Assembly: GCA_963840855.1 (NCBI GenBank)
Contig: CAWJBB010000080.1
Location: 1 to 64,000, forward strand
From: an uncultured delta proteobacterium
Lineage (GTDB): Bacteria > Desulfobacterota > Binatia > UBA9968
Length of the DNA: 64,000 nt
Reading direction: 5' to 3'
Shown here piece after piece: positions 1-64,000 of this stretch (its first letter is position 1; each line of letters opens with the position of its first letter). Position numbers and translations under genes: made by a program. A model generated the notes under the pieces. The model did not search any database and was not told the DNA's origin. It worked only from the letters and a program-made list of their open reading frames with translations.

Positions 1-50
1 ACCAGATCGAGCGCTTCGCGCGCGAAGCGTTGCCCGCTTTGAAATCCTGA
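1..50 (+). CDS. 3' end of an upstream gene (partial), possibly an LLM-class flavin-dependent oxidoreductase
   Basis: Reads QIERFAREALPALKS* ending at TGA 48-50; ERFAREV/ALP tails are typical of LLM-class enzymes. Confidence 0.4.
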   Translation, partial: QIERFAREALPALKS

Positions 51-97
51 AACGTGATCGTGATTCGTGTTCGTCCTCTCTGAGGTTTCCGACCGAC

Positions 98-118
98 AAC
101 GGTTTGAACGACTTGAAC
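98..118. repeat. TTGAAC micro-array, 9-bp period
   Basis: AACGGTTTGAACGACTTGAAC; TTGAAC at 104 and 113. Confidence 0.6.
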
Positions 119-193
119 TAAAAGCCTTGGGCAGGTAAAAAACTGTAGTCCGCAAATCTATTGATCTACCGAGAAATTAGGGAAGGATTTTTC

Positions 194-1198
194 ATGGCCA
201 ACTTACCCAGAGTCGCATTGATCATCACCGGCGGCACCATCGATTCCGTGGGCAAGGACCGGCTTGACCTCGCATGGTACATCGAAGCTGGCAAGCGCCT
301 GAAAGACGGCGAGATCCTCGAGATGCTGCCCGAGTTGAAGCAAATCGCCGAGGTTACGGAAATCCCGTTTCGACGCTTGCCAAGCCACGCGCTGATCGAC
401 AAAGACTGGCTCGACCTGGTGCGCACCATTCACAAGATCTTCGACGAAGACAAAGCCGACGGCATCGTCATCACCCACGGCACCAATACCATCGAAGAGA
501 CCGCCTATTTTTTGAATCTCGTCCTCAAAACCGAGAAACCAGTGGTGGTGGTCGGCTCCATGCGCCCCTCCTCCGCCATCAGCGCCGACGGCTATTTGAA
601 TCTGGTGAACGCGATCAAAGTTGCCGCCGATGCGAATTCGAAAGGACGTGGTTGCCTGCTGGTGATGAACGATACGATTTACAACGGCCGCGATGTAACC
701 AAGAACGCAACCTATCGAGTCGAGGCTTTCCAGTCCCGTGACCTTGGCCCGTTAGGTTTCGCCGATGGCGACGGCAAGATCGTTTTTTACCACCAGCCCG
801 TGCGCAAGCACACGGCGCAAACCGAGTTCGACGTGCGCAATTTAGACTCCCTTCCGCGGGTGGACGTCGTGGTTTCTTACGTCGGGGCTGATGGGACAAT
901 GATTGAGGCCGCGGCGAAGGCGGGCGCGAAGGGCATCGTCAGCGCCGGCACCGGCGCCGGTCGGCCGACACCGGCGGAAGACGCCGCCTTCGACAAATGC
1001 TTCAAAGAAACCGGCATGCTCATGTGCCTTTCGAGCCGCGTCGCATCCGGCCGCGTGGTGCGCAGCCCGGGTCTGACCAAGCGCGGCTTCGTCGCCAGCG
1101 ATAATTTGCAGCCCTGGAAAGCGCGCCTGCTGCTGTCATTGGCGCTGACGAAAACGAACAACGCCGACGAGATTCAGCGCATGTTCGACACTTACTGA
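194..1198 (+). CDS. Asparaginase/glutaminase family protein (cytoplasmic)
   Basis: TGGTI, HGTNT, VGSMRP and VTK motifs; ATG 194 after GGAAGGA RBS. Confidence 0.9.
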   Translation: MANLPRVALIITGGTIDSVGKDRLDLAWYIEAGKRLKDGEILEMLPELKQIAEVTEIPFRRLPSHALIDKDWLDLVRTIHKIFDEDKADGIVITHGTNTIEETAYFLNLVLKTEKPVVVVGSMRPSSAISADGYLNLVNAIKVAADANSKGRGCLLVMNDTIYNGRDVTKNATYRVEAFQSRDLGPLGFADGDGKIVFYHQPVRKHTAQTEFDVRNLDSLPRVDVVVSYVGADGTMIEAAAKAGAKGIVSAGTGAGRPTPAEDAAFDKCFKETGMLMCLSSRVASGRVVRSPGLTKRGFVASDNLQPWKARLLLSLALTKTNNADEIQRMFDTY

Positions 1199-1220
1199 TT
1201 CTCGAGACCAAGTCTCGAAG

Positions 1221-1253
1221 GGTCAAAAAGTTCAAACCGTTCAAGTCGTTCAA
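1221..1253. repeat. GTTCAA micro-array, 9-bp period
   Basis: Cores at 1221 (GGTCAA), 1230, 1239, 1248. Confidence 0.8.
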
Positions 1254-1530
1254 AACGATCTCCGGGAAGAATTTTCACTTGGCGCTAGCAAGTCAGGATG
1301 CACTAATTCTTTCAACACTGATGCGAGTATCCCGCACGCGGGGTTTCCGATAGTCGAGCACGGACGGACTGAACCGGTTTTCAGCCTGTCCGATTCACGT
1401 TGCTACCACATACTGTAAGATTTACTGTAAAGGATTTGTTGACCGCGCTGCTTGCTTCATTATAAATTCGCCGAGGCGTTTTTAATCACAAAGCTCAAAG
1501 CGGGTTCACCTCGTCTTTTTTGCTCATTCC

Positions 1531-3036
1531 ATGCCGAACACCGCTCCCCAACCGAATCACCGGGCCCAATGGAACACGCGCTGGGGATTTTTGTCGGCGG
1601 CCATCGGCTCGGCCATTGGGTTGGGCAGCATCTGGCGCTTTCCTTATGTTGTCTATGAAAATGGCGGAGGCGCCTATCTGCTTCCCTATGTCGTCGCGCT
1701 GATCACCGCCGGCGTTCCGCTCATGATTTTGGAATATGGCATCGGTCATCGCATGCGCGGCTCGGCGCCGCTTTCGTTTGCCAAGATTGATTCGCGTTGG
1801 GAATGGCTCGGCTGGTGGACGGTGCTGTTTGTGATGTTCGGAATCAACGCTTATTACGCGGTCGTGATTGCCTGGTGCGTTTCTTATATCGGCTTTTCTT
1901 TTACCCTGGCGTGGGGCAGCGATCCCGACGCTTTTTTCTTCAAAGAATTTCTCGGCTCGACAGCTGGCCCCGAGCACGTCGGGACGCTGCAAACGTCGAT
2001 CCTCTTTTCTCTAGCCATGGTGTGGTTCATTAACTGGGTGATCACTTTTTTCGGTGTGGAAAAGGGGATCGAGAAGGCCAATAAGGTTTTCATGCCCCTA
2101 CTGTTCATTCTAATTTTGGTTTTGCTCGGTTGGACGCTTACTCTGCCGGACGCCACCGAGGGAATCCTGCGTTATCTCAAGCCTGATTTCGCGCGATTGC
2201 GAGAACCTAAAGTGTGGATCGACGCCTATTCACAGATCTTTTTTACTTTGAGCCTGGGGTTCGGCATCATGATCGCCTACGCTTCTTATTTGCCTGCCGA
2301 GAGCGACATCAATTTCAACGCCTGGATCACCAGTATCGCCGATACGATCATCTCATTCGTTGCGGGCCTGGCGATCTTCGGCGCTCTCGGCTACATGGCG
2401 GCGCAAACGTCGAAACCGTTCGGCGAGGTCGTGACCCACGGAATCGGCCTTGCATTCGTCGCATATCCGCAGGTGATCAGCCTCCTGCCAAACTGGCCGA
2501 ATATTTTTGGCGTGCTCTTTTTCTTGACTCTTACGGTGGCTGGCATTGCCTCTTCGGTCTCCATCGTGGAAGCTTTCAACGCCGCGGTCATGGATAAATT
2601 CAACCTGCGCCGAAAACCGGTGGTAACCACTCTCTCGATCGCGGGGTTTCTTACCGGCATTATCTTCACCACCGGCGGCGGTTTTGCCTGGCTCGATATC
2701 GTCGATCACTTCTTGAGCCACTACGGCTTGTTTGTGGCGTGCATTCTCCAGTGCTATGTAGTCGGTTGGATTTACGGAGCTGCCCAATTGCGCGAGCATG
2801 TTGATCACGTATCGCTCGTCAGAGTCGGCCGCCTGTTTGATATAGCCATTCGATACCTTATTCCGATCGCGCTCGCAGTTTTGCTGGTAAGCGATCTCGC
2901 CGCTGACGTCCGGACTCCATACGGTCGCTACTCATGGATAATGGTGCTGCTAATCGGCCCCGGTTGGCTGGTGGCGACGTTTCTTCTCGCGATTTTCATC
3001 GCTCGTCGCGGCCCGCGCGAAGTCGGCAGGTCATAG
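1531..3036 (+). CDS. Sodium-dependent transporter, NSS/SNF family
   Basis: GSAIGLGSIWRFPY, NGGGAYL, QIFFTLSLGFG; about 12 hydrophobic segments. Confidence 0.93.
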   Translation: MPNTAPQPNHRAQWNTRWGFLSAAIGSAIGLGSIWRFPYVVYENGGGAYLLPYVVALITAGVPLMILEYGIGHRMRGSAPLSFAKIDSRWEWLGWWTVLFVMFGINAYYAVVIAWCVSYIGFSFTLAWGSDPDAFFFKEFLGSTAGPEHVGTLQTSILFSLAMVWFINWVITFFGVEKGIEKANKVFMPLLFILILVLLGWTLTLPDATEGILRYLKPDFARLREPKVWIDAYSQIFFTLSLGFGIMIAYASYLPAESDINFNAWITSIADTIISFVAGLAIFGALGYMAAQTSKPFGEVVTHGIGLAFVAYPQVISLLPNWPNIFGVLFFLTLTVAGIASSVSIVEAFNAAVMDKFNLRRKPVVTTLSIAGFLTGIIFTTGGGFAWLDIVDHFLSHYGLFVACILQCYVVGWIYGAAQLREHVDHVSLVRVGRLFDIAIRYLIPIALAVLLVSDLAADVRTPYGRYSWIMVLLIGPGWLVATFLLAIFIARRGPREVGRS

Positions 3037-3218
3037 AAACGGAGACGCGAACGGCCGGCTTTTTCCCGACCGAATTCGTCGCTCAATTGGGAAAGTGATC
3101 GTGCTTCAGTTCCGAATTCCCGGGCACATGTTTCATTTCATTATTCCGGCAAGCATCGAGCCCAGCCGCACTGGATTCAGATCTATGGAGCGGCGCAATA
3201 GGAGCTACGACACGTTGC

Positions 3219-4832
3219 CTATTCCGCACCCTCCTCCGGAATCTGAAATAGCACGCTCAGAGCAATACTGCCATGCTGCGCCGGATCCTGCGGGTTTGTT
3301 GTGCCTGGAACACCAGGATTCAGGGTCGATGCAGTGTCGTCCGGTGGGAAGATGATCAGTGCCGACAAATAGTCGACTATAGTTTTCTGCGACTCCTCGT
3401 CCAGGCGCGCAAATCTATTGCGTGCTTGAAGCGCCTCGCCACCGTGACGCAGGATAACTTCTTTCAGATTGATGCTGCGGCCATCGTGCCCGTAAGGTGC
3501 TGTGCTGCCAACCCCCCACAACGGAGTTGTCATGAACTTGGTTTGCAACGTGCCGTCGTAGTTGCGCTCGTGAAACGCCGGTCCAAGATCGTGGCGCTTA
3601 AAGTCAGTGAAAATGTTACGCACGACAAACGGTTGCTCCTGGGGTAGCAAAAGCGGAAACGGCCGGCCGTCGTTCACGGCGGTAAATAGCGGTGTCGCGG
3701 TGGCGAACAAGCGGTTGAAGATACCCCTCTGCGGATCGAACTCCGTCTCCACATCAGCGACGCGCCGGTCTCTTTTAATCCTAAGATTCTGAATATGACA
3801 GATCGTGCAGCCCGTTTTCTCCAGTAGTGTCACTCCCCGCTTCTCCGTATTCTTGCTCAACTCACCGGTTCCTGGCTTGAAGTAGTTCAACAGATAAAAT
3901 TCCATGTAATCGATCAGTGCGGCATCGATCTCATTGGCGACGCCGTCGCCGTCGTTGTCTTCCGTTTTGGAACATGTCGGCGGCCGTTTGATTTTGTTGA
4001 GCGCGGGATCGAAGACGAATCCTGCGACGCTCACTGTTTTGACGGGATAAACCGGATCACTGGCGGCGCAGAGAATCGGGTCGACCGCTTCCAAACCCAT
4101 CTCGTCCTTAAAGGCTCCCACGGCAAAGGCACGAATGGCGAACTCGCCGCCGTGAGCGAAAAACGGCCGCACGCGGAGATCGGGATCGACGCCATCGACG
4201 CGCGATGTATCGACTGTTCCGTTGGGTAGCGCTTTGATGAAGCCGTAGTTGATACCCTTGCTCCTCAATTGCAGTGTAACCGGGACGTTCCTATTTGCGG
4301 CTTGCTGAATTGCCCTAGCACGGATGGCACGTAGACGTTCCGTGATCTCGTCGGCCAGCATTTCTTTCAATCCGAGTCCGAAAAGATGCGGTGAATCGCG
4401 GCTGTCGGGGCGAGTTGCCACATCGCCCCCGAATCCCGCGGCGCCTCGTGGCCGGCCATGACACCCAGCGCAGCTATCGACAAGACCGGCGCCCAAAGCC
4501 GGATTGTCTTGTATGTTTCCCGTCGAATCGTCGTTGACCCGCGGACCCGCGCTTTGATTGAAAGTGAACTTGCGCTGAAATACCTGACGACCGCGCCGAA
4601 TTGCGCGTGCAGGATCGCGCGCGATGATATAGGACGACGATCCTGGAGTGAAAATGTCACCCTGGCTGTTGCCGATCTGCTGATCGAGCGACTTCGCGAT
4701 GGCGCCCCCAGGCACATTCGGAGTCGTTTGCGTAATGTCCGTGAGCTGTGCCTCCGCGATGCTGGTAACCAACATCAGGGCGCTTGCGAGGGAGATCCAT
4801 GAAACGAGGGCGCTCTTCAAACGCTGATTCAT
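3219..4832 (-). CDS. Secreted di-heme cytochrome c oxidoreductase (DHOR / thiol oxidoreductase-like)
   Basis: Two CxxCH motifs (CAGCH, CTICH), TTPLWGVG and YGHDGRS..L.EVILRHGGEA; signal peptide from MNQRLKS. Confidence 0.85.
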   Translation of the reverse strand: MNQRLKSALVSWISLASALMLVTSIAEAQLTDITQTTPNVPGGAIAKSLDQQIGNSQGDIFTPGSSSYIIARDPARAIRRGRQVFQRKFTFNQSAGPRVNDDSTGNIQDNPALGAGLVDSCAGCHGRPRGAAGFGGDVATRPDSRDSPHLFGLGLKEMLADEITERLRAIRARAIQQAANRNVPVTLQLRSKGINYGFIKALPNGTVDTSRVDGVDPDLRVRPFFAHGGEFAIRAFAVGAFKDEMGLEAVDPILCAASDPVYPVKTVSVAGFVFDPALNKIKRPPTCSKTEDNDGDGVANEIDAALIDYMEFYLLNYFKPGTGELSKNTEKRGVTLLEKTGCTICHIQNLRIKRDRRVADVETEFDPQRGIFNRLFATATPLFTAVNDGRPFPLLLPQEQPFVVRNIFTDFKRHDLGPAFHERNYDGTLQTKFMTTPLWGVGSTAPYGHDGRSINLKEVILRHGGEALQARNRFARLDEESQKTIVDYLSALIIFPPDDTASTLNPGVPGTTNPQDPAQHGSIALSVLFQIPEEGAE

Positions 4833-4910
4833 ATGAACCTTCTGAAAGTTTTCGTTGATGCCGCGGGGGCACATACACTGTTTCTATCCGTTCGTAGTTG
4901 AACTACAGGT

Positions 4911-4925
4911 GCAACCGGTATGCCA
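4911..4925 (-). promoter_or_regulatory. sigma54 (-24/-12) promoter
   Basis: Minus strand TGGCATACCGGTTGC, GG-N10-GC, about 80 bp upstream of the di-heme gene. Confidence 0.65.
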
Positions 4926-5164
4926 GTTCAAGAGAAACGAAGCACGTATGAGTAAGGTCTTGTGGTGGCAGGAAAATCACCCAGAGAACTTGGAGAGGAA
5001 AGAAAGGACGGTGTATCCTTTACGGCACGGTATGGCCTCCAAATTGATACTGTCGAAATCGAAATGATAACGCTTTCTTCATCCTTGCGCCTTTATCCTC
5101 TAAGCGGCAGCCGTACCCGTTTATCCCTCGCTCGTCCGCATGATCCTCCTTCCGACTCTCGGTC

Positions 5165-5227
5165 TTCAAACGTTTAGAACGATTTGAACGGAGCGCAGCG
5201 ATTGAACGACTTAAACGATTTGAACGG
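5165..5227. repeat. TTGAAC micro-array, 9-bp period with one 18-bp unit
   Basis: Cores at 5175, 5184, 5202, 5211, 5220. Confidence 0.85.
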
Positions 5228-5253
5228 GACGTCAATCACGAAGAGTAGGGAGG

Positions 5254-6594
5254 TCAACTACCCCTGTCGCTACTCCGCCGCTGTCCAATACGCTTGGCCA
5301 ACTCGGCCGGCGAGGCCATGGCCATGGACAGCGGCACCATGAAGGCGCTGATCACGATGAGTCCCCAGACGGCGACTGAGTAGTTCCCGTTCACGTCGAA
5401 GATGATGCCCATGACGAAGGGGCCGATGACCCCCGCCGCAACGGGCCCCCCTTGCAGCAGGCCCAAGATTCCCCCGATGGTGCGGGTGCCGAACATAATG
5501 CTGCCCACGGCGCCACGCATGGGAACAAGGCAGCCAAAGCTGACGCCGAACATCAGCGCGAAGGGCAATGTTGCCGAGACGGTATTGACGTCCACCACCT
5601 GGAGATACAATAGAGCAAAGCCCATCAGCGCGGCGACAGCTGCCAGGACGAGGCGATAATCCATATTGTCCAGCAGATAGCCGCCGCCGACCCGCCCAAT
5701 GCCGCTGATGATGAAGACCATGGACATGACTACGGCCGCCCAAGCCGCGGTAAGTCCGATGTCTTGCTGGAAGTAGGGAATCATGTGGACTTGGACCGCG
5801 GAGTTTACGGCGAAGGTACCCGACAAGTAGCTCGTGAACAGCCAGAATTCCCTGGTGCGTAGCACCGCATGGAGCGTGAGCCCGGTGTCCGGCCGGCGCG
5901 GCGATAAGCCGGTGGGGCGTTCCGTGGCGGCGCCCTCCTCCGGCGGGTCGCCGTCAGGGCGCAGGCCGTAGGGTTCCGGCCGGTCGCGCACCAGCATGCT
6001 GAGCAAGGTGACGCCGACCAAGATTAAGATGCCGTAGCCGATAAGGAGGACGCGCCAGCCGTGCGCCTCTACGATCTGTGTGTTAAGTATGACGAGGGGC
6101 GAACCGAAGATGGGACCCGTTACCGCAAGCCCCGTGGCCAGGCCGCGGTTGCGACGAAACCACCGCGAGATGATCACGGGCCAGGTAACCGCGTGGCTGA
6201 CGCCGGATGCTCCCAGGGAAATGACCACGAAGAAGAGAAAGAACGCTACGATGCCGTTGGTGAAGCCGAGGCCGATGAAGCCGGCGCCGGAGATGACGGC
6301 GCTCCAGAAAATCAACTTACGCGCGCTGAAGCGGTCCAGCAGGAATCCGACAGCGGGACTGACAATGCCGGACTCTAACTGGCGCAGCGACATGGCCGCT
6401 GAAATGACCCAACGGTCCCAGCCAAAGGTGCGTTCTATCGGGAGGATGAGAACGCCGAAGCCCTGGAAATAGGCGGCGGAGAAGATGGTGTTGGCCGCTA
6501 TGCTCGCGGCGACCATATACCAGCCGAAAAAAATCCGTCGCCGCTTTTTCCCTGATTTCTCAGTGGCGTGGGTATCGGTCAAGCCGGGCTCCAT
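5254..6594 (-). CDS. MFS transporter (OFA/MCT-like)
   Basis: 12 TM pattern, FFGWYMVAA, GFLLDRFSAR, RWFRRNRGLA. Confidence 0.9.
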   Translation of the reverse strand: MEPGLTDTHATEKSGKKRRRIFFGWYMVAASIAANTIFSAAYFQGFGVLILPIERTFGWDRWVISAAMSLRQLESGIVSPAVGFLLDRFSARKLIFWSAVISGAGFIGLGFTNGIVAFFLFFVVISLGASGVSHAVTWPVIISRWFRRNRGLATGLAVTGPIFGSPLVILNTQIVEAHGWRVLLIGYGILILVGVTLLSMLVRDRPEPYGLRPDGDPPEEGAATERPTGLSPRRPDTGLTLHAVLRTREFWLFTSYLSGTFAVNSAVQVHMIPYFQQDIGLTAAWAAVVMSMVFIISGIGRVGGGYLLDNMDYRLVLAAVAALMGFALLYLQVVDVNTVSATLPFALMFGVSFGCLVPMRGAVGSIMFGTRTIGGILGLLQGGPVAAGVIGPFVMGIIFDVNGNYSVAVWGLIVISAFMVPLSMAMASPAELAKRIGQRRSSDRGS

Positions 6595-6890
6595 ATGCGG
6601 GTATGGCGGGCCGTCCTACTCGTCGTCATCGCGGCTCCGTCGATACAGGGAAAGGGGCTTGCGGCACGGGTGGGGTCAAACCGCGCTCTGTCTGGGTAAT
6701 GCGGTATTTTTCTCCAAGAAGATATTGGTGTTTTGCGATTTTAGCAACTCACAAGATTACCCGCGTAAGCTTCACTTCGATCTCGAGTGTATACGTCCCG
6801 GCAACCTTGACGCGCGGCCCCTGATTAAAATAAGTTGGGCCAAGCGAAGCTGTAGACATCCAACCCACTGTTGCTCATAGGAGAAGTGAC

Positions 6891-7976
6891 ATGCGAGGCA
6901 GGACATCCTTGCTGGTTGCGCTGGCCTGTTTATTTCTGTTCTCGACGACAGAATCTTCCTTGGCGATCCCGGCGGAACAAATCTTGGCCGAAATAAACAA
7001 ACTGCCGTCGGCAGAAAGACAAAAAACACTCGAGGAGGGAGCTCGAAAGGAAGGGGTAGTAAAATTCGCGTCAAACGAGAGCATGGAGGGCATCAAAATT
7101 CTTCACGGCGCTTTTGTGGCTAGATACCCGTTCATCAAAGTGGAATCATGGCGAGCGCCGGGGCTGCGCGGTGTGACAAGGATTGTGCTAGAGCATCGGA
7201 CCGGAAAACTCGATACCGATGTGATCGGAATTCCGTTCGAGGGCGTCCTGCAGACCGAAAAAGAAGGAGTTTGGGCGCGTTACCTGTCGCCGGAGCGGAA
7301 CCATTACGGCGAAGGCGTCAAGGACAAAGCGGGCTACTGGACTTCTTCTCACTTGAGCATTCTTGCGATGGGATACAACAGCAAAATGGTGAAGCCTGAG
7401 GAGGCGCCTCGTGGTTATCCGGACCTGCTTCATCCGAGATTCAAAGGGGAACTTTCGATAGACACCGATCCACACCGCGCCGTTATGGCGTGGCTTATCG
7501 CGTGGGGAGAGGTGAAGACGCGGGAATATATCAGAGCCCTGCTCCGCAACGGGATGATGCCGCGCAAAGGCCACACCCTTCAAACACAGCTTCTCTGCGC
7601 CGGCGAATTCAAGGTGGGCATCGAGCTCCATGCCTATCAAGTGATGCAGGCCAAGCGAGAAAAAAGTTGCCCCATCGATATGGTGTTCGCTGATCCGGCG
7701 CCGGGTTCTACCGGAAGCCACATCGGTATCGCGAAGCCGGCGCCTCATCCTCACGCCGCTGCGCTGTTCGTTGATTTCGTGTTGAGTGATGCGGGTGCAA
7801 AGATTGTTGCCGATTCGGGTAGAATTCCCACCCGCAAGGGAGCCCGCGCGCGCTATCAGGAACTCTCCAATCTGCAGGAGAAAGGGGTGAAGGTCGTGAT
7901 TACGTTGCCGGATGACGCCCATCGCCTGGAACCGACCGCAGAAAATCTAATCAAAGAGATCATGAAGAGCCAATAA
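6891..7976 (+). CDS. ABC extracellular solute-binding protein (Fe3+/thiamine/polyamine-like class)
   Basis: Signal peptide, ARKEG.V, YNSKMV, APHPHAAALFVDFVLS. Confidence 0.85.
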   Translation: MRGRTSLLVALACLFLFSTTESSLAIPAEQILAEINKLPSAERQKTLEEGARKEGVVKFASNESMEGIKILHGAFVARYPFIKVESWRAPGLRGVTRIVLEHRTGKLDTDVIGIPFEGVLQTEKEGVWARYLSPERNHYGEGVKDKAGYWTSSHLSILAMGYNSKMVKPEEAPRGYPDLLHPRFKGELSIDTDPHRAVMAWLIAWGEVKTREYIRALLRNGMMPRKGHTLQTQLLCAGEFKVGIELHAYQVMQAKREKSCPIDMVFADPAPGSTGSHIGIAKPAPHPHAAALFVDFVLSDAGAKIVADSGRIPTRKGARARYQELSNLQEKGVKVVITLPDDAHRLEPTAENLIKEIMKSQ

Positions 7977-7996
7977 TTGAACAAAGGAGAACGCTC

Positions 7997-9088
7997 ATGA
8001 TTATAGACCTGGACTCACATCTGCGCGAGCAGTATTTTCTCGACGAAATTTACCAGCTCGATGGCCCATACGCTCAATTCACGCCCACCCGAGTTGGCAG
8101 CGGGAAATACCAGCAGTCCAACTTCAACCACAGCATCGATCCCAGGCCAAGAAAGGCGATGGCAGTTTTCGATCACCGCTACATGAGCGATCCCGAGAAA
8201 AATTGGCGCGGCGGCGAATATTCGGAACGGCAAAGAGGCGGTTGGGATCTGGAAAGACGTCTCAAAGACAAGACCCTGGAGAAGATCGACAGACAAATCC
8301 TTTTTCCAACCAATATTACGATTCCCACGAGCAACTTCGGCGGCCTCGGCGTTGCGTTGTGTCGGGCGTACAACAATTGGGTGGCAAACTTTACACGAGA
8401 TTATAGGGATCATTTCTGGCCCGCCGCCATGGCGCCCGCAGGTTGTCCCGACGAAATGGCCAACGAGCTCCGGCGCTGCGTCAAGGAGCTGGGCTGCAAA
8501 GCCGCTCATCTCGTCTCTTACTTGGGCGCGCGCACTCTGGACGACCCGGTTTTCTATCCCTACTACGAGGCCGCCCAGGAATTGAACGTGCCCCTTTTCT
8601 GCCATCCCAATACCTATGGCGACTTAACTGAAAAGTTCAATAGTTTCTTCGCGATGCATATCCTGGGGCGGCCTTTGAATTGCACGGCGGCTCTGGTCGG
8701 TCTAGTCTGCGGGGGAATTTTTGAAAAGTTCCCCAAGCTAAGAGTTGCCTTCTTCGAGTGCAGCGCGGAGTGGGTCGTTTACTGGATGCACCGCATGGAT
8801 GACGATTACGAATGGGTCAGAGACGGCGAAGCGAGCCACCTCAAGATGCCGCCGTCGGAATACATCAGGCGAAACTGTTACGTGACCTGCGAAGTCGATG
8901 AAAAATTACTGCCGATGGCGATTTCGGAGCTAGGCGAAGAAAGGATTTGTCTTGCCAGTGACTACCCGCACCATGACTCGGAATTTCCCCACACCATCGC
9001 GCGAGTAAGAGAGAGAACGGACATCTCAAATCGGCAAAAGGAGCTTATTTTGGGAGGAAATGCCGCTCGGTTGCTTGGTCTGGAGTAA
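7997..9088 (+). CDS. Amidohydrolase_2 family protein
   Basis: IDLDSH, RAYNNW, FCHP, FFEC, ASDYPH, ILGGNAARL. Confidence 0.9.
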   Translation: MIIDLDSHLREQYFLDEIYQLDGPYAQFTPTRVGSGKYQQSNFNHSIDPRPRKAMAVFDHRYMSDPEKNWRGGEYSERQRGGWDLERRLKDKTLEKIDRQILFPTNITIPTSNFGGLGVALCRAYNNWVANFTRDYRDHFWPAAMAPAGCPDEMANELRRCVKELGCKAAHLVSYLGARTLDDPVFYPYYEAAQELNVPLFCHPNTYGDLTEKFNSFFAMHILGRPLNCTAALVGLVCGGIFEKFPKLRVAFFECSAEWVVYWMHRMDDDYEWVRDGEASHLKMPPSEYIRRNCYVTCEVDEKLLPMAISELGEERICLASDYPHHDSEFPHTIARVRERTDISNRQKELILGGNAARLLGLE

Positions 9089-9676
9089 CTTGGGTTGATT
9101 TGTGACTCATCCATCGTGATGCATCACCGGTAGACTTGCTTTCGGCAAGCCGGACGAAGTTCTCTAAATATGCCTGCTCATCGCGGCGCACGCGTTGAGC
9201 CTCGGCGTTCGGCTCGCGACAAACAATGAAAGAGAATTTAAACGAGTACGCGGCCTGCGCGTCGAAAACTGGATTTAGTGGCCTTCTGACCGCCAGCCCC
9301 TGCTTCAGAAAGCACCGCCGGCTCCGTCCCAAGCGTTCGTGCGGCTCTCTATAGGAGCGCAGCCGGCCCGGATGCCTGTAGCGCCCCGGTGTTCAATCGC
9401 ACAAGATTTCCACGTTACGTGTCCTGCTTGAAAAATCTTCTTGACATGTTCTCTGTTCTCATTCTAAAGGATACCTACAGCGGATGAGGGTTTTTGCGTT
9501 TATTCGTTTACGGGAGAGAACTGATTCGGCTCACAATTTGGCAACGCTCGCTCTTGAGACGCTTTGTTGAAATCCGCTCATTGCAATTTAGAAAATGATT
9601 GTTTGCAGCTAAGGAATTTGAACCCTCCGCGCATGTCTTTTGAAGAATGGGCATACTGAAGGGAGCACGTGCGACG

Positions 9677-10624
9677 ATGCACAAAAGCCATTCCTCCAAG
9701 TGCGCCCGGCGGGCGGGCGCGTTCCTCCGGACCATCGGGCTCGCTGCCGGCTTGGCAGCGCTCAGCACAGACCCTATAGGGACGGCACACGGCCAAACCG
9801 TCGCCAATCCGATGAAACCCATCCCTATCCCCGCGCAGGTTCCGGCCAAGGAGGGCGTGGCGCAGATTCCCGACACCCGTCTCTGGTACTGGGACACGGG
9901 CGGCCAGGGCGTGCCGATCGTGCTTATGCATCCGGCGACCGGCAGCGCGCTGATCTGGGGTTACCAGCAGCCGGTGTTCGCGAAGGCCGGCTACCGCGTC
10001 ATCGCCTATTCACGGCGCGGCTACTACAACTCCGCGCCCCACGACCAGAGCAATCCTGGCATCGGCTCCGAGGACCTTAAGAACCTCGCGGATGTCCTGG
10101 GTCTTGGACGATTTCATGTGGTGGCGTCGGCGGCCGGCGGCAGCATCGCGTCGGATTTCGCGTTTTCCTACCAGGACCGGCTCATGAGCCTGACCATTTC
10201 CAGCAATTCCTTCGGCGTGCGCGCGGGCGAGATCGCAAAAGTGGCGGCCTCCATTCGCCCCAAGGGCTTTGATCAATTGCCGCCCGAATTTCGCGAGATC
10301 GGTCCATCATACCGAGCAGCCAACCCCGAAGGCGTCAGGGCGTGGATCGAGCTCGAGCACAAGGCGCTGATCGGGCCCCGAGTTTCGCAAACGCTCAAGA
10401 ATCAGATCACGCAGGCGAAGCTCAAGGAACTCAAGCTGCCGACACTGTTGATTGCCGGCGCTGCGGACCTGTATACGCCGCCGTCGATCTCGCGGATGAT
10501 CGCGGCCGAGATTCCGAACAGCCGGGTAGTGATGATACCCGAGGCCGGGCACTCGATCTACTGGGAGCAGCCGGAGCTCTTCAATCGCGCCATTCTCGAC
10601 TTCATCGGAGGCCAATCGAAATAG
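9677..10624 (+). CDS. Alpha/beta-fold protein with non-canonical nucleophile elbow, probably exported
   Basis: SRRGYY, HVVASAAGGS, PTLLIAG.AD, EAGHS; N-terminal RRAGAFL followed by a hydrophobic stretch; start uncertain (9647 or 9677). Confidence 0.8.
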   Translation: MHKSHSSKCARRAGAFLRTIGLAAGLAALSTDPIGTAHGQTVANPMKPIPIPAQVPAKEGVAQIPDTRLWYWDTGGQGVPIVLMHPATGSALIWGYQQPVFAKAGYRVIAYSRRGYYNSAPHDQSNPGIGSEDLKNLADVLGLGRFHVVASAAGGSIASDFAFSYQDRLMSLTISSNSFGVRAGEIAKVAASIRPKGFDQLPPEFREIGPSYRAANPEGVRAWIELEHKALIGPRVSQTLKNQITQAKLKELKLPTLLIAGAADLYTPPSISRMIAAEIPNSRVVMIPEAGHSIYWEQPELFNRAILDFIGGQSK

Positions 10625-10844
10625 CGCCAAGGCTTCACAACCTTGGTGTGGGAGAAGGTGCAGCAAGCGAGGGGGAAAAATTTCGGAGACACAATACAAT
10701 TTTCACGACGCGTGTTTAATTGGACGACCCGTTTTCGTATCGTCAAATCTCGACAGTCAACTTTTCAATCCACTCTACAAAACGCGCTTCCCGAATCTCG
10801 ACACACCAATAGTAAAGATGTCCCCCTTTTTCTCCTGCCGTCAT

Positions 10845-11888
10845 TCACCTGCGTGGTGGAAGGGGATCTATTCCAGCGATGGTTTTAAAAACTCTAACGA
10901 CCTCAGTATCCCGCGGCAGCTCCGCGACAAGTTTCTGCTGGTCTTCCGGCATGAGTGGCGTCGGAGGAACTCCAAGAAGTTTTTTGTATTGTTCGTGAAA
11001 TTGGCGATCTTCGTAAGCACTGCGAAAGCCTTGCCTGAGTATCTCGACGAGTTTCTCCGGGGTGCTCGGGGGCAGATAAATTAGCGTTCCGACTCCCCAA
11101 AAAACCCGCGACATGATCAAAACTTGGCTCTCTATCTCAGACCGCACGAAAGCCTCGATTTCAGGCAAATTGGCAAATTGACGGGGACGATGTCCTTTGG
11201 GAATCTCTAGAATCGCATGGAAATCGACGAGCTTTTTGTATCCCTCTGACATCGATACCGTGTCAACCGCGACCGCTCTAGCATCGATCTCACCTCGCTC
11301 CAAGGCTATATCCAACTCAGTTCCTGCATAGCCAACAACGAATTTCGAATCTTTGAGATCTAAAAGCCAAGCGAACAACCGGCCCCGAATGTACTGTACG
11401 TGGCCCACCGATTGGGCTCCGATTCTGAGCCCCGAAGCACCGCGCAGCTTTTCCAAGCTGTTTATACCGAGAGCTTTTCGGGTGGCAAACATATTATTGT
11501 TCTCGCTGAAAGGGGATCCGAGATAGATAAACTTGTAAGGATTATATTCGACACCCGGCTCGCCGAGTATGGCGCTTGCGAGTACGCCCGGCGAGCTGGC
11601 GCCGATCGTCAGTCCCTCCGCCTTTGCCCTATAGACGTAATTGGCGGCCTGTCGGCCCCCTCCTCCAGGCATATATTCTGGAACGACAGTTGGATTCCCG
11701 GGAATGTACTTTTGCAGGAAGGGCAGGATAGCTTTAGTTCTTAAGTCTCCTACACCTCCAGGACTGCGCCCTTCAATAACTGTAATTGTTTTCCCCTTGT
11801 AATAAAGTGGTTGGGCGCTGCTCTCCTTTGGGAACAAGAGAATAAGTGCCCAGAAACCGAATCCGAGCCAATGGCCAAGGCGTCTCAT
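10845..11888 (-). CDS. Tripartite tricarboxylate transporter substrate-binding protein (TctC/Bug)
   Basis: YKGKTITV..G.SPGG..D, IPGNPT...YMPGGGG, LERGEID. Confidence 0.85.
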   Translation of the reverse strand: MRRLGHWLGFGFWALILLFPKESSAQPLYYKGKTITVIEGRSPGGVGDLRTKAILPFLQKYIPGNPTVVPEYMPGGGGRQAANYVYRAKAEGLTIGASSPGVLASAILGEPGVEYNPYKFIYLGSPFSENNNMFATRKALGINSLEKLRGASGLRIGAQSVGHVQYIRGRLFAWLLDLKDSKFVVGYAGTELDIALERGEIDARAVAVDTVSMSEGYKKLVDFHAILEIPKGHRPRQFANLPEIEAFVRSEIESQVLIMSRVFWGVGTLIYLPPSTPEKLVEILRQGFRSAYEDRQFHEQYKKLLGVPPTPLMPEDQQKLVAELPRDTEVVRVFKTIAGIDPLPPRR

Positions 11889-12332
11889 TTTTACCCTCCG
11901 CGCCCTCAATTTAGTATCAACCCATTGTTCGACCGCGGTGCGTAAGCAGGGCAAGCCAGACTTGTCAAAAAGTTGCCCGCATCCACGAACGTTTTAGCTA
12001 GGGACTTATTCCGGTTCTCAAAGTCGTGTCAAGAGGTGTTAAAACCCCGCTTCGGAACGTTCGTGCGTACAGAGCCGACGATCGATCCGCGCATCGCGTG
12101 GGCCAAGCTCAAGTCGCTGGCAAGGGCGTGGCCATCGTCTCAAGCAACTTTGGAATTAGCAGGCATCACCGCTCTCTTGGACAAATCGCGCGGTATCCTG
12201 CGCGCCCTCCCAGCATGTCGAGCACCCCTGTCCGGCTCTAGCACTTCACTGCTCTATTGAAAGCTCAGAGCGTATGTAATAACGGTGCTGTATATGCCAG
12301 AAGGGCCCATAAGAAAAGGCTGGAGGTGAACT

Positions 12333-13451
12333 ATGAATATTAAAATTCTTAGCCCGGCAGCAATCTTTTTTTTCATGGGCGCATCGATTTTTGCCACGAC
12401 TGCAGCTGCTCAGGGCAGTGCGATGCTGTTGAAAGCAAAAACGGAGGCGGAGACGAAAGGCTATATCTTTGAGACCAGTCGCGACGCGATCGTGGCGAAG
12501 GCGAAGAAGGAAGGAAAGCTCGTAGTTTTCAGCTCCCAGGATGCGGAAACCATCCGGGCCGCGACTGACGCTTTCCGGAAAAAATACCCGTTCATCGATG
12601 TAAAGGCGACTGAGATCGCCGGTACGGATACTTACACCCGGATGATCCAGGAGTTGAGCCTCGGAAAGACCACGGCGTGGGATGTAAATTATGTGGCCTT
12701 TGACTATTACAGTCAGTATCTTCCGCACCAGAAAAAGTTCGACATGCTCGGCATGGCCAAGCATGGAGTGCTGCGGATACCGCCGGAAATGGTCGACCCG
12801 GTCAACCGCCACATCCTCGCTCTGCAGACCAATATGCAAGTGCTCGCTTACAACAAAAGATTGGTGCCAGAAAATACCACCCCGGCAACCTACGAGGACA
12901 TGCTGAAACCCGAATTCAAGGGGAAAAAATTTGCGACGGATGTTCGGCCGAGAGCTGTTGCCGCGCTCGTGCCGGCCTGGGGGTTGGAGAAAGTGTTGGT
13001 TTATGCCAAAAAGCTAGCGGCCCAAGACCCCATCTGGACTCGGGGGGACACCCGGACCCTACCTCTTATGACAGGCGGAGAAATTCCCATGAATCTTGGC
13101 TTGAATTACAAAGGTTACCTGAGATTCAAGGAAAAAGACGTTCAAGATGTCCTGGGCGCAAAAATTGTTGAGCCCATTCCGGTGCGCCTGACGGAAGCGG
13201 AGGGCGTCTCGGCCACGGCGCAGAACCCCTACGCGGGCCTGTTATGGCTGGAGTTCCAAGCAAGCCCGGAAGGTCAAGCTATCCTGGATAAAGTGGACCG
13301 AGCGGCCTCGCATTTAACTGCGGGCACGTTTCATGAAAAGGCGACGCGGGGCAAGAAAGTTTCCTTGTTGAGCTGGGAACATTATCCCCAAATGGGAAGG
13401 TACGAGGAGGAGGTCGTGAAGGCTTTCGGCTTTCCCAGGGCGGACAAGTGA
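12333..13451 (+). CDS. ABC extracellular solute-binding protein
   Basis: Signal peptide, AKKEGKL, AYNKRLV, DMLKPEFKGK, NPYAGLLWLEF; paralog-like to 6891. Confidence 0.85.
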   Translation: MNIKILSPAAIFFFMGASIFATTAAAQGSAMLLKAKTEAETKGYIFETSRDAIVAKAKKEGKLVVFSSQDAETIRAATDAFRKKYPFIDVKATEIAGTDTYTRMIQELSLGKTTAWDVNYVAFDYYSQYLPHQKKFDMLGMAKHGVLRIPPEMVDPVNRHILALQTNMQVLAYNKRLVPENTTPATYEDMLKPEFKGKKFATDVRPRAVAALVPAWGLEKVLVYAKKLAAQDPIWTRGDTRTLPLMTGGEIPMNLGLNYKGYLRFKEKDVQDVLGAKIVEPIPVRLTEAEGVSATAQNPYAGLLWLEFQASPEGQAILDKVDRAASHLTAGTFHEKATRGKKVSLLSWEHYPQMGRYEEEVVKAFGFPRADK

Positions 13452-13515
13452 AAGTAATATTTGAGAGGTGGATTGCCCACTTTGACATATGCATCAACCT
13501 AGTATCGCGCGTGGC

Positions 13516-13577
13516 CCGTTCCAGTAGTTCCAAACGTTCAATCGCTTCGCTACGTTCAAAACGTTCAACGGATTGAA
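13516..13577. repeat. GTTCAA micro-array, 9-bp period with one 18-bp unit
   Basis: Cores at 13518, 13527, 13536, 13554, 13563; reverse-complement homolog of 5175-5227. Confidence 0.85.
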
Positions 13578-13618
13578 AACCCCGGGAAAACTTGCACGTT
13601 TTGAGAATTCTCAAAACG

Positions 13619-14696
13619 TCAGTGGCAAGATGTAATGGCTTTCGCCACTTCCCTTGGATTTACGATAAACATATCGTGAACCGCATCGGGGGCGTCAATC
13701 AAAACGACATTCGCAGACGGCGCATTGCCCGTTAAAAAAGTGCCTAGATCCAGGTGTTCCTGCAGAAGATTTTCGCCGGGAACCGCGAGGTCTTCGCTAA
13801 AAGTGACGATACGAAAACATTTTTGCACCCGCTTGTTAAATATTCCTCGATTGACCGACGGACGCACAAATCCGTTGGATCCCAATAATTGCAGGGTCAT
13901 GATGAGAGCTTCATTGGATACGTAATTTGATTCGAGCGCGGTTGTAAATGGCGTGCCCGCGACAAATTCCCCCAGACTGTTGGTAAAGAAAAATGTCAAC
14001 CAAATTCCCAAAAGTTCGGCCTGTTCTGCCCGGTCGTTTGACAGCAATTGAAGATAAGACCCCGAGGCTTGGATCAGAGCTTACAAGAATTGCGGCAATC
14101 TGCGAGGCTGCCCCTGATTGAACAAATAACCATGGAAGTGGATTTGGGATAGAAGGAGCAAGCAAATACACGTTTTTAATTCCATATTCTTTTTGGAGGG
14201 AAGTGCCACTAGACCTAAGGCTGTTTTGAGCCGTTTGTATAATGAGTCCACCCATACTATGCCCGACAATACTTTCGATGTTTATTTGTTTCGGGAGTTG
14301 ATCCAATACACCAAGAAGAACTGCCGTATAGTCTTCGACGGTTAGATTTCCAAACTGCAAATTCGATGGCAGTCCGCTACCATTTCGACCGGGAAAGTTA
14401 AGCGCAAGAACACGATCTATTTTGTCGCGACCAGTCTTTTCGAAGATTTCATTCGCTAGCGGCTCAAACGTCGCTCCGGTATGGGCGAGTCCATGAACAG
14501 CCAAAAGCGTTTTGTTTCCACCGTTTTTATTAGGATTTTCGAAGTTATCGATCTGGATATCGACGATTCCGCCGCCAGGAAGAGAGACGCTGACGAGGCT
14601 CGGAACGTCCTTTGATCTTGCGTACGCGTGCGTCGCGTATGCCAGCATGACGAGAGCTGCCAGAGTGAATGTAATTATTCTAAACGGATGTTTCAT
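13619..14696 (-). pseudogene. Secreted alpha/beta hydrolase split by a frameshift near 14045
   Basis: ORF 13911-14696 has a signal peptide, HGL and GHSMGG; ORF 13619-14047 supplies the C-terminus with the catalytic His (DAVHDMF). Confidence 0.7.
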
Positions 14697-14925
14697 GCGG
14701 AGCTCCTTGTTTATAGAGTAGTTTAAAACTCATAATTGCTGCGTGATTAGTCTGAGAAGCAATAGCAACTGTTCTTATTCGATCCTTGTCCCTAGTTGTT
14801 CTGCCTCCGAGTAAACCCCACTGACAGACACGTCTGGCGCGGATATCGGTAAGGTTTAAGCAGGCTCGAAACGGATTGCAGTTCAATATTGGACGATCTT
14901 AAAAGAATCTGGGGGCGGCTTAATA

Positions 14926-15022
14926 AAAGGATAAAGGCGAAAGAATAAGGGTCGTGCTCGTGTTTCGTTATCGTTGGGGGGCTTCGGAAAGGATAAAGGC
15001 AAAGAGATAAAGGATAAACGGG
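14926..15022. repeat. AAAGGAT-type heptamer arrays flanking a TCGTG-type hexamer run
   Basis: AAAGGAT AAAGGCG AAAGAAT ... AAAGGAT AAAGGCA AAGAGAT AAAGGAT. Confidence 0.65.
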
Positions 15023-15069
15023 GAGAACCCAATCACGTTTTCGGAATTCTTGATTTGGCTTTTGTGTGA

Positions 15070-15113
15070 GTTCAACGGCTTGAACGATTTGAACGTTTTG
15101 AACCACTTGAACG
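15070..15113. repeat. GTTCAA plus (TTGAAC)4 micro-array, 9-bp period
   Basis: TTGAAC at 15080, 15089, 15098, 15107. Confidence 0.85.
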
Positions 15114-15134
15114 CAGAATCTTTAGTCTTCTACG

Positions 15135-16307
15135 CTACACCGCCCGTAGCGCCTGGGTGATATTCAGTCGCGCCGCGCGCACGGCGGGCAAGAAACCGCC
15201 GATGAGACCCATGAGCAACGAAAAGCCCAGGGCGTTGGCAATGATCGACGGCGACAGCGCGAAAGAAAACGCCAGCTCTGAGAACGAGCCGAGATTGAGC
15301 GTCGAAATGGTGAAGAACTGAAGCACGGAGGCGAGCCCGAGTCCGGCCAATCCGCCGGCGAAGGACAACAGCAAGGCTTCCAGGAGAAACGCCAGCAGAA
15401 TGCTGCGACGCTGGAATCCCAGCGCCCTGAGGGTGCCAATCTCGGTGGTTCGGTTGGCCACCGCGCCGTACATGGTGATCATGGCGCCGATGGTGGCGCC
15501 GGCGCTGAATATCACCGTGACAAACAAGCCGAGAATGCGGATGAAAGTCGCCATCATTTCCGACTGCTCTTCGAAAAACTTTTTCTCGCGCTTGGGAATA
15601 AAATACTGCAAGCGGTTATCGGCGTTGAAGCTGGACACCAGCGCGGCGAGATCGTCCGGGTTATTGAGCCGAAACGTAATCGTTGACACCGACGAGCGCT
15701 TGAAGGCATCGGCCACTTGGTTGAGATCGCCCCAGATTTCTGAATCGAAACCGCTGCCGTCGGCGTCGAAAATACCCACGACGGTCCACTGGTCGCCGCC
15801 GAATTTTATGCGCCGGCCGATCTGCGCGCCATCGAAACGTTTGGTGATGCCCGCGCCGGCGATAACTTCCCGCGCGCCCCATTTGAACATGCGTCCCTGG
15901 ACCACGCGCACCTGAGGTCTAAGGTCCAGGCCGGCCGCTTCGACGCCGCGCACGATGACGTTACTGATGCCGTCGGCGCCGAGTTTGTTAAGATTGATTA
16001 TGACGACGACTTCCTTGGAACTCATGGGCCGGCCGTCATTGAAACGCGCCACCTGCGGCAGATTGCTTACGATGCCGGCGGCTTCGCGGTCGATGATGCT
16101 CATGATTTCGCTCATGGCGGCCTTGCGCGCGACCATGACGTTATCATCGGAACCCGTTGAGCGCAGCGTGCGCTGCACGCCGTTGGCCATCATCAGGACC
16201 GCAGTATAGACGAACACCACCAAAGCGATGCCCGCGAGCGTCATGAAAGCGGTCAAACGGCGCGACGAAGAACTGCGAAGAATATATTTAACTGGAACCC
16301 GCGCCAC
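15135..16307 (-). CDS. ABC transporter permease (FtsX/MacB family)
   Basis: RTTEIGTLRALGF, PAVRAARL; MacB periplasmic core. Confidence 0.92.
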   Translation of the reverse strand: MARVPVKYILRSSSSRRLTAFMTLAGIALVVFVYTAVLMMANGVQRTLRSTGSDDNVMVARKAAMSEIMSIIDREAAGIVSNLPQVARFNDGRPMSSKEVVVIINLNKLGADGISNVIVRGVEAAGLDLRPQVRVVQGRMFKWGAREVIAGAGITKRFDGAQIGRRIKFGGDQWTVVGIFDADGSGFDSEIWGDLNQVADAFKRSSVSTITFRLNNPDDLAALVSSFNADNRLQYFIPKREKKFFEEQSEMMATFIRILGLFVTVIFSAGATIGAMITMYGAVANRTTEIGTLRALGFQRRSILLAFLLEALLLSFAGGLAGLGLASVLQFFTISTLNLGSFSELAFSFALSPSIIANALGFSLLMGLIGGFLPAVRAARLNITQALRAV

Positions 16308-16346
16308 TTTGTGTCCCTTCGACTTTTAGCCTGTGCCTTCGTACGG

Positions 16347-16384
16347 TTGAATTGTTCGTCTCGAACGGTTTGAACGTCTTGAAC
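16347..16384. repeat. TTGAAC micro-array, 9-bp period
   Basis: Cores at 16361 (TCGAAC), 16370, 16379. Confidence 0.75.
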
Positions 16385-16389
16385 AGCGA

Positions 16390-17550
16390 CTATCCCACGT
16401 AGCGCAGCCCTTCGACGATGCGGGTCGTCACCACGCGCCGCATCGGAATCAACGACGCCACGACGCCGACGAGCAAACCGGCGGCGCAGGCCATGACCAC
16501 GGTCTCCGGCTTGATATAAAAGACCGGGAACCAGCCTTTCGGCAATGCCTTCTCAAAGCCCGCCACCGCCGGCAACGTGACCCCCAGCCCTAAAGCGCTG
16601 CCGAGCAGTGATAGAATCAACGACTCGCCGGCGATGAGGAAAAAAATCTGCGCGGCGGAAAAGCCCAGCGCCTTCAACACCGCGTACTCATGGGTGCGCT
16701 CGCGGGCGGACATGACCATCGTGTTGCCGAGCACCAGCAGGATGATGCCGATAATGACGAAAGACATGATGTTCATGGCCGTGATAATCGCGCTGGCGGC
16801 TGAAAGAAAACTTTGCTGAAAGGCCCGTTCGGTTTCGGTCTTGGTCTCGGCTCGCGAGTTGGCAAAAAGCTTGTCGATTTCCTCCGAGATGGCGGCGGAA
16901 TTTTCCGGATCGTCGATGCGCACGATATACCAGCCGATCTCTCCGGCGCGATCGGGCATCTCCTGACGGATCCGTTCTTCAATGTACTTGTAGTGAAACA
17001 TCATGGTCGCCGGGTCCGTGGTTTGATCTCTGGGAGTGTAGATGCCGCGCACGACGAATTCCCATTGCCCGGGAAAGATGTCACCCTCCACGGGCATGAT
17101 GTCGCCGATCTTGAGGTTGTAGCGCTGTGCGATGTCGATGCCGATGATCGCCGCGTTGCGCTCGCGCTTGAAGACTTCGAACTGTTCCTTGTCGATGAGA
17201 AACTCGGGGTACACGTCGAAGAACGTCTCCGAATCAACTCCGAGCCGGGCAAAAAATTGGTTCTTGTCGACATAGACGCCCGAGAACCAGATGGCGTAGG
17301 TCACTTTATTCACGCCCGGCACTCTGGCGATGCGGTCGCGGTAGGCCAGCGGCAGCGGAAAGACAAAAGATACCGCATGGCGGGTAATCAAACGGTTGGC
17401 GGCGGAGGCTTCGACGCCGGCGTACCAGGCCGTCACCACGGTGCGGAGCAGAGCAAAGGCCATCACCGCCACGCCGATTCCCAAGATGGTCAACACGCTG
17501 CGCAGCTTATGACGCAAAGAGTTACGCAGCATCAATCGGACAAGTTCCAT
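16390..17550 (-). CDS. ABC transporter permease (FtsX/MacB family)
   Basis: RNSLRHKLRS, RERTHEYAVLKALGF; start MELVRL chosen because the upstream extension lies in a repeat. Confidence 0.92.
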   Translation of the reverse strand: MELVRLMLRNSLRHKLRSVLTILGIGVAVMAFALLRTVVTAWYAGVEASAANRLITRHAVSFVFPLPLAYRDRIARVPGVNKVTYAIWFSGVYVDKNQFFARLGVDSETFFDVYPEFLIDKEQFEVFKRERNAAIIGIDIAQRYNLKIGDIMPVEGDIFPGQWEFVVRGIYTPRDQTTDPATMMFHYKYIEERIRQEMPDRAGEIGWYIVRIDDPENSAAISEEIDKLFANSRAETKTETERAFQQSFLSAASAIITAMNIMSFVIIGIILLVLGNTMVMSARERTHEYAVLKALGFSAAQIFFLIAGESLILSLLGSALGLGVTLPAVAGFEKALPKGWFPVFYIKPETVVMACAAGLLVGVVASLIPMRRVVTTRIVEGLRYVG

Positions 17551-17562
17551 AGATTCATGCTC

Positions 17563-17657
17563 GTTCAATGGTTCAAGGTTCAAGGTTCAAAGGTGTCAAA
17601 CTGTACGGAGTAATTCGAGTTACTCACACCTTGAACCTTGAACATTGAACTTTGAAC
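17563..17657. repeat. Inverted heptamer arrays forming a 95-bp hairpin
   Basis: (GTTCAAN)4 GGTGT...GAGTAAT-TCGA-GTTACTC ACACC (TTGAACN)4. Confidence 0.9.
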
Positions 17658-17665
17658 TAATCTAT

Positions 17666-18340
17666 CTAGGCCAGCTCTCCCTTCTCGAGATGACGCACGC
17701 AGCGGGCGCGCTCCGCGGCGCGTGGATCATGGGTGACCATGAGGATGGTCTTGTTCATCTCGCGGTTCAAACGGTCGATTAACCCGAGTACTTCTTCAGC
17801 CGACGTTTTGTCCAGGTCACCGGTGGGCTCGTCGGCGACGAGAATCGCCGGATCGGTGACGATCGCGCGGGCAATGGCAACCCGCTGTTCCTGACCGCCC
17901 GAGAGCTGGCGTGGATAATGGTGCAACCGGCCATCCAGGCCCACGGCTCTCAACGCGGTCTCGGCATGGACACGACGCTGTTTTTTCGAAAGCGGCGTCA
18001 GAATTAACGGCAGCTCGACGTTTTCCAGCGCGGTGAGCACGGGAATCAGGTTGTAAAATTGAAAGATGAAGCCGACATTGTGCGAGCGCCATGCGGCGAG
18101 TTCGGTTTCGTCCAATTCCGAGATGTTAGCTCCGGCGACAAAAATGCTTCCGGCCGTTGGTTTGTCAATCCCCGCGATGAGATTGAGCAACGTCGTCTTG
18201 CCGGAGCCGGACGGTCCCATGAAGGCGATGAATTCGCCCGGATCGATGGCAAGCGAGATGTTTTTCAGCACCGGAATTTCGAGACTATCCCGCCGGTACG
18301 ACTTGAACAGATTATGTACTTCAATGAGCGGCGCGGCCAT
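17666..18340 (-). CDS. ABC transporter ATP-binding protein (LolD/MacB-like)
   Basis: [27 protein letters not shown]. Confidence 0.95.
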
Positions 18341-18369
18341 GATTCCACCAACGAGTTGTTTACATCCTG

Positions 18370-18402
18370 CCGACCGTTTTGAACGGCTTGAACGATTTGA
18401 AC
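18370..18402. repeat. TTGAAC micro-array, 9-bp period
   Basis: TTGAAC at 18379, 18388, 18397. Confidence 0.8.
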
Positions 18403-18472
18403 TCCGTTTGCTGCCCGGGTCACTCCTGGGTCCGCGCTAGGTTATGCTGATTGCTAGCGCGTAAACATCCGA

Positions 18473-19669
18473 TCAGGCGTCCTTCACCACGACTTTGACT
18501 CCGGCGGCAATCTGGTTGTCGATCTTGCTGATGACCTTGTCGCCTTCCTTAAGTCCCTGTTTGATTTCCACCAGGCTGCCCAGAGTCCGTCCAGTGACCA
18601 CCGGCACCTCGGCGGCATGATTTTTCTCGACCTGATAGACGACTTGCCGGCCATTGCGCGCCGCCACCGCGGCCGCGGGCAACGTAAGCAACGGCTTGTT
18701 ATCGCCCTGCTGAGTCGTCATGTCGTGGGCGAGAAACGTCACTTTTGCGCTCATCTCAGGCAACACGCGCCGGTCATAGGATTTAAAGCGAATCTTCACC
18801 ATCACCGTGGCTTTGGCGCGATCCGCCGTCGGCACGATCTTGCTGACGTAACCCTGATACGCCTGCTCCGGATAAGCGTCCAGGCGAATTTCGCAGGCTT
18901 GCTCGTTTTTTACCCGCGTGATGTTAGCTTCAGCCACGTCGGCGTCCACTTCCAGCGATGACAAATCGGCGATGGTCACCACCGCTGCCCGGGAGCTGGC
19001 GGCCCCCGCCAGCGGCGCCATGATCTCGCCGATGTCGGCGTTCTTGCGCAATACCGTGCCGTCGAAGGGCGCGACGATTTTAGTGTAATCCACCGCCACT
19101 TCGGCCTCGCGCACCGCGAAGCGCGCCGAATCGATGGACGCCAGCACCCGCTTATAGCGCGCCTCCGCAGTGTCATAGTCAGCCTGCGCGACAAAATCTT
19201 TCTCAAGCAGCATCTTCTGTCGCTTGAGCGATTCCCTGGCATCGTTTAGCTCCGCCTCCGCCGCTGCCAAATCGGCGCGCGAGCGCCGCAGGGTCGCCGT
19301 GACATCGTCATCTTCGAGGCGAGCGATCACCTGGCCCCTCTTAACGTGGTCGCCCTCTTCAACGCCCAGAAAAACCAACCGGCCAGTGCCCTTGGACGCC
19401 ACGGCTGCTTTGCGCCGAGCGATCACATAACCACTGGCAGTCAAGACCGATTGCGCCTGCGCCGGTGAAATCAAAGCCGCCGTAGCAAGCCTCACTTCGA
19501 CGCCCGGATTGAAAAAATCCCGGAGGAAAAAGACTGCGCCAGCCAGGACAACCACAAGCGCCAACCAGAAAAATACTTTGCCGAAGCGGCGGCGCGTCTT
19601 GCCGGAGCCTGTGCCCTGCGCTGAACGATCAATGCGCAACGACGCCAGGTCGGTGTCTCTGCTTTCCAT
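18473..19669 (-). CDS. Efflux periplasmic adaptor (MacA/HlyD family)
   Basis: TM anchor, ASGY, EGDHVKRGQVIARL, APFDGTV, PEMSAKV. Confidence 0.92.
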   Translation of the reverse strand: MESRDTDLASLRIDRSAQGTGSGKTRRRFGKVFFWLALVVVLAGAVFFLRDFFNPGVEVRLATAALISPAQAQSVLTASGYVIARRKAAVASKGTGRLVFLGVEEGDHVKRGQVIARLEDDDVTATLRRSRADLAAAEAELNDARESLKRQKMLLEKDFVAQADYDTAEARYKRVLASIDSARFAVREAEVAVDYTKIVAPFDGTVLRKNADIGEIMAPLAGAASSRAAVVTIADLSSLEVDADVAEANITRVKNEQACEIRLDAYPEQAYQGYVSKIVPTADRAKATVMVKIRFKSYDRRVLPEMSAKVTFLAHDMTTQQGDNKPLLTLPAAAVAARNGRQVVYQVEKNHAAEVPVVTGRTLGSLVEIKQGLKEGDKVISKIDNQIAAGVKVVVKDA

Positions 19670-19736
19670 GTTAATTATTAACTTTCCCGTTAATCGCTCG
19701 TTTTTCAAGACAATCGCAAAATGTTACTCATGGATC

Positions 19737-20492
19737 ATGAGTTCGTCCACGATCTGGAATCCTGAAGTTTACGCCGAGAATGCCCGTTTCGTATCTGACC
19801 TTGGCGCGCCGTTGCTCGAACTGTTGGATTGCAAACCTGGCGAGATGATTTTGGACCTGGGCTGCGGCGACGGCGCCCTGACCGAAAAAATCGCCGGTGC
19901 CGGCTGTGGTGTGCTCGGCGCCGATACTAGCCTTGGCCAAATCCAAGCCGCAAAAAAGCGGGGATTGGACGTGGTCGTTATGGACGGCCAACGGCTCTCT
20001 CTCAAAAGTCGCTTTGACGCGGTCTTTAGCAACGCCGCGTTGCACTGGATGAAACGGACGAAAAGCGTCGTAGCAGGCGTCGCGAGTTGCCTCAAACCCG
20101 GCGGACGCTTCGTCGGCGAGTTTGGCGGCAAGGGCAACGTAGAAAAGATTCGCGCGGCTCTGCACCAGGGCTTGCGCCGGCGTGGCATCGACCCCTGGAC
20201 GGTGGATCCCTGGTATTACGCCGCGCTGGAAGAGTACTCGAAACTCCTGACGGCCTACGGTTTTCGGGTCGGCTATATCGAACTGATCCCCCGCCCGACC
20301 ATGCTCCCGGGAGACATTCTTGGCTGGCTGGAAGTCTTCGCCCAGCCATTCACGAAAGCGGTCGCAGAAGCGGAGCGAAGGGACTTCCTCCAGGAAGTTC
20401 GGAGAGCCCTCCAGCCGCACCTGCAAGATCCGGACGGCGCTTGGTCCGCAGACTACGTGCGCTTGCGCTTCAAAGCCGTGAAACGGTCCTGA
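19737..20492 (+). CDS. Class I SAM methyltransferase (trans-aconitate MT-like)
   Basis: LDLGCGDG, FDAVFSNAALHW, DYVRLRF. Confidence 0.9.
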   Translation: MSSSTIWNPEVYAENARFVSDLGAPLLELLDCKPGEMILDLGCGDGALTEKIAGAGCGVLGADTSLGQIQAAKKRGLDVVVMDGQRLSLKSRFDAVFSNAALHWMKRTKSVVAGVASCLKPGGRFVGEFGGKGNVEKIRAALHQGLRRRGIDPWTVDPWYYAALEEYSKLLTAYGFRVGYIELIPRPTMLPGDILGWLEVFAQPFTKAVAEAERRDFLQEVRRALQPHLQDPDGAWSADYVRLRFKAVKRS

Positions 20493-20534
20493 CGAGTCGA
20501 GGCTCGAATGGCGCCGAGACCGTCCGGCTCATCT

Positions 20535-20573
20535 GTTTGAACGATTTGAACGGCTTGAACTGTTTGAACGTTT
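20535..20573. repeat. TTGAAC micro-array, 9-bp period
   Basis: TTGAAC at 20537, 20546, 20555, 20564; abuts the TAA of the minus-strand methyltransferase. Confidence 0.85.
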
Positions 20574-21346
20574 TTAAAGCCGAAACCCGCCGTAAACCAC
20601 AGTCGTGGCAAACTTCCAAAAGCAGTCCACGTCTTCGAAGCCCGCTTCTTTCAGCCACAGCTAGCTCTTCGTCCAGATAGCCGTTGTTATGCGGCCCGTG
20701 GTAGGTGCTCGGCGATGCGGCGCGAACCTCGGCTAGATTAGTCTTGCCGCCGCTGGATTCGCGCACGAAGTGATCGAGATAGCCATCGCGGGCTGCACGG
20801 TAGCGCTCGCCCAGAGACTTAGTTGCGCCGCGCACGTTGTCGGCGTTGATGAAGCGGCCGCCGGGGCGGACCAACGAAAAGACTTCCTTGAAGATAAAGC
20901 GCCGCCTCTGGTTCTCGGTGAAATGGTGCAGCGCGCGCGATGAAATTACCGCGTCGAAGTTTCCATCTACGGCTTTCAGCCAGTTTGCCGATTCAAGTGA
21001 TCCTTGAATAAATCTCATGCGAACCTTGAGGTCGGGATTGCGTTCTTCGCCGAGCTTCAGCATCGCCTCGGATGTCCAGACACACGGCGATGGCGCTGGG
21101 TCGTTCTTTCAGCGCCGCCGCCGCCAGAGCACCGTATCCCGCGCCGATATCGAGAACACGGATTGGCGCCTCGATGGGATGCGGGATCATACCCAGCACC
21201 ATCGCCACCTGCGCCTCCCGAATGGGCGCCTGCCAGCCGCCCTTGGTTGCCCAACGCTCAACGAATTCGCGGCTGCCCCAAGTTTCCCGCCATGCGTTAT
21301 CCGAGCTCGTTCTAACTGAGGGGTTCTCCGTCACAATCACCTCCAA
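20574..21346 (-). pseudogene. Class I SAM methyltransferase broken by two frameshifts (about 21072 and 20660)
   Basis: VLDIGAGYG..CLD / SEAML..FDAVISSRALHH..PGG..INAD / WLKEAGFEDVDCFWK...GFRL* in successive frames. Confidence 0.75.
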
Positions 21347-21473
21347 ATCGCAATATGATTCTCTCTTAGCTAACTCCCCGGGTCACACCTGTCAACGCCA
21401 GCGGCACATCGGCGCTTGAAAACAGGGCCGGACTGCTGCTAAGCCGTTAACAGATTTACTCACTGGAGGATCC

Positions 21474-21806
21474 ATGCAGTTTTGCAGAATCTATACCGGC
21501 GCCGATGGCAAGTCCCGTTTCGAGGAGTTGGATCAGAACGCAGGTGGGCAATTTTTCCTGACGAATATCACGGCGAAAACACTGGTTTTCAAGAACGACT
21601 TCAACCGCGACGATCTCCACGGCTGGCATAACGCGCCGCGCCGCCAATGGTGCATTACGTTGTCCGGGTCCGTCGCAATCGGCATCGGCAACGGAACCGT
21701 GAAGACCTTTGGACCGGGAGACGTCTTTCTTGCCGAAGATGTTGCCGGCCAAGGCCATACCGCGGTGCCGAAGAATTGGGTGCGGGCTTTCATACATTTG
21801 GAATAA
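21474..21806 (+). CDS. Small cupin-fold protein
   Basis: WHNAPRRQW.ITLSG, FGPGDVFLAED..GQGH; GGAGG RBS. Confidence 0.8.
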   Translation: MQFCRIYTGADGKSRFEELDQNAGGQFFLTNITAKTLVFKNDFNRDDLHGWHNAPRRQWCITLSGSVAIGIGNGTVKTFGPGDVFLAEDVAGQGHTAVPKNWVRAFIHLE

Positions 21807-21835
21807 AGTCAGGGCAAAGACAGGAGGATACCATC

Positions 21836-22273
21836 ATGGCAGCGGAGTTTATCGATATTCTCAAGATGGGCGAACTGGATATCGGACATAGCAAAAAAGT
21901 CCTTTTTACCTCGGATCATTTTCATACCTGGGTGCACGGCGATTATCCGGGCACCAAGGGGCCCATGCACAAGCACACCGCCGACCAGCAATTCTACTGC
22001 GCCAGAGGCGAATGCACGTTTCACTTTCCGGATGGCTCGTCGCAGCAGCTGACACCGGGCATGCTGGTTACCATCCCCGCCGGCCAGCTTTATCAACTCG
22101 ACAACACCGGTGATGAGTACATGATTCTCCTCGGCGCCCGGGCGGAACCGGCCGGGAATCCGCGCTTCAGCGCAAGCGACCGCGAGGTGGGCCACGGCGA
22201 TTTCGCGCAAAGAAATCTCGACAAAATCAAAGCCCCTGAAGAAAAGAAAGCCAAAGCGCGGGCACAGTCGTGA
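21836..22273 (+). CDS. Cupin domain protein
   Basis: MHKHTADQQF, LTPGMLVTIPAG; AGGAGG RBS. Confidence 0.8.
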   Translation: MAAEFIDILKMGELDIGHSKKVLFTSDHFHTWVHGDYPGTKGPMHKHTADQQFYCARGECTFHFPDGSSQQLTPGMLVTIPAGQLYQLDNTGDEYMILLGARAEPAGNPRFSASDREVGHGDFAQRNLDKIKAPEEKKAKARAQS

Positions 22274-22330
22274 CCGCGCGAAGAAATTCGCCGGCAGACG
22301 GTTAAATAAGCTGGCCGATCAGGAGTAGGT

Positions 22331-22915
22331 ATGACCGCCACACAACACTTGCCCGTATTCGAGAAATTTATTCAAGACCTTCGCGCTGCGTGGGCCGAAT
22401 GTCCGGACGTAGAATCGCGCATGAAGAAAGGCGCCGAACTATTGGAAAGTCTGGTCAACGATGAAACGATGCGCGCGGCCGCCAAAAGCTGGCCGTCCAC
22501 GGAAGGAAGAAAAAACTTGCTCTTCTATGAAGACCCCGATTATGGCTTCGCCATCAACGGCGTCGTGCGCCTTGCGCGCCGCACAGGCAGCATTCACGAC
22601 CACGCTCATGCCTGGACCGCATACGGCGTGCTTGACGGCACGGAAAGCCTCGAACGCTTCCGTCGCGTCGACGATGAACACAAGGAAGGCTATGCGAAAT
22701 TGGAATTGACAAGCGTCACCGAAGGAAAGGCCGGAAAAGTGGATTTGGTCCCGCCCTTCGACATCCACGCTGAACAAGGCGGCCCCACGCGCTCAGTAGC
22801 CGTAATCCTCCGATCCGAACGCGTCGCCGGAAAAGTCTTGCAGGGCAGTTACGACAACGAGAACCACACCGTGCGCCGGATCGAAGGACCGACGAATATT
22901 CCCTACAAAATTTAA
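22331..22915 (+). CDS. Cysteine/thiol dioxygenase-like cupin
   Basis: LFYEDPDYGF, IHDH..AW..YGVLDG.E, PPFDIH (three His). Confidence 0.7.
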   Translation: MTATQHLPVFEKFIQDLRAAWAECPDVESRMKKGAELLESLVNDETMRAAAKSWPSTEGRKNLLFYEDPDYGFAINGVVRLARRTGSIHDHAHAWTAYGVLDGTESLERFRRVDDEHKEGYAKLELTSVTEGKAGKVDLVPPFDIHAEQGGPTRSVAVILRSERVAGKVLQGSYDNENHTVRRIEGPTNIPYKI

Positions 22916-22923
22916 GACTCGTC

Positions 22924-22981
22924 GTTCAATCAAATAGTTTAAATCGTTCAAAGCGCCTCCGGATTGTTCGACGACTTGAAC
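22924..22981. repeat. Degenerate GTTCAA...TTGAAC element
   Basis: GTTCAA 22924, GTTTAA 22937, GTTCAA 22946, TTGAAC 22976. Confidence 0.65.
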
Positions 22982-23059
22982 CCGCGCTGGAGGACCTATG
23001 CCACGCAATAGTGTGCGTCGCCGTCGACTCGTCTATTTGTATCGGTAAAATAAATGTTA

Positions 23060-24284
23060 TTAGGCGCAGTCGAGCGCGGCGGCGAGATCGGCGATGAGAT
23101 CGGCGGTATCTTCAATGCCAACCGAGTAGCGGATCAAATTATCTTTGATACCGACCATGATACGTTCTTCGGTGCTCAGCTCATAGAAACTCATCAGCGC
23201 GGGCTGTTCGATCAAGCTTTCAACGCCACCAAGGGATGGAGCGATTTGCGGAATCCGGCAGGCGTCGACTACCCGCGAAGTTGCCTTGAGGTCGCCGGCT
23301 ATTTCAAAAGAAACCACACCGCCAAAGCCGTGCATCTGGCGCCGCGCGACATCGTGGTGGGGATGTGAAGGCAGCCCCGCATAATGCACCGCAGCGATCC
23401 TGGGGTGGGCTTCGAGAAATTCCGCGAGCGCCTGAGCGTTGGCGTTTTGCCGCGCAACCCGCAGCGCAAAGGTTTTGAGGCCGCGGACCAGCAGATAGGC
23501 GGCCAGTGGATCGATAATCGCGCCAGTGACGGCCTGCAAAGAGCGAATCCCATCGACCAAGTTCGGCAGAGCCGAGCACCGCGCCGGCGAGCAGATCGTT
23601 ATGGCCGCCGAGATATTTGGTTGCCGAGTGCATCACGATATCGACACCGAACTCCAGCGGCCGCTGGTTGAACGGCGTCGCAAAGGTCGCGTCGATCATC
23701 GTCTTGACGCGGTGTTTCGCGCCGATGCCGGCAAAGCGTTCCATGTCGACGATTCTGTTATAAGGATTGGTCGGTGATTCACTGACGAGCACTCGGGTCG
23801 TGGGCCGAATCGCTTCTTCCATCGCCTGATAGTCGCCCGCGGGCACGACCGACACCTCGATGCCGTAACGGTGGAGAATCTGGGTCAGGAATTGACGCGT
23901 GCGCCGGTAGGAGTCATCCGTTACGACCACATGAGAGCCATGTCCCAGCACCGCGTATAGCGTCGTCGTGACCGCGGCCATGCCGCTGGAGAAGAGCAAG
24001 CAATCTTCGGCGGCTTCTAGCGCGGCCAGCTTCTGCTCGGCGACGCGTTGCGTCGGATTCCCATAGCGGCCGTACTCTTCGCGCTCGATACGGCGTTGAA
24101 AATGGTCATGTAGCTCTTGTGTGTCGGCGAAAGTGTAGGTTGCCGTCTGGACGATGGGCGTCGCAAGGGAGTTGCCGAGTTTTGGCCGCGGCTCGCCGCC
24201 GTGCACGGCCAGGGTGCTGAAGCCGAGCGATTTTTCGCCGGAACCCCGGGCTGGGATGCCCGTCTTGTGCTGTGACTGACTCAT
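23060..24284 (-). pseudogene. metB: Cystathionine gamma-synthase (Cys/Met PLP enzyme) with a +1 frameshift near 23558
   Basis: [30 protein letters not shown], then VRGLKT..LR, SLGGVESL and RYSVGIE in a second frame. Confidence 0.8.
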
Positions 24285-25630
24285 TGCTGATCCAATAGTC
24301 GCACGCGCTCGACGTAGCGGGAGATCGCGTCGCTGATCTGCTTCGGGTCGGCGCTCGACTCGACTGGGCGATTGTATAGAGTTCCCTGGATACCTTCGAG
24401 GGTGCCGGCGTGATAGGCGATTTTCTGGTCCGCGAATTTGAGCCCATGCGCCGTCGAAATTACCACGACGCGATCATGTCCACGAATCACCTTGCGCCCT
24501 ACCATCTTGCGCAGTGCCGCCAGCGCTACGCCGGTATGCGGGCAATTGAACATGCCGGTGCGGTCCGCTCTGGCCACTTCTTCGGCCAGCTCCAGTTCGG
24601 AAGCCTGCTCCACCACGCCGTTAAAGCGCCGCAATGTCGCTATCGCCTTTTGAATGCTCACCGGATTGCCGATCTGAATCGCGCTGGCCAGGGTTCTGCG
24701 CGCAGTAATCGGCTCAAAGTGCTCGAATTGTTTCAAGTAGGAAAGATAAAAGGGATTTGCGTTCTCCGCCTGGGCGACGCAGATGCGCGGCAGCTTGGAA
24801 ATCAGACCCAGGTCGCGCAACATCAAAAATCCCTTGCCTATGGCGCTGACGTTGCCGAGATTGCCGCCTGGCAGGATCACCCAATCCGGCACTTCCCAAT
24901 CGAACTGCTGAACGATTTCTACGGCGATGGTTTTTTGTCCCTCGATGCGCAGGCTGTTCATCGAATTGGCTAAATAGATATGCTTGTGCCGTGTGACTTC
25001 TTGCACGGCGGCCATGCAACCATCGAAATCTGTGTCGAGGGACAACACTAACGCCCCGTTGGCGAGCGGTTGCACGAGCTGCGCCGGCGAAACCTTGTCG
25101 CGCGGTAAGAACACCACGGTGGGAATCCCCGCCGCCGCGCCATACGAGGCGAGCGCCGCCGATGTGTCTCCCGTCGAGGCGCAAGCGACGGCATCGATGG
25201 GCTCGCCGTTGGCGATCATTTGATTAACCACCGAGACCAACACAGTCATACCGAGGTCCTTAAAAGAGCCGGTGTGCGAATTGCCGCATTGTTTAACCCA
25301 GAGATCTTCCAGGTGAAGCTGCTTGCCGTAACGGTTCGCCCAGAACAGATTGGTGTTGCCCTCGCACATGGAGACGATGTTGGCGTCGTCGATAAAAGGA
25401 ACGACCCATTCCTTCTTCGCCCAGACCCCGGATCCATACGGGTACACGTTCTGGCCCAAGCGATCATCGAACAGCTTGATCCAAGCCGCCGCGGCCCTGG
25501 CCGCCAGTGCATCCATATCGTGACGCACCTCGAGCAGGCCGGCGCATTTCGGACACCGATAGATAATCTCCAAGAGGCTATATTGCCCTGGACAATCGTT
25601 TATGCACTGAAACCATGCGTTATAACTCAT
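24281..25630 (-). CDS. thrC: Threonine synthase
   Basis: [40 protein letters not shown]. Confidence 0.95.
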
Positions 25631-26162
25631 GACTCAAAACTTTCTCCGCCTCCGGAGCAAGGCTGCGAACCATAGTTTTTCCGTTGCCTCAGATCCAGTT
25701 GTTCGAGTCCGTCACTGCTGCTCCTATCTTGCCTACGTTGGCAGTTTTTTTTCAAATGGTTTCTTAGGAGACGCTTTGTTTGCTTGGTTTCTTGCGCATG
25801 AATGAGCGAAAACGATGGCTACAGCCACCGCGGCCGGTACTAATCCACTCAGCCGTAATCCAAACGGTGAAGCTCTTCCCCAACACCCGTGTCTCTTTTT
25901 CCCTTCAGGTTACCCATACTGAGCTAATCACCGACGCTGGTGGAGATCAACTTCAAATTCAGATTTCGTGAAGAGGCCGCCGTCTGTTCAAATTTTTTGG
26001 CGCACAGCTACTCGGTGTCTGTAGTAGCGAATAACTCAATAATTTTCAGCACTGTTGATTCGACTGGCCGGTGGATTGGAATGCCTTCCTGTGCGAACTT
26101 ACGAATTGACGAGCGCTCCGACGAAATCATCTGGCACTACAAAGCAAAGAATGTAGACAATT

Positions 26163-26177
26163 TGGTACGTATTTTGC
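26163..26177 (+). promoter_or_regulatory. sigma54-like promoter
   Basis: TGGTACGTATTTTGC (GG-N10-GC) upstream of the fragmented surface-protein gene. Confidence 0.5.
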
Positions 26178-26507
26178 CTTAAGAGCAGAAGCAAATCAAA
26201 ATCCTAATCCAACAGCCGTGAATATTCATCGATTATTCAGCGCCTGGCGGGTGGATTCGCGTGTGACGACAACCTAGCTCGTTTGATTGTGCGATTGCGG
26301 CATTACTCGCATACCTAGTAGCGTTCTAAAATTTTCTTGCAGTGCAGGCAACTCGGAACGAGCTTTATTGTCTATCGCACTCGCAATCGGTCATAAAGCT
26401 GCGCCTAACTGATAAGGAGCGGCCATCGAAGGACGGCCCGAGCGCGATCGAGCGCTATTCATATCGGCGACCAGCGCGGGACCGTCACCAGGGTGGAGGA
26501 GAGATTA

Positions 26508-28215
26508 ATGACTCGGAGCCTGAACGTGAGTCTATGCCCTTTCGTGATTCTTGTTGCTCTTGTGGGATTAGCAAGTGGGCTGAGCGAAGCCGTGGCCGCC
26601 GATATCACGTTGTCATGGACTGACAACTCCAACAACGAAAGCGGGTTTTTGATCCAGCGGAAAACCGGAACCAGCGGAACATTCGCCCAGATCGCCACCG
26701 TAGGGACAAACGTTAGATCCTATGTTGATAGCGGGCTTGCGGCGGCGACCACTTTCTGCTACCGGGTACGCGCGTTTAACTCAGCCGGCAATTCGGCATT
26801 CACACCTGAAGGATGCAAGACTACGCCTGGCGGCACGCCGCCGGCCGGCGCCAGTACGGTTTTTCTCGAGGCGGAAAAGGGCATCCTGTAAGCACTCCCC
26901 GATGGTAATCCGATCACTGATAGTAAGGCATTCTAATGGAAAGTTCGTGGAAGTGACCGACAGGAAATGGCTAATAACTATAATGACGCCACCAGAGCCG
27001 ACGGCCCTCGGAGAGGCTAAGGATTTACGGTCAGTATTTCCCAAGCAGGAACCCGCGCCCTGTCGGGCTCGGACCGATTGCGTCAAGCAACAGCGATTCT
27101 TTCTACGTCACCAGAAACGGCGACACTCGTCAAACAATGGTCGGTGCCCCCAAGCACTACTTGCGACAATGGAACAAGATTGCAAATTTATCGCTCGCGA
27201 GCAGGTAATGTCAATCTTGCGTTTCAGACAACGATGAAGATGGCGACGAAGCTGTGATCAGAGTTATTGCTGCACGCAGTGATCGTCGGTTTTATTCCAG
27301 GCCAATCCGCCCCGGCCTTGGCGACTCTCGCAATCGCTGAAAGCTACGATTTATCGATCAGCGTCGTAAAGACTCTTACGAAAAGTGGATCAGGGAACGG
27401 TACGGTAACCACCTCGCCTGGTGGCATCACTTGCGACAGCAACTGTGCTGCGCGCCTATAGTGCCGGTACCGTTCATTAAATTGATCGCCACCCCGGCAG
27501 CCGGTTCGGTCTTTGCCGGCTGGAGCGGCAATGCCGCTTGCAACAACGGCGCAGTCACCATGAACGCCGACATCGCTTGCACCGCAACTTTCAGTCCGCA
27601 AACTCTTGGCCTTAACGTGATCAAATCGGGAAATGGGAACGGCACGTGTAATATCCAGTCCGTCCGGGATCACTTGCGGCAGCGATTGCTCCGAGTCTTA
27701 CGCTAGCGGCGCATCCAGTCAAGCTGACTGCGACCGCATGCCTCTGGTTCCGTCTTTAGAGGTTGGAGTGGCGGTGAATGCGAGCCAACGGCAATCAACT
27801 TGTACGGAGGTTGTAAATGGCAGCACTCGATACTTGCTTCTCGAAGTTTGGCACCGCTAGCGACCTAGCGGTGGTTGGCGACTGGGACGGCGCCGGAACC
27901 GGTAAAATAGGTGTTTTTGACGCGAGTAAGGGCACTTGGCTGATAGATTATAACGGCAATGGAATATGGGACGGCTGTAACATAGACAAATGTATTTCAA
28001 ATTTTGGTCAATCAAATGATCTTCCGGTTGCGGGTAACTGGGACGGCACAGGAAGGGCAGGGATAGGCATATTTCGTCCGAGCACCGGTGAATGGTTCTT
28101 GGATAGAAACGCTAATGGACGATTGGACGGTTGCGCGGTCGATACCTGCATCAACTCCTTTGGCCTAGACGGAGACTTTCCCGTGGTCGGAAAGTGGGGA
28201 CTAGCTTTAGATTAG
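26508..28215 (+). pseudogene. Fragmented secreted/surface protein: FN3 domain, probable carbohydrate-binding module, 2 InlB-B-like repeats, GDWDG (FG-GAP/VCBS-like) repeats
   Basis: LSWTDNSNNESGF..YRVRAFNSAG; KSGSGNGTV...GITC..C; ATPAAGSVFAGWSG; VVGDWDG, PVAGNWDG and PVVGKW spread over several frames. Confidence 0.75.
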
Positions 28216-28649
28216 ACTGATTTGCCGCTAATTCACCCGCCCGTGCGGCCACCGCGCGTTGTCCTTGAAATTTTTTTCCTTTCGGTTTCGGAACATATTT
28301 TCTCACCCCCAGCTCTCGACCAACTTCGCTGAACTTGTAAGACCGGTTTTTAGATGAATCTCATCATGTGCGACAGCTCCGTATTCCGCCAAGAGCTAGA
28401 CGCAACCCTTCCGTAAGCGAATTCAATCGGACCCTGCCTCAGCGACATCGATCACGGTTTGTCGCAGAGATTTATTTTTCCAACAATGAGGTCCGAAACA
28501 TCTAAACGACTTTCACTTTCAGAGTTACGTGCCTTCTACTCGGCTTCGTTAAACTTGGTCACACCGGTTCTCAGGATGGATGAAACTGGACATTTCAACT
28601 CCCTTCAAGTATGGGGAGGTGAATAGAACGAGAGCGGAAAGGAGCGGAC

Positions 28650-29591
28650 ATGGGCACGACACTGATAACGGGTTTAGGTTTGGTCGGCACTTCTTACGCG
28701 CAAAACGCGCTCAAGCGCGGCGAGAAGGTGGTTTTTTACGACGTCGCGCCGCGAAAAGATTTTCTTGCGCACAAACTGGGCGGCGCCGATGTTACCGTCG
28801 TGCAGCGGGATATCCGTGATTTGCCGTCGCTGATTGAAACGATTCAGAAATACAAGTGCGACACGGTCCTTCACACCGCCGGTCTGATCGGCGGCAAAGT
28901 CGCGCAACCCGTTTATACCGGCCTGCAAATCAACGTTATGGGCACGATCAACGTCGCCGAAGCGGTGCGCCTCACCGGCGTCAAACGTCTCGTGCAGATC
29001 AGCACCTTCGGCATCTATGACCGGCGCCAAGGCGAACCCCACCCGATTGACGAAGATTTTCGCCGCGGACCGGGCGAGCCCTATGGTAACTCGAAGGTGG
29101 CCAAGGAGTTGATGGTGGAGGCGTATCAGCGCATGTTTGGCTTCGAGTTGATAGTGTTACGCCTAGCCAACGTTTACGGCGTCGGTCACTTCGCCGGCGG
29201 CTCCGGCGGCGGCGAGATGGTGCAAAACATGCTTCAGACGGGCATCAAAGGCGGCGTGGTGAAAATCGCCCAGGAAGTGGCCCGCGATTTTGAATACGTT
29301 TATTACAAAGACCTGGGCCGCGCCCTCGACAAGGCGGCTACGACTCCGCTCAAAGAGCCCGTGACACTTAATATCGGAACCGGCGTCGTTATTCCATTCG
29401 ATGACCTCGTCGCCACCGCGGAAAAGCTACTGCCGAAACTGCAAGTCGAAATCATTCCAGGAACCAAGCCGCGCTCGGCGAAGCAGCCGATGGTCATCAA
29501 GAAAGCCAAAGAAGTACTCGGCTGGCAGCCGGATTTCGCCATCGAGGCGGGTTTCAAGGATTATATCGAGGAACTAAAAGCGCTCGGATAA
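28650..29591 (+). CDS. NAD-dependent epimerase/dehydratase
   Basis: ITGLGLVG, HTAG, YGNSK, LRLANVYG. Confidence 0.9.
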   Translation: MGTTLITGLGLVGTSYAQNALKRGEKVVFYDVAPRKDFLAHKLGGADVTVVQRDIRDLPSLIETIQKYKCDTVLHTAGLIGGKVAQPVYTGLQINVMGTINVAEAVRLTGVKRLVQISTFGIYDRRQGEPHPIDEDFRRGPGEPYGNSKVAKELMVEAYQRMFGFELIVLRLANVYGVGHFAGGSGGGEMVQNMLQTGIKGGVVKIAQEVARDFEYVYYKDLGRALDKAATTPLKEPVTLNIGTGVVIPFDDLVATAEKLLPKLQVEIIPGTKPRSAKQPMVIKKAKEVLGWQPDFAIEAGFKDYIEELKALG

Positions 29592-29622
29592 ATTAACCGG
29601 ACAGAGCGCGGCAACGGCGGAA

Positions 29623-32094
29623 TCAAAATCTGATTACGCCTTTCCTCTCACTTTTGTACCCTCGATAACGAATGCTAGCGCCGTCGGATTCGACGATGAT
29701 CGCGCCGTCACGGTCCGTGCGCAATACAATAGCGCCACCGGCGCTATAGCGCTCGCTCACTTCGTCGCGCTGGCCTTCCAAGCGGCCGCGCGCGCCGGCG
29801 GAGATTATCGCCAGTCTGGGCCGTAGCGCTGCGACAAATTCCGAGCTGCTCGCGCTTGCGCTGCCGTGGCGCGGGACCTTCAGCACGCCGCCCGGCGGCA
29901 ATACCTTACTCTGCAATAAGATCGCTTCTTGGCGTTTATCGATATCGCCGGCAAATAGATAGCGCAGCTTGCCATGTTCCAAGAGAAGCACTACGGAACC
30001 ATCGTCGCCATTGCCGGCTGGCGCAGACACAACGCAGAATGATATTGTGTCAATGGCGCGGCACGGCTCGCCCGCTGTGAGCGATCGCCGTGGAATTTTC
30101 GCCTGTGCCAGCGCCTCCTCCAAATCCTCAAAACGCCCGGCTTTCCCGCGCCCGTCTCCGGACCAGAACTCGGTGGGCGAAAACTCCGCGGCGATGGCGC
30201 GCATGCCGCCATAGTGGTCGATGCGCGGATGTGTAACTGCCAGATAATCAACCTTGAGAATTTTCCGGGCGCGCAAGAATGGCGCGACAATGGACTCGCC
30301 GGGGTCGAAGTCGCCGAACGCCGTACCACCGGCATCAAGCAACAAAACCTTCGAACCGGGCAACTCCACCACCGCGGCATCACCCTGGCCAACGTTGAGA
30401 TGCGTGACGCGCAAATTGGCGCGCCGCCAGCGCTCTTGCCACCAATAGTAGCCATCCGCGCAAAGCCCGGTTACGACCAGGACCATAGCGGCGAATACGT
30501 AGCGATTGCGCTTGAGCGTGAAGAGCAGAAGGATTAGCGAGTACAGCCCGATGACTTCCCAGGCATTGGGCGCGGGCACACCGATATTGGCGAAGGGCAG
30601 TCTGGCGAGCCAATCCACCAACCAAAGGGTCAACGTGAGTAATTTATCCGTGAGCCAAACGAGAGACGGCGCCGCTTGCGGCGCGACCACCGCCAAAAAA
30701 CCAACCAGCAAGCCGATGGGCACGACGATAAACCCTATCAGTGGGACGATCAGCGGATTTGCCACGAAGCCAGCGAGGGAAAGATGACCGAAGTAGTGCG
30801 CTATCAAGGGGCCAGTGCCGAGGGTGGCGAGCAGCGGCACCATAAAATGCGGCGCGGCCTGGCGCAACTTCTCCCGCAGCCATCTTCTCTCCTGCGGCAA
30901 TTCATCGCGTCTTTTCGGCGCCCGCCGCGCTTGCATTTTGCGCACGCCCCAGACGATGAACAAGACAGCCAAAAACGAAAGTTGAAACGAGATGTCCGCG
31001 ACGACTCCTGGCCAAACCAGCGCGATCAGAAGCGCCGCCAGCGCGAGACTCGTGAATACTTCCTCTTCCCGGTCGAGCAGCACCGCCAGTTGGTAGACGC
31101 CGATCATGATCGCCGACCGCACAGTTGGCACCATTGCGCCGGCCAGCGCCGTGTAGAAGATGACAGCGAGGAAAGAAAAGAAAGCGGCCACTTTTAGTAG
31201 GTTCCACCGCAGCAAACAATACGTGCTCCAGGCGCAGCCAAAGCGGATCAGCGCGAAGACCACCAAGCCCAACATCGCGACGTGCAACCCCGAGATCGAC
31301 AGCACATGGTTCACACCGGCGGCTGTGAAGGCACCGCGCGTCTCTTTGCTGATTTCACCCATGTCGCCGATGACCAGGGCCTTGAGCAGAGCGCCGTGAG
31401 AGGCAGAGAAGTTTTCCTGGATATGGCGGCGAATCGCCCTGCGTAAATCCTCAATGGAACCGCGCAACGCGCCCGATTCGCGCTGCACTAGCTCGACTTC
31501 TTGATCGTTGTCAAGAAACCCGGAAGCGTAAATCTCGCGCCGCGCCAAATAGTTCGCGTAATTGAAGCCGCCGGGATTGCCGCTATCACGGGGCACCACC
31601 GGCCGCACCTTAAAGCGCACCCGGTCGCCGTAGCGCCACTCGCGCCGCGCGGTTCGTATGTTGACGATCAAGTTGCCGCTGATCTCCTCGGCACCGGTGG
31701 GATGCCAGATACTTTGCGTCCGGATAATCCAGCGGCTTCGGTTCGGTAGCTTTTCGGGCTCTTGCAGTAAAGAGCCTTCAACGTAAAGCAGCTCAGCCCG
31801 GTTCATCGCCGCGCGCAAATGATTCGGCGGGAATACCGGCTCCAGTAGCGCCCGGTGCCTGACAAGACCTACGCTAAAGGCAAGCGCGCCAAGAAACAGC
31901 ACCATGCCCCAGCGCCGTGTCTTGGCCGTCAAGCAAAGAAACAACGGCACGATGGCAAGAAATGCCGCGCCGAAGGAAACAGCAGGAGCAAACGGTGCCG
32001 TTGCCTGGCCGATTAGAAGCAGGGCTGTCGGCACGACGAGCCACACTGACGGATGATGAATCAATGAATTAGCAGGCTGCTGAACAAGCCCCAT
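29623..32094 (-). CDS. comEC: DNA internalization competence protein ComEC/Rec2
   Basis: NPGGFNY, HVLSISGLH, SFQLSF, NVGQGDA, C-terminal MBL domain, RTDRDGAI. Confidence 0.95.
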   Translation of the reverse strand: MGLVQQPANSLIHHPSVWLVVPTALLLIGQATAPFAPAVSFGAAFLAIVPLFLCLTAKTRRWGMVLFLGALAFSVGLVRHRALLEPVFPPNHLRAAMNRAELLYVEGSLLQEPEKLPNRSRWIIRTQSIWHPTGAEEISGNLIVNIRTARREWRYGDRVRFKVRPVVPRDSGNPGGFNYANYLARREIYASGFLDNDQEVELVQRESGALRGSIEDLRRAIRRHIQENFSASHGALLKALVIGDMGEISKETRGAFTAAGVNHVLSISGLHVAMLGLVVFALIRFGCAWSTYCLLRWNLLKVAAFFSFLAVIFYTALAGAMVPTVRSAIMIGVYQLAVLLDREEEVFTSLALAALLIALVWPGVVADISFQLSFLAVLFIVWGVRKMQARRAPKRRDELPQERRWLREKLRQAAPHFMVPLLATLGTGPLIAHYFGHLSLAGFVANPLIVPLIGFIVVPIGLLVGFLAVVAPQAAPSLVWLTDKLLTLTLWLVDWLARLPFANIGVPAPNAWEVIGLYSLILLLFTLKRNRYVFAAMVLVVTGLCADGYYWWQERWRRANLRVTHLNVGQGDAAVVELPGSKVLLLDAGGTAFGDFDPGESIVAPFLRARKILKVDYLAVTHPRIDHYGGMRAIAAEFSPTEFWSGDGRGKAGRFEDLEEALAQAKIPRRSLTAGEPCRAIDTISFCVVSAPAGNGDDGSVVLLLEHGKLRYLFAGDIDKRQEAILLQSKVLPPGGVLKVPRHGSASASSSEFVAALRPRLAIISAGARGRLEGQRDEVSERYSAGGAIVLRTDRDGAIIVESDGASIRYRGYKSERKGVIRF

Positions 32095-32221
32095 GGACGT
32101 GTTGCTGTCTCAATACCCTTTGACGTACGCCTTGCCTGTGAGAACTTTTTGACCCGCCCGCGCAGGTTTTCAGCGATCTGTCAATATTCTCGGGTTTCTG
32201 TGGCGGCGCCACCATGGGCGT

Positions 32222-34069
32222 TCACTGCGACGCCGCTCGCAAGCCATCGAGAATTTCCCGGGCCAACTTTTCGTTGATGGAGGGAACGTTGAGCAGATCT
32301 TCCAAGGTTGCCGATTCGATTCTTTTGATGCTGCCGAAGGCGCGCAGGAGCGCGCGCTTGCGCGTGCCGCCGATTCCCGGTATGCGGTCCAGGGCGGAGA
32401 AAAGGGTCTGGCGCGAACGCAGCTTTCGGTGGTGCGTGATCGCGAAGCGGTGCGCTTCGTCGCGCACCCGCTGGAGCAGGAAAAGCGCGTTGGAGTTGCG
32501 CTTCAAAATCACCGGATTGCTCTGGCCCGGCAGAAAAATCCGTTCTTCGGAACGCTCGATTTCAGCGCTCCGTGGCGCCGCCTGCACGCGCATCTTGGCC
32601 AGCCCTACTACGTCCACCCCAGTAACGCCGACTTCGGCCATCGCCGCCAGGGCCATGGACAGCTGACCTCTGCCGCCGTCGACGACGATCAAGTCCGGTA
32701 AAGCCGCCTCCTCTTTGCCGCGAGCGAAGCGGCGCTTCAGAACTTCGAGCATCATGCCGAAATCGTCGCCGCCGGAGGCCGGGTCGATGGTGCGAATCCG
32801 GTAGTGCCGGTAATACGCCTTGTCGGGCTCACCGTTGATGAAGGTAACCTGGGAGCCCACGGCGTGGGCGCCGTGGATCATCGAGATGTCAAAGCACTCG
32901 ATGCGGCAGGGATACTGTTTGAGGCGCAAGTGCGCCTGCAGGTCGCTGAGCATCTTCTCGCGCGCTTTTTCTTGATCATGCCGTTCGGAGAAGCTCTGGC
33001 GAGCGTTCTCGATCGCCATCTCCACGAGCTGGCGCTTATCACCGCGCTGGGGAGACAAGACGCTGATGCTTTTGCCCTTGCGCTCGCCGAGATACTCTTC
33101 GCGCGCTTCGCCGTCGTCTAACGAGACCGGCAATAGAATTTCGTCTGGGATAAACCGGTGGCCTTGGTAGAACTGGGTTAGCAACGAGCCCATGATTTCT
33201 TCGTCAGGAAACTCGAGGTCCTGAAGCGAATAGGACTGGTTGCCCGTCAATTTTCCCTGCCGGACAAACAGCACCTGGACTTCGATGAAACCGCCTTCGC
33301 GGTAAAGGCCGAAAACATCTTGATCTACGCCCCAGTGGGACACCATGCGCTGCTTCTCAAGGGTTTTTTCCACCGCCTGAACCTGGTCGCGAAGCCGGGC
33401 CGCGGCTTCGAACTCCAGCGACTCGGATTTTTCCTGCATCCGTTGCTTCAGCTCGCGGATCAGCTCCTGATGGCGGCCTTCGATAAACAACATCGCCTGG
33501 CGCACCTGCTCGCGATAGACGTCCGCGGCTACAGGCATAACGCAGGGCGCCATGCAGCGCTTGATCTGGTACTGCAGGCAGGGCCGGCTGCGGTTATTGA
33601 AATTGTGGTCCGTGCAGTTGCGCAGCAGAAAGTGCTTCTCGATGATGTCGATGGTTTCCCTGGCGGCCAGCGCCGAGGCAAACGGGCCGAAGTAGCGGTT
33701 GCCGTCCTTGATGATCTTGCGCGTTGCAAGAATTCTCGGCCAGGGATGCTGCGTGGTGACTTTGATGCTCAGATAGCTCTTGTCGTCTTTGAGCCGGATG
33801 TTGTAGCGCGGCTTGTATTGCTTGATTAAATTATTTTCGAGGATCAGGGCTTCCTTGTCGTTGCTAGTGACCAGCGTTTCGAAATCTTCGATGCGCCGCA
33901 GCAAAAATTCGATCTGAAAGCGTTCATCGGAGCGGTTGAAATAAGCGCGCACGCGGGCGCGCAGGTCCTTCGCCTTGCCGACGTAGATGACCTTGCCGTT
34001 CTTGTCCCGCATCAAATAAACGCCGGGACGGGAGGGAAGGTTAATGAGTTTTTCGGCTATCTCAGTCAT
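32222..34069 (-). CDS. uvrC: Excinuclease ABC subunit C
   Basis: PGVYLM..YVGKAKDL, PRYNIRLKDDK, IECFDIS, DGGRGQ, RDEAHRFA, HhH. Confidence 0.98.
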   Translation of the reverse strand: MTEIAEKLINLPSRPGVYLMRDKNGKVIYVGKAKDLRARVRAYFNRSDERFQIEFLLRRIEDFETLVTSNDKEALILENNLIKQYKPRYNIRLKDDKSYLSIKVTTQHPWPRILATRKIIKDGNRYFGPFASALAARETIDIIEKHFLLRNCTDHNFNNRSRPCLQYQIKRCMAPCVMPVAADVYREQVRQAMLFIEGRHQELIRELKQRMQEKSESLEFEAAARLRDQVQAVEKTLEKQRMVSHWGVDQDVFGLYREGGFIEVQVLFVRQGKLTGNQSYSLQDLEFPDEEIMGSLLTQFYQGHRFIPDEILLPVSLDDGEAREEYLGERKGKSISVLSPQRGDKRQLVEMAIENARQSFSERHDQEKAREKMLSDLQAHLRLKQYPCRIECFDISMIHGAHAVGSQVTFINGEPDKAYYRHYRIRTIDPASGGDDFGMMLEVLKRRFARGKEEAALPDLIVVDGGRGQLSMALAAMAEVGVTGVDVVGLAKMRVQAAPRSAEIERSEERIFLPGQSNPVILKRNSNALFLLQRVRDEAHRFAITHHRKLRSRQTLFSALDRIPGIGGTRKRALLRAFGSIKRIESATLEDLLNVPSINEKLAREILDGLRAASQ

Positions 34070-34107
34070 CAGAACATTCTAGCAGCTTGGATGATCTATA
34101 AGCTTAG

Positions 34108-34193
34108 GGTTCAACGTTCAAAGTTCAAGGTTCAAGGTATGAAGAATCACGTTCAATCCCCCACGTTGAACTTTGAACCTTGAACATTGAACC
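34108..34193. repeat. Inverted heptamer arrays forming a hairpin between uvrB and uvrC
   Basis: (GTTCAAN)4...GTTCAA...(TTGAACN)4; shares TTGAACCTTGAACATTGAAC with 17631-17650. Confidence 0.9.
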
Positions 34194-34198
34194 GCCTC

Positions 34199-36232
34199 CT
34201 AGCTTTCCGGCGCTGGCATAGCGTCGCGCAGCGTCAGTTCCCGTTGTTCGAGATCACGGATGCGGTCGCGCAGCTCCGCCGCTTTTTCGAATTCAAGCTG
34301 CTCGGCGGCCTGTTTCATCTCCTTCTTGAGCTGGCGGATCACCCGCGGCAACTCCGCCGATCCATACCTGGAGCCCTTTTCCGCCGCCACCGGCACGTCG
34401 TGATAATCCGCCTCGTAAATTTTCACCAGCGGCGAGCCCAGAGATTTTACCACCGTCTGCGGCGTAATACCGTGGTTTTTGTTGAATGCCGCTTGCAGCT
34501 TCCGCCGCCGGCCGGTTTCGTCGATGGCTCGATTCATGGAGTCCGTCCTGCCGTCGGCATATAGAATGACCATGCCGCGCACGTTGCGCGCCGCGCGACC
34601 GATGGTTTGAATCAGTGATCGGTCCGAACGCAAAAATCCCTCTTTGTCCGCGTCGAGGATCGCCACTAGGGACACCTCCGGCAAATCAAGTCCTTCACGC
34701 AGCAGATTGATGCCCACCAGCACGTCAAATTCTCCCGTGCGCAATTGGCGGATGATCTCGACCCGCTCCAACGTTTCGATGTCGGAGTGGAGATAGCGGA
34801 CTTTGACGTTCAAGTCCTGATAGTAGTCGGTCAGGTCTTCGGCCATGCGCTTGGTCAGCGTGGTCACGAGCACGCGCTCCTTGAGCTCGACTCGCTGGCG
34901 AATCTCTTCCAGTAAGTCGTCCACCTGATTGCGCGCGGGGCGCACTACCACTTCGGGGTCCATGAGGCCAGTGGGCCGTATCACCTGTTCGACAACGTCG
35001 CCGCGGCTCTGCTGCATTTCATATTGAGCGGGGGTGGCGGAGACGTAGATTACCTGGCTTACGCTCGCTTCGAATTCGGCAAAATTCAGGGGCCGGTTAT
35101 CGAGAGCGGAGGGCAAGCGGAAACCATATTCGACCAGCGTTTCTTTGCGCGAGCGGTCGCCCCGGTACATGCCGCCGATTTGCGGCACGGTCACATGGCT
35201 TTCATCGATGACCAACAGAAAGTCGCTGGGAAAGTAGCTCAAGAGCGTCGGCGGGGGCTCACCGGGCTTGCGGCCGGTCAGATGCCTGGAATAATTTTCG
35301 ATGCCCGGGCAAAAACCCATTTCTTCGAGCAACTCAAGGTCATACAAGGTGCGCTGCTCCAGGCGTTGGGCTTCCAGCAACTTGGCTTCCGCGCGCAGCT
35401 CGCGCAGCCGTTCGCCAAGCTCTTTGCGAATCTCAACAACCGCTTGCTTCATGCGTTCCTCGCCGGTGACGTAGTGGCTCGCCGGATAGATACACGCCTT
35501 GTCCACGCGCCGCTGGATTTTGCCGCGGATCGGATCGATTTCCCGGATCGTCTCGACGGTATCGTCGAAAAATTCGATGCGCAAAGCCGAGCTGTCTTCG
35601 TAGGCGGGAAAGATTTCCACGATGTCACCGCGGACCCTGAAAGTGCCGCGGTGAAAGTCGTAGTCGCTGCGCTGGTATTGAATATCCACCAGCTTGCGCA
35701 GCATCTGGTCGCGATTGATCACCGTCCCCTCTTCCAGATAAACCATCATATCGAAATAGGCTTCGGGAGAGCCGAGACCATAGATGCACGACACGCTGGC
35801 GACAATCAGGGTATCGCTTCGTTCGAGAAGCGCTTTGGTGGCCGAATGGCGCAGTTTATCGATCTCGTCGTTGATCGACGCGTCTTTCTCGATATAAGTG
35901 TCCGTCGAGGGAACGTAGGCTTCCGGCTGGTAGTAATCATAGTAACTGACGAAGTAGCGAACCGCGTTTTCGGGGAACAGCTCGCTGAATTCATTATAAA
36001 GCTGGGCCGCCAGCGTCTTGTTCGGCGCGATAACCAGGGTCGGCTTGTTTGTCCGGGCGATAACGTTGGCCATCGTAAAGGTCTTGCCGGACCCGGTAAC
36101 GCCCAGCAAGACTTGCTGGCGGCGGTCGCTTTCGATGCCCCGAACCAGCTTTTCGATGGCCTGCGGCTGATCGCCCTGGGGTTTGAAGCCTGTAGTAAGT
36201 CGAAACTGTCCCTGGTCTCGGTGGTGGATCAT
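34199..36232 (-). CDS. uvrB: Excinuclease ABC subunit B
   Basis: [35 protein letters not shown]-terminal UVR. Confidence 0.98.
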
Positions 36233-36303
36233 CGCAAAAAAGATACCAGTGCCGGCTGAGCGGAACAAGCCGGACTATAGCCTGCTAAGAGGCGGGACTA
36301 AAT

Positions 36304-36573
36304 TCAGCTGCGTAATTTCCAGATTCTCGCCAAGCCTTCGGGGCTGACCGTCACCATGCGGCCCGGCTGGCTGAACATGATTTTGGCGGCGGCGGGAGAA
36401 ATTTCCTTGCCGAAAAGACAGTACGAGTTACCGTTGCGTCCGTGGCCGTTGGCCCACCCCGCGAATTCATCCGGCGTGGGCGTATGTCCCAAATCCGCGG
36501 CGCACCGACGCACGATAAAGCCGAGCATCATTTTATTCGGCGGCTGATTTTTCGCGTCCCGCGCGTCCTTCAT
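36304..36573 (-). CDS. Hypothetical protein (89 aa) directly upstream of uvrB
   Basis: Protein-like ORF filling the gap and co-oriented with uvrB; no recognised domain. Confidence 0.6.
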   Translation of the reverse strand: MKDARDAKNQPPNKMMLGFIVRRCAADLGHTPTPDEFAGWANGHGRNGNSYCLFGKEISPAAAKIMFSQPGRMVTVSPEGLARIWKLRS

Positions 36574-36662
36574 GATTGTCTTTTTAAGCAATCTTCTTCT
36601 AGCTTGCAACAAATTGGCCGCCGCTTCTCAAACTTAACAATTGCTGCTACCCTCGAGCATGA

Positions 36663-37220
36663 ATGACCGCCCCGGACTGGCGCCGCTACTTGAAATTTCG
36701 CTGCACCGGCTGCGGCAATTGCTGCCGCAATACCGTGGTCTGCATAACCGACGGCGACATCCGCCGTATCGTCGAAGGCACCGGCAAATCACCCCGCGAT
36801 TTCGTCCGTTTCTACACCCATGATGAAGTCGCGGTGGCGCGCGACGACCAACTCTGGGTCAATTTCGATACCGGCAGATCGGTGATGGGACTGCGGGCGG
36901 TGCGCGACCACTGCATTTTCTTGGACAATGAGACCAATCGCTGCACAATCTACGAGCACCGGCCGCTGACATGCAGAGATCACCCTTTCAGCATCACGTT
37001 TTCGGACACCGATGCCATCGAAAAGATTTCGTTAAGGCGAATCGTCAAATGCCCACATGAATGGGACGGCGACAACTCGCGCCGCGAACTAAAAAGGATC
37101 GCATCGTGGAACGAACGCCAGGAGGAAAGTTACGTCAAGAAGGTCAAAGTGTGGAACCACAAAGAAAGCGGACCGAAAACCAGACCGGAGTTTCTGCGAT
37201 TTCTGGGCTTCGACCTATAA
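36663..37220 (+). CDS. YkgJ family Fe/Zn cysteine-cluster protein
   Basis: CTGCGNCC, CIFL, CTIYEHRPLTCRDHPF. Confidence 0.9.
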   Translation: MTAPDWRRYLKFRCTGCGNCCRNTVVCITDGDIRRIVEGTGKSPRDFVRFYTHDEVAVARDDQLWVNFDTGRSVMGLRAVRDHCIFLDNETNRCTIYEHRPLTCRDHPFSITFSDTDAIEKISLRRIVKCPHEWDGDNSRRELKRIASWNERQEESYVKKVKVWNHKESGPKTRPEFLRFLGFDL

Positions 37221-37231
37221 GGCCAAAAGAA

Positions 37232-37262
37232 AAGACGGGAAGCTTTTTCAGCCACCCGTCTT
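37232..37262. terminator. Hairpin between convergent genes
   Basis: AAGACGGG...CCCGTCTT stem with an A-rich left flank and T-rich right flank. Confidence 0.45.
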
Positions 37263-37318
37263 CTTACCATCTGCTCAAACTGTGCGTGCCCGGTTTCCTG
37301 TTGCCTCGTGGGTAATGC

Positions 37319-38254
37319 CTAATCGATCATGTGCGTCGTCGCCTTGAGGTGCTTATCGATGGTTACGTATCCCTTCCACTGATCGACGAACCAGTAGCGC
37401 ACGCCGAACTCGAAGCGGAGCTCTTTCATATCCCGATCGAAAGGATTGAAGTGCTGGTGGTGCAGCATGCCGGGAGGCACATGGATGGCGTCGCCCTGGT
37501 TCCAGTCGAAACGTTGGCCGCCGATCTCTGAGTAGCCGTCGCCTTCGAGGGCATACAGGTACGCTTCGGGATGGGCGTGGCTGTGGCTCTTGGTGTGCGG
37601 CAGATCGACAAAGATCGAGCTGATCGCCACCCCGGTCGCCTTAAAGCCATTGTCTTTGCCGCTGCGGCCCATCAGGAAGTAGGTCGCGCCATGCTTCGAT
37701 TCATCCGACTTCACATGCTGGCTTTGATGCATCGAAATCCGCCGGCCGTCTTCCGGCCAATTCTGCGACTCTTCTTTTGGCAAGGCCGCTAGAACTTTGG
37801 CATCGTTTTCGCCGCATTCTACCAGCTGTTCCATCTGGCCCATGTAGACATCGGCTTCGAGGTGCCAAGCGAGACCGGAGATATAGCCCACCGGGACCTT
37901 CCCGGTGTTGAAAAGCTGATGTTTGGAGCGATACGGGATATGCAGAATCGTTCCAGGAAAAAACTCGTAGCGCTTATCGTCGAGAATCATGCAGCCTTCG
38001 CCGCTCTCGACATAGATCGCTTCTTCGCCATGGAAATGCTTGCCCGTGTGCCAACCGACGGGAATCTCGGCTCTCATCATGCAGCTGCCACCGGTCGTAA
38101 AACCTAGCTCCGGGGCAATCATCAACGCGGCCTTGTGATCCTGCGGCGTTCGCACCCATTTAAGATCCTTCGCCCGGGTCACACGCGGCGAATCGGCGAC
38201 CTTTTTTTCATTGGCTTTAGAACGCTCCAACCATGCTGTATAAAAATCACTCAT
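37319..38254 (-). CDS. Bicupin protein (gentisate dioxygenase-like fold)
   Basis: Two metal motifs: HFHGEE...H and HAHPEA...HQH. Confidence 0.85.
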   Translation of the reverse strand: MSDFYTAWLERSKANEKKVADSPRVTRAKDLKWVRTPQDHKAALMIAPELGFTTGGSCMMRAEIPVGWHTGKHFHGEEAIYVESGEGCMILDDKRYEFFPGTILHIPYRSKHQLFNTGKVPVGYISGLAWHLEADVYMGQMEQLVECGENDAKVLAALPKEESQNWPEDGRRISMHQSQHVKSDESKHGATYFLMGRSGKDNGFKATGVAISSIFVDLPHTKSHSHAHPEAYLYALEGDGYSEIGGQRFDWNQGDAIHVPPGMLHHQHFNPFDRDMKELRFEFGVRYWFVDQWKGYVTIDKHLKATTHMID

Positions 38255-38358
38255 CCTTCCTCCTATTTGCGTTTTGATATTGCTATTATACATTTTCCTA
38301 ACCAAGGGTCACGCGCTTGTCAAACCGCCGCTCCCTCCCCTTCCCAGTTAACCGAAAT

Positions 38359-39936
38359 TCAGTTCGTCGGAAGACTGGCGGCGATAATATTCTTTTTGAT
38401 TAGAAACTCGCGCGCGACGTCTTTCGCCTGACGCTTCTCCCCGTCCACGGCGTAGTTGAGCTTGCGCATTTCGTCGACCGTCAGAATGCCGGCTAACTCT
38501 TTGAGCAGGCCGCGCAATTTGGGATGTTTTTCCAAGGCTGCTTGGCCCACCACCGGCACGGCGTCATAGGGCGGAAAATACTTTTTATCATCGTCGAGCT
38601 GCACCAATCCATAGCGGCTGATGAGGCCGTCGGTGGAGTTGCCGGCGATGAGGTCGATCTGCTTTTCCGCCAGCGCGCGGTATGTTAAAGATAAATCCAT
38701 CTCTCGTATTTCCTGGAAATGAAAACCATAGGTCCGGGCGAACCCTGGATAGCCATCCGGCCTCGACATGAAATCCTGCCCGAATCCCGCGCGCCACTGC
38801 TGCGACACTCTGGCCGCATCACTCACCGTTTTCAATCCGAGTTTCTGCGCGTCCTCCGCGCGTACTAAAATCGCAAACGTATTGTTAAAGCCGAGCGGCT
38901 CAGTCCACTCAAGATTAAAACGCTTGGCGTATTCGTCTTTGACAATGCGGTAGACTTCCCGGGGATCTTTCAAGGGTTTGCTTTTGAGGATCGACAGCAG
39001 ACCAGTGCCGGTGTATTCGATATAGACGTCGATCTCGCCGGCGATGAGCGCGTCATGCGCAAGGTTGCCGCCCAGATCGAAACGGCGAACGACTTGGGAA
39101 CCCGTCTTCCCTTCGATGGCCTGAGCGAGAATTTCGCCGAGTATAACCTGTTCGGTGAAATCTTTCGATCCGACCGCGACTCGGCCCGAAGTCTCGGCCA
39201 TGAAAAAGTACGACCCGGCGAGAAACAACAAGACGACGGCAGCGCCGGACCAGAGTAGCCTTCTCGATTTTGCCTTGACGGCGCCGCCGAATTGAATGAT
39301 TCGCTCGAGGTAGCCCAATAGTAGATCGGCTACGAGGGCGATGGCCGCCGCCGGGACCGCGCCGGCGAGAATTAAAACGTTGTCGTTGGCGCGCAGGCCG
39401 CGAAAAATATAGCGGCCCAATCCGCCGGCGTCGATAGCGGCGGCGATGGTCGCCGTGCCGACGCAGATGACGGTGGCGACGCGCACCCCGGCAATGATGA
39501 CGCCCAGGGCGAGGGGCAACTCCACTTGAAAAAGCAGTTGCCGGTCGGTCATGCCCATGCCGCGGCCGGCCTCGCGAATGGCCGGATCGACGCCGCTGAT
39601 GCCGGTGAAGGTATTGCGAATGATCGGCAGTAACGAATACAAGACCAGCGCGACGATGGCCGTGCGCGGGCCGATGCCACCGAGAATTTTGACCTCGAAG
39701 AGATAGACGTTGAGGGGAATTAGAAAACCGAACAGCGCCAGGCTCGGCACGGTCTGCATGATATTGGCGAAGCCGAGCACGGGTTTGCTGAGCGCCGGCT
39801 TGCGCGTCAATAGGATGCCCAATGGCACGCCGATCACTACCGCCATGCCGGTGGAGATCGCCACTAGAAACAAGTGCTCGCCGACCAACTCCAAGACTTC
39901 CTGGCGATTGCGCAGCAGAAACTCGAAGAAACTCAC
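38359..39936 (-). CDS. Quaternary-amine ABC transporter, fused permease plus substrate-binding domain (OpuBC/EgtU-like)
   Basis: QTVPSLALFG, EAGRGMGM, GSKDFTEQ, YIEYTGT, FNNTF, DFMSRPDG, YFPPY. Confidence 0.92.
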   Translation of the reverse strand: MSFFEFLLRNRQEVLELVGEHLFLVAISTGMAVVIGVPLGILLTRKPALSKPVLGFANIMQTVPSLALFGFLIPLNVYLFEVKILGGIGPRTAIVALVLYSLLPIIRNTFTGISGVDPAIREAGRGMGMTDRQLLFQVELPLALGVIIAGVRVATVICVGTATIAAAIDAGGLGRYIFRGLRANDNVLILAGAVPAAAIALVADLLLGYLERIIQFGGAVKAKSRRLLWSGAAVVLLFLAGSYFFMAETSGRVAVGSKDFTEQVILGEILAQAIEGKTGSQVVRRFDLGGNLAHDALIAGEIDVYIEYTGTGLLSILKSKPLKDPREVYRIVKDEYAKRFNLEWTEPLGFNNTFAILVRAEDAQKLGLKTVSDAARVSQQWRAGFGQDFMSRPDGYPGFARTYGFHFQEIREMDLSLTYRALAEKQIDLIAGNSTDGLISRYGLVQLDDDKKYFPPYDAVPVVGQAALEKHPKLRGLLKELAGILTVDEMRKLNYAVDGEKRQAKDVAREFLIKKNIIAASLPTN

Positions 39937-40697
39937 GCCGCGTTCTCCGGAGAGCCGGCTTCATGAAAACATTGCGCGAAGGCGCGCGCCTCGGGATCGT
40001 TGGACTCCAGAAGCAACGCCGGCGGCCCGAGCAAAATCATCTTGCCATCTTTGACCAAACCGATGCGCGTGCCAAGCACGAAGGCCTCGCGCACATCGTG
40101 GGTGACGAAGACCATGGTCTTGTGGAGGCGCGCCTGGAGATCTTTAAATTCAAACTGAATTTCCCGCCGCGTGATCGGGTCTAGCGCGCCGAAGGGCTCG
40201 TCGAGCAATATCACCGGCGGGTCCGCCGCAAGGGCGCGCGCCACCCCGACCCGCTGGCGCTGCCCGCCGGACAACTCCCGCGGATAACGCGCGCTGAAGC
40301 GGTCCGGATCAAGGCCCAGCATGCTCAGCAATTCGCGGGCGCGATCCTTGATGCGCTCGCTGTCCCAGCCTTCCAGGCGGGGCACGACGGAGATATTTTC
40401 TGCCACGGTGAGATGGGGGAATAGACCGATCTCCTGGATCACGTAGCCGATGCGCCGGCGCAGTTGGATGGGGTCCCAATCGAAAGTAGAGCGGCTTTCG
40501 ACACGGACTTCGCCGTCCGTGGGATCGAGCAGGCGATTGATCAGCTTCATGGTCGTCGTCTTACCCGAACCGCTGCGCCCGAGTAAAACCAGAGTCTCGC
40601 CCCGGTTGATTTCGAGATTCAAACCCGAAAGCAGCGTCTTGCCGTCGGCCAGACGAAAACTCACGCCGTGAAATTCAATGCTCTTTTCCGCGTCCAT
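39933..40697 (-). CDS. Quaternary-amine ABC transporter ATPase (OpuA/ProV/EgtV-like, no CBS domains)
   Basis: GRSGSGKT, GYVIQEIGLFPH, LSGGQRQR, DEPFGALD. Confidence 0.93.
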   Translation of the reverse strand: MDAEKSIEFHGVSFRLADGKTLLSGLNLEINRGETLVLLGRSGSGKTTTMKLINRLLDPTDGEVRVESRSTFDWDPIQLRRRIGYVIQEIGLFPHLTVAENISVVPRLEGWDSERIKDRARELLSMLGLDPDRFSARYPRELSGGQRQRVGVARALAADPPVILLDEPFGALDPITRREIQFEFKDLQARLHKTMVFVTHDVREAFVLGTRIGLVKDGKMILLGPPALLLESNDPEARAFAQCFHEAGSPENAA

Positions 40698-40760
40698 CAC
40701 GTCACGATTACCATGGCTCGGGCTAGACATTCCACCGATTTTCTTGTAGTCACGCAGTTC

Positions 40761-41789
40761 ATGCCACCGACGTCAGATGCATTGTTGATCGCGCCGGAAA
40801 AACAGGGCCGTTGGCGCCAGGTTCAACCCTTCGTTTGGTCGTTCAATGACGACACGCAACGGGAAGATCCGGCGAGGTCGGTTATGAGGACGCTCTTCGA
40901 CCAGCCGCGCTGGCTCGAAGCCTATCATCTCTACGACGACCAAGGCTCGGAGCTTTTCGAGCGCATCTGCGAGTTGCCGGAATATTATTTGACCCGTACG
41001 GAGAACTCGATCCTTGAACGTAACGCCGGCCGCATCATCGCCAGCGCGCCGGCGCAAGCTTTAGTCGAGCTCGGCGCCGGCTACTCGAAGAAGACTATTC
41101 ATCTGTTGAAAGAACAGGCGCGCCAACGGGGCTCGGGAATCTTCGCGCCCATCGACGTAAGCCTGCCGGGACTGGTTGCGGCGCGCGACTTCACCGCCGC
41201 CAATTTTCCCGAGCTGCGCTTCAACGGCTTGCACGCCCTTTACGAAGACGGCTTTTCCAGCGTCGCCAAGGATATCCCGACACTGTTCATCTTTCTCGGC
41301 AGCACCATCGGCAACTTTACACCCCCCACTTTCATTCGCTTCTTCACGCAGCTTGCCCAAGCGATGGGGCCCAATGATTATTTGCTGCTCGGCGCCGACC
41401 GCATCAAGGATACCGGCGTGCTCGAACGGGCTTACGCTGACTCCCTGGGCATAACAGCCGAATTTATTCTCAACGTCTTTCTTAACATCAATCGTCTGAC
41501 CGGCGGCAATTTCGACACCGCCAAGATGCGCTACCATTCCTGGTACAATCCGGAATGGGCGCAGATCGAAATGTATGCGATTGCCACGGCGTCCCAGGAA
41601 ATTTGCTTTCCGAAATTTGGCGCGTCTTTTCATTGGCCCAAAGACCAACGGATTCTGGTCGAAATCAGCCGCAAGTTCGAGCCCGCGCGCCTGCAACAGC
41701 AGCTAACGTTTTTTGGCCTGTCGCCCGTCGCCCACTATACGGACGCCAACGATTGGTTTTCACTGCTGCTTTTCAAGAAATCATCTTAG
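40761..41789 (+). CDS. egtD: L-histidine N-alpha-methyltransferase family (EgtD-like)
   Basis: YDDQGSELF..I.ELPEYYLTRTE, ELGAG...KT, FLGSTIGNF, IEM, EISRKF. Confidence 0.85.
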   Translation: MPPTSDALLIAPEKQGRWRQVQPFVWSFNDDTQREDPARSVMRTLFDQPRWLEAYHLYDDQGSELFERICELPEYYLTRTENSILERNAGRIIASAPAQALVELGAGYSKKTIHLLKEQARQRGSGIFAPIDVSLPGLVAARDFTAANFPELRFNGLHALYEDGFSSVAKDIPTLFIFLGSTIGNFTPPTFIRFFTQLAQAMGPNDYLLLGADRIKDTGVLERAYADSLGITAEFILNVFLNINRLTGGNFDTAKMRYHSWYNPEWAQIEMYAIATASQEICFPKFGASFHWPKDQRILVEISRKFEPARLQQQLTFFGLSPVAHYTDANDWFSLLLFKKSS

Positions 41790-41880
41790 GATTATCCTCG
41801 CGCCTCTTCGACCCTAATCTCTTTTTTCGCGTTGACAAACCACCGCCTTCGATGAAACAGTATCCGCGGAGGAAACCCAT

Positions 41881-42861
41881 ATGAAAATAAAAGGAGGTTT
41901 GGCGGCCGTCCTAGTGGCGCTGCTGCCAGCAACGACCATGGCGGAAGACGTAATCAAAATTGGACTGTTCAACAAGGACGCGGTGATCATCGCCGCCGAA
42001 GCCAAGGGTTTACTCAAAGCGGAAAACATCCGCGTCGAAATCAATACCGTGACCGACTCGCCTACCCTGCTGCGCAATCTGATCAAGGGCAATTACGATT
42101 TGATCATAAACAACGCCGACAACGTGATTGCCTGGGCGGAAGGCCAGGGCGAAGACCCGCAAAAAAACGACTTCATCATCTTTCTCGGGGGTAGCCGGGG
42201 TGTGGATCAAAAACTGATCGTCGCGCCCGGCATCAATGATTACGCCGATCTCAAAGGAAAGATATTCGCCGTCGATGCGCCCACCACAGGCTACGCCATC
42301 GTCGGCGTTTACATCTTGAAAAAACACGGCCTGGAATGGAACCGCGATTACACGTTCAAGGCTTTTGGCAACACCGCGGGGCGCGCCAATGCCATGAGCC
42401 GAGGCGAAGCGTCGGGCGCGATGATGAGCTTGCCCGATGATGAGATCCAAAAGCGCGGTTTCAAAGTGCTTGCCCAAGCAAGAGACTATGTCAAACACTA
42501 CGCCCGGGGTCTGGGTGCCACGCGCCGGCAGTGGGCCAACGCCAACGAAGATTTATTAATTCGTTTTAACCGCGCGATGATCCGGACCAGCGACTGGGTG
42601 TTAGAACCGAATAACAAGCAAGAGGTAATCCAGCTCTTGCTCAGCGAAACCAAAAATAACAAAGCCCGCGCAGAAGCGATGTATGAGCAAACGTTAAGCC
42701 CGACCATGGGAATCACGCCGCGCAGCCGCATCGATTACGAAGGCATCCGCCAGGTGCTCCAGCTGCGCGAGATCGCGGGCTTGATGAAACCCGGTGAATT
42801 CAAAGCGGAGAAATACGTTGACGAGCGCTTTTATAATAAGGCCCTCGCAAGCATCAAATAG
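41881..42861 (+). CDS. ABC substrate-binding protein (NMT1/SsuA/THI5-like)
   Basis: Signal peptide, DLKGKIFAVDAPTTGYA. Confidence 0.85.
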   Translation: MKIKGGLAAVLVALLPATTMAEDVIKIGLFNKDAVIIAAEAKGLLKAENIRVEINTVTDSPTLLRNLIKGNYDLIINNADNVIAWAEGQGEDPQKNDFIIFLGGSRGVDQKLIVAPGINDYADLKGKIFAVDAPTTGYAIVGVYILKKHGLEWNRDYTFKAFGNTAGRANAMSRGEASGAMMSLPDDEIQKRGFKVLAQARDYVKHYARGLGATRRQWANANEDLLIRFNRAMIRTSDWVLEPNNKQEVIQLLLSETKNNKARAEAMYEQTLSPTMGITPRSRIDYEGIRQVLQLREIAGLMKPGEFKAEKYVDERFYNKALASIK

Positions 42862-42891
42862 CCGATTGGCCTTGGCAGGGGAGATTGAATC

Positions 42892-43284
42892 ATGGCCCGG
42901 ATCAAACATATCGCCATTCGCACTCACGACGTGGAAAAGACTGCGGCTTTTTATCGAGAGGCCTTCGGCCTCACGCAAGTCGGCACGGGCCAGAGCGGCG
43001 TCTACCTTTCCGACGGTTATTTGAACATCGCCATCTTGAAGCTACGGCCCGCCATCGAGGGCGAGCCTCTGAAGCTCGGCGTCGATCATATCGGCTTTCA
43101 AGTGAACGATGTCGGGGCCACCGTGGCACACATTCAACGGCTGGGCGGGAAATCGTTGACCGATCGAATGGACACGACCGCGACAAACTCGACGGAGCCG
43201 CAATCCTATTTTGAAGTTAAGTGCCTGGGCCCGGACGAGCAAGTGATCGATGTTTCCTCGGCCGGTTGGGTTGGCTCGGGATGA
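42892..43284 (+). CDS. VOC/glyoxalase family protein
   Basis: IKHIAI...FYREAFGL, DHIGFQV, GPD. Confidence 0.9.
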   Translation: MARIKHIAIRTHDVEKTAAFYREAFGLTQVGTGQSGVYLSDGYLNIAILKLRPAIEGEPLKLGVDHIGFQVNDVGATVAHIQRLGGKSLTDRMDTTATNSTEPQSYFEVKCLGPDEQVIDVSSAGWVGSG

Positions 43285-43295
43285 TGTGACGAATC

Positions 43296-43346
43296 GGTTC
43301 AAGGTTTCAGGTTTGCTCGGAAACTTTAGAAGCGCGTGTTTGAACC
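43296..43346. repeat. Degenerate heptamer GTTCAA...TTGAAC element
   Basis: GGTTCAAGGTTTCAGGTTT...TTTGAACC. Confidence 0.55.
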
Positions 43347-43365
43347 GTCCCCGGAACCAGGATGC

Positions 43366-44394
43366 ATGAAACGGAACGCTTGGCGAGCACTATTGTTCGT
43401 AACGATGATCTGCTTCGGCGTGGCAGCAGGCGCCGCTTTCGGGCAGGAGCAAGTATTCAAGGGTAAAACCATTCGGCTTATCGTTGGATTGGCCCCGGGC
43501 GGCGGCTTCGATACTTATTCGCGCGCCATCGCCCGCCATATGGGGAGGCACATCCCCGGTTTTCCCGCCATCGTCGTAGACAACATGCCGGGGGCAGCCA
43601 GTCTAGTCTCTGCCAATTATCTCTACAAAGTCGCCAGGCCCGACGGTCTCACCATCGGCAATTTCGTCGGCGGCATCGCCATGCACGAGCTTTTCGGCAA
43701 ACCGGGAATCGAGTTTCAGTCCAGGAAGTTCGAATACCTCGGCGTGCCGGCCCAGGATAATTTCATGCTCGGGGTGGCGAAATCGACGGGCATCACGAGC
43801 GTAGAGAAATGGATTGCTTCCGGAACCATGCTCAAGTTCGGCGGCGTGTCACCAGGCGGTGGCACCGATGACCTGCCCAAAGTCGTCAAGGCCGTGCTCG
43901 GTCTGCCGCTCCAGCTCGTTACCGGCTACAAAGGCACTGGACCAATCCGGCTCGCGTTTAACTCCGGCGAAGTACAGGGTGTTTCCAATTCCATAGAATC
44001 GTTTAATTCCACCTGGACCAGCGAGATGGAAAAAGGTGAAGTGGTAATCATTTTGCAGGAAACGGTCAAACCGCATTCTTCGCTTCCCAACGTTCCGGTG
44101 GCATTCGACCTGGCCAAGACCGAAGAAGGGAAAAAATTGATTCGCGCGCAGGCCACCATCAACGGCGTCACCAATCGCCTGTATGCCCTGCCGCCGGGAA
44201 CGCCCAAGCCGGTGGTTTATAGCTTGCGCAAAGCTTTCTCGGCGACACTCAAGGACCCCGAGTTCTTGGCCGACGCCAAAAAAGCTAGACTCGACATCGA
44301 TCCCATCGATGGCGAGGCAATTGCCAATGAAGTTAAAGGGCTCTTCAACCTCGATCGCTCGTTGGTGGAAAAATTGCAGGAGATCTTGAAATAG
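43366..44394 (+). CDS. TctC/Bug family substrate-binding protein
   Basis: GKTIRLIVGLAPGGGFD, NMPGA, PDGLTI, GYKG, PPGTP. Confidence 0.9.
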   Translation: MKRNAWRALLFVTMICFGVAAGAAFGQEQVFKGKTIRLIVGLAPGGGFDTYSRAIARHMGRHIPGFPAIVVDNMPGAASLVSANYLYKVARPDGLTIGNFVGGIAMHELFGKPGIEFQSRKFEYLGVPAQDNFMLGVAKSTGITSVEKWIASGTMLKFGGVSPGGGTDDLPKVVKAVLGLPLQLVTGYKGTGPIRLAFNSGEVQGVSNSIESFNSTWTSEMEKGEVVIILQETVKPHSSLPNVPVAFDLAKTEEGKKLIRAQATINGVTNRLYALPPGTPKPVVYSLRKAFSATLKDPEFLADAKKARLDIDPIDGEAIANEVKGLFNLDRSLVEKLQEILK

Positions 44395-44415
44395 CACCGC
44401 AGCGCAATCGCGCGC

Positions 44416-44607
44416 TCATTCGGAACGCCGACCGCGGGACCGAAGCATGAAACGATTACCGCACTCGCCGCAGCGATAAGGCAGAATGCCGAACAGGCTC
44501 AGGCACCGCTCAAAAAGGTTTTTCCGGCGGGAGCGCCGGGTTCTGCGGCTATCCCGGCAATACGGACATTGAAGGGTTTTCTTCTCACTGCCAATTGTCT
44601 CATTCAT
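44416..44607 (-). CDS. Small Zn-ribbon protein
   Basis: CPYC...RSRR..FER......PYRCGECGNRF. Confidence 0.65.
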   Translation of the reverse strand: MNETIGSEKKTLQCPYCRDSRRTRRSRRKNLFERCLSLFGILPYRCGECGNRFMLRSRGRRSE

Positions 44608-44806
44608 TTGAACAGCACCGTTAAGACCTGTTCAATTCTACGCACCTACTTTCAAGGTTAAAAGAGTGTCAACGCATTAAATTTGAACGTATAACTTTGA
44701 GCCCGTTAAGCCACAAATGTGGCGCGCGGCATAGGGACTGATTTATTGAAAGATTCTGGCCGCGCTTGATTGCCTTGATTTTTCCACCCAATTCTTGGCT
44801 TGCTGA

Positions 44807-45814
44807 TTATTTTTTTGCTTTTAGCCGATACATGCGCGTCGCGGTATCGTGAAATAGCGCCGCGCGTTCGCTCTCGGAATAGTTCGCCGTAATCCGTTTG
44901 AAGGCGTTCCACACCACCACGTAGGAATTGGCTCGCTTTTCCACCGGGAAATTGCTCTCGAACATGCAACGGTCAGCGCCGAACTTTTCGATGCATAGCT
45001 CTACGTAAGGTTTTAGCGCCGCCGCGAGCTCCGTGGAAGACGGCTGCGCAGCGCGCTCATGCCAATCGAAACCCGACCGTTCTGACCCAAGCCCGCCTAA
45101 CTTCACCGCCACGTTAGGACAAGCGGCTACCCGCAGGATGCCCTCACGCCAGGCCTCGAAGACTTCGGCGCGTTTGCCCGCGTAGGGGCCGACGCCGAGG
45201 GGCGCTCCTATATGATTCAGGATGATGCTGACAGTCGGAAAGGCCCCCGCCAATTCGGCTAGTTCCGCAAGCTGCGGATGATAAAGCCAGGCGTCGTAGC
45301 TCAATTTATATCGCGCAAGGCAAGCAAAGCCGCGGCGAAAGGAGCTTTCGGACAAAAATCCGCGCGACGCCTCGTTGCGCAGCACGCCGCTCGCATCCCA
45401 TGTCGTCGAATGGCGAATGCCGCGGAAGCGATCAGGGCTCGCGGCCATATGCGCTTCCAGTACTCCTGCCACCCCATCGCCTAGACTAAGGTCGGCGAAG
45501 CCGACGATGGCGGAAGCAACGGCCGTGGCGATGCTCGGGTCCGCCGCAACACGGTTTGCGACCGATTCGAGGAATTCCGTCTCGCCGAGTGGCTTCAGTT
45601 CATCGGGGCCATCCTTGCGGTACATCGCCTTGCACTCGATGGCGACCGTCGCGACGACGTTGTGGCCGCAGCCGGCGTCTTGAAGAAAATCGGCCAGCAG
45701 ATAGCGCTCGCCGGCGCGTTCCCACAAATGATGGTGCGCATCGCAAATCGGCAACGCCGGCTCAAGCGGAGCCTCGCTAACAAATTCCGAAGATGGATTC
45801 TTCATTGTTGCCAC
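44807..45814 (-). CDS. Amidohydrolase family protein (lactonase-like)
   Basis: DAHHHLW, RFRGIRH, LNHIG, KLGG, FESNFPV. Confidence 0.9.
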   Translation of the reverse strand: MATMKNPSSEFVSEAPLEPALPICDAHHHLWERAGERYLLADFLQDAGCGHNVVATVAIECKAMYRKDGPDELKPLGETEFLESVANRVAADPSIATAVASAIVGFADLSLGDGVAGVLEAHMAASPDRFRGIRHSTTWDASGVLRNEASRGFLSESSFRRGFACLARYKLSYDAWLYHPQLAELAELAGAFPTVSIILNHIGAPLGVGPYAGKRAEVFEAWREGILRVAACPNVAVKLGGLGSERSGFDWHERAAQPSSTELAAALKPYVELCIEKFGADRCMFESNFPVEKRANSYVVVWNAFKRITANYSESERAALFHDTATRMYRLKAKK

Positions 45815-45885
45815 GATGCTTCAGCGCGGTTTGCAAGGCGCGAAAATGGAAATCATTGCCACAGGAATCGTCAGCGCAGGCATCG

Positions 45886-47157
45886 CTATCTGATCCGTTC
45901 GACTCCGCCCATATATGGCCGCAGAGCATCGGGAATCAGAACGCTGCCGTCTTTCTGTTGATAGTTTTCGAGAACCGCCACCAGTGTTCTCCCCACAGCT
46001 AGGCCAGAGCCATTGAGCGTGTGAACGAATATCGGTCTCCCCTTCTTATCCTTGCGGTACCGAATGTGCGCCCGGCGCGCTTGGAAATCTTCGCAGTTGG
46101 AGCAAGAACTGATTTCACGGTAGGCTTTTTGCCCGGGGACCCACACTTCCAAGTCATAGGTTTTCGCGGCGGCAGGGCCCATATCGCCGGTGCAGAGCTC
46201 GACCACGCGATAAGGCAATTTCAGCCGCTTGAGGACTTCTTCCGCGTTCTGCACCATGCTCTCCAGCTCCTGGTAGGAAGTCTCCGGTTCCGTGAATTTC
46301 ACCATTTCAACTTTGTTAAACTGATGCTGGCGGATCAGGCCCCGAACGTCTTTGCCGTAAGAACCCGCTTCGCTGCGAAAGCATGGCGTGTGGGCGACAT
46401 ACTTTATCGGCAGCTCCTCCCGCTCGATCATCTCATCCCGGTGCAAGTTGGTAAGCGGAACCTCCGCGGTGGGAATGAGAAAGTAGTCTCCCTGAGCGAG
46501 GCGAAACAGATCTTCTTCGAACTTAGGAAGCTGGCCGGTGCCGATCAGCGAAGCGCGGTTGACGAGCGCCGGCGGCAAGATTTCCTTGTAGCCGTTTTCC
46601 TTGGTGTGCAAATCCAGCATGAAATTGATCAACGCCCGCTCGAGTCTCGCGCCGGCATCCCGGTAAACCACGAATCGGGCGCCGGTGATTTTGGCCGCTC
46701 GGACAAAGTCCAGAATGCCCAATTCTTCACCGATGTCCCAGTGGTTCTTGGGTTCAAAATCGAACTCGGGCAGTTCGCCCCAACGGCGGATCTCTTTGTT
46801 GTCTTCAGCGCTTTTCCCGATAGCGACGCTTTCGTTGGGCAAGTTTGGCAAACTTAGCATGAAAGCTTCAAAACGGGCCTCGATCTCCGCCAGCGGCTTC
46901 TCGCTGTTCCGAATCGCGTCACTGACCTCTTCCGCCTCGCCCATCAGTGCTACGGCATCGGCGCCGGATTTTTTAAGCTTGCCAATTTCTCCGGACAATC
47001 GATTCTTTTTTTCCTTGAGTTTCTCGATGTTCGCCAGGGCTTCGCGCCGCTCGTGGTCCACGGCGAGGAACTCGTCCCAATCGATCTCAGCGCCGCGAGG
47101 CGCCATCCGCGCTTTAACCTCATCCAGGTTTTCCCTCAACAACTTTACGTCTAACAC
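45886..47157 (-). CDS. serS: Serine--tRNA ligase
   Basis: [37 protein letters not shown]. Confidence 0.98.
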
Positions 47158-47166
47158 GGTATTCCT

Positions 47167-47538
47167 CTAAGAGATCTCGAAGGCGTTTTGCACATGCTCC
47201 ACCACGGGTTCAGGCCCCGGCCAGGAAATACCGACGACGTCAAAGCGGGCGTCGCGCTCGTGCAGTTTTTTCTGGTGTAAGAAAAGCTGAGCAGCGAGAA
47301 TCATGCGCCGCTGCTTTCGCGGTTCCACGGCCTCCAACGGGGTGCCGAATCCATGATCGGTGCGCGTCTTCACTTCGACAAAAACGACAACCCGGCGGTC
47401 AAGCACGATCAAATCGACTTCGCCGCCGCGGCAGCGATAGTTGCGCTCGACGAGCGCATAGCCCTTTTTCTTTAAATAGCGCTCCGCGACCCTTTCGCCC
47501 TCCCTGCCGAGCGCCTGTTTTGAATTTTCTCCGTTCAT
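47167..47538 (-). CDS. yraN: YraN family putative endonuclease
   Basis: G..GE..A..YL, GEVDLI, FVEVKTR, RFDVV. Confidence 0.95.
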   Translation of the reverse strand: MNGENSKQALGREGERVAERYLKKKGYALVERNYRCRGGEVDLIVLDRRVVVFVEVKTRTDHGFGTPLEAVEPRKQRRMILAAQLFLHQKKLHERDARFDVVGISWPGPEPVVEHVQNAFEIS

Positions 47539-48230
47539 CGCTTTATCAAGGTTCCATCGGCTTCACACAACTCGCGCACCGGCGCAAAGCTGCGGCGGTG
47601 TACCGGCGACGGGCCATGACGGCGCAACGCCTCCAGATGCGCAGCGCTGCCATATCCCTTGTGGCCGGCGAAACCATACTGCGGATAGGTCGCATCCAAT
47701 TCGATCATGATTTGGTCCCGGGCCACCTTCGCAATAATGGAGGCCGCGGCGATGGAGAGGCAGATCCGGTCGCCCTTGATGATAGCCGTTTGTATTGTCT
47801 CCCGTCGGACGACTGCGAACCGGGAATTAAGAATTTCCACCGGAATCGTCTGGCTGCCGTCTATCAGCAAATGGTCAGGCGCCGGCGCTAGAGCTCGGCA
47901 AGCCTTAGCCATGGCCATTAGACTCGCTTTGAGAATGTTATAGCGGTCGATCTCTTGAACATCGACGATCCCCAAACCCCAGCTGATGGCGTTTGCTTTA
48001 ATGACTAGTGCGAGCCGCGAGCGTTGTTCGGCCGTAAGGAGCTTGGAATCCCTGATCTCGCAGTCCGTAAATCCCCGCGGTAAGACCACCGCTGCCGCCA
48101 CCACGGGACCCGCCAATGGCCCTCTTCCAGCTTCGTCGATGCCGGCGATCCATTTAAAACCGAGGCCGAAATTTTCTGCCTCTATGGGCACGAAATCCTG
48201 ATCGCCATCAGGCCGTGTCGCTATAACCAT
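47535..48230 (-). CDS. rnhB: Ribonuclease HII
   Basis: GIDEAGRGPLAGPV, DSK, IDG, SIAAASIIAKV.RD. Confidence 0.97.
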   Translation of the reverse strand: MVIATRPDGDQDFVPIEAENFGLGFKWIAGIDEAGRGPLAGPVVAAAVVLPRGFTDCEIRDSKLLTAEQRSRLALVIKANAISWGLGIVDVQEIDRYNILKASLMAMAKACRALAPAPDHLLIDGSQTIPVEILNSRFAVVRRETIQTAIIKGDRICLSIAAASIIAKVARDQIMIELDATYPQYGFAGHKGYGSAAHLEALRRHGPSPVHRRSFAPVRELCEADGTLIKR

Positions 48231-48296
48231 CGTGCTTCAGTTGTAACCAAAAGGATACCGCACTGCAAATAAGACCCCGTCCCAGGGGAGATTTCA

Positions 48297-48322
48297 GTTC
48301 AAAGTTCCAGGTTCAAGTTTCC
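48297..48322. repeat. GTTCAA heptamer micro-array between divergent rnhB and gatC
   Basis: GTTCAAA GTTCCAG GTTCAAG. Confidence 0.6.
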
Positions 48323-48355
48323 ACGATTGGCATTGTTTCTATGCTATGGTAAAAA

Positions 48356-48649
48356 ATGTCGATGGCACTCACGCGCGAAGAGGTACAACGCGTCGCGTTA
48401 CTCGCCCGCCTGCGTTTCTCAGGTGAAGAAGAAAGCCGACTCACCGAACAATTGGGCAAGATTCTCGAATATTTTGCCGTTCTGGAGCGGGTGGACACGT
48501 CCGGCATCGAGCCTATGGCCCACGCGCTGGACGTGGTCAATGCCCTGCGCGATGACCGGGTAACCAATGAGCCGAATACCGAAGCCCTCTTGGCTAATGC
48601 GCCGGCGACGGACGGAAACTTCTTTCAGGTTCCCAAAATCATCGAATGA
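48356..48649 (+). CDS. gatC: Asp/Glu-tRNA amidotransferase subunit C
   Basis: VALLARL, DTSGIEP, LRDD, NAP....FFQVPK. Confidence 0.95.
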
Positions 48650-50103
48650 ACCCATGCGCTCTTACGCTTCATGAGGCGAGCGAAAAGCTCAGCAAGCACG
48701 AGCTATCGTCTCAAGAACTGACCGCCGCGGTTTTTGCTCAAATCACGAATACCGACGACCGGGTTCATTCCTATATCACGCTTTGCCGCGAGAGTGCCGA
48801 GAAGGCGGCCACGAAAGCGGACGAACTTCTGCGACAAGGAAACCCAACGTCGCCCCTCACCGGCATTCCTCTCGCCGTCAAGGATAATTTTCTCACCCGC
48901 GGCGTCCGCACCACCTGCGCATCGAAGATTCTCGGCGACTTCATGTCGCCCTACGACGCTACCACGATCGCGCGGCTGCGCGCTCAGCTCGCCGTCATCA
49001 CCGGCAAGACCAATCTCGACGAGTTCGCCATGGGATCTTCCGCGGAAAACTCAGCTTTCTTTGCCACGCGCAATCCTTGGGACTTGGAGCGGGTGCCGGG
49101 CGGCTCGTCGGGTGGTTCAGCGGCCGCGGTAGCCTTGGACCAGTGCATCGCGGCCTTGGGCACCGACACCGGCGGCTCGATTCGCCAGCCGGCGGCTTTC
49201 TGCGGCGTCGTCGGACTCAAACCGACCTATGGCCGCGTGAGCCGTTACGGTATTATCGCCTTTGCCTCTTCGATGGATCAGGTCGGCCCCATAACCAAAG
49301 ACGCGCGCGACGCGGCACTGCTGCTCGGAGCCATCGCCGGCCACGATCCTGCGGATTCAACTTCCGTAAACCTGCCCGTGCCCAATTATGCGGCGGCGCT
49401 TACGGGCGACATTAGAGGACTCCGGATCGGCGTGCCAAAACAATACTTCGTGTCGGGTATGCAAAAAGAGACCGAGGACGCGGTGCACGCGGCCGTTCGG
49501 CAGTTAGAAAAAACCGGCGCGGTCATCGAAGAAGTTTCTCTGCCGCACACGGAATACGCCGTCGCCGTATACTATATCGTCGCCACCGCGGAAGCGAGCT
49601 CCAATCTGGCGCGCTACGACGGTATGCGGTTCGGCCGTCGCGCCCCCGCGAAAGACTTGACCGAAACATATTTGGAAAGCCGCCAGGAAGGCTTCGGCGC
49701 CGAGGTCAAACGCCGCATCATGCTTGGTACCTACGCGCTATCAGCGGGCTATTACGATGCCTACTATCTTAAAGCGCAGCAAGTGCGCGCACTGATCAAG
49801 AAAGACTTCGACGATGCGTTTCACCTCGTCGACGCCATGATCACGCCAACGGCGCCGACGACGGCGTTCAAGATCGGCGAGAAGACCCAAGACCCGCTAC
49901 AGATGTATTTGTCGGATATCTATACCATCTCGGCCAATCTAGCCGGGCTGCCCGCGCTTTCCTTACCCTGTGGTTTCGACCCGCAATGTCTTCCCATCGG
50001 CCTGCAAATCATCGGCAAGCCGTTTGACGAGGCGACGATTCTCAACCTTGCTTATGCCTACGAACAATCCACCGAATGGCATAAAAAGAAACCGGTGCTA
50101 TGA
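48646..50103 (+). CDS. gatA: Asp/Glu-tRNA amidotransferase subunit A
   Basis: [33 protein letters not shown]. Confidence 0.98.
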
Positions 50104-50182
50104 CAATGCGCAATCGTCGTAGACGGAGATTGGCGGCACAAACCGCGCCGTTTCCTTCCCGTCTCTGTGTCTGTCTGATTTC

Positions 50183-51628
50183 ATGAAATACGACCCCGTT
50201 ATAGGCCTCGAAGTCCACGCCCAGATGCTCACCGAGTCGAAGATCTTTTGCGGTTGCTCGACCCGGTTCGGCGGCGACCCTAATGCCAACGCCTGCCCGG
50301 TATGCGCCGGCTTTCCCGGGGTATTGCCGGTGTTGAACCAGCGCGCCGTCGAGTTCGCCATGCGTGCCGGCTTGGCCGCCCATTGCGATATCGCCCGCTC
50401 CAGCCGTTTGGCGCGGAAAAATTATTTTTATCCTGATCTCCCCAAGGGCTACCAAATCAGCCAGTACGAACTGCCGATCTGCGTGAACGGTTATATCGAT
50501 ATTGAACTGGCGGGCGTGCCCAAGCGCGTGCGGCTCACGCGCATTCACATTGAGGAAGACGCGGGCAAGAATATTCACGATCTGCGGAGCGACGCGAGCC
50601 TCGTGGATCTCAACCGGGCCGGCGTGCCGCTCCTGGAGATTGTCAGCGAACCCGATCTCCGCAGTGCCGAAGAGGCCGTCATTTATCTCAAACGCTTGCG
50701 CGCGATCTTGCAGTATTTGGCCATTTGCGACGGAAACATGGAGGAAGGCAGTTTTCGCTGCGACGCCAATGTCTCGGTGCGCCCCCAAGGCAGCGACACT
50801 CTGGGGACCAAAGTCGAAATCAAGAATGTAAACTCGTTCAAGGCGGTGGAAAAGGCGATCCTCTACGAGATTCAGCGCCAGAGCGATACCCTTGCAGAAG
50901 GTGGAAAGCTGGTCCAAGAAACCCGGCTCTGGGATGAAAACCGGGAGGTCACCCGCTCCATGCGTTCCAAAGAGTTCGCCCACGACTACCGATATTTTCC
51001 CGATCCCGATTTGCTTCCCATCGTCATCAATGAGGATTGGCTTGCCCGGATCAAAGCATCGCTGCCGGAATTTCCCGACCTACGACGCGCGCGGTTCATG
51101 TCGGATTACAAGCTGCCGGCCTACGACGCGGAGCTCCTCACCGGGAGAAAAGATATCGCGGATTATTTCGAATCGGCTCTGGCGATGCACCAAAACGCCA
51201 AAGCCCTCGGCAATTGGATAGTCGGTGATCTCTTTCGGGTTTTGAAGGAACGAAAACTCGACGAGCAACTGACGATCGGCGCGTGGCCGATCCAGCCTGC
51301 CCAATTGGCCGAACTGGTAAAGCTCATCGATCAAGGCAAGATCAGCGGCAAGATCGCCAAGACTGTCTTCGACGCCTTGCTCGACTCTCCCCGCTCGCCT
51401 CAGGAAGTCGTCGCCGAAAAAGGTCTGGAACAAGTCTCCGACACGGGGAGCATCGAAGGTTCCATCGATGCGGTTTTAGCCGCCCATACCAAGCAGGTTG
51501 CGGACTATCGCGGCGGCAATGAGAAAATCTTCGGCTTTCTGGTTGGCCAGGTCATGAAGGCAACCCGCGGCAAGGCCAATCCACAGATGGTCAATGAGCT
51601 GCTCAAACGTAAGCTTGCCGCCTCCTAG
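50183..51628 (+). CDS. gatB: Asp/Glu-tRNA amidotransferase subunit B
   Basis: [41 protein letters not shown]. Confidence 0.98.
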
Positions 51629-51712
51629 CGTTGAACCCGGAATTTTGCCCGTTGCGCTTTCAACTCGCCAATTTTAGCGGTAGAATTATGGCCCCACTGG
51701 CATCTGTTGACA

Positions 51713-51727
51713 TGGCGTTTCTGTTGC
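51713..51727 (+). promoter_or_regulatory. sigma54-like promoter
   Basis: TGGCGTTTCTGTTGC (GG-N10-GC) about 140 bp upstream of the DUF4388 gene. Confidence 0.45.
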
Positions 51728-51869
51728 CGCTAGGATTCTTTGGGTCAGGCCCTGTTCCGAGGGCGACGGCCCGCCGGGGGTAAACGCAAGTGGATTATGC
51801 ATAAGTCTACCCAAAAATTGAACATCTAATCATAGAGGGAAACCAATCCAGACTTGACAGGGACGATCC

Positions 51870-52664
51870 ATGCAAGGGAACCTTTCGGAAATCAACTTCG
51901 ACGAAATTCTCTCCTTCGCGACGGGAGGTAAAAAAACCGGCGTCCTCACGCTTTGCCGTGGCAGCGAAACTGTCGAGGTTTTTCTTAACGACGGCGATAT
52001 CGTGCACGCGACCTGTCCCATCGGTGAGGGAGAAAAGGCCATCTACTATCCGGTCACATGGGGCGACGGTACCTTCACCTTACAAGCCAATGGCTCAGCG
52101 CCGGTCACAACCGTGCAGAAAAAATCGGAGCAAATATTGGACGACCTGCGAGCCATGAGCCGGGAATGGGAGAGTATTATAGAGGTGATCCCTTCGGGCC
52201 AGTGCGTTTTTCAACTCGCCGATTTGGGCGCAGAGCCCAACTGCCCCATCACGATTCCTCATGCCGCGTGGCGTGTGCTGTGCAAAATCGACGGGCGGCG
52301 CAGCGTCCAGGAAATTGCCGCGGCGCTTAAAGCTCCGTACGCCCAGACGGCCAAAATTCTCTACAATCTATGCAAGTCGGGCCTCGTGGCCTTGGTTTCA
52401 ACGGTGACTCAGGCACCGGTAAATATCGTTTCCGCTGCGCTACTCGCCAGGATGATAGCCCTCCTCACCGATGTCATGGGTCCCATCGCCCCATTCGTAG
52501 TGCGCGATCAAATTCGCGCGCTAAGCCAATCCCAGGAAAAATTTCCGCAAGCTAAACTCGAAGAACTGATCGGACTCGTCAGCCGGGAAGTCTCGGACGC
52601 CAAGCTCCGAAGTGAGTTCGAAACAGCAGTGGTTCGAGAAATTGCCAACTTCAAGAGGTCTTGA
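51870..52664 (+). CDS. DUF4388 (PatA_N-like) domain protein with winged-helix-like middle and GPIA-type C-terminal domain
   Basis: MQGNLSEI....IL......KTGVL, G.IVHA, GEKA, W..G.F; IDGRRSVQEIA; MGPIA. Confidence 0.8.
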   Translation: MQGNLSEINFDEILSFATGGKKTGVLTLCRGSETVEVFLNDGDIVHATCPIGEGEKAIYYPVTWGDGTFTLQANGSAPVTTVQKKSEQILDDLRAMSREWESIIEVIPSGQCVFQLADLGAEPNCPITIPHAAWRVLCKIDGRRSVQEIAAALKAPYAQTAKILYNLCKSGLVALVSTVTQAPVNIVSAALLARMIALLTDVMGPIAPFVVRDQIRALSQSQEKFPQAKLEELIGLVSREVSDAKLRSEFETAVVREIANFKRS

Positions 52665-52696
52665 CTCGAACAAGGCCCGATCTATCAGGAGGATCT

Positions 52697-53488
52697 ATGG
52701 CGGAGGAGTCTGTGTCCATGGAAAATACTAAGCTCGTCAAAGCGGCGTCGGGGACGCGGCGAAAGATGAGCTTGAAATGGAAACTCGGCGCAGCTTCAGG
52801 CGGCACGGTCTTGGCCATGGGCGTGGTCGTACTGAGCATCGTCTACTTTCTCACCGAAGGCGCTCTGCGCAAACAGGTGGATTTTAGATCCTCGGCCATT
52901 GCCACGAATCTTAGCGACGCCGCCGCTCCCTACATATCGCGGCGTAGCGTCCTCGAACTAGACTCGCTGGTCGCCAAGTATGGCCGGCTCGAAGGCGTTG
53001 CTTATGCCTTCATCCAGGATGGCAAAGGAGAAATTATCGCGTCGAGCACCCACCCGTTTCCCGCCGATTTAAAGAATACCCTCAACGACAACCCTCAAGA
53101 ACGAACCGCGACCTCCAGGTCGCTCACGATCAGAGGCAGGCCCGTTTACGAAACCCGCGCGCCGGTGCTTGAGGGGCAGCTCGGCGCGGTTCGCGTCGGA
53201 CTATGGGATGACATCATTCAACAGGATGTTCGTAAAACTCTGCTTCCCATAATTCTAGTCACCGCGATTTGTCTCGGCGTGGCGGCCATAGTATCCGTCT
53301 TCATTGCCGGTAGTGTGATCAAGCCAATCATCGAATTGGCCGCGGCGGCCGATGCCATGAGTCGCGGCCAGCTTGACGTCCCAATTACCGCTCGCACTGA
53401 CGATGAAATTGGCGAGTTGGCGCGGTCCATCGAGCGAATGCGGGCGAGTTTAAAAGCCGCGATCAACCGACTCAGCCGAACGCCTTGA
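52697..53488 (+). CDS. Membrane sensor-like protein: TM, periplasmic domain, TM, HAMP; no output domain
   Basis: Two TM segments; PIIELAAAADAMSRGQLD...DEIGELARSIERMR then stop. Confidence 0.85.
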   Translation: MAEESVSMENTKLVKAASGTRRKMSLKWKLGAASGGTVLAMGVVVLSIVYFLTEGALRKQVDFRSSAIATNLSDAAAPYISRRSVLELDSLVAKYGRLEGVAYAFIQDGKGEIIASSTHPFPADLKNTLNDNPQERTATSRSLTIRGRPVYETRAPVLEGQLGAVRVGLWDDIIQQDVRKTLLPIILVTAICLGVAAIVSVFIAGSVIKPIIELAAAADAMSRGQLDVPITARTDDEIGELARSIERMRASLKAAINRLSRTP

Positions 53489-53533
53489 TATTTAAGCGCC
53501 GCCGTAAACAAAGAAGGACATTATTGATTTGAG

Positions 53534-54757
53534 CTACTTGTGCAATTCACCCGCGTTTAGCCAACGCTCAAGCGATCCCGGCCGAGGCGGGACCGCTGAT
53601 TCATCCGCAGTTCTACCTGAAAGTCCACCAGATTGAAGAATAGCGTCGGTCAACCCAGCATAGCTCTTGGCGATGTCGGAGCTGAAGTCACATGCCTCTA
53701 TAGGCAATCCCTGGTTGATCGCAGCGACCGCCACCGGATAGTTGTTGGGGAGTGTCCAAAATACTTTCATTCCCAGTGCCTTTTCCATGGTTTCCAGATT
53801 CATGATCGGGTTGTTCACGTAACGATTGAGCAGCAAGCGTATCTTGCCGACGTCGACACCCATCGTTTGAAACAGGTCAAACGCCCGACGGGCGCTTCTC
53901 AGGGAAGGAACATCCATTTCCGTGAGGAAAAAAATGACATCAGCCTTGTCCAGCACCGTCGTTAGCATGTCGTCAAACACTTTAGGGGTATCGATCACGA
54001 TATAATCAAAGGCAAGCGCCAGTATGTCGAGGATCTCATCGATGTCGGCGGGCGTAATCCGTCGTGCATCCCCGGCGCGAAACGGCTCCGCCAAGACCCG
54101 CACCCCGGACGCATGCTTAACCAGGAAATCTTCGCGAAACGTTGGCTCGGCGCGCCGAATGACCTTGACTAGGTCGAGTATCGTATACGACGGATCCAGA
54201 TTCAAAAAACTGGTAACCGAACCAAACTGCAGTACCAGATCGACCAGGCAAATCAGCTTATCGCGGCCAGCCAAATTCGCGGCAACATTGGTGGCTGCCG
54301 TGGTCGTCCCCGCTCCTCCCTTATTCGATGTAATGGCGATAACTTTTCCGCGTTGCCTAGCCCGGGCGGTTTCGACGCTGATTTTTTTTCGGATTGCGTC
54401 GAACACTCTCAGTACCTCTTCGTTGATCAAAGGTTGGGGTAAATACTCTTCCGCACCGACACGCATGGCCCGCAGAATGAGTTCCGGATCGTTGCGCGGG
54501 GATGTCATCACCAAATGTACATCGGGAAGATTGAAACTAATCTCCTCGGCGAGGCGGTAGGCTTTGTCCGGATCTCGTTCGATTTCGATGACGGCAACCC
54601 TGTTCCCGCTCGTGCATTTTAGGCGCTCGACGGCTTCTGAATACGAAAATGCCCTCGCTTCGACTTGGTACCCGTCTTCGCCCGCAAGCTGGCGGCGCAC
54701 GCAACCAAGCGCGATACTCTCGTCACCAACCAGGAAAATAGAAGTTTTCAATGCCAT
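53534..54757 (-). CDS. CpaE/TadZ-like atypical receiver plus MinD/ParA ATPase
   Basis: AMRVGAEEYL, NKGGAGTTT, DLVLQFG, KHASG, DYIVIDTP, LLLNR. Confidence 0.85.
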   Translation of the reverse strand: MALKTSIFLVGDESIALGCVRRQLAGEDGYQVEARAFSYSEAVERLKCTSGNRVAVIEIERDPDKAYRLAEEISFNLPDVHLVMTSPRNDPELILRAMRVGAEEYLPQPLINEEVLRVFDAIRKKISVETARARQRGKVIAITSNKGGAGTTTAATNVAANLAGRDKLICLVDLVLQFGSVTSFLNLDPSYTILDLVKVIRRAEPTFREDFLVKHASGVRVLAEPFRAGDARRITPADIDEILDILALAFDYIVIDTPKVFDDMLTTVLDKADVIFFLTEMDVPSLRSARRAFDLFQTMGVDVGKIRLLLNRYVNNPIMNLETMEKALGMKVFWTLPNNYPVAVAAINQGLPIEACDFSSDIAKSYAGLTDAILQSGGLSGRTADESAVPPRPGSLERWLNAGELHK

Positions 54758-55500
54758 TTTTCTTTGTATCGTCAAGCTTTCGGCACCGGCCGACGTTGCG
54801 CCGGCTCATTGAGCCGAGCCCACTTTACCGATGGTCGCTGCTCGCTAAACTTGGACGTGAGTTAAATCGGCAATTTAACCGTAACCTTCAAGCGCACCCG
54901 ATTAAAAAGCTCGGCTAACCAGCGTTGCCGCCTGCCAGATCGGCCCGAGTCCCGGCGCATGGAATCCTGGAACACGCCCGGACAAATAGGATTGAGTTGA
55001 ATTTCTTTGCTCAATGCCAGCTAACCGCTGTCAAACTATCATCATTGTGGTGTCACGAAACGCTCGAATGTGCGGCGCTAAGACCAGGTGTAAAAATGCC
55101 TCCCAAACCGATTACCGATCGCAGGGACCATTGGAGTACTTCGAATATCTCAAGACTACCAAGGCGGTATCGGCAAGACCAAATCGTTTTCCGATTCATG
55201 TCCTGATAAATTCACGCGAATTTCATCTTTGTTTACCATTCCCGTTTTACAGGCGTGAGAACCTCATCGCTCGGCAATTATGTTAAAGCAATCCTAAATT
55301 GACAAACCTGTCGCTTTTGATACAAGGTTGTCGATACCGCCGCGCAGCAGATATGTTTGACTGCGAGCGAAAGGACAAAGGCGCAGCCGGTAAAATTAAT
55401 GGACTCTTAGGCACATGCTGGCCGTCTCGGGAAACGTCCGGCGAGACCGCCGGGTCAACCGAAAAGAACAAGGGTTGAACTTGGCATCGTATAATTTGGA

Positions 55501-55515
55501 TGGCGCCTATTTTGC
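55501..55515 (+). promoter_or_regulatory. sigma54-like promoter
   Basis: TGGCGCCTATTTTGC upstream of the REC-GGDEF gene. Confidence 0.6.
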
Positions 55516-55651
55516 TTCCGAAACAAATCACCGTCATTTCATGCTTACGTCGCCATAAAATGGCGAACAAGTAAGCAAAAGAAACCGATCGCCGATAAGT
55601 CATTGACGAACGATTGAGCTTCGCCTAGTCATAACGATATTCGCAAAAATC

Positions 55652-56605
55652 ATGGAAAACACACAGCAACCGGGAAATTCATTGTGCATCCTGGTGATCG
55701 AAGATCATCCTGATCAGCGCGACCTACTTTCCATAGTTCTAAGGCGCGAGGGCTATCGCGTAATTACGGCCGCCAATGGCATTGAAGCGTTGGAAAAACT
55801 CCGCGGCGAACAAGTGCACATTGCTTTGTCCGATATCATGATGCCCAAGATGGACGGTTTTGAGCTGATAAAAACAATTCGCACCGATCCTGATCTGAAA
55901 AATCTTTACCTCATCCTGATCACCGCAAGGATACAGGAAGGTGACCGGGTTCGGGGGCTCGACCTCGGGGCCGACGATTATATCACCAAGCCTTTTTCCT
56001 TTTCTGAGTTGCTGGCGCGAATTCGAGTCGGCTCGCGGGTGATACAATACCAACAGCATTTAGAGTACCAGACGCAGACCGATTCCCTGACCGGCTTATA
56101 CAACCGGCGCGCTTTCGAGAAAAAGATGACGGACGAATTCGAACGAGCGAACCGCTATGGCCATCCGTTGTCGCTGCTGATTCTCGATATCGACAACTTT
56201 AAAGTTATCAACGACACCTATGGGCATCATGGCGGTGATGCCGCCCTCGTGAAGATCTCTGAAACTCTGCGCACCACAACGCGCCAGAGCGACTTTCCGT
56301 CGCGTTTTGGTGGCGAGGAATTTGTTCTCCTACTGCCCGAGACAGACCATGATAGCGCCCTGCTGGCAGGAGAGAAAATTCTGGGTGAAATCCGCTCTTC
56401 GGTATTCTCGGCGAACAACGGCTATTTTTCTCTCACCGTCAGCATCGGCATCAGCTCCACGTCAATCCACACCTATTCCGACGCTAACCAGATGATCGAG
56501 GACGCCGACCGCGCCCTGTACACCGCTAAACACAAGGGCAAGGACCGGGTTGAAGTTTTCTGGCCAGGAAAGCCCCATGGGGAACGGCATCTCATCGCCC
56601 ATTGA
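55652..56605 (+). CDS. Response-regulator diguanylate cyclase (REC-GGDEF)
   Basis: DIMMP phosphoacceptor, KPF, DIDNFK..NDTYGH, RQSD I-site, RFGGEEF. Confidence 0.95.
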   Translation: MENTQQPGNSLCILVIEDHPDQRDLLSIVLRREGYRVITAANGIEALEKLRGEQVHIALSDIMMPKMDGFELIKTIRTDPDLKNLYLILITARIQEGDRVRGLDLGADDYITKPFSFSELLARIRVGSRVIQYQQHLEYQTQTDSLTGLYNRRAFEKKMTDEFERANRYGHPLSLLILDIDNFKVINDTYGHHGGDAALVKISETLRTTTRQSDFPSRFGGEEFVLLLPETDHDSALLAGEKILGEIRSSVFSANNGYFSLTVSIGISSTSIHTYSDANQMIEDADRALYTAKHKGKDRVEVFWPGKPHGERHLIAH

Positions 56606-56790
56606 TCGTCAATTTTTCTTCCCGACGCTCTGACCCAGGGTTCACCACTCCTTTCGACGCCTGCCAAATTCCCAGACCGGCGTCTTAGGCTTCCACGAAT
56701 CATCATAAAGCAGGAAAGAGTGCCAAACAGGGGTTAATCTTCCTTTCGCGGCTCCGGCGGGAACTTTTCACCCGTTGGAACGGATCCCGC

Positions 56791-56887
56791 GGGTGGGGTT
56801 CTGACCCCGCCCTTGACCAAAGGGGATGCTCACCCCCCTTTGGAAACCTCATGATGTTGTTCCCGCCTCAAGAGGCGAGGTTTACAT
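56791..56887. repeat. Cluster of three hairpins including REP-like dispersed repeat, copy 1
   Basis: GGGTGGGGT/ACCCCGCCC, CCAAAGGGG/CCCCTTTGG and CGCCTC-AA-GAGGCG; 56840-56887 recurs at 63098-63150. Confidence 0.75.
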
Positions 56888-57041
56888 AGGATAAAACAAA
56901 TCCGAGATACGCCGATCAGTACTGATAGGCGAAAACGTTTTTTGAGTGGTTTTTGATTCCGGTGAGTTCATTTCTTGCGTGCTTTCGCACTGAGCAGCAT
57001 AGCGGTCGAACCGCAGCCGCTTGTGCGCCCGAAAAAACATA

Positions 57042-57056
57042 TGGCACGCGCATTGC
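57042..57056 (+). promoter_or_regulatory. sigma54 promoter
   Basis: TGGCACGCGCATTGC, an exact TGGCACG-N4-TTGC match, about 85 bp upstream of the EAL gene. Confidence 0.75.
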
Positions 57057-57141
57057 GACGCAGAACGATGCTAGCCCTTTGGGGTAGAAATCTTCCTGAA
57101 CGAGACCAACTGCCAAATTCCAGCTGCTTGGAAACGCAAAA

Positions 57142-58503
57142 GTGACCCAGATACCCGTTGAAATAGCTGATAACGCACAATTTCACATTCAGATCCGGCA
57201 AGCGGTCTTGGCGGCACAGCACAGCTCAAGGCAAGTCGGCTTGCTTATGATTGACATCGACGCCGGTGAGCCCTCTTTCCGAAACGGTGATGGACTATCC
57301 AACGGCATGAGAGAGAAGGCCTTCGCGTTAGTCTCCGGCACGCTTCGCGAATCCGATGTTCTATGCCGCATTTCGGGGGCCGAAACTGCGGTACTTTTAT
57401 CGTCGCTGCGAAAAACCGACGACGCGCTGCTCGTGACGGAAAAAATACTTCGCGAACTCGATCGACTGCTTCAACTGGAAAGCAGGACGGCCAGTTTGCG
57501 GCCCCAAATTGGCGTCGCCCTGTTTCCCAACCATGGGAGCAGCGCCTCTACCCTCTTGGAGTGCGCTGATATAGCTCTTAAAACCGCCCGCAGAAATAAA
57601 CAGCGCTACGTCCTTTACTCCGAGGAGTTTAGCCGCTCGCCGCGTCCGCCGTTACGCTTGGGCGCGTTACGGCAAGCGATTGTGCAGGACCAACTCTTTC
57701 CGCTCTATCAACCGAAAATTGACCTCAAAAACGATCGCATCACCGGCCTCGAGGTGCTCACTCGATGGCGTCACCCAGAGTATGGCTTGATCATGCCCGA
57801 TGAGTTCATTCCGTTGTCGGAGCGCACCGGCCTCATCGTTCCGTTGACCCTATGGGTGCTCAACGCGTCCATTAATCAGTGCCGGCGCTGGCGCGACCAA
57901 GGCATCAACACCAGTATCGCGGTCAATTTGTCGATGTGGAACCTCGACACTCCTGAGCTGCCTGATCAGGTTGCCGCTCTTCTCAACAGCACGGGTGTCC
58001 CGGCCAGCCAGCTGGAACTGGAACTCACGGAAAGCGCGATCATGGATGACCCCCAGCGGGCCATGCGCACCTTCAAAGCGATCAGAGAGCTTGGAGTCCG
58101 ATTCGCCATCGACGATTTTGGAACGGGTTACTCATCGCTGGCATACCTAAGAAAACTTCCCGTTAGCAGCATCAAAATCGACAAATCGTTCACCCAAAAC
58201 ATGGAATCCGACAACGACAGCGCCGTGATCGTGCGCGCCATCATTGATTTGGGACACAATCTGGGGCTAAAGGTGGTGGCAGAAGGAGTTGAGACCCTCG
58301 GAGCCAGAGAGATGCTCACGGACTTCAATTGCGATGAGGCACAGGGGTACTATTTCAGCCGCCCCGTAACCGCTCCCGACATTACCCGCTTCATGGAAAA
58401 TGCCCAGACATCATCCGCCCAAAACAGCCCAATCGAGAACGTTGTGGGCTGGCCGCTCGAAAACGCTGGCGAAATTCCGACGGCTATTAAACCTCCCCTC
58501 TAA
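57142..58503 (+). CDS. Degenerate GGDEF plus EAL c-di-GMP phosphodiesterase
   Basis: GGDEF motif decayed to SGAET; YQP, EVLTRW, ELTES, DDFGTGYSSL, KIDKSF, AEGVE and QGY intact. Confidence 0.92.
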   Translation: MTQIPVEIADNAQFHIQIRQAVLAAQHSSRQVGLLMIDIDAGEPSFRNGDGLSNGMREKAFALVSGTLRESDVLCRISGAETAVLLSSLRKTDDALLVTEKILRELDRLLQLESRTASLRPQIGVALFPNHGSSASTLLECADIALKTARRNKQRYVLYSEEFSRSPRPPLRLGALRQAIVQDQLFPLYQPKIDLKNDRITGLEVLTRWRHPEYGLIMPDEFIPLSERTGLIVPLTLWVLNASINQCRRWRDQGINTSIAVNLSMWNLDTPELPDQVAALLNSTGVPASQLELELTESAIMDDPQRAMRTFKAIRELGVRFAIDDFGTGYSSLAYLRKLPVSSIKIDKSFTQNMESDNDSAVIVRAIIDLGHNLGLKVVAEGVETLGAREMLTDFNCDEAQGYYFSRPVTAPDITRFMENAQTSSAQNSPIENVVGWPLENAGEIPTAIKPPL

Positions 58504-58542
58504 GTGCCTTGCGTCCTACGCAGCGCCTTGGCGTTCGTTGAA

Positions 58543-59850
58543 TCACTCTTGCGCCGGTCCCATCAGCGGACAAATGCCGACGACGCTAAAAAACAGCTCC
58601 CGGATGGAAACCTCACGAGCTCGCCTGACTTCCTGGAAGCGCGCCGACAGAGAAATGTAAACAAGCAACCGGCAGAAGCCGGACAATACAAAAAGACCGA
58701 TAAGCTGGTAACCGAAGAGCGGCGGCAATCGGGAAGCCAGCCATCCGCCGGTCGCCGAGCCGAGAAAAACCGCGACGCCGTTTATCACGTTGAAGTAGGC
58801 GATACAGCGCACGCGCTTTTGCGGCGTCACCGCGTCATAGATGAAATTGCCGGTGGAAAGCGTGACCCCGCTCCATGCGAATCCAGCCCACATCTGAACC
58901 AACATCAGATAAACCGGATTGTGCGACACCAACCAAAAGAAAGGAATGAGCGCGGCAAAAAACGAACTGAGCCGCAGCACTCGCACGTTACCCACCAGAT
59001 CCGCATGCCGGCCCCACAACGGCAGTGCCACGAGCGTCACCAGCGCGGAACTAACGTGGAGCGCCATATAGGTGAGATAATCGAGTTGCAGGTCCCGAAG
59101 CATGAACACCGCAAAAAATGGCGCGGCTAAGAAACTGGCAAAATTCAGAGCCGCTGCGAAGGTGACGAATTTCAAGAAATTACTCTCGCGAAAACGGGCG
59201 ATGAACATCAAAAATGTAAAATCGCTCGCCGGGTCCTTCTTGTGCGGAGGCTCATCCATCTGCTTGATGAAATAGGCGGAACCATAACGGGCAAGCGCCG
59301 CCAGGCAGAACAAGACAACGAAGCCGCCGCGGTAGCCGAGCCGCCTGAACAAATAGAGCAATACGCCCGCGCCGCAAACACTGCCGACGCCGACCGCGCC
59401 GAGGACGCTGTTGCGCCAGCCAAAGTAATGTCCCCGTTTGCTCGCGGGTATGTAGTCGCTCATCAAACTGCCCCACGCGGGCCCCGCCAAACCACCACAT
59501 AAGGCCGCCAGGGTCAGAAGAACAAGAAACCACTCGACGCGAGAAGGCACATCAGACGCCGCTAGAACCGCTATGCCGACAAAGAACGACGCCTGGGAAA
59601 AGACCAAACGCACTAATAACTTGAGCCGCCCGCCCACCCAGTAGATGACCCGCACCGCGAAGAACTGGGACAGGGAGGAAAAGAGATTTGGCAACGCGCT
59701 GACGAACCCCACCTGCAAGACCGTCGCTCCCAAGAAGAGTGCCAGCGGAGTGGCGTAATGTTCAGTGACACCGCCCATAAGTGCGGCAAAGATTCCGTCC
59801 TTAAACGAAGCGCGCAGACTCTCTCTGACGTCGATATTTTTACGCACCAT
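58543..59850 (-). CDS. MFS transporter
   Basis: 12 TM pattern, RGHYFGWRN, WGRHADLVGN. Confidence 0.88.
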   Translation of the reverse strand: MVRKNIDVRESLRASFKDGIFAALMGGVTEHYATPLALFLGATVLQVGFVSALPNLFSSLSQFFAVRVIYWVGGRLKLLVRLVFSQASFFVGIAVLAASDVPSRVEWFLVLLTLAALCGGLAGPAWGSLMSDYIPASKRGHYFGWRNSVLGAVGVGSVCGAGVLLYLFRRLGYRGGFVVLFCLAALARYGSAYFIKQMDEPPHKKDPASDFTFLMFIARFRESNFLKFVTFAAALNFASFLAAPFFAVFMLRDLQLDYLTYMALHVSSALVTLVALPLWGRHADLVGNVRVLRLSSFFAALIPFFWLVSHNPVYLMLVQMWAGFAWSGVTLSTGNFIYDAVTPQKRVRCIAYFNVINGVAVFLGSATGGWLASRLPPLFGYQLIGLFVLSGFCRLLVYISLSARFQEVRRAREVSIRELFFSVVGICPLMGPAQE

Positions 59851-60369
59851 GATCGGCTGTCTCCCGAAGGATGAGTTATTTTGACGATAAATTCCAGCTG
59901 CCAATCATCGTCAGTCTCTAGAGCTTTCGCCCCACCCAAAAAAGGCCAGTTCGATCTGGGCTAACGCTGCCGGTAGGAGCGGCCGTTCAGGGCGGTATAT
60001 CGGCCGGCCTGGTGGCAAGCAGCGCGGTCCGTTCTTGATTCGCGCCGTACCGCACTGGCGTCTCGCAAATGGCCGCCTCCAGCGCCGACGAAGCCGTGCA
60101 TTACGTTTCGGAGTATTTCGCCAATCAAGGATGGATTTCACCTCACGGTGAGAGAAGGCCGGATCCCGCGTCACGCGCAGTGATCAAGCGAAGCCCGGGC
60201 GCGACGCTGAGACGTTCAAGCCGCCCGTGTACTCATAGTCGCGGCCACAGACTTGCTCCGATTGCTAAGCTCGGATCACGGTCGGGTTTGAGCGATTTTT
60301 CAATGCCGCAGGCGGATTGCCGTATCGCCGAAATTATCGGCCGCCAATCATGCGAGCATGAGCATCGCG

Positions 60370-60670
60370 TTACTGCTGCTCCCGATACAACCCGAGCGCT
60401 TGAAATAACGGCCGGTCACTGACGGAAAATAAGATCGCAATCTGATCGGAGGAACGATTGGTGAAGCGATGCCAATGCCAGGTAGGAATGTTGAAACAGT
60501 CCCGCTCGCCCCATTGGAGCGTGTTTTCCTCTGCTTTGCTTTTGCCGACGCGACTCTCACCCGTTCCCCGCACCACGAAATAGACCGTGCTGCACGCATG
60601 CCGATGGCTACGGGTTGCTTCGCCGGGACGGAGCATTTGCAGCTACGGGTCAAGTCGGTAGCGAGATCTT
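60370..60670 (-). pseudogene. C-terminal fragment of a gentisate 1,2-dioxygenase-like cupin
   Basis: LQMLRPGE.TRSHRH..STVY.V..G.G, W...D.F.IPTW.WH, SDRP; in-frame stop just upstream, N-terminal domain missing. Confidence 0.65.
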
Positions 60671-60730
60671 ACGAAGATGCCGATGAACTCTCGCGCAGCG
60701 CATCACGCCGTTGCCGCAACGATGAAAACT

Positions 60731-61858
60731 TCACAGCTGGTATAGACTCGCGGCGTTTTTCCACAGCACCTGGGCGCGCGCCTGAGCGGAAACCCCGTGC
60801 AAGCAGCGCTCGACGGTTTCCTGTGTCCTTGGCCAAGTCGACGTCGCCAAAGGAAAATTTGCAGCCCACAGAATATGATCTGCACCGATGTAATCGGCGA
60901 ATGGCGCGACTTTGTCATACCACGAAGTATAAAAACACTGCCGGTGAAACATCTCCGAAGGTTTCAACTCATAGCCTTCCCGCGCAAGTCCGTCGTGTTC
61001 AAACTGATGGTCGGCCCACTCCAGGTAGAGCATCCCCCAGCTCAGCGCGCTTTCCGCCAGCACTAGGCGAAGCTTTGGATGGCGCAAGAGCACGCGCGAG
61101 AAGGAATAAAGCGAGATGACGAACACGCTTGAAACCGGTTTGGTCGCCGCATCCATCGCGCGAGCCAACGCTGGCGCTAAATGTGGCGACGCATGATACT
61201 GCAATTGCGGCGAGGCTCCAGCATGTAAACAGACGGGAACGTTCAGCTCTTCGCATACCGACCAGACCGGATCGTACTCCGGCCCGCTGACATGCGGTAC
61301 ATCACGCAAGTGCATGGGCAATGACGGAAACACTACTCCCCGATGCCCTATTGCGACGGCGCGCTCGATCTCAGCAGTGGCCGCCTCGATCGGCCAGATT
61401 GGCACGATGCACTGCGGGACAAAGCGATCACTGGCGGCAGCCCATTCCTCGATGAGCCAATCGTTGTAGGCCTGCACGCAGGCGAGCTCAAGATTCGGGT
61501 CGCGCAGCCGCCCGAACACCTCTCCGGCTAGACCAGCCACCGTAGGGTAGAGCACCGAATAGTCGATCCCCGCCGCATCCATCGCCTTGAGCCGTTCGGA
61601 TGGCACGTAGGCCGCCGGAGGAACATCTTGCCAACGGCTCGGCTCATGGTTCCGATCAGCCATCAGCGCGCCAGCCAGGGCGGCGCTGCCGTCGAGGAGC
61701 ACTTGGTTGTCAACCACCCAACGTTCGCTGCCGTCGGCTATCCGCTCGAGATGCGGAACGCGCTCGCCCCCGTGGATTTTGGACAACCGTTGGGTCCATA
61801 AATTCGGCGGCTCTTGTACATGATCGTCGACACTGATCAAACCGTATTTCAACTGCAT
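60731..61858 (-). CDS. Amidohydrolase_2 family protein with degenerate C-terminal motif
   Basis: SVDDHV.EP, AYNDWL, CLHAG, AES; WAANFPL in place of SDxPH. Confidence 0.88.
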   Translation of the reverse strand: MQLKYGLISVDDHVQEPPNLWTQRLSKIHGGERVPHLERIADGSERWVVDNQVLLDGSAALAGALMADRNHEPSRWQDVPPAAYVPSERLKAMDAAGIDYSVLYPTVAGLAGEVFGRLRDPNLELACVQAYNDWLIEEWAAASDRFVPQCIVPIWPIEAATAEIERAVAIGHRGVVFPSLPMHLRDVPHVSGPEYDPVWSVCEELNVPVCLHAGASPQLQYHASPHLAPALARAMDAATKPVSSVFVISLYSFSRVLLRHPKLRLVLAESALSWGMLYLEWADHQFEHDGLAREGYELKPSEMFHRQCFYTSWYDKVAPFADYIGADHILWAANFPLATSTWPRTQETVERCLHGVSAQARAQVLWKNAASLYQL

Positions 61859-63033
61859 GAAAGATGATTTTCCCTTTTATTATTTTTCACCGCCGCCTTG
61901 GCGTCGATCCGGTAGACGCGCAGCGCATTCTCGAAAAGCATCTTGCGGCGATCCTCTTCTGGCACGCCCTCGAGCACGCGCTCCACTTCCTGCCAGGAGC
62001 GGGGATAGTATGAAGCCACGTGCGGGAAGTCGGACTCCCACATAATGTTGTCGATGCCGATGTCGTGCCTGAGCTTGATGCCTTCCGCTTCGAACCAAAA
62101 GTTCACGTACATTTGACGGCGTACGGTCTCGCTCGGACGGGTGTGAATGCCCTCGGTCCATAGGTGGCGGCTCTCCCACTCGTGATCACACGCGGCGATC
62201 ACGTAATTGAGGCCGCCCACTCCGGCCTCAGGAAACACGCATTTCAGACCTGGAAAGCGTTCTGTAATCCCTGAGAATAGGAGTTGAGGAATGATCTGCG
62301 CCGGTGTGACCGCGGATGTCGCGGTCTGTGCCGAGTGGGCCTGCCTGTGCGTATAGCCACTCCATTTGCGCACCGAGGCGCCGGCGTTGAGCCCCGCCGA
62401 ACCGTGAAAGTGAATCGGCAGTCCCACCTCTTGGCAGATCCCCCAGATGGGGTACCAATAGGGATCGGTGATGTGCGGCAGCCGCTCGGGCATCTCACCG
62501 AGGACGTTGACGCCACGGTGGCCGCTCGTCGCCGCGCGTTCGACTTCGCGCTTGATGACCTGGGGGTCACTGAGATAGGGCAAAATGGCGAGCGGCCAGT
62601 AACGATCACTGGCGCGGGTCCACTCGCTGAGCGCGTCGTTATAAGCGCGCACTGCGTCCAATTCGAAATCGGGATCACCGAACTCAAAGAAGGTGCCACC
62701 CGGAGGATTCGGGAAAAGCACTTCTGCATCAACACCGTCGGCATCCAAGCACTTTAGGCGCTCCAGCGGGTCATAGGAGGCCTTTGGCACTTCGTCCCAG
62801 CGCTTGGGATAGGTAGGAAACGGTTCACCCATCAGGGCCGGGCAATTGGCCACGTCATTGCGGCGCGGCACGCCATAGACAGACCAACGATCGATGCGAC
62901 GGCCTTTCTCCTCCACTTCAACCACGCATGGGATGCGATCGCCCCACTTGGCGGCGGACATTCGGCGCAGAAAATCACTTCGGTCGAAGCCCGCGTGAGA
63001 ATCGGCGCTGATTAGACCAAACTTAACTTCCAT
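61849..63033 (-). CDS. Amidohydrolase_2 family protein
   Basis: SADSH, AYND, IHFH, PEAG, WESDFPH, ENA.RVY. Confidence 0.9.
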   Translation of the reverse strand: MEVKFGLISADSHAGFDRSDFLRRMSAAKWGDRIPCVVEVEEKGRRIDRWSVYGVPRRNDVANCPALMGEPFPTYPKRWDEVPKASYDPLERLKCLDADGVDAEVLFPNPPGGTFFEFGDPDFELDAVRAYNDALSEWTRASDRYWPLAILPYLSDPQVIKREVERAATSGHRGVNVLGEMPERLPHITDPYWYPIWGICQEVGLPIHFHGSAGLNAGASVRKWSGYTHRQAHSAQTATSAVTPAQIIPQLLFSGITERFPGLKCVFPEAGVGGLNYVIAACDHEWESRHLWTEGIHTRPSETVRRQMYVNFWFEAEGIKLRHDIGIDNIMWESDFPHVASYYPRSWQEVERVLEGVPEEDRRKMLFENALRVYRIDAKAAVKNNKRENHLSCS

Positions 63034-63097
63034 TTATCCTCCATTGATTTTGTCATTGAAAGCAGGCGACGACACTCACGAGCATGCTTGGCCGCCG

Positions 63098-63150
63098 TTG
63101 GAAACCCCATAATAATAATGTTGTTCCGCCTCAAGAGGCGAGGTTTACAT
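63098..63150. repeat. REP-like dispersed repeat, copy 2
   Basis: TTGGAAACCCCAT...ATGTTGTTCCGCCTCAAGAGGCGAGGTTTACAT, nearly identical to 56840-56887. Confidence 0.75.
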
Positions 63151-63159
63151 GGAATTTCG

Positions 63160-64000
63160 CTACTTGGCCGTGCAAAACGGGTGATAGCGGCCCATTTTGC
63201 AGGTTGCACCGTATTTTGCCAAAGAAGCCTCGAAATCAGCGTGGATTTGCGGATCCTCGTCTTCATACTCGATCTGATCTCCGCCTTCTTTCACGCTCTT
63301 GTAGACATAGGCCTTGCCACCTGCCTTGGGTTTGTCGCTGCCCCAACCTATGGCAAGAAAAAACACCGGCTCGGCTCCGCCATTGAAGTGTTGATGAAAC
63401 CACATTTCCGGCGGCACGAACATGCTGCCCGGTCGCCAATCAATACGCTCCACGCTCTTTCCCTCTTGCCACATCAGCGAATAACCGGTGCCGCGAATCA
63501 TAACTATATGAATGCCCGGACCATGACGGTGCGCTTTTTTGTAAGAACCTATTTCCCAACTCGAAACATGAGACTTGACCGTGTTGTTCACCATCCGGAA
63601 AACCGTGCTCTTGGCGCCGCCGCCGCGATTGAAGCCTCCTGAGAAAGTCTGGCATGCGCGCACGTCGGCAACGAAATTGGTCGTCCACTGCTGCGCGGGG
63701 TCGGACTGTTTGAAATAGCCGTCTTCACCGTTAAAACGATCGCGAAATGTGAAATCATTCGCGAAAACGAATTCCATGTTGTTAAACGTGTCGATCACCC
63801 TCGGCGCGCTGGTCATCGCGACGTACCTCACGGACTCAGTTCCCGAAGCGTTGAAGTGTTCGTGCCACGCATTCATGGGGAGCGAATAGTAACTGCCCTC
63901 TTGCCATTCGAAAGTTTCCTTTTTGTCGGGGTAAATCCAAACGGACGTCGCCCCCCTTCCCTTGAGGATATAGATGGTTTCTTCATACAAGTGGCGATGG
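63160..64000 (-). CDS. Bicupin protein (5' partial)
   Basis: HRHLYEE...WHEHFN and KKAHRHGPG...WFHQHFN; frame open to the window edge. Confidence 0.85.
   Translation of the reverse strand, partial: HRHLYEETIYILKGRGATSVWIYPDKKETFEWQEGSYYSLPMNAWHEHFNASGTESVRYVAMTSAPRVIDTFNNMEFVFANDFTFRDRFNGEDGYFKQSDPAQQWTTNFVADVRACQTFSGGFNRGGGAKSTVFRMVNNTVKSHVSSWEIGSYKKAHRHGPGIHIVMIRGTGYSLMWQEGKSVERIDWRPGSMFVPPEMWFHQHFNGGAEPVFFLAIGWGSDKPKAGGKAYVYKSVKEGGDQIEYEDEDPQIHADFEASLAKYGATCKMGRYHPFCTAK

Follow-up and report, generated by a model that had tools for sequence, protein, structure and literature searches.

Phased GTTCAA hexamer arrays past stop codons in a Binatia genome: candidate strand-specific sites for a transcript-acting factor

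Several classes of short repeat populate bacterial intergenic DNA. Cyanobacterial STRR sequences are identical heptamer copies placed head to tail at many intergenic loci, with function unknown. MITEs, such as Correia elements, have terminal inverted repeats, a target-site duplication, and internal sequence from a master or autonomous element. CRISPR arrays are direct repeats of 23-50 bp in one orientation with unique spacers of similar length, and integron attC sites follow the consensus RYYYAAC ... GTTRRRY. DNA uptake sequences of Neisseria and Pasteurellaceae are single 9-12-mers, often present as inverted pairs past genes and tied to lineage-specific competence machinery. Short boxes can also bind protein: 7-bp heptads are bound by the omega repressor and 8-bp boxes by MetJ. 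One account places REPs within 1-20 nt of ORF ends and describes translational effects for those <16 nt away (PMC12306157), and another assigns them to GTAG and CGTC super-families (PMC3733652). In the literature searched, we found no description of GTTCAA hexamer arrays.

The window analyzed is a 64,000-nt stretch (contig CAWJBB010000080.1 of assembly GCA_963840855.1) from a Binatia MAG that is 94% complete and 8% contaminated; the source organism is a soil bacterium. An earlier note, made from sequence alone, listed 13 GTTCAA/TTGAAC arrays in it. Eleven stand as runs of at least two perfect in-phase units, whereas 22924-22981 and 43297-43345 are weak, with single perfect units and the rest degenerate. 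The sites are:

104-118, minus strand: array of two TTGAAC in the 9-bp register, 75 nt upstream of plus-strand gene 194-1198 and antisense to both flanking genes; by inspection, probably a distal arm whose pair has decayed.
1230-1253, plus strand: array of three GTTCAA in the 9-bp register, sense, 31 nt past the stop of plus-strand gene 194-1198; unstructured as RNA.
5184-5225, minus strand: array of three perfect TTGAAC spaced 18 bp apart, the intervening units degenerate and including the GGAGCGCAGCGA module; sense, 28 nt past the stop of minus-strand gene 5254-6594.
13536-13568, plus strand: array of three GTTCAA in the 9-bp register, preceded by GTTCCA variants and with one TCGCTTCGCTAC module, 84 nt past the stop of plus-strand gene 12423-13451.
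15070-15112, minus strand: array of one GTTCAA, then a sense arm of four TTGAAC (9-bp register, 15080-15112), 22 nt past the stop of minus-strand gene 15135-16244.
16370-16384, minus strand: array of two TTGAAC, sense, 5 nt past the stop of minus-strand gene 16390-17550.
17563-17657, no strand assigned: two-armed 7-bp element of four GTTCAA, a 40-nt loop and four TTGAAC, filling the gap between minus-strand genes 17666-18340 and 16390-17550.
18379-18402, minus strand: array of three TTGAAC in the 9-bp register, sense, 70 nt past the stop of minus-strand gene 18473-19669.
20537-20569, minus strand: array of four TTGAAC in the 9-bp register, within the tail of ORF 20470-21063.
22924-22981, no strand assigned: degenerate 9-bp pair starting 8 nt past the stop of plus-strand gene 22331-22915, its loop bearing the recurrent CCGGATTGTTCGACG module.
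34109-34192, no strand assigned: two-armed 7-bp element of 4(+1) and 4 units, its stop-proximal arm 6 nt past the stop of minus-strand gene 34199-36232.
43297-43345, no strand assigned: weak array with a single unit in each orientation, GTTCAA and TTGAAC, plus degenerate GGTTTCA units; it lies 12 nt past the stop of plus-strand gene 42892-43284.
48297-48316, plus strand: array of two GTTCAA spaced 14 bp apart, the unit in the middle a degenerate GTTCCA, in a divergent gap.

The phenomenon was confirmed as genuine and much bigger than the window. Enrichment of the hexamer is clear at both scales: the window contains 87 copies of GTTCAA/TTGAAC versus 32.8 expected (sd 5.2; maximum 45 in 100 shuffles), and the 7.1-Mb genome contains 834 in-phase runs, merging into 548 elements, versus a median of 3 runs for 101 composition-matched control hexamers. 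GTTCAA is by a wide margin the top periodic hexamer of the genome. The arrays had been described as all intergenic, which holds for 757 of the 834 runs by our own crude gene caller (81% of the genome called coding) but strictly not for 20537-20569. The ORF tail containing that array is probably non-coding, because the orthologous stretch in the congener G002 differs by 1 nt in length.

Genome-wide, same-strand start-to-start distances peak at 7 bp (890) and 9 bp (520), with further counts at 8 (87), 14 (101) and 18 (84), in line with the two spacings first seen in the window. In both registers, units per arm reach a sharp ceiling of about four, giving arms of up to 28 or 36 bp with a sharp outer edge and nothing conserved in the outer flanks. 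The unit consensus is GTTCAA, or more widely GTTYMR; degenerate in-phase units keep GTT at 90-96% and vary between C and T at position 4 and A and C at position 5. The 9-bp unit of this genome is GTTCAA-R-N-C. Arm spacers are variable, lack a position-specific consensus and avoid identity with neighboring spacers (identical in 25 of 410 and 1 of 216 adjacent cases, versus 112.8 and 21.7 expected). Single arms account for 273 of the 548 elements. Neutral, microsatellite-like replication slippage, as proposed for STRR heptamers, would fit a one-unit (7-bp) difference at 34109-34192, where the stop-distal arm has one unit fewer in the congener G001 than in this genome (G000), and perfect tandem expansions at certain loci of other organisms, such as 20 copies of GTTCAAAAG in L007. 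It conflicts with the scarcity of identical neighbors, on which an STRR or microsatellite assignment was rejected, and with the four-unit ceiling, the strand polarity described below and the same hexamer in several phyla. Already disfavored, slippage is hardly credible as an explanation.

Units of 6 nt with 1-3 nt spacers, inverted arms, and loops of 8 to 117 nt rule against CRISPR, as had been argued. Integron attC sites were also rejected: the order here is opposite (GTT... first, ...AAC last) and gene-sized cassettes are absent. The proposal that the arrays are empty cassette sites was not borne out, since gene-sized GTTCAA...TTGAAC pairs are not in excess and the small number of long pairs enclose ordinary genes, which by eye resemble RecR, Fpg, KsgA and UbiD.

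Arrays are polarized relative to one another and to genes. Within 150 bp, a plus run followed by a minus run occurs 243 times genome-wide and the reverse order once, so that GTTCAA on the left and TTGAAC on the right is the rule throughout the genome. Single arms no more than 40 nt from a stop codon are sense in 103 cases and antisense in 15 (p 2.5e-17), extending to the genome the GUUCAA reading past stop codons. Among the 103 sense arms, 63 have <2 TTGAAC-like units downstream and are therefore genuine single arms. Bias is absent for single arms 41-150 nt from a stop (25:30) and near starts (29:40). Elements starting 0-40 nt past a stop in sense number 306; in co-directional gaps (n = 324), elements lie a median of 20.5 nt from the upstream stop and 62.5 nt from the next start. 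Divergent (promoter) gaps are not enriched, having 69 of 504 elements though they make up 22% of intergenic length.

We favor, at a probability of roughly 0.45, the reading that these are one family of REP-like gene-end elements whose runs are multivalent, strand-specific sites for a putative transcript-acting factor. Multivalent RNA- or DNA-binding sites were among the earlier suggestions, and we prefer them because of the strand polarity at stop codons, the retention of hexamers as spacers and loops drift, and the recurrence of polarity in two other phyla and one phage; no binding protein was found. Double-stranded DNA sites for a nucleoid-associated or ribbon-helix-helix-type protein, cooperative on short tandem repeats, would also match the 7-9 bp spacing, the runs of 2-4, the direct and convergent but (bar one) never divergent arrangement, and conserved hexamers with free spacers. 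A symmetric duplex reading, however, does not predict strong polarity to the strand and stop of the upstream gene. Registers of 7 and 9 bp place successive sites on very different helix faces, and the lack of enrichment in promoter gaps also counts against duplex sites, which we consider very improbable.

Paired 7-bp elements fold on either strand at -37 to -48 kcal/mol (z -5.6 to -8.8), with values of -42.8 and -46 kcal/mol (z -6.3 and -8.3) for 17563-17657 and -48 and -37 kcal/mol for 34109-34192. Pairs of the 7-type or mixed type lie a median of 11 nt from the stop, 100 of 153 at <16 nt. Such hairpins, and the lack of enrichment of canonical terminator-like sites in 20 kb of the window (25 versus 27.5 expected), fit a purely structural role as stop-proximal REPs or non-canonical terminators that stall terminating ribosomes, block 3' exonucleases or stop RNA polymerase, the hexamer being a mere inherited building block. 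Yet half of the elements are single arms, unstructured as RNA, and it is these that bear the strand polarity. Spacer complementarity across arms is below chance (14% versus 26%), cross-species conservation falls on the stop-proximal arm and not on its pairing partner, and a hairpin does not need a single hexamer common to phyla. A T-tract after the distal arm is missing (present in 14 of 257 transcribed directions and at 285 of 4276 control positions); this, and a stem unit of 2/6 G+C, led us to reject intrinsic (Rho-independent) terminators. Sequence is conserved rather than structure, as seen in the constancy of GTT, spacers free of consensus, non-complementary arms and unstructured single arms, and we judge a purely structural role improbable. 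Rfam covariance models gave no match at gathering score across the whole window, and at E up to 5 the segment 13400-23100 gave only two chance-level matches, both away from arrays.

Within the source phylum, arrays occur in 18 of 18 genomes of one family, and other families gave 1-3 matches in 3 of 299 genomes. The same design recurs in MAGs labeled Chitinophagaceae, Vicinamibacterales, Verrucomicrobiia and Chloroflexota and in viral contigs. Polarity, measured in two of these MAGs, is 11:0 in favor of sense in Chitinophagaceae and 5:0 in Vicinamibacterales, and the spacers of both are not N-N-C. In one tailed phage, 5 of 5 arrays are sense and four start 5-13 nt past a stop. No small protein common to array-bearing, mutually unrelated phages was found, which points to a host factor. 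Accessory modules are also common to several phyla, namely a CCCAACC-TTGAAC junction, AGCGAAGCGA, and small GC tetraloop hairpins. Given their spread over unrelated phyla and phages, the arrays point to an undescribed signal at gene ends.

Comparison of orthologous gaps, recommended in the earlier note, revealed both filled and empty states among congeners. Where the G000 gap has an array, the relative also has one in 16 of 31 comparisons and the site is empty in 15; where it has none, the relative has one in 2 of 65. The site of 16370-16384 has an array in G003 (4 units) and G004 (1 unit) but not in G002 or G005, and that of 48297-48316 is conserved in G001 while the array is absent in G003 and G004. 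The gap orthologous to 17563-17657 is 0 bp in G005 and 30 bp, array-free, in G003, whereas G002 has two perfect GTTCAA, two perfect TTGAAC and a degenerate third around an unrelated loop. The gap with 18379-18402 spans 133 bp in G000, against 18 and 7 bp in G002 and G003, respectively. In G002, array 20537-20569 consists of three perfect units plus TTAAAC. The stop-proximal arm of 34109-34192 is kept in G001, G002, G003 and G004 with 4, 3, 2 and 3 perfect units and differing spacers; across 34070-34198, this arm is found in five species with spacers changed. Orthologous loops are unalignable while the hexamers remain perfect. Between G000 and G002, identity is 76% for hexamers (possibly inflated by alignment inside repeats), 55% for spacers, 56% for other intergenic DNA and 80% for coding flanks. 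Congeners differ in the presence of arrays at orthologous gaps and keep stop-proximal hexamers as the spacers and loops diverge.

Such gaps (116 bp versus 0 bp; 133 bp versus 18 or 7 bp) are what selfish, non-autonomous MITE- or REP-like DNA would leave, with an enzyme encoded elsewhere recognizing hexamer arrays as ends and spreading the elements; position and orientation at stop codons would then reflect insertion preference and purging of harmful insertions, not host function. Also in keeping are the sharp outer boundary, arms of 28-36 bp like terminal inverted repeats, the single arrangement of pairs, a patchy distribution (one family within the phylum, yet abundance in MAGs of other phyla and viral contigs), and the accessory modules common across phyla. 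Several observations oppose it. Target-site duplication is missing: 24 of 232 elements have direct repeats of at least 2 nt in their flanks, versus a mean of 24.3 with shuffled partners. By blastn-short, 168 of the 243 loops are without relatives elsewhere in the genome, so that of the MITE hallmarks terminal inverted repeats are present and target-site duplication and common internal sequence are not. Hexamers are better conserved than spacers and other intergenic DNA, gene-carrying copies are absent, no autonomous partner was found among gene-sized pairs or genes inside long pairs, and single arms, strongly polarized by strand, make up half of the elements. None of the 10 Y1_Tnp loci in the genome is flanked by arrays; one, C65:116401-116928, is flanked by a different palindrome. 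The earlier proposal of a non-autonomous mobile element thus loses most MITE hallmarks, while presence/absence and the sharp boundary keep spread of some kind in play; overall, we hold selfish DNA to be somewhat unlikely. RAYT-type REPs were rejected because GTAG and CGTC occur in only 4 and 9 of 464 eight-nt outer flanks and no Y1 gene is array-flanked, in agreement with the view that these are not classical REPs.

Returning to strand-specific gene-end sites, the functional unit would be up to four GTTYMR units in 7- or 9-nt register, starting 2-20 nt past the stop and read as GUUCAA on the transcript of the upstream gene. From the abundance, registers, polarity, position, conservation pattern and taxonomic spread observed, we infer binding by a factor, RNA as its target, and an action at gene ends. 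This putative sequence-specific factor may act at the 3' end of the upstream cistron, its target being either the RNA, nascent or mature, or the non-template DNA strand, with a role in 3'-end formation, processing, stability or termination-linked control. A two-armed element could represent two modules back to back, each direction of transcription meeting a sense arm first; its very stable hairpin may be a by-product or a second function and, so close to the stop, should behave as a stop-proximal REP hairpin. With respect to the direction of transcription, paired elements are balanced both in loop C/G skew (65 versus 72) and in arm copy number (47 versus 47), and they are not commoner in convergent (46%) than co-directional (48%) gaps, so the bidirectional-module idea gains no positive support. 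The near absence of divergent order is unexplained by independent modules and suggests that pairs arise as units. Also weighing against gene-end sites are the two registers of one hexamer, which demand a flexible binder, and the 15 of 31 empty orthologous sites, as expected of dispensable or selfish DNA. In a broader version, GUUCAA runs would be a gene-end tag common to several phyla and phages, read past the stop by a conserved cellular factor that marks or processes the cistron 3' end via phased units. Since the tRNA T-loop has GUUCAA as its invariant core, this factor could be a T-loop-recognizing enzyme, or else another universal RNA-handling protein. Either kind of reader, if true, would explain the same hexamer in distant lineages, and the tag would add a new class to the 3'-UTR or intercistronic signals of bacteria; we regard this version as quite unlikely.

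Among known sequences, the T-loop core G53-T54-Psi55-C56-R57-A58-N-N-C61 contains GTTCAA, and the 9-bp unit GTTCAA-R-N-C matches G53 to C61. All 39 tRNAs found in the genome fit GTTCRANNC, 15 with GTTCAA and 24 with GTTCGA, and the periodic-hexamer survey of the genome yielded no GTTCGA arrays. Unlike T-loops, the units have no T-stem, degenerate units break the C56 and R57 rules, and spacers in other phyla depart from N-N-C. DNA uptake sequences are likewise short over-represented words, often inverted pairs downstream of genes, but have no known register comparable to the phased 7/9 runs. MITEs resemble the elements in length (60-150 bp), inverted terminal arms of about 28-36 bp and filled or empty sites between relatives, and differ in having target-site duplication, common internal sequence and an autonomous element; GTTCAA arms are, moreover, internally repetitive with hexamers conserved at orthologous sites. 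STRR sequences, formerly put forward as the nearest analogue, share tandem intergenic units of about 7 nt at many loci per genome, but adjacent GTTCAA units almost never have equal spacers, and their runs end at about four units, commonly have inverted partners, and are oriented with respect to the upstream stop codon. REP/BIME elements, found in enterobacteria and pseudomonads, are closer than STRR. Unlike them, GTTCAA arms consist of hexamers in tandem separated by unconstrained spacers, single arms that lack structure and keep strict sense polarity make up half of the elements, the GTAG/CGTC tag and flanked RAYT gene are lacking, and the hexamer is common to several phyla and phages; only the two-armed elements (243 pairs within 150 bp) are short, high-copy, intergenic imperfect palindromes. 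The likeness to REP/BIME elements nonetheless extends to short intergenic copies that number in the hundreds per genome, imperfect palindromes able to fold as RNA, mosaics with other small modules, position from a few to about 20 nt past stop codons, and a lineage-restricted distribution with presence/absence between relatives.

The window (C80:1-64000) holds 87 GTTCAA/TTGAAC hexamers against 32.8 expected, and the assembly to which it belongs (G000; 7.1 Mb, 93 contigs, 56% G+C, 94% complete and 8% contaminated) holds 6586. Same-strand distances between hexamers across G000 peak at 7 bp (890) and 9 bp (520), with 87 at 8 bp, and doubled spacings are also seen at 14 bp (101) and 18 bp (84), so that the two spacings read from the window in the earlier note are borne out genome-wide. 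Defining a run as at least two perfect units at these spacings, we counted 834 runs, of which 467 keep the 7-bp register, 319 keep the 9-bp register and 48 are mixed. Rearranging the six letters into 101 other hexamers gave a median of 3 runs, the next-highest permutations being frame-shifted readings of the GTTCAA repeat itself, and when all hexamers were scanned de novo for periods of 7 and 9, GTTCAA came far ahead of every other word. Among all clusters in the window, the 13 arrays listed from sequence were present at their named places and 11 contained at least two perfect in-phase units; the other two are weak.

Window arrays with fewer than two perfect in-phase units
22924: weak array
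43297: weak array

The further claim that all arrays are intergenic applies to 757 of the 834 runs and not to the remaining 77, as judged by our own crude gene caller (6459 genes, 81% of the genome coding).

Merging runs no more than 150 bp apart yielded 548 elements, comprising 137 clean 7-bp pairs (GTTCAA arm, loop, TTGAAC arm), 64 clean 9-bp pairs, 273 single arms and a mixed remainder. The order proposed for the window, GTTCAA on the left and TTGAAC on the right, is followed by 243 pairs in G000 against 1 reversed (arms within 150 bp). The only conserved part of the element is the hexamer in a fixed register. Arms stop sharply at about four units, runs of 2, 3, 4 and 5 units numbering 124, 159, 161 and 11 at 7 bp and 117, 125, 74 and 1 at 9 bp. 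The outer (5') end of an arm is abrupt and the inner (3') end tapers through a partial unit, nGT(T). Imperfect in-phase units retain GTT in 90-96% and vary at positions 4-6 (C/T, A/C, A/G). The 9-bp unit is GTTCAA-R-N-C, most commonly with spacers GCC, ATC, AAC and GTC, and the 7-bp spacer can be any base, G and A being most frequent. Neither a position-specific spacer consensus nor a conserved outer flank was found among G000 arrays. Neighbouring spacers are rarely identical (25 of 410 versus 112.8 expected; 1 of 216 versus 21.7 expected), a rule on which slippage fails as the source of the arrays, leaving it scarcely credible.

Elements lie in co-directional gaps (324), convergent gaps (111) and divergent gaps (69), with 40 inside gene calls; relative to intergenic length, convergent gaps show a mild excess and divergent gaps a deficit. 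The 324 co-directional elements have a median distance of 20.5 nt from the upstream stop and of 62.5 nt from the following start, and 220 lie nearer the stop; of 153 7-type or mixed pairs, 100 begin under 16 nt from a stop. Where a stop lies no more than 40 nt away, single arms read GTTCAA on the coding strand of the preceding gene (sense) in 103 cases and antisense in 15 (p 2.5e-17), which upholds the polarity noticed in the window. Elsewhere, single arms had no strand bias (25:30 at 41-150 nt from a stop; 29:40 within 60 nt of a start), and paired elements showed no asymmetry relative to transcription and were not commoner in convergent gaps. Fewer than two TTGAAC-like units occur in the 130 nt following 63 of the 103 sense single arms, so these are not all half-decayed pairs; a frequent layout of such partnerless arms is stop, array, ribosome-binding site, ATG. 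Altogether 306 elements begin 0-40 nt after a stop with the sense arm first, or about one gene in twenty (306/6459). The stops ahead of them mildly over-use TAA and TAG, and their distance to the array has no frame preference (104/102/100), on which ground a recoding or read-through signal was rejected.

The array is thus a very abundant, strand-polarised gene-end element. The simplest account, which we put at roughly 45%, would make each array a multivalent, sequence-specific site that is read, shortly beyond the stop, on the transcript or else on the non-template strand. A putative factor would read the phased hexamers on RNA (or the non-template strand) directly after the stop codon, and a pair would consist of two such sites set back to back, which together also form a strong hairpin. 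Binding of the array as duplex DNA fails on the polarity, and we regard it as decidedly improbable.

Folding energies of paired 7-bp elements range from -37 to -48 kcal/mol whichever strand is taken (z -5.6 to -8.8), as a role exercised solely through the hairpin would predict; single arms do not fold, and on these that role fails, which makes it improbable. Facing spacers are complementary in 14% of cases across 7-bp arms versus 26% by chance (z about -3.7), and in 39% versus 45% across 9-bp arms. Loops span 8-117 nt; of 243 loops, 168 are without a relative in G000 and the remainder form small families (a C-rich CGTCCCCACCTCCCAACC type, GCGCCGAAGGCGC, AGTTAGGGACAACGG and CCGGATTGTTCGACGG). 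Loops taken alone do not exceed other intergenic DNA in structure, with a mean z of -0.32 against -0.15 in the control, which speaks against their being structured RNAs. In many elements, tetraloop hairpin modules that are small and rich in G+C (GGCGCC-TTCG-GCGC and GCCCC-TTCG-GGGC) sit between hexamer units or in loops, both in G000 (e.g. C20:16777-16893) and in viral contigs (loci L145, L151, L184).

T-tracts follow the distal arm in 14 of 257 cases versus 285 of 4276 control positions, which is no excess. Canonical terminator-like sites (hairpin plus T) in window 12000-31999 numbered 25 against 27.5 expected from shuffles; the same stretch carries 10 sigma-70-like promoters against 9.3 expected, without enrichment over shuffles. 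A Rho site supplied by the UC dimer of each unit is weakened because GTT, not C, is the conserved part, and C-rich loops as Rho sites lacked orientation bias (strongly skewed loops 10 versus 10). Complementarity of CGUUCAA to the 16S rRNA 5' domain and a consensus-pause reading were set aside as presumably poor fits. Rfam returned no match to the arrays, and no description of such arrays came up in the literature searched. Four public runs consisting of assembled contigs, one a metatranscriptome with 6% of sampled words, gave depth spikes on arrays from many unrelated contigs, RNA library included; contigs cannot reveal RNA ends or strand, and these spikes are therefore uninformative on expression.

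All 18 genomes of the G000 family (15 genera) carry the 9-bp three-unit pattern, and 13 of the 18 carry the 7-bp pattern (16 of 16 and 11 of 16 when the unpublished G009 and G015 are omitted). Elsewhere in the order, the 9-bp pattern gave one chance-like match in each of two of five genomes of a second family and none in seven of a third, and the 7-bp pattern none in the 12 genomes of both. Among 300 further genomes sampled from the phylum, the only matches were in the one family member and in three genomes with 1-3 hits.

Orthologous gaps compared in four congeners and one sister genus displayed the filled and empty states that the earlier note proposed to look for, together with retention. 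The gap around the 4+4 element at 17563-17657 measures 116 bp in G000 and 0 bp in G005, where stop and start overlap, and is 30 bp and array-free in G003; G002 has a smaller element with an entirely different loop. Similarly, the 133-bp gap at 18341-18473 corresponds to one of 18 bp in G002 and to one of 7 bp in G003. The relative's gap carried an array in 16 of 31 comparisons where the G000 gap has one versus 2 of 65 where it does not (Fisher odds ratio 33.6, with kin that are not independent). Five species have the stop-proximal arm at 34070-34198, with 4, 4, 3, 2 and 3 perfect hexamers and differing spacers; the loop and other arm are not conserved, and G001 (95% identical) differs by exactly one 7-bp unit. 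Identity to G002 was 76% in hexamers, 55% in spacers, 56% in other intergenic DNA and 80% in coding flanks, and to G004 73, 65, 53 and 78%, respectively, in arrays ascertained in G000 only and with alignment sliding within repeats that may inflate the hexamer value. The element is retained at orthologous sites while its spacers and loops drift.

A selfish, trans-mobilised repeat would account for why orthologous gaps turn over, why arms end sharply, why pairs keep to one arrangement and why the spread is patchy. It leaves unexplained the unique loops, the conserved hexamers and the missing target-site duplications (24 of 232 versus 24.3 in shuffles), and we consider it unlikely. Element flanks in G000 carry no GTAG or CGTC end tag, and none of the ten Y1-transposase loci in G000 is flanked by arrays. 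The proposal that genes are held between arms as cassettes found no support, in that gene-sized convergent pairs are not in excess and the genes enclosed by the few long pairs are ordinary. By analogy with REPs, the selfish repeat and the transcript-borne site can both be partly true; hairpin-only, duplex-DNA and slippage explanations rank below these two.

A search for four 9-bp units, with each species represented by one genome, returned at least 118 loci. Many are in records labelled Candidatus Binatia, Deltaproteobacteria bacterium or uncultured delta proteobacterium, with R-N-C units and inverted arms; other labels among the listed matches are Chitinophagaceae, Vicinamibacterales, Verrucomicrobiia, Lentimicrobium, Fluviicola and Chloroflexota. 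A few of the listed loci are plain microsatellites or coding repeats. Perfect expansions do exist, with about 20 copies of GTTCAAAAG at one Chitinophagaceae locus (L007), CGTTCAA runs also, and likewise on viral contigs (L173, L215, G332), so the unit can also behave as a plain microsatellite. The array design is seen in MAGs labelled Bacteroidota, Acidobacteriota, Verrucomicrobiota and Chloroflexota and in the structural operon of a tailed phage. In five MAGs bearing labels of the latter group, whole-genome counts of the three-unit pattern were 184, 32, 98, 85 and 39, and the reversed control gave zero. Accessory modules, namely a CCCAACC-TTGAAC junction and AGCGAAGCGA, are common to several phyla. 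GTTCAA runs in the Chitinophagaceae MAG (G335, L451-L470) are often preceded by GAGGTTTGT/GAGGTTTGA 9-mer runs and often followed by AAGGTTGGRA, the complement of the G000 CCCAACCTT junction.

Runs whose nearest ORF stop lies within 40 nt are in sense in 11 of 11 cases in 355 kb of a Chitinophagaceae MAG and 5 of 5 in 208 kb of a Vicinamibacterales MAG. Viral contigs carry four-unit arrays too, at least 156 loci in the 7-bp register and at least 120 in the 9-bp register, of the same mosaic build as in G000, and one 30-kb contig has about 20 elements. PHROGs identify another contig, of 24 kb, as a genuine structural module of a tailed phage, in which the genes for terminase, portal, protease, major head, adaptor, tape measure and tail fibre all lie on a single strand. 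All five of its arrays are in gene sense and four begin 5-13 nt past a stop, for example between scaffold-like and major head genes and after a tail-tube-like gene. The same polarity is therefore found in three phyla and one phage. The major head protein of phage G331 is less than 50% identical to those of Mu-like phages of many hosts. Among ORFs of five array-bearing viral contigs, no phage-encoded reader emerged, unrelated contigs sharing only structural proteins and no small protein; tblastn of ORFs from array-bearing viral contigs against G000 found no match.

GTTCAA is also the core of the tRNA T-loop, the G000 9-mer matching G53..C61 in sequence, and a T-loop resemblance could account for recurrence across phyla. 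GTTCGA arrays are absent, the variation of degenerate units violates T-loop rules and spacers differ in other phyla; we keep such a reading as a bold one, about as doubtful as a purely hairpin-based role.

Other repeats and loci accompany the arrays. A second small phased family (CACGAAG left, CTTCGTG right, 8-9 bp spacing; 53-86 periodic occurrences in G000) lies beside GTTCAA arrays at C3:99598-101450, in the G002 gap orthologous to window 22916-23059 and at L007, and minor words (CGCAAA/CTTTGC and ACTCCA) are periodic at 8 bp. At C3:99793-101043 an ORF that by eye is IS110-type transposase-like lies between the arms of a 9-bp pair, a single case that resembles the insertion of IS110-family elements into REPs. 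A Y1 (RAYT-like) transposase gene at C65:116401-116928 has copies of another palindromic repeat (tcccggatt...catccgggctacatg) on either side and is probably a conventional REP/RAYT system within G000. In the window, ORF 20470-21063 (-) runs in frame through the array at 20537-20569 to give Val-Gln-X repeats. The orthologous stretch of G002 is 1 nt longer, so the tail of this ORF is probably not coding and the stop placed near 20574 in the earlier note may be the true one. Flanks of two gaps within 13452-15134 had no anchor in any of five relatives, and the stretch with ORFs 13619-14047 and 13911-14696 may be specific to G000.

If a factor reads the runs, they would represent a new, widespread layer of mRNA-end control in largely uncultured soil bacteria, copied by phages; if selfish, a repeat family that is unusual in its modular build and reaches across phyla. 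Under either reading, the annotation of gene ends and operon structure in these genomes gains a useful marker in the arrays. Bacterial gene-end signals are known chiefly as hairpin terminators, Rho sites and REP hairpins. The closest known kind of element is the REP/BIME, from which GTTCAA elements differ in having arms built of hexamers, in including polarised single arms, in lacking a RAYT link and an end tag, and in extending across phyla and into phages.
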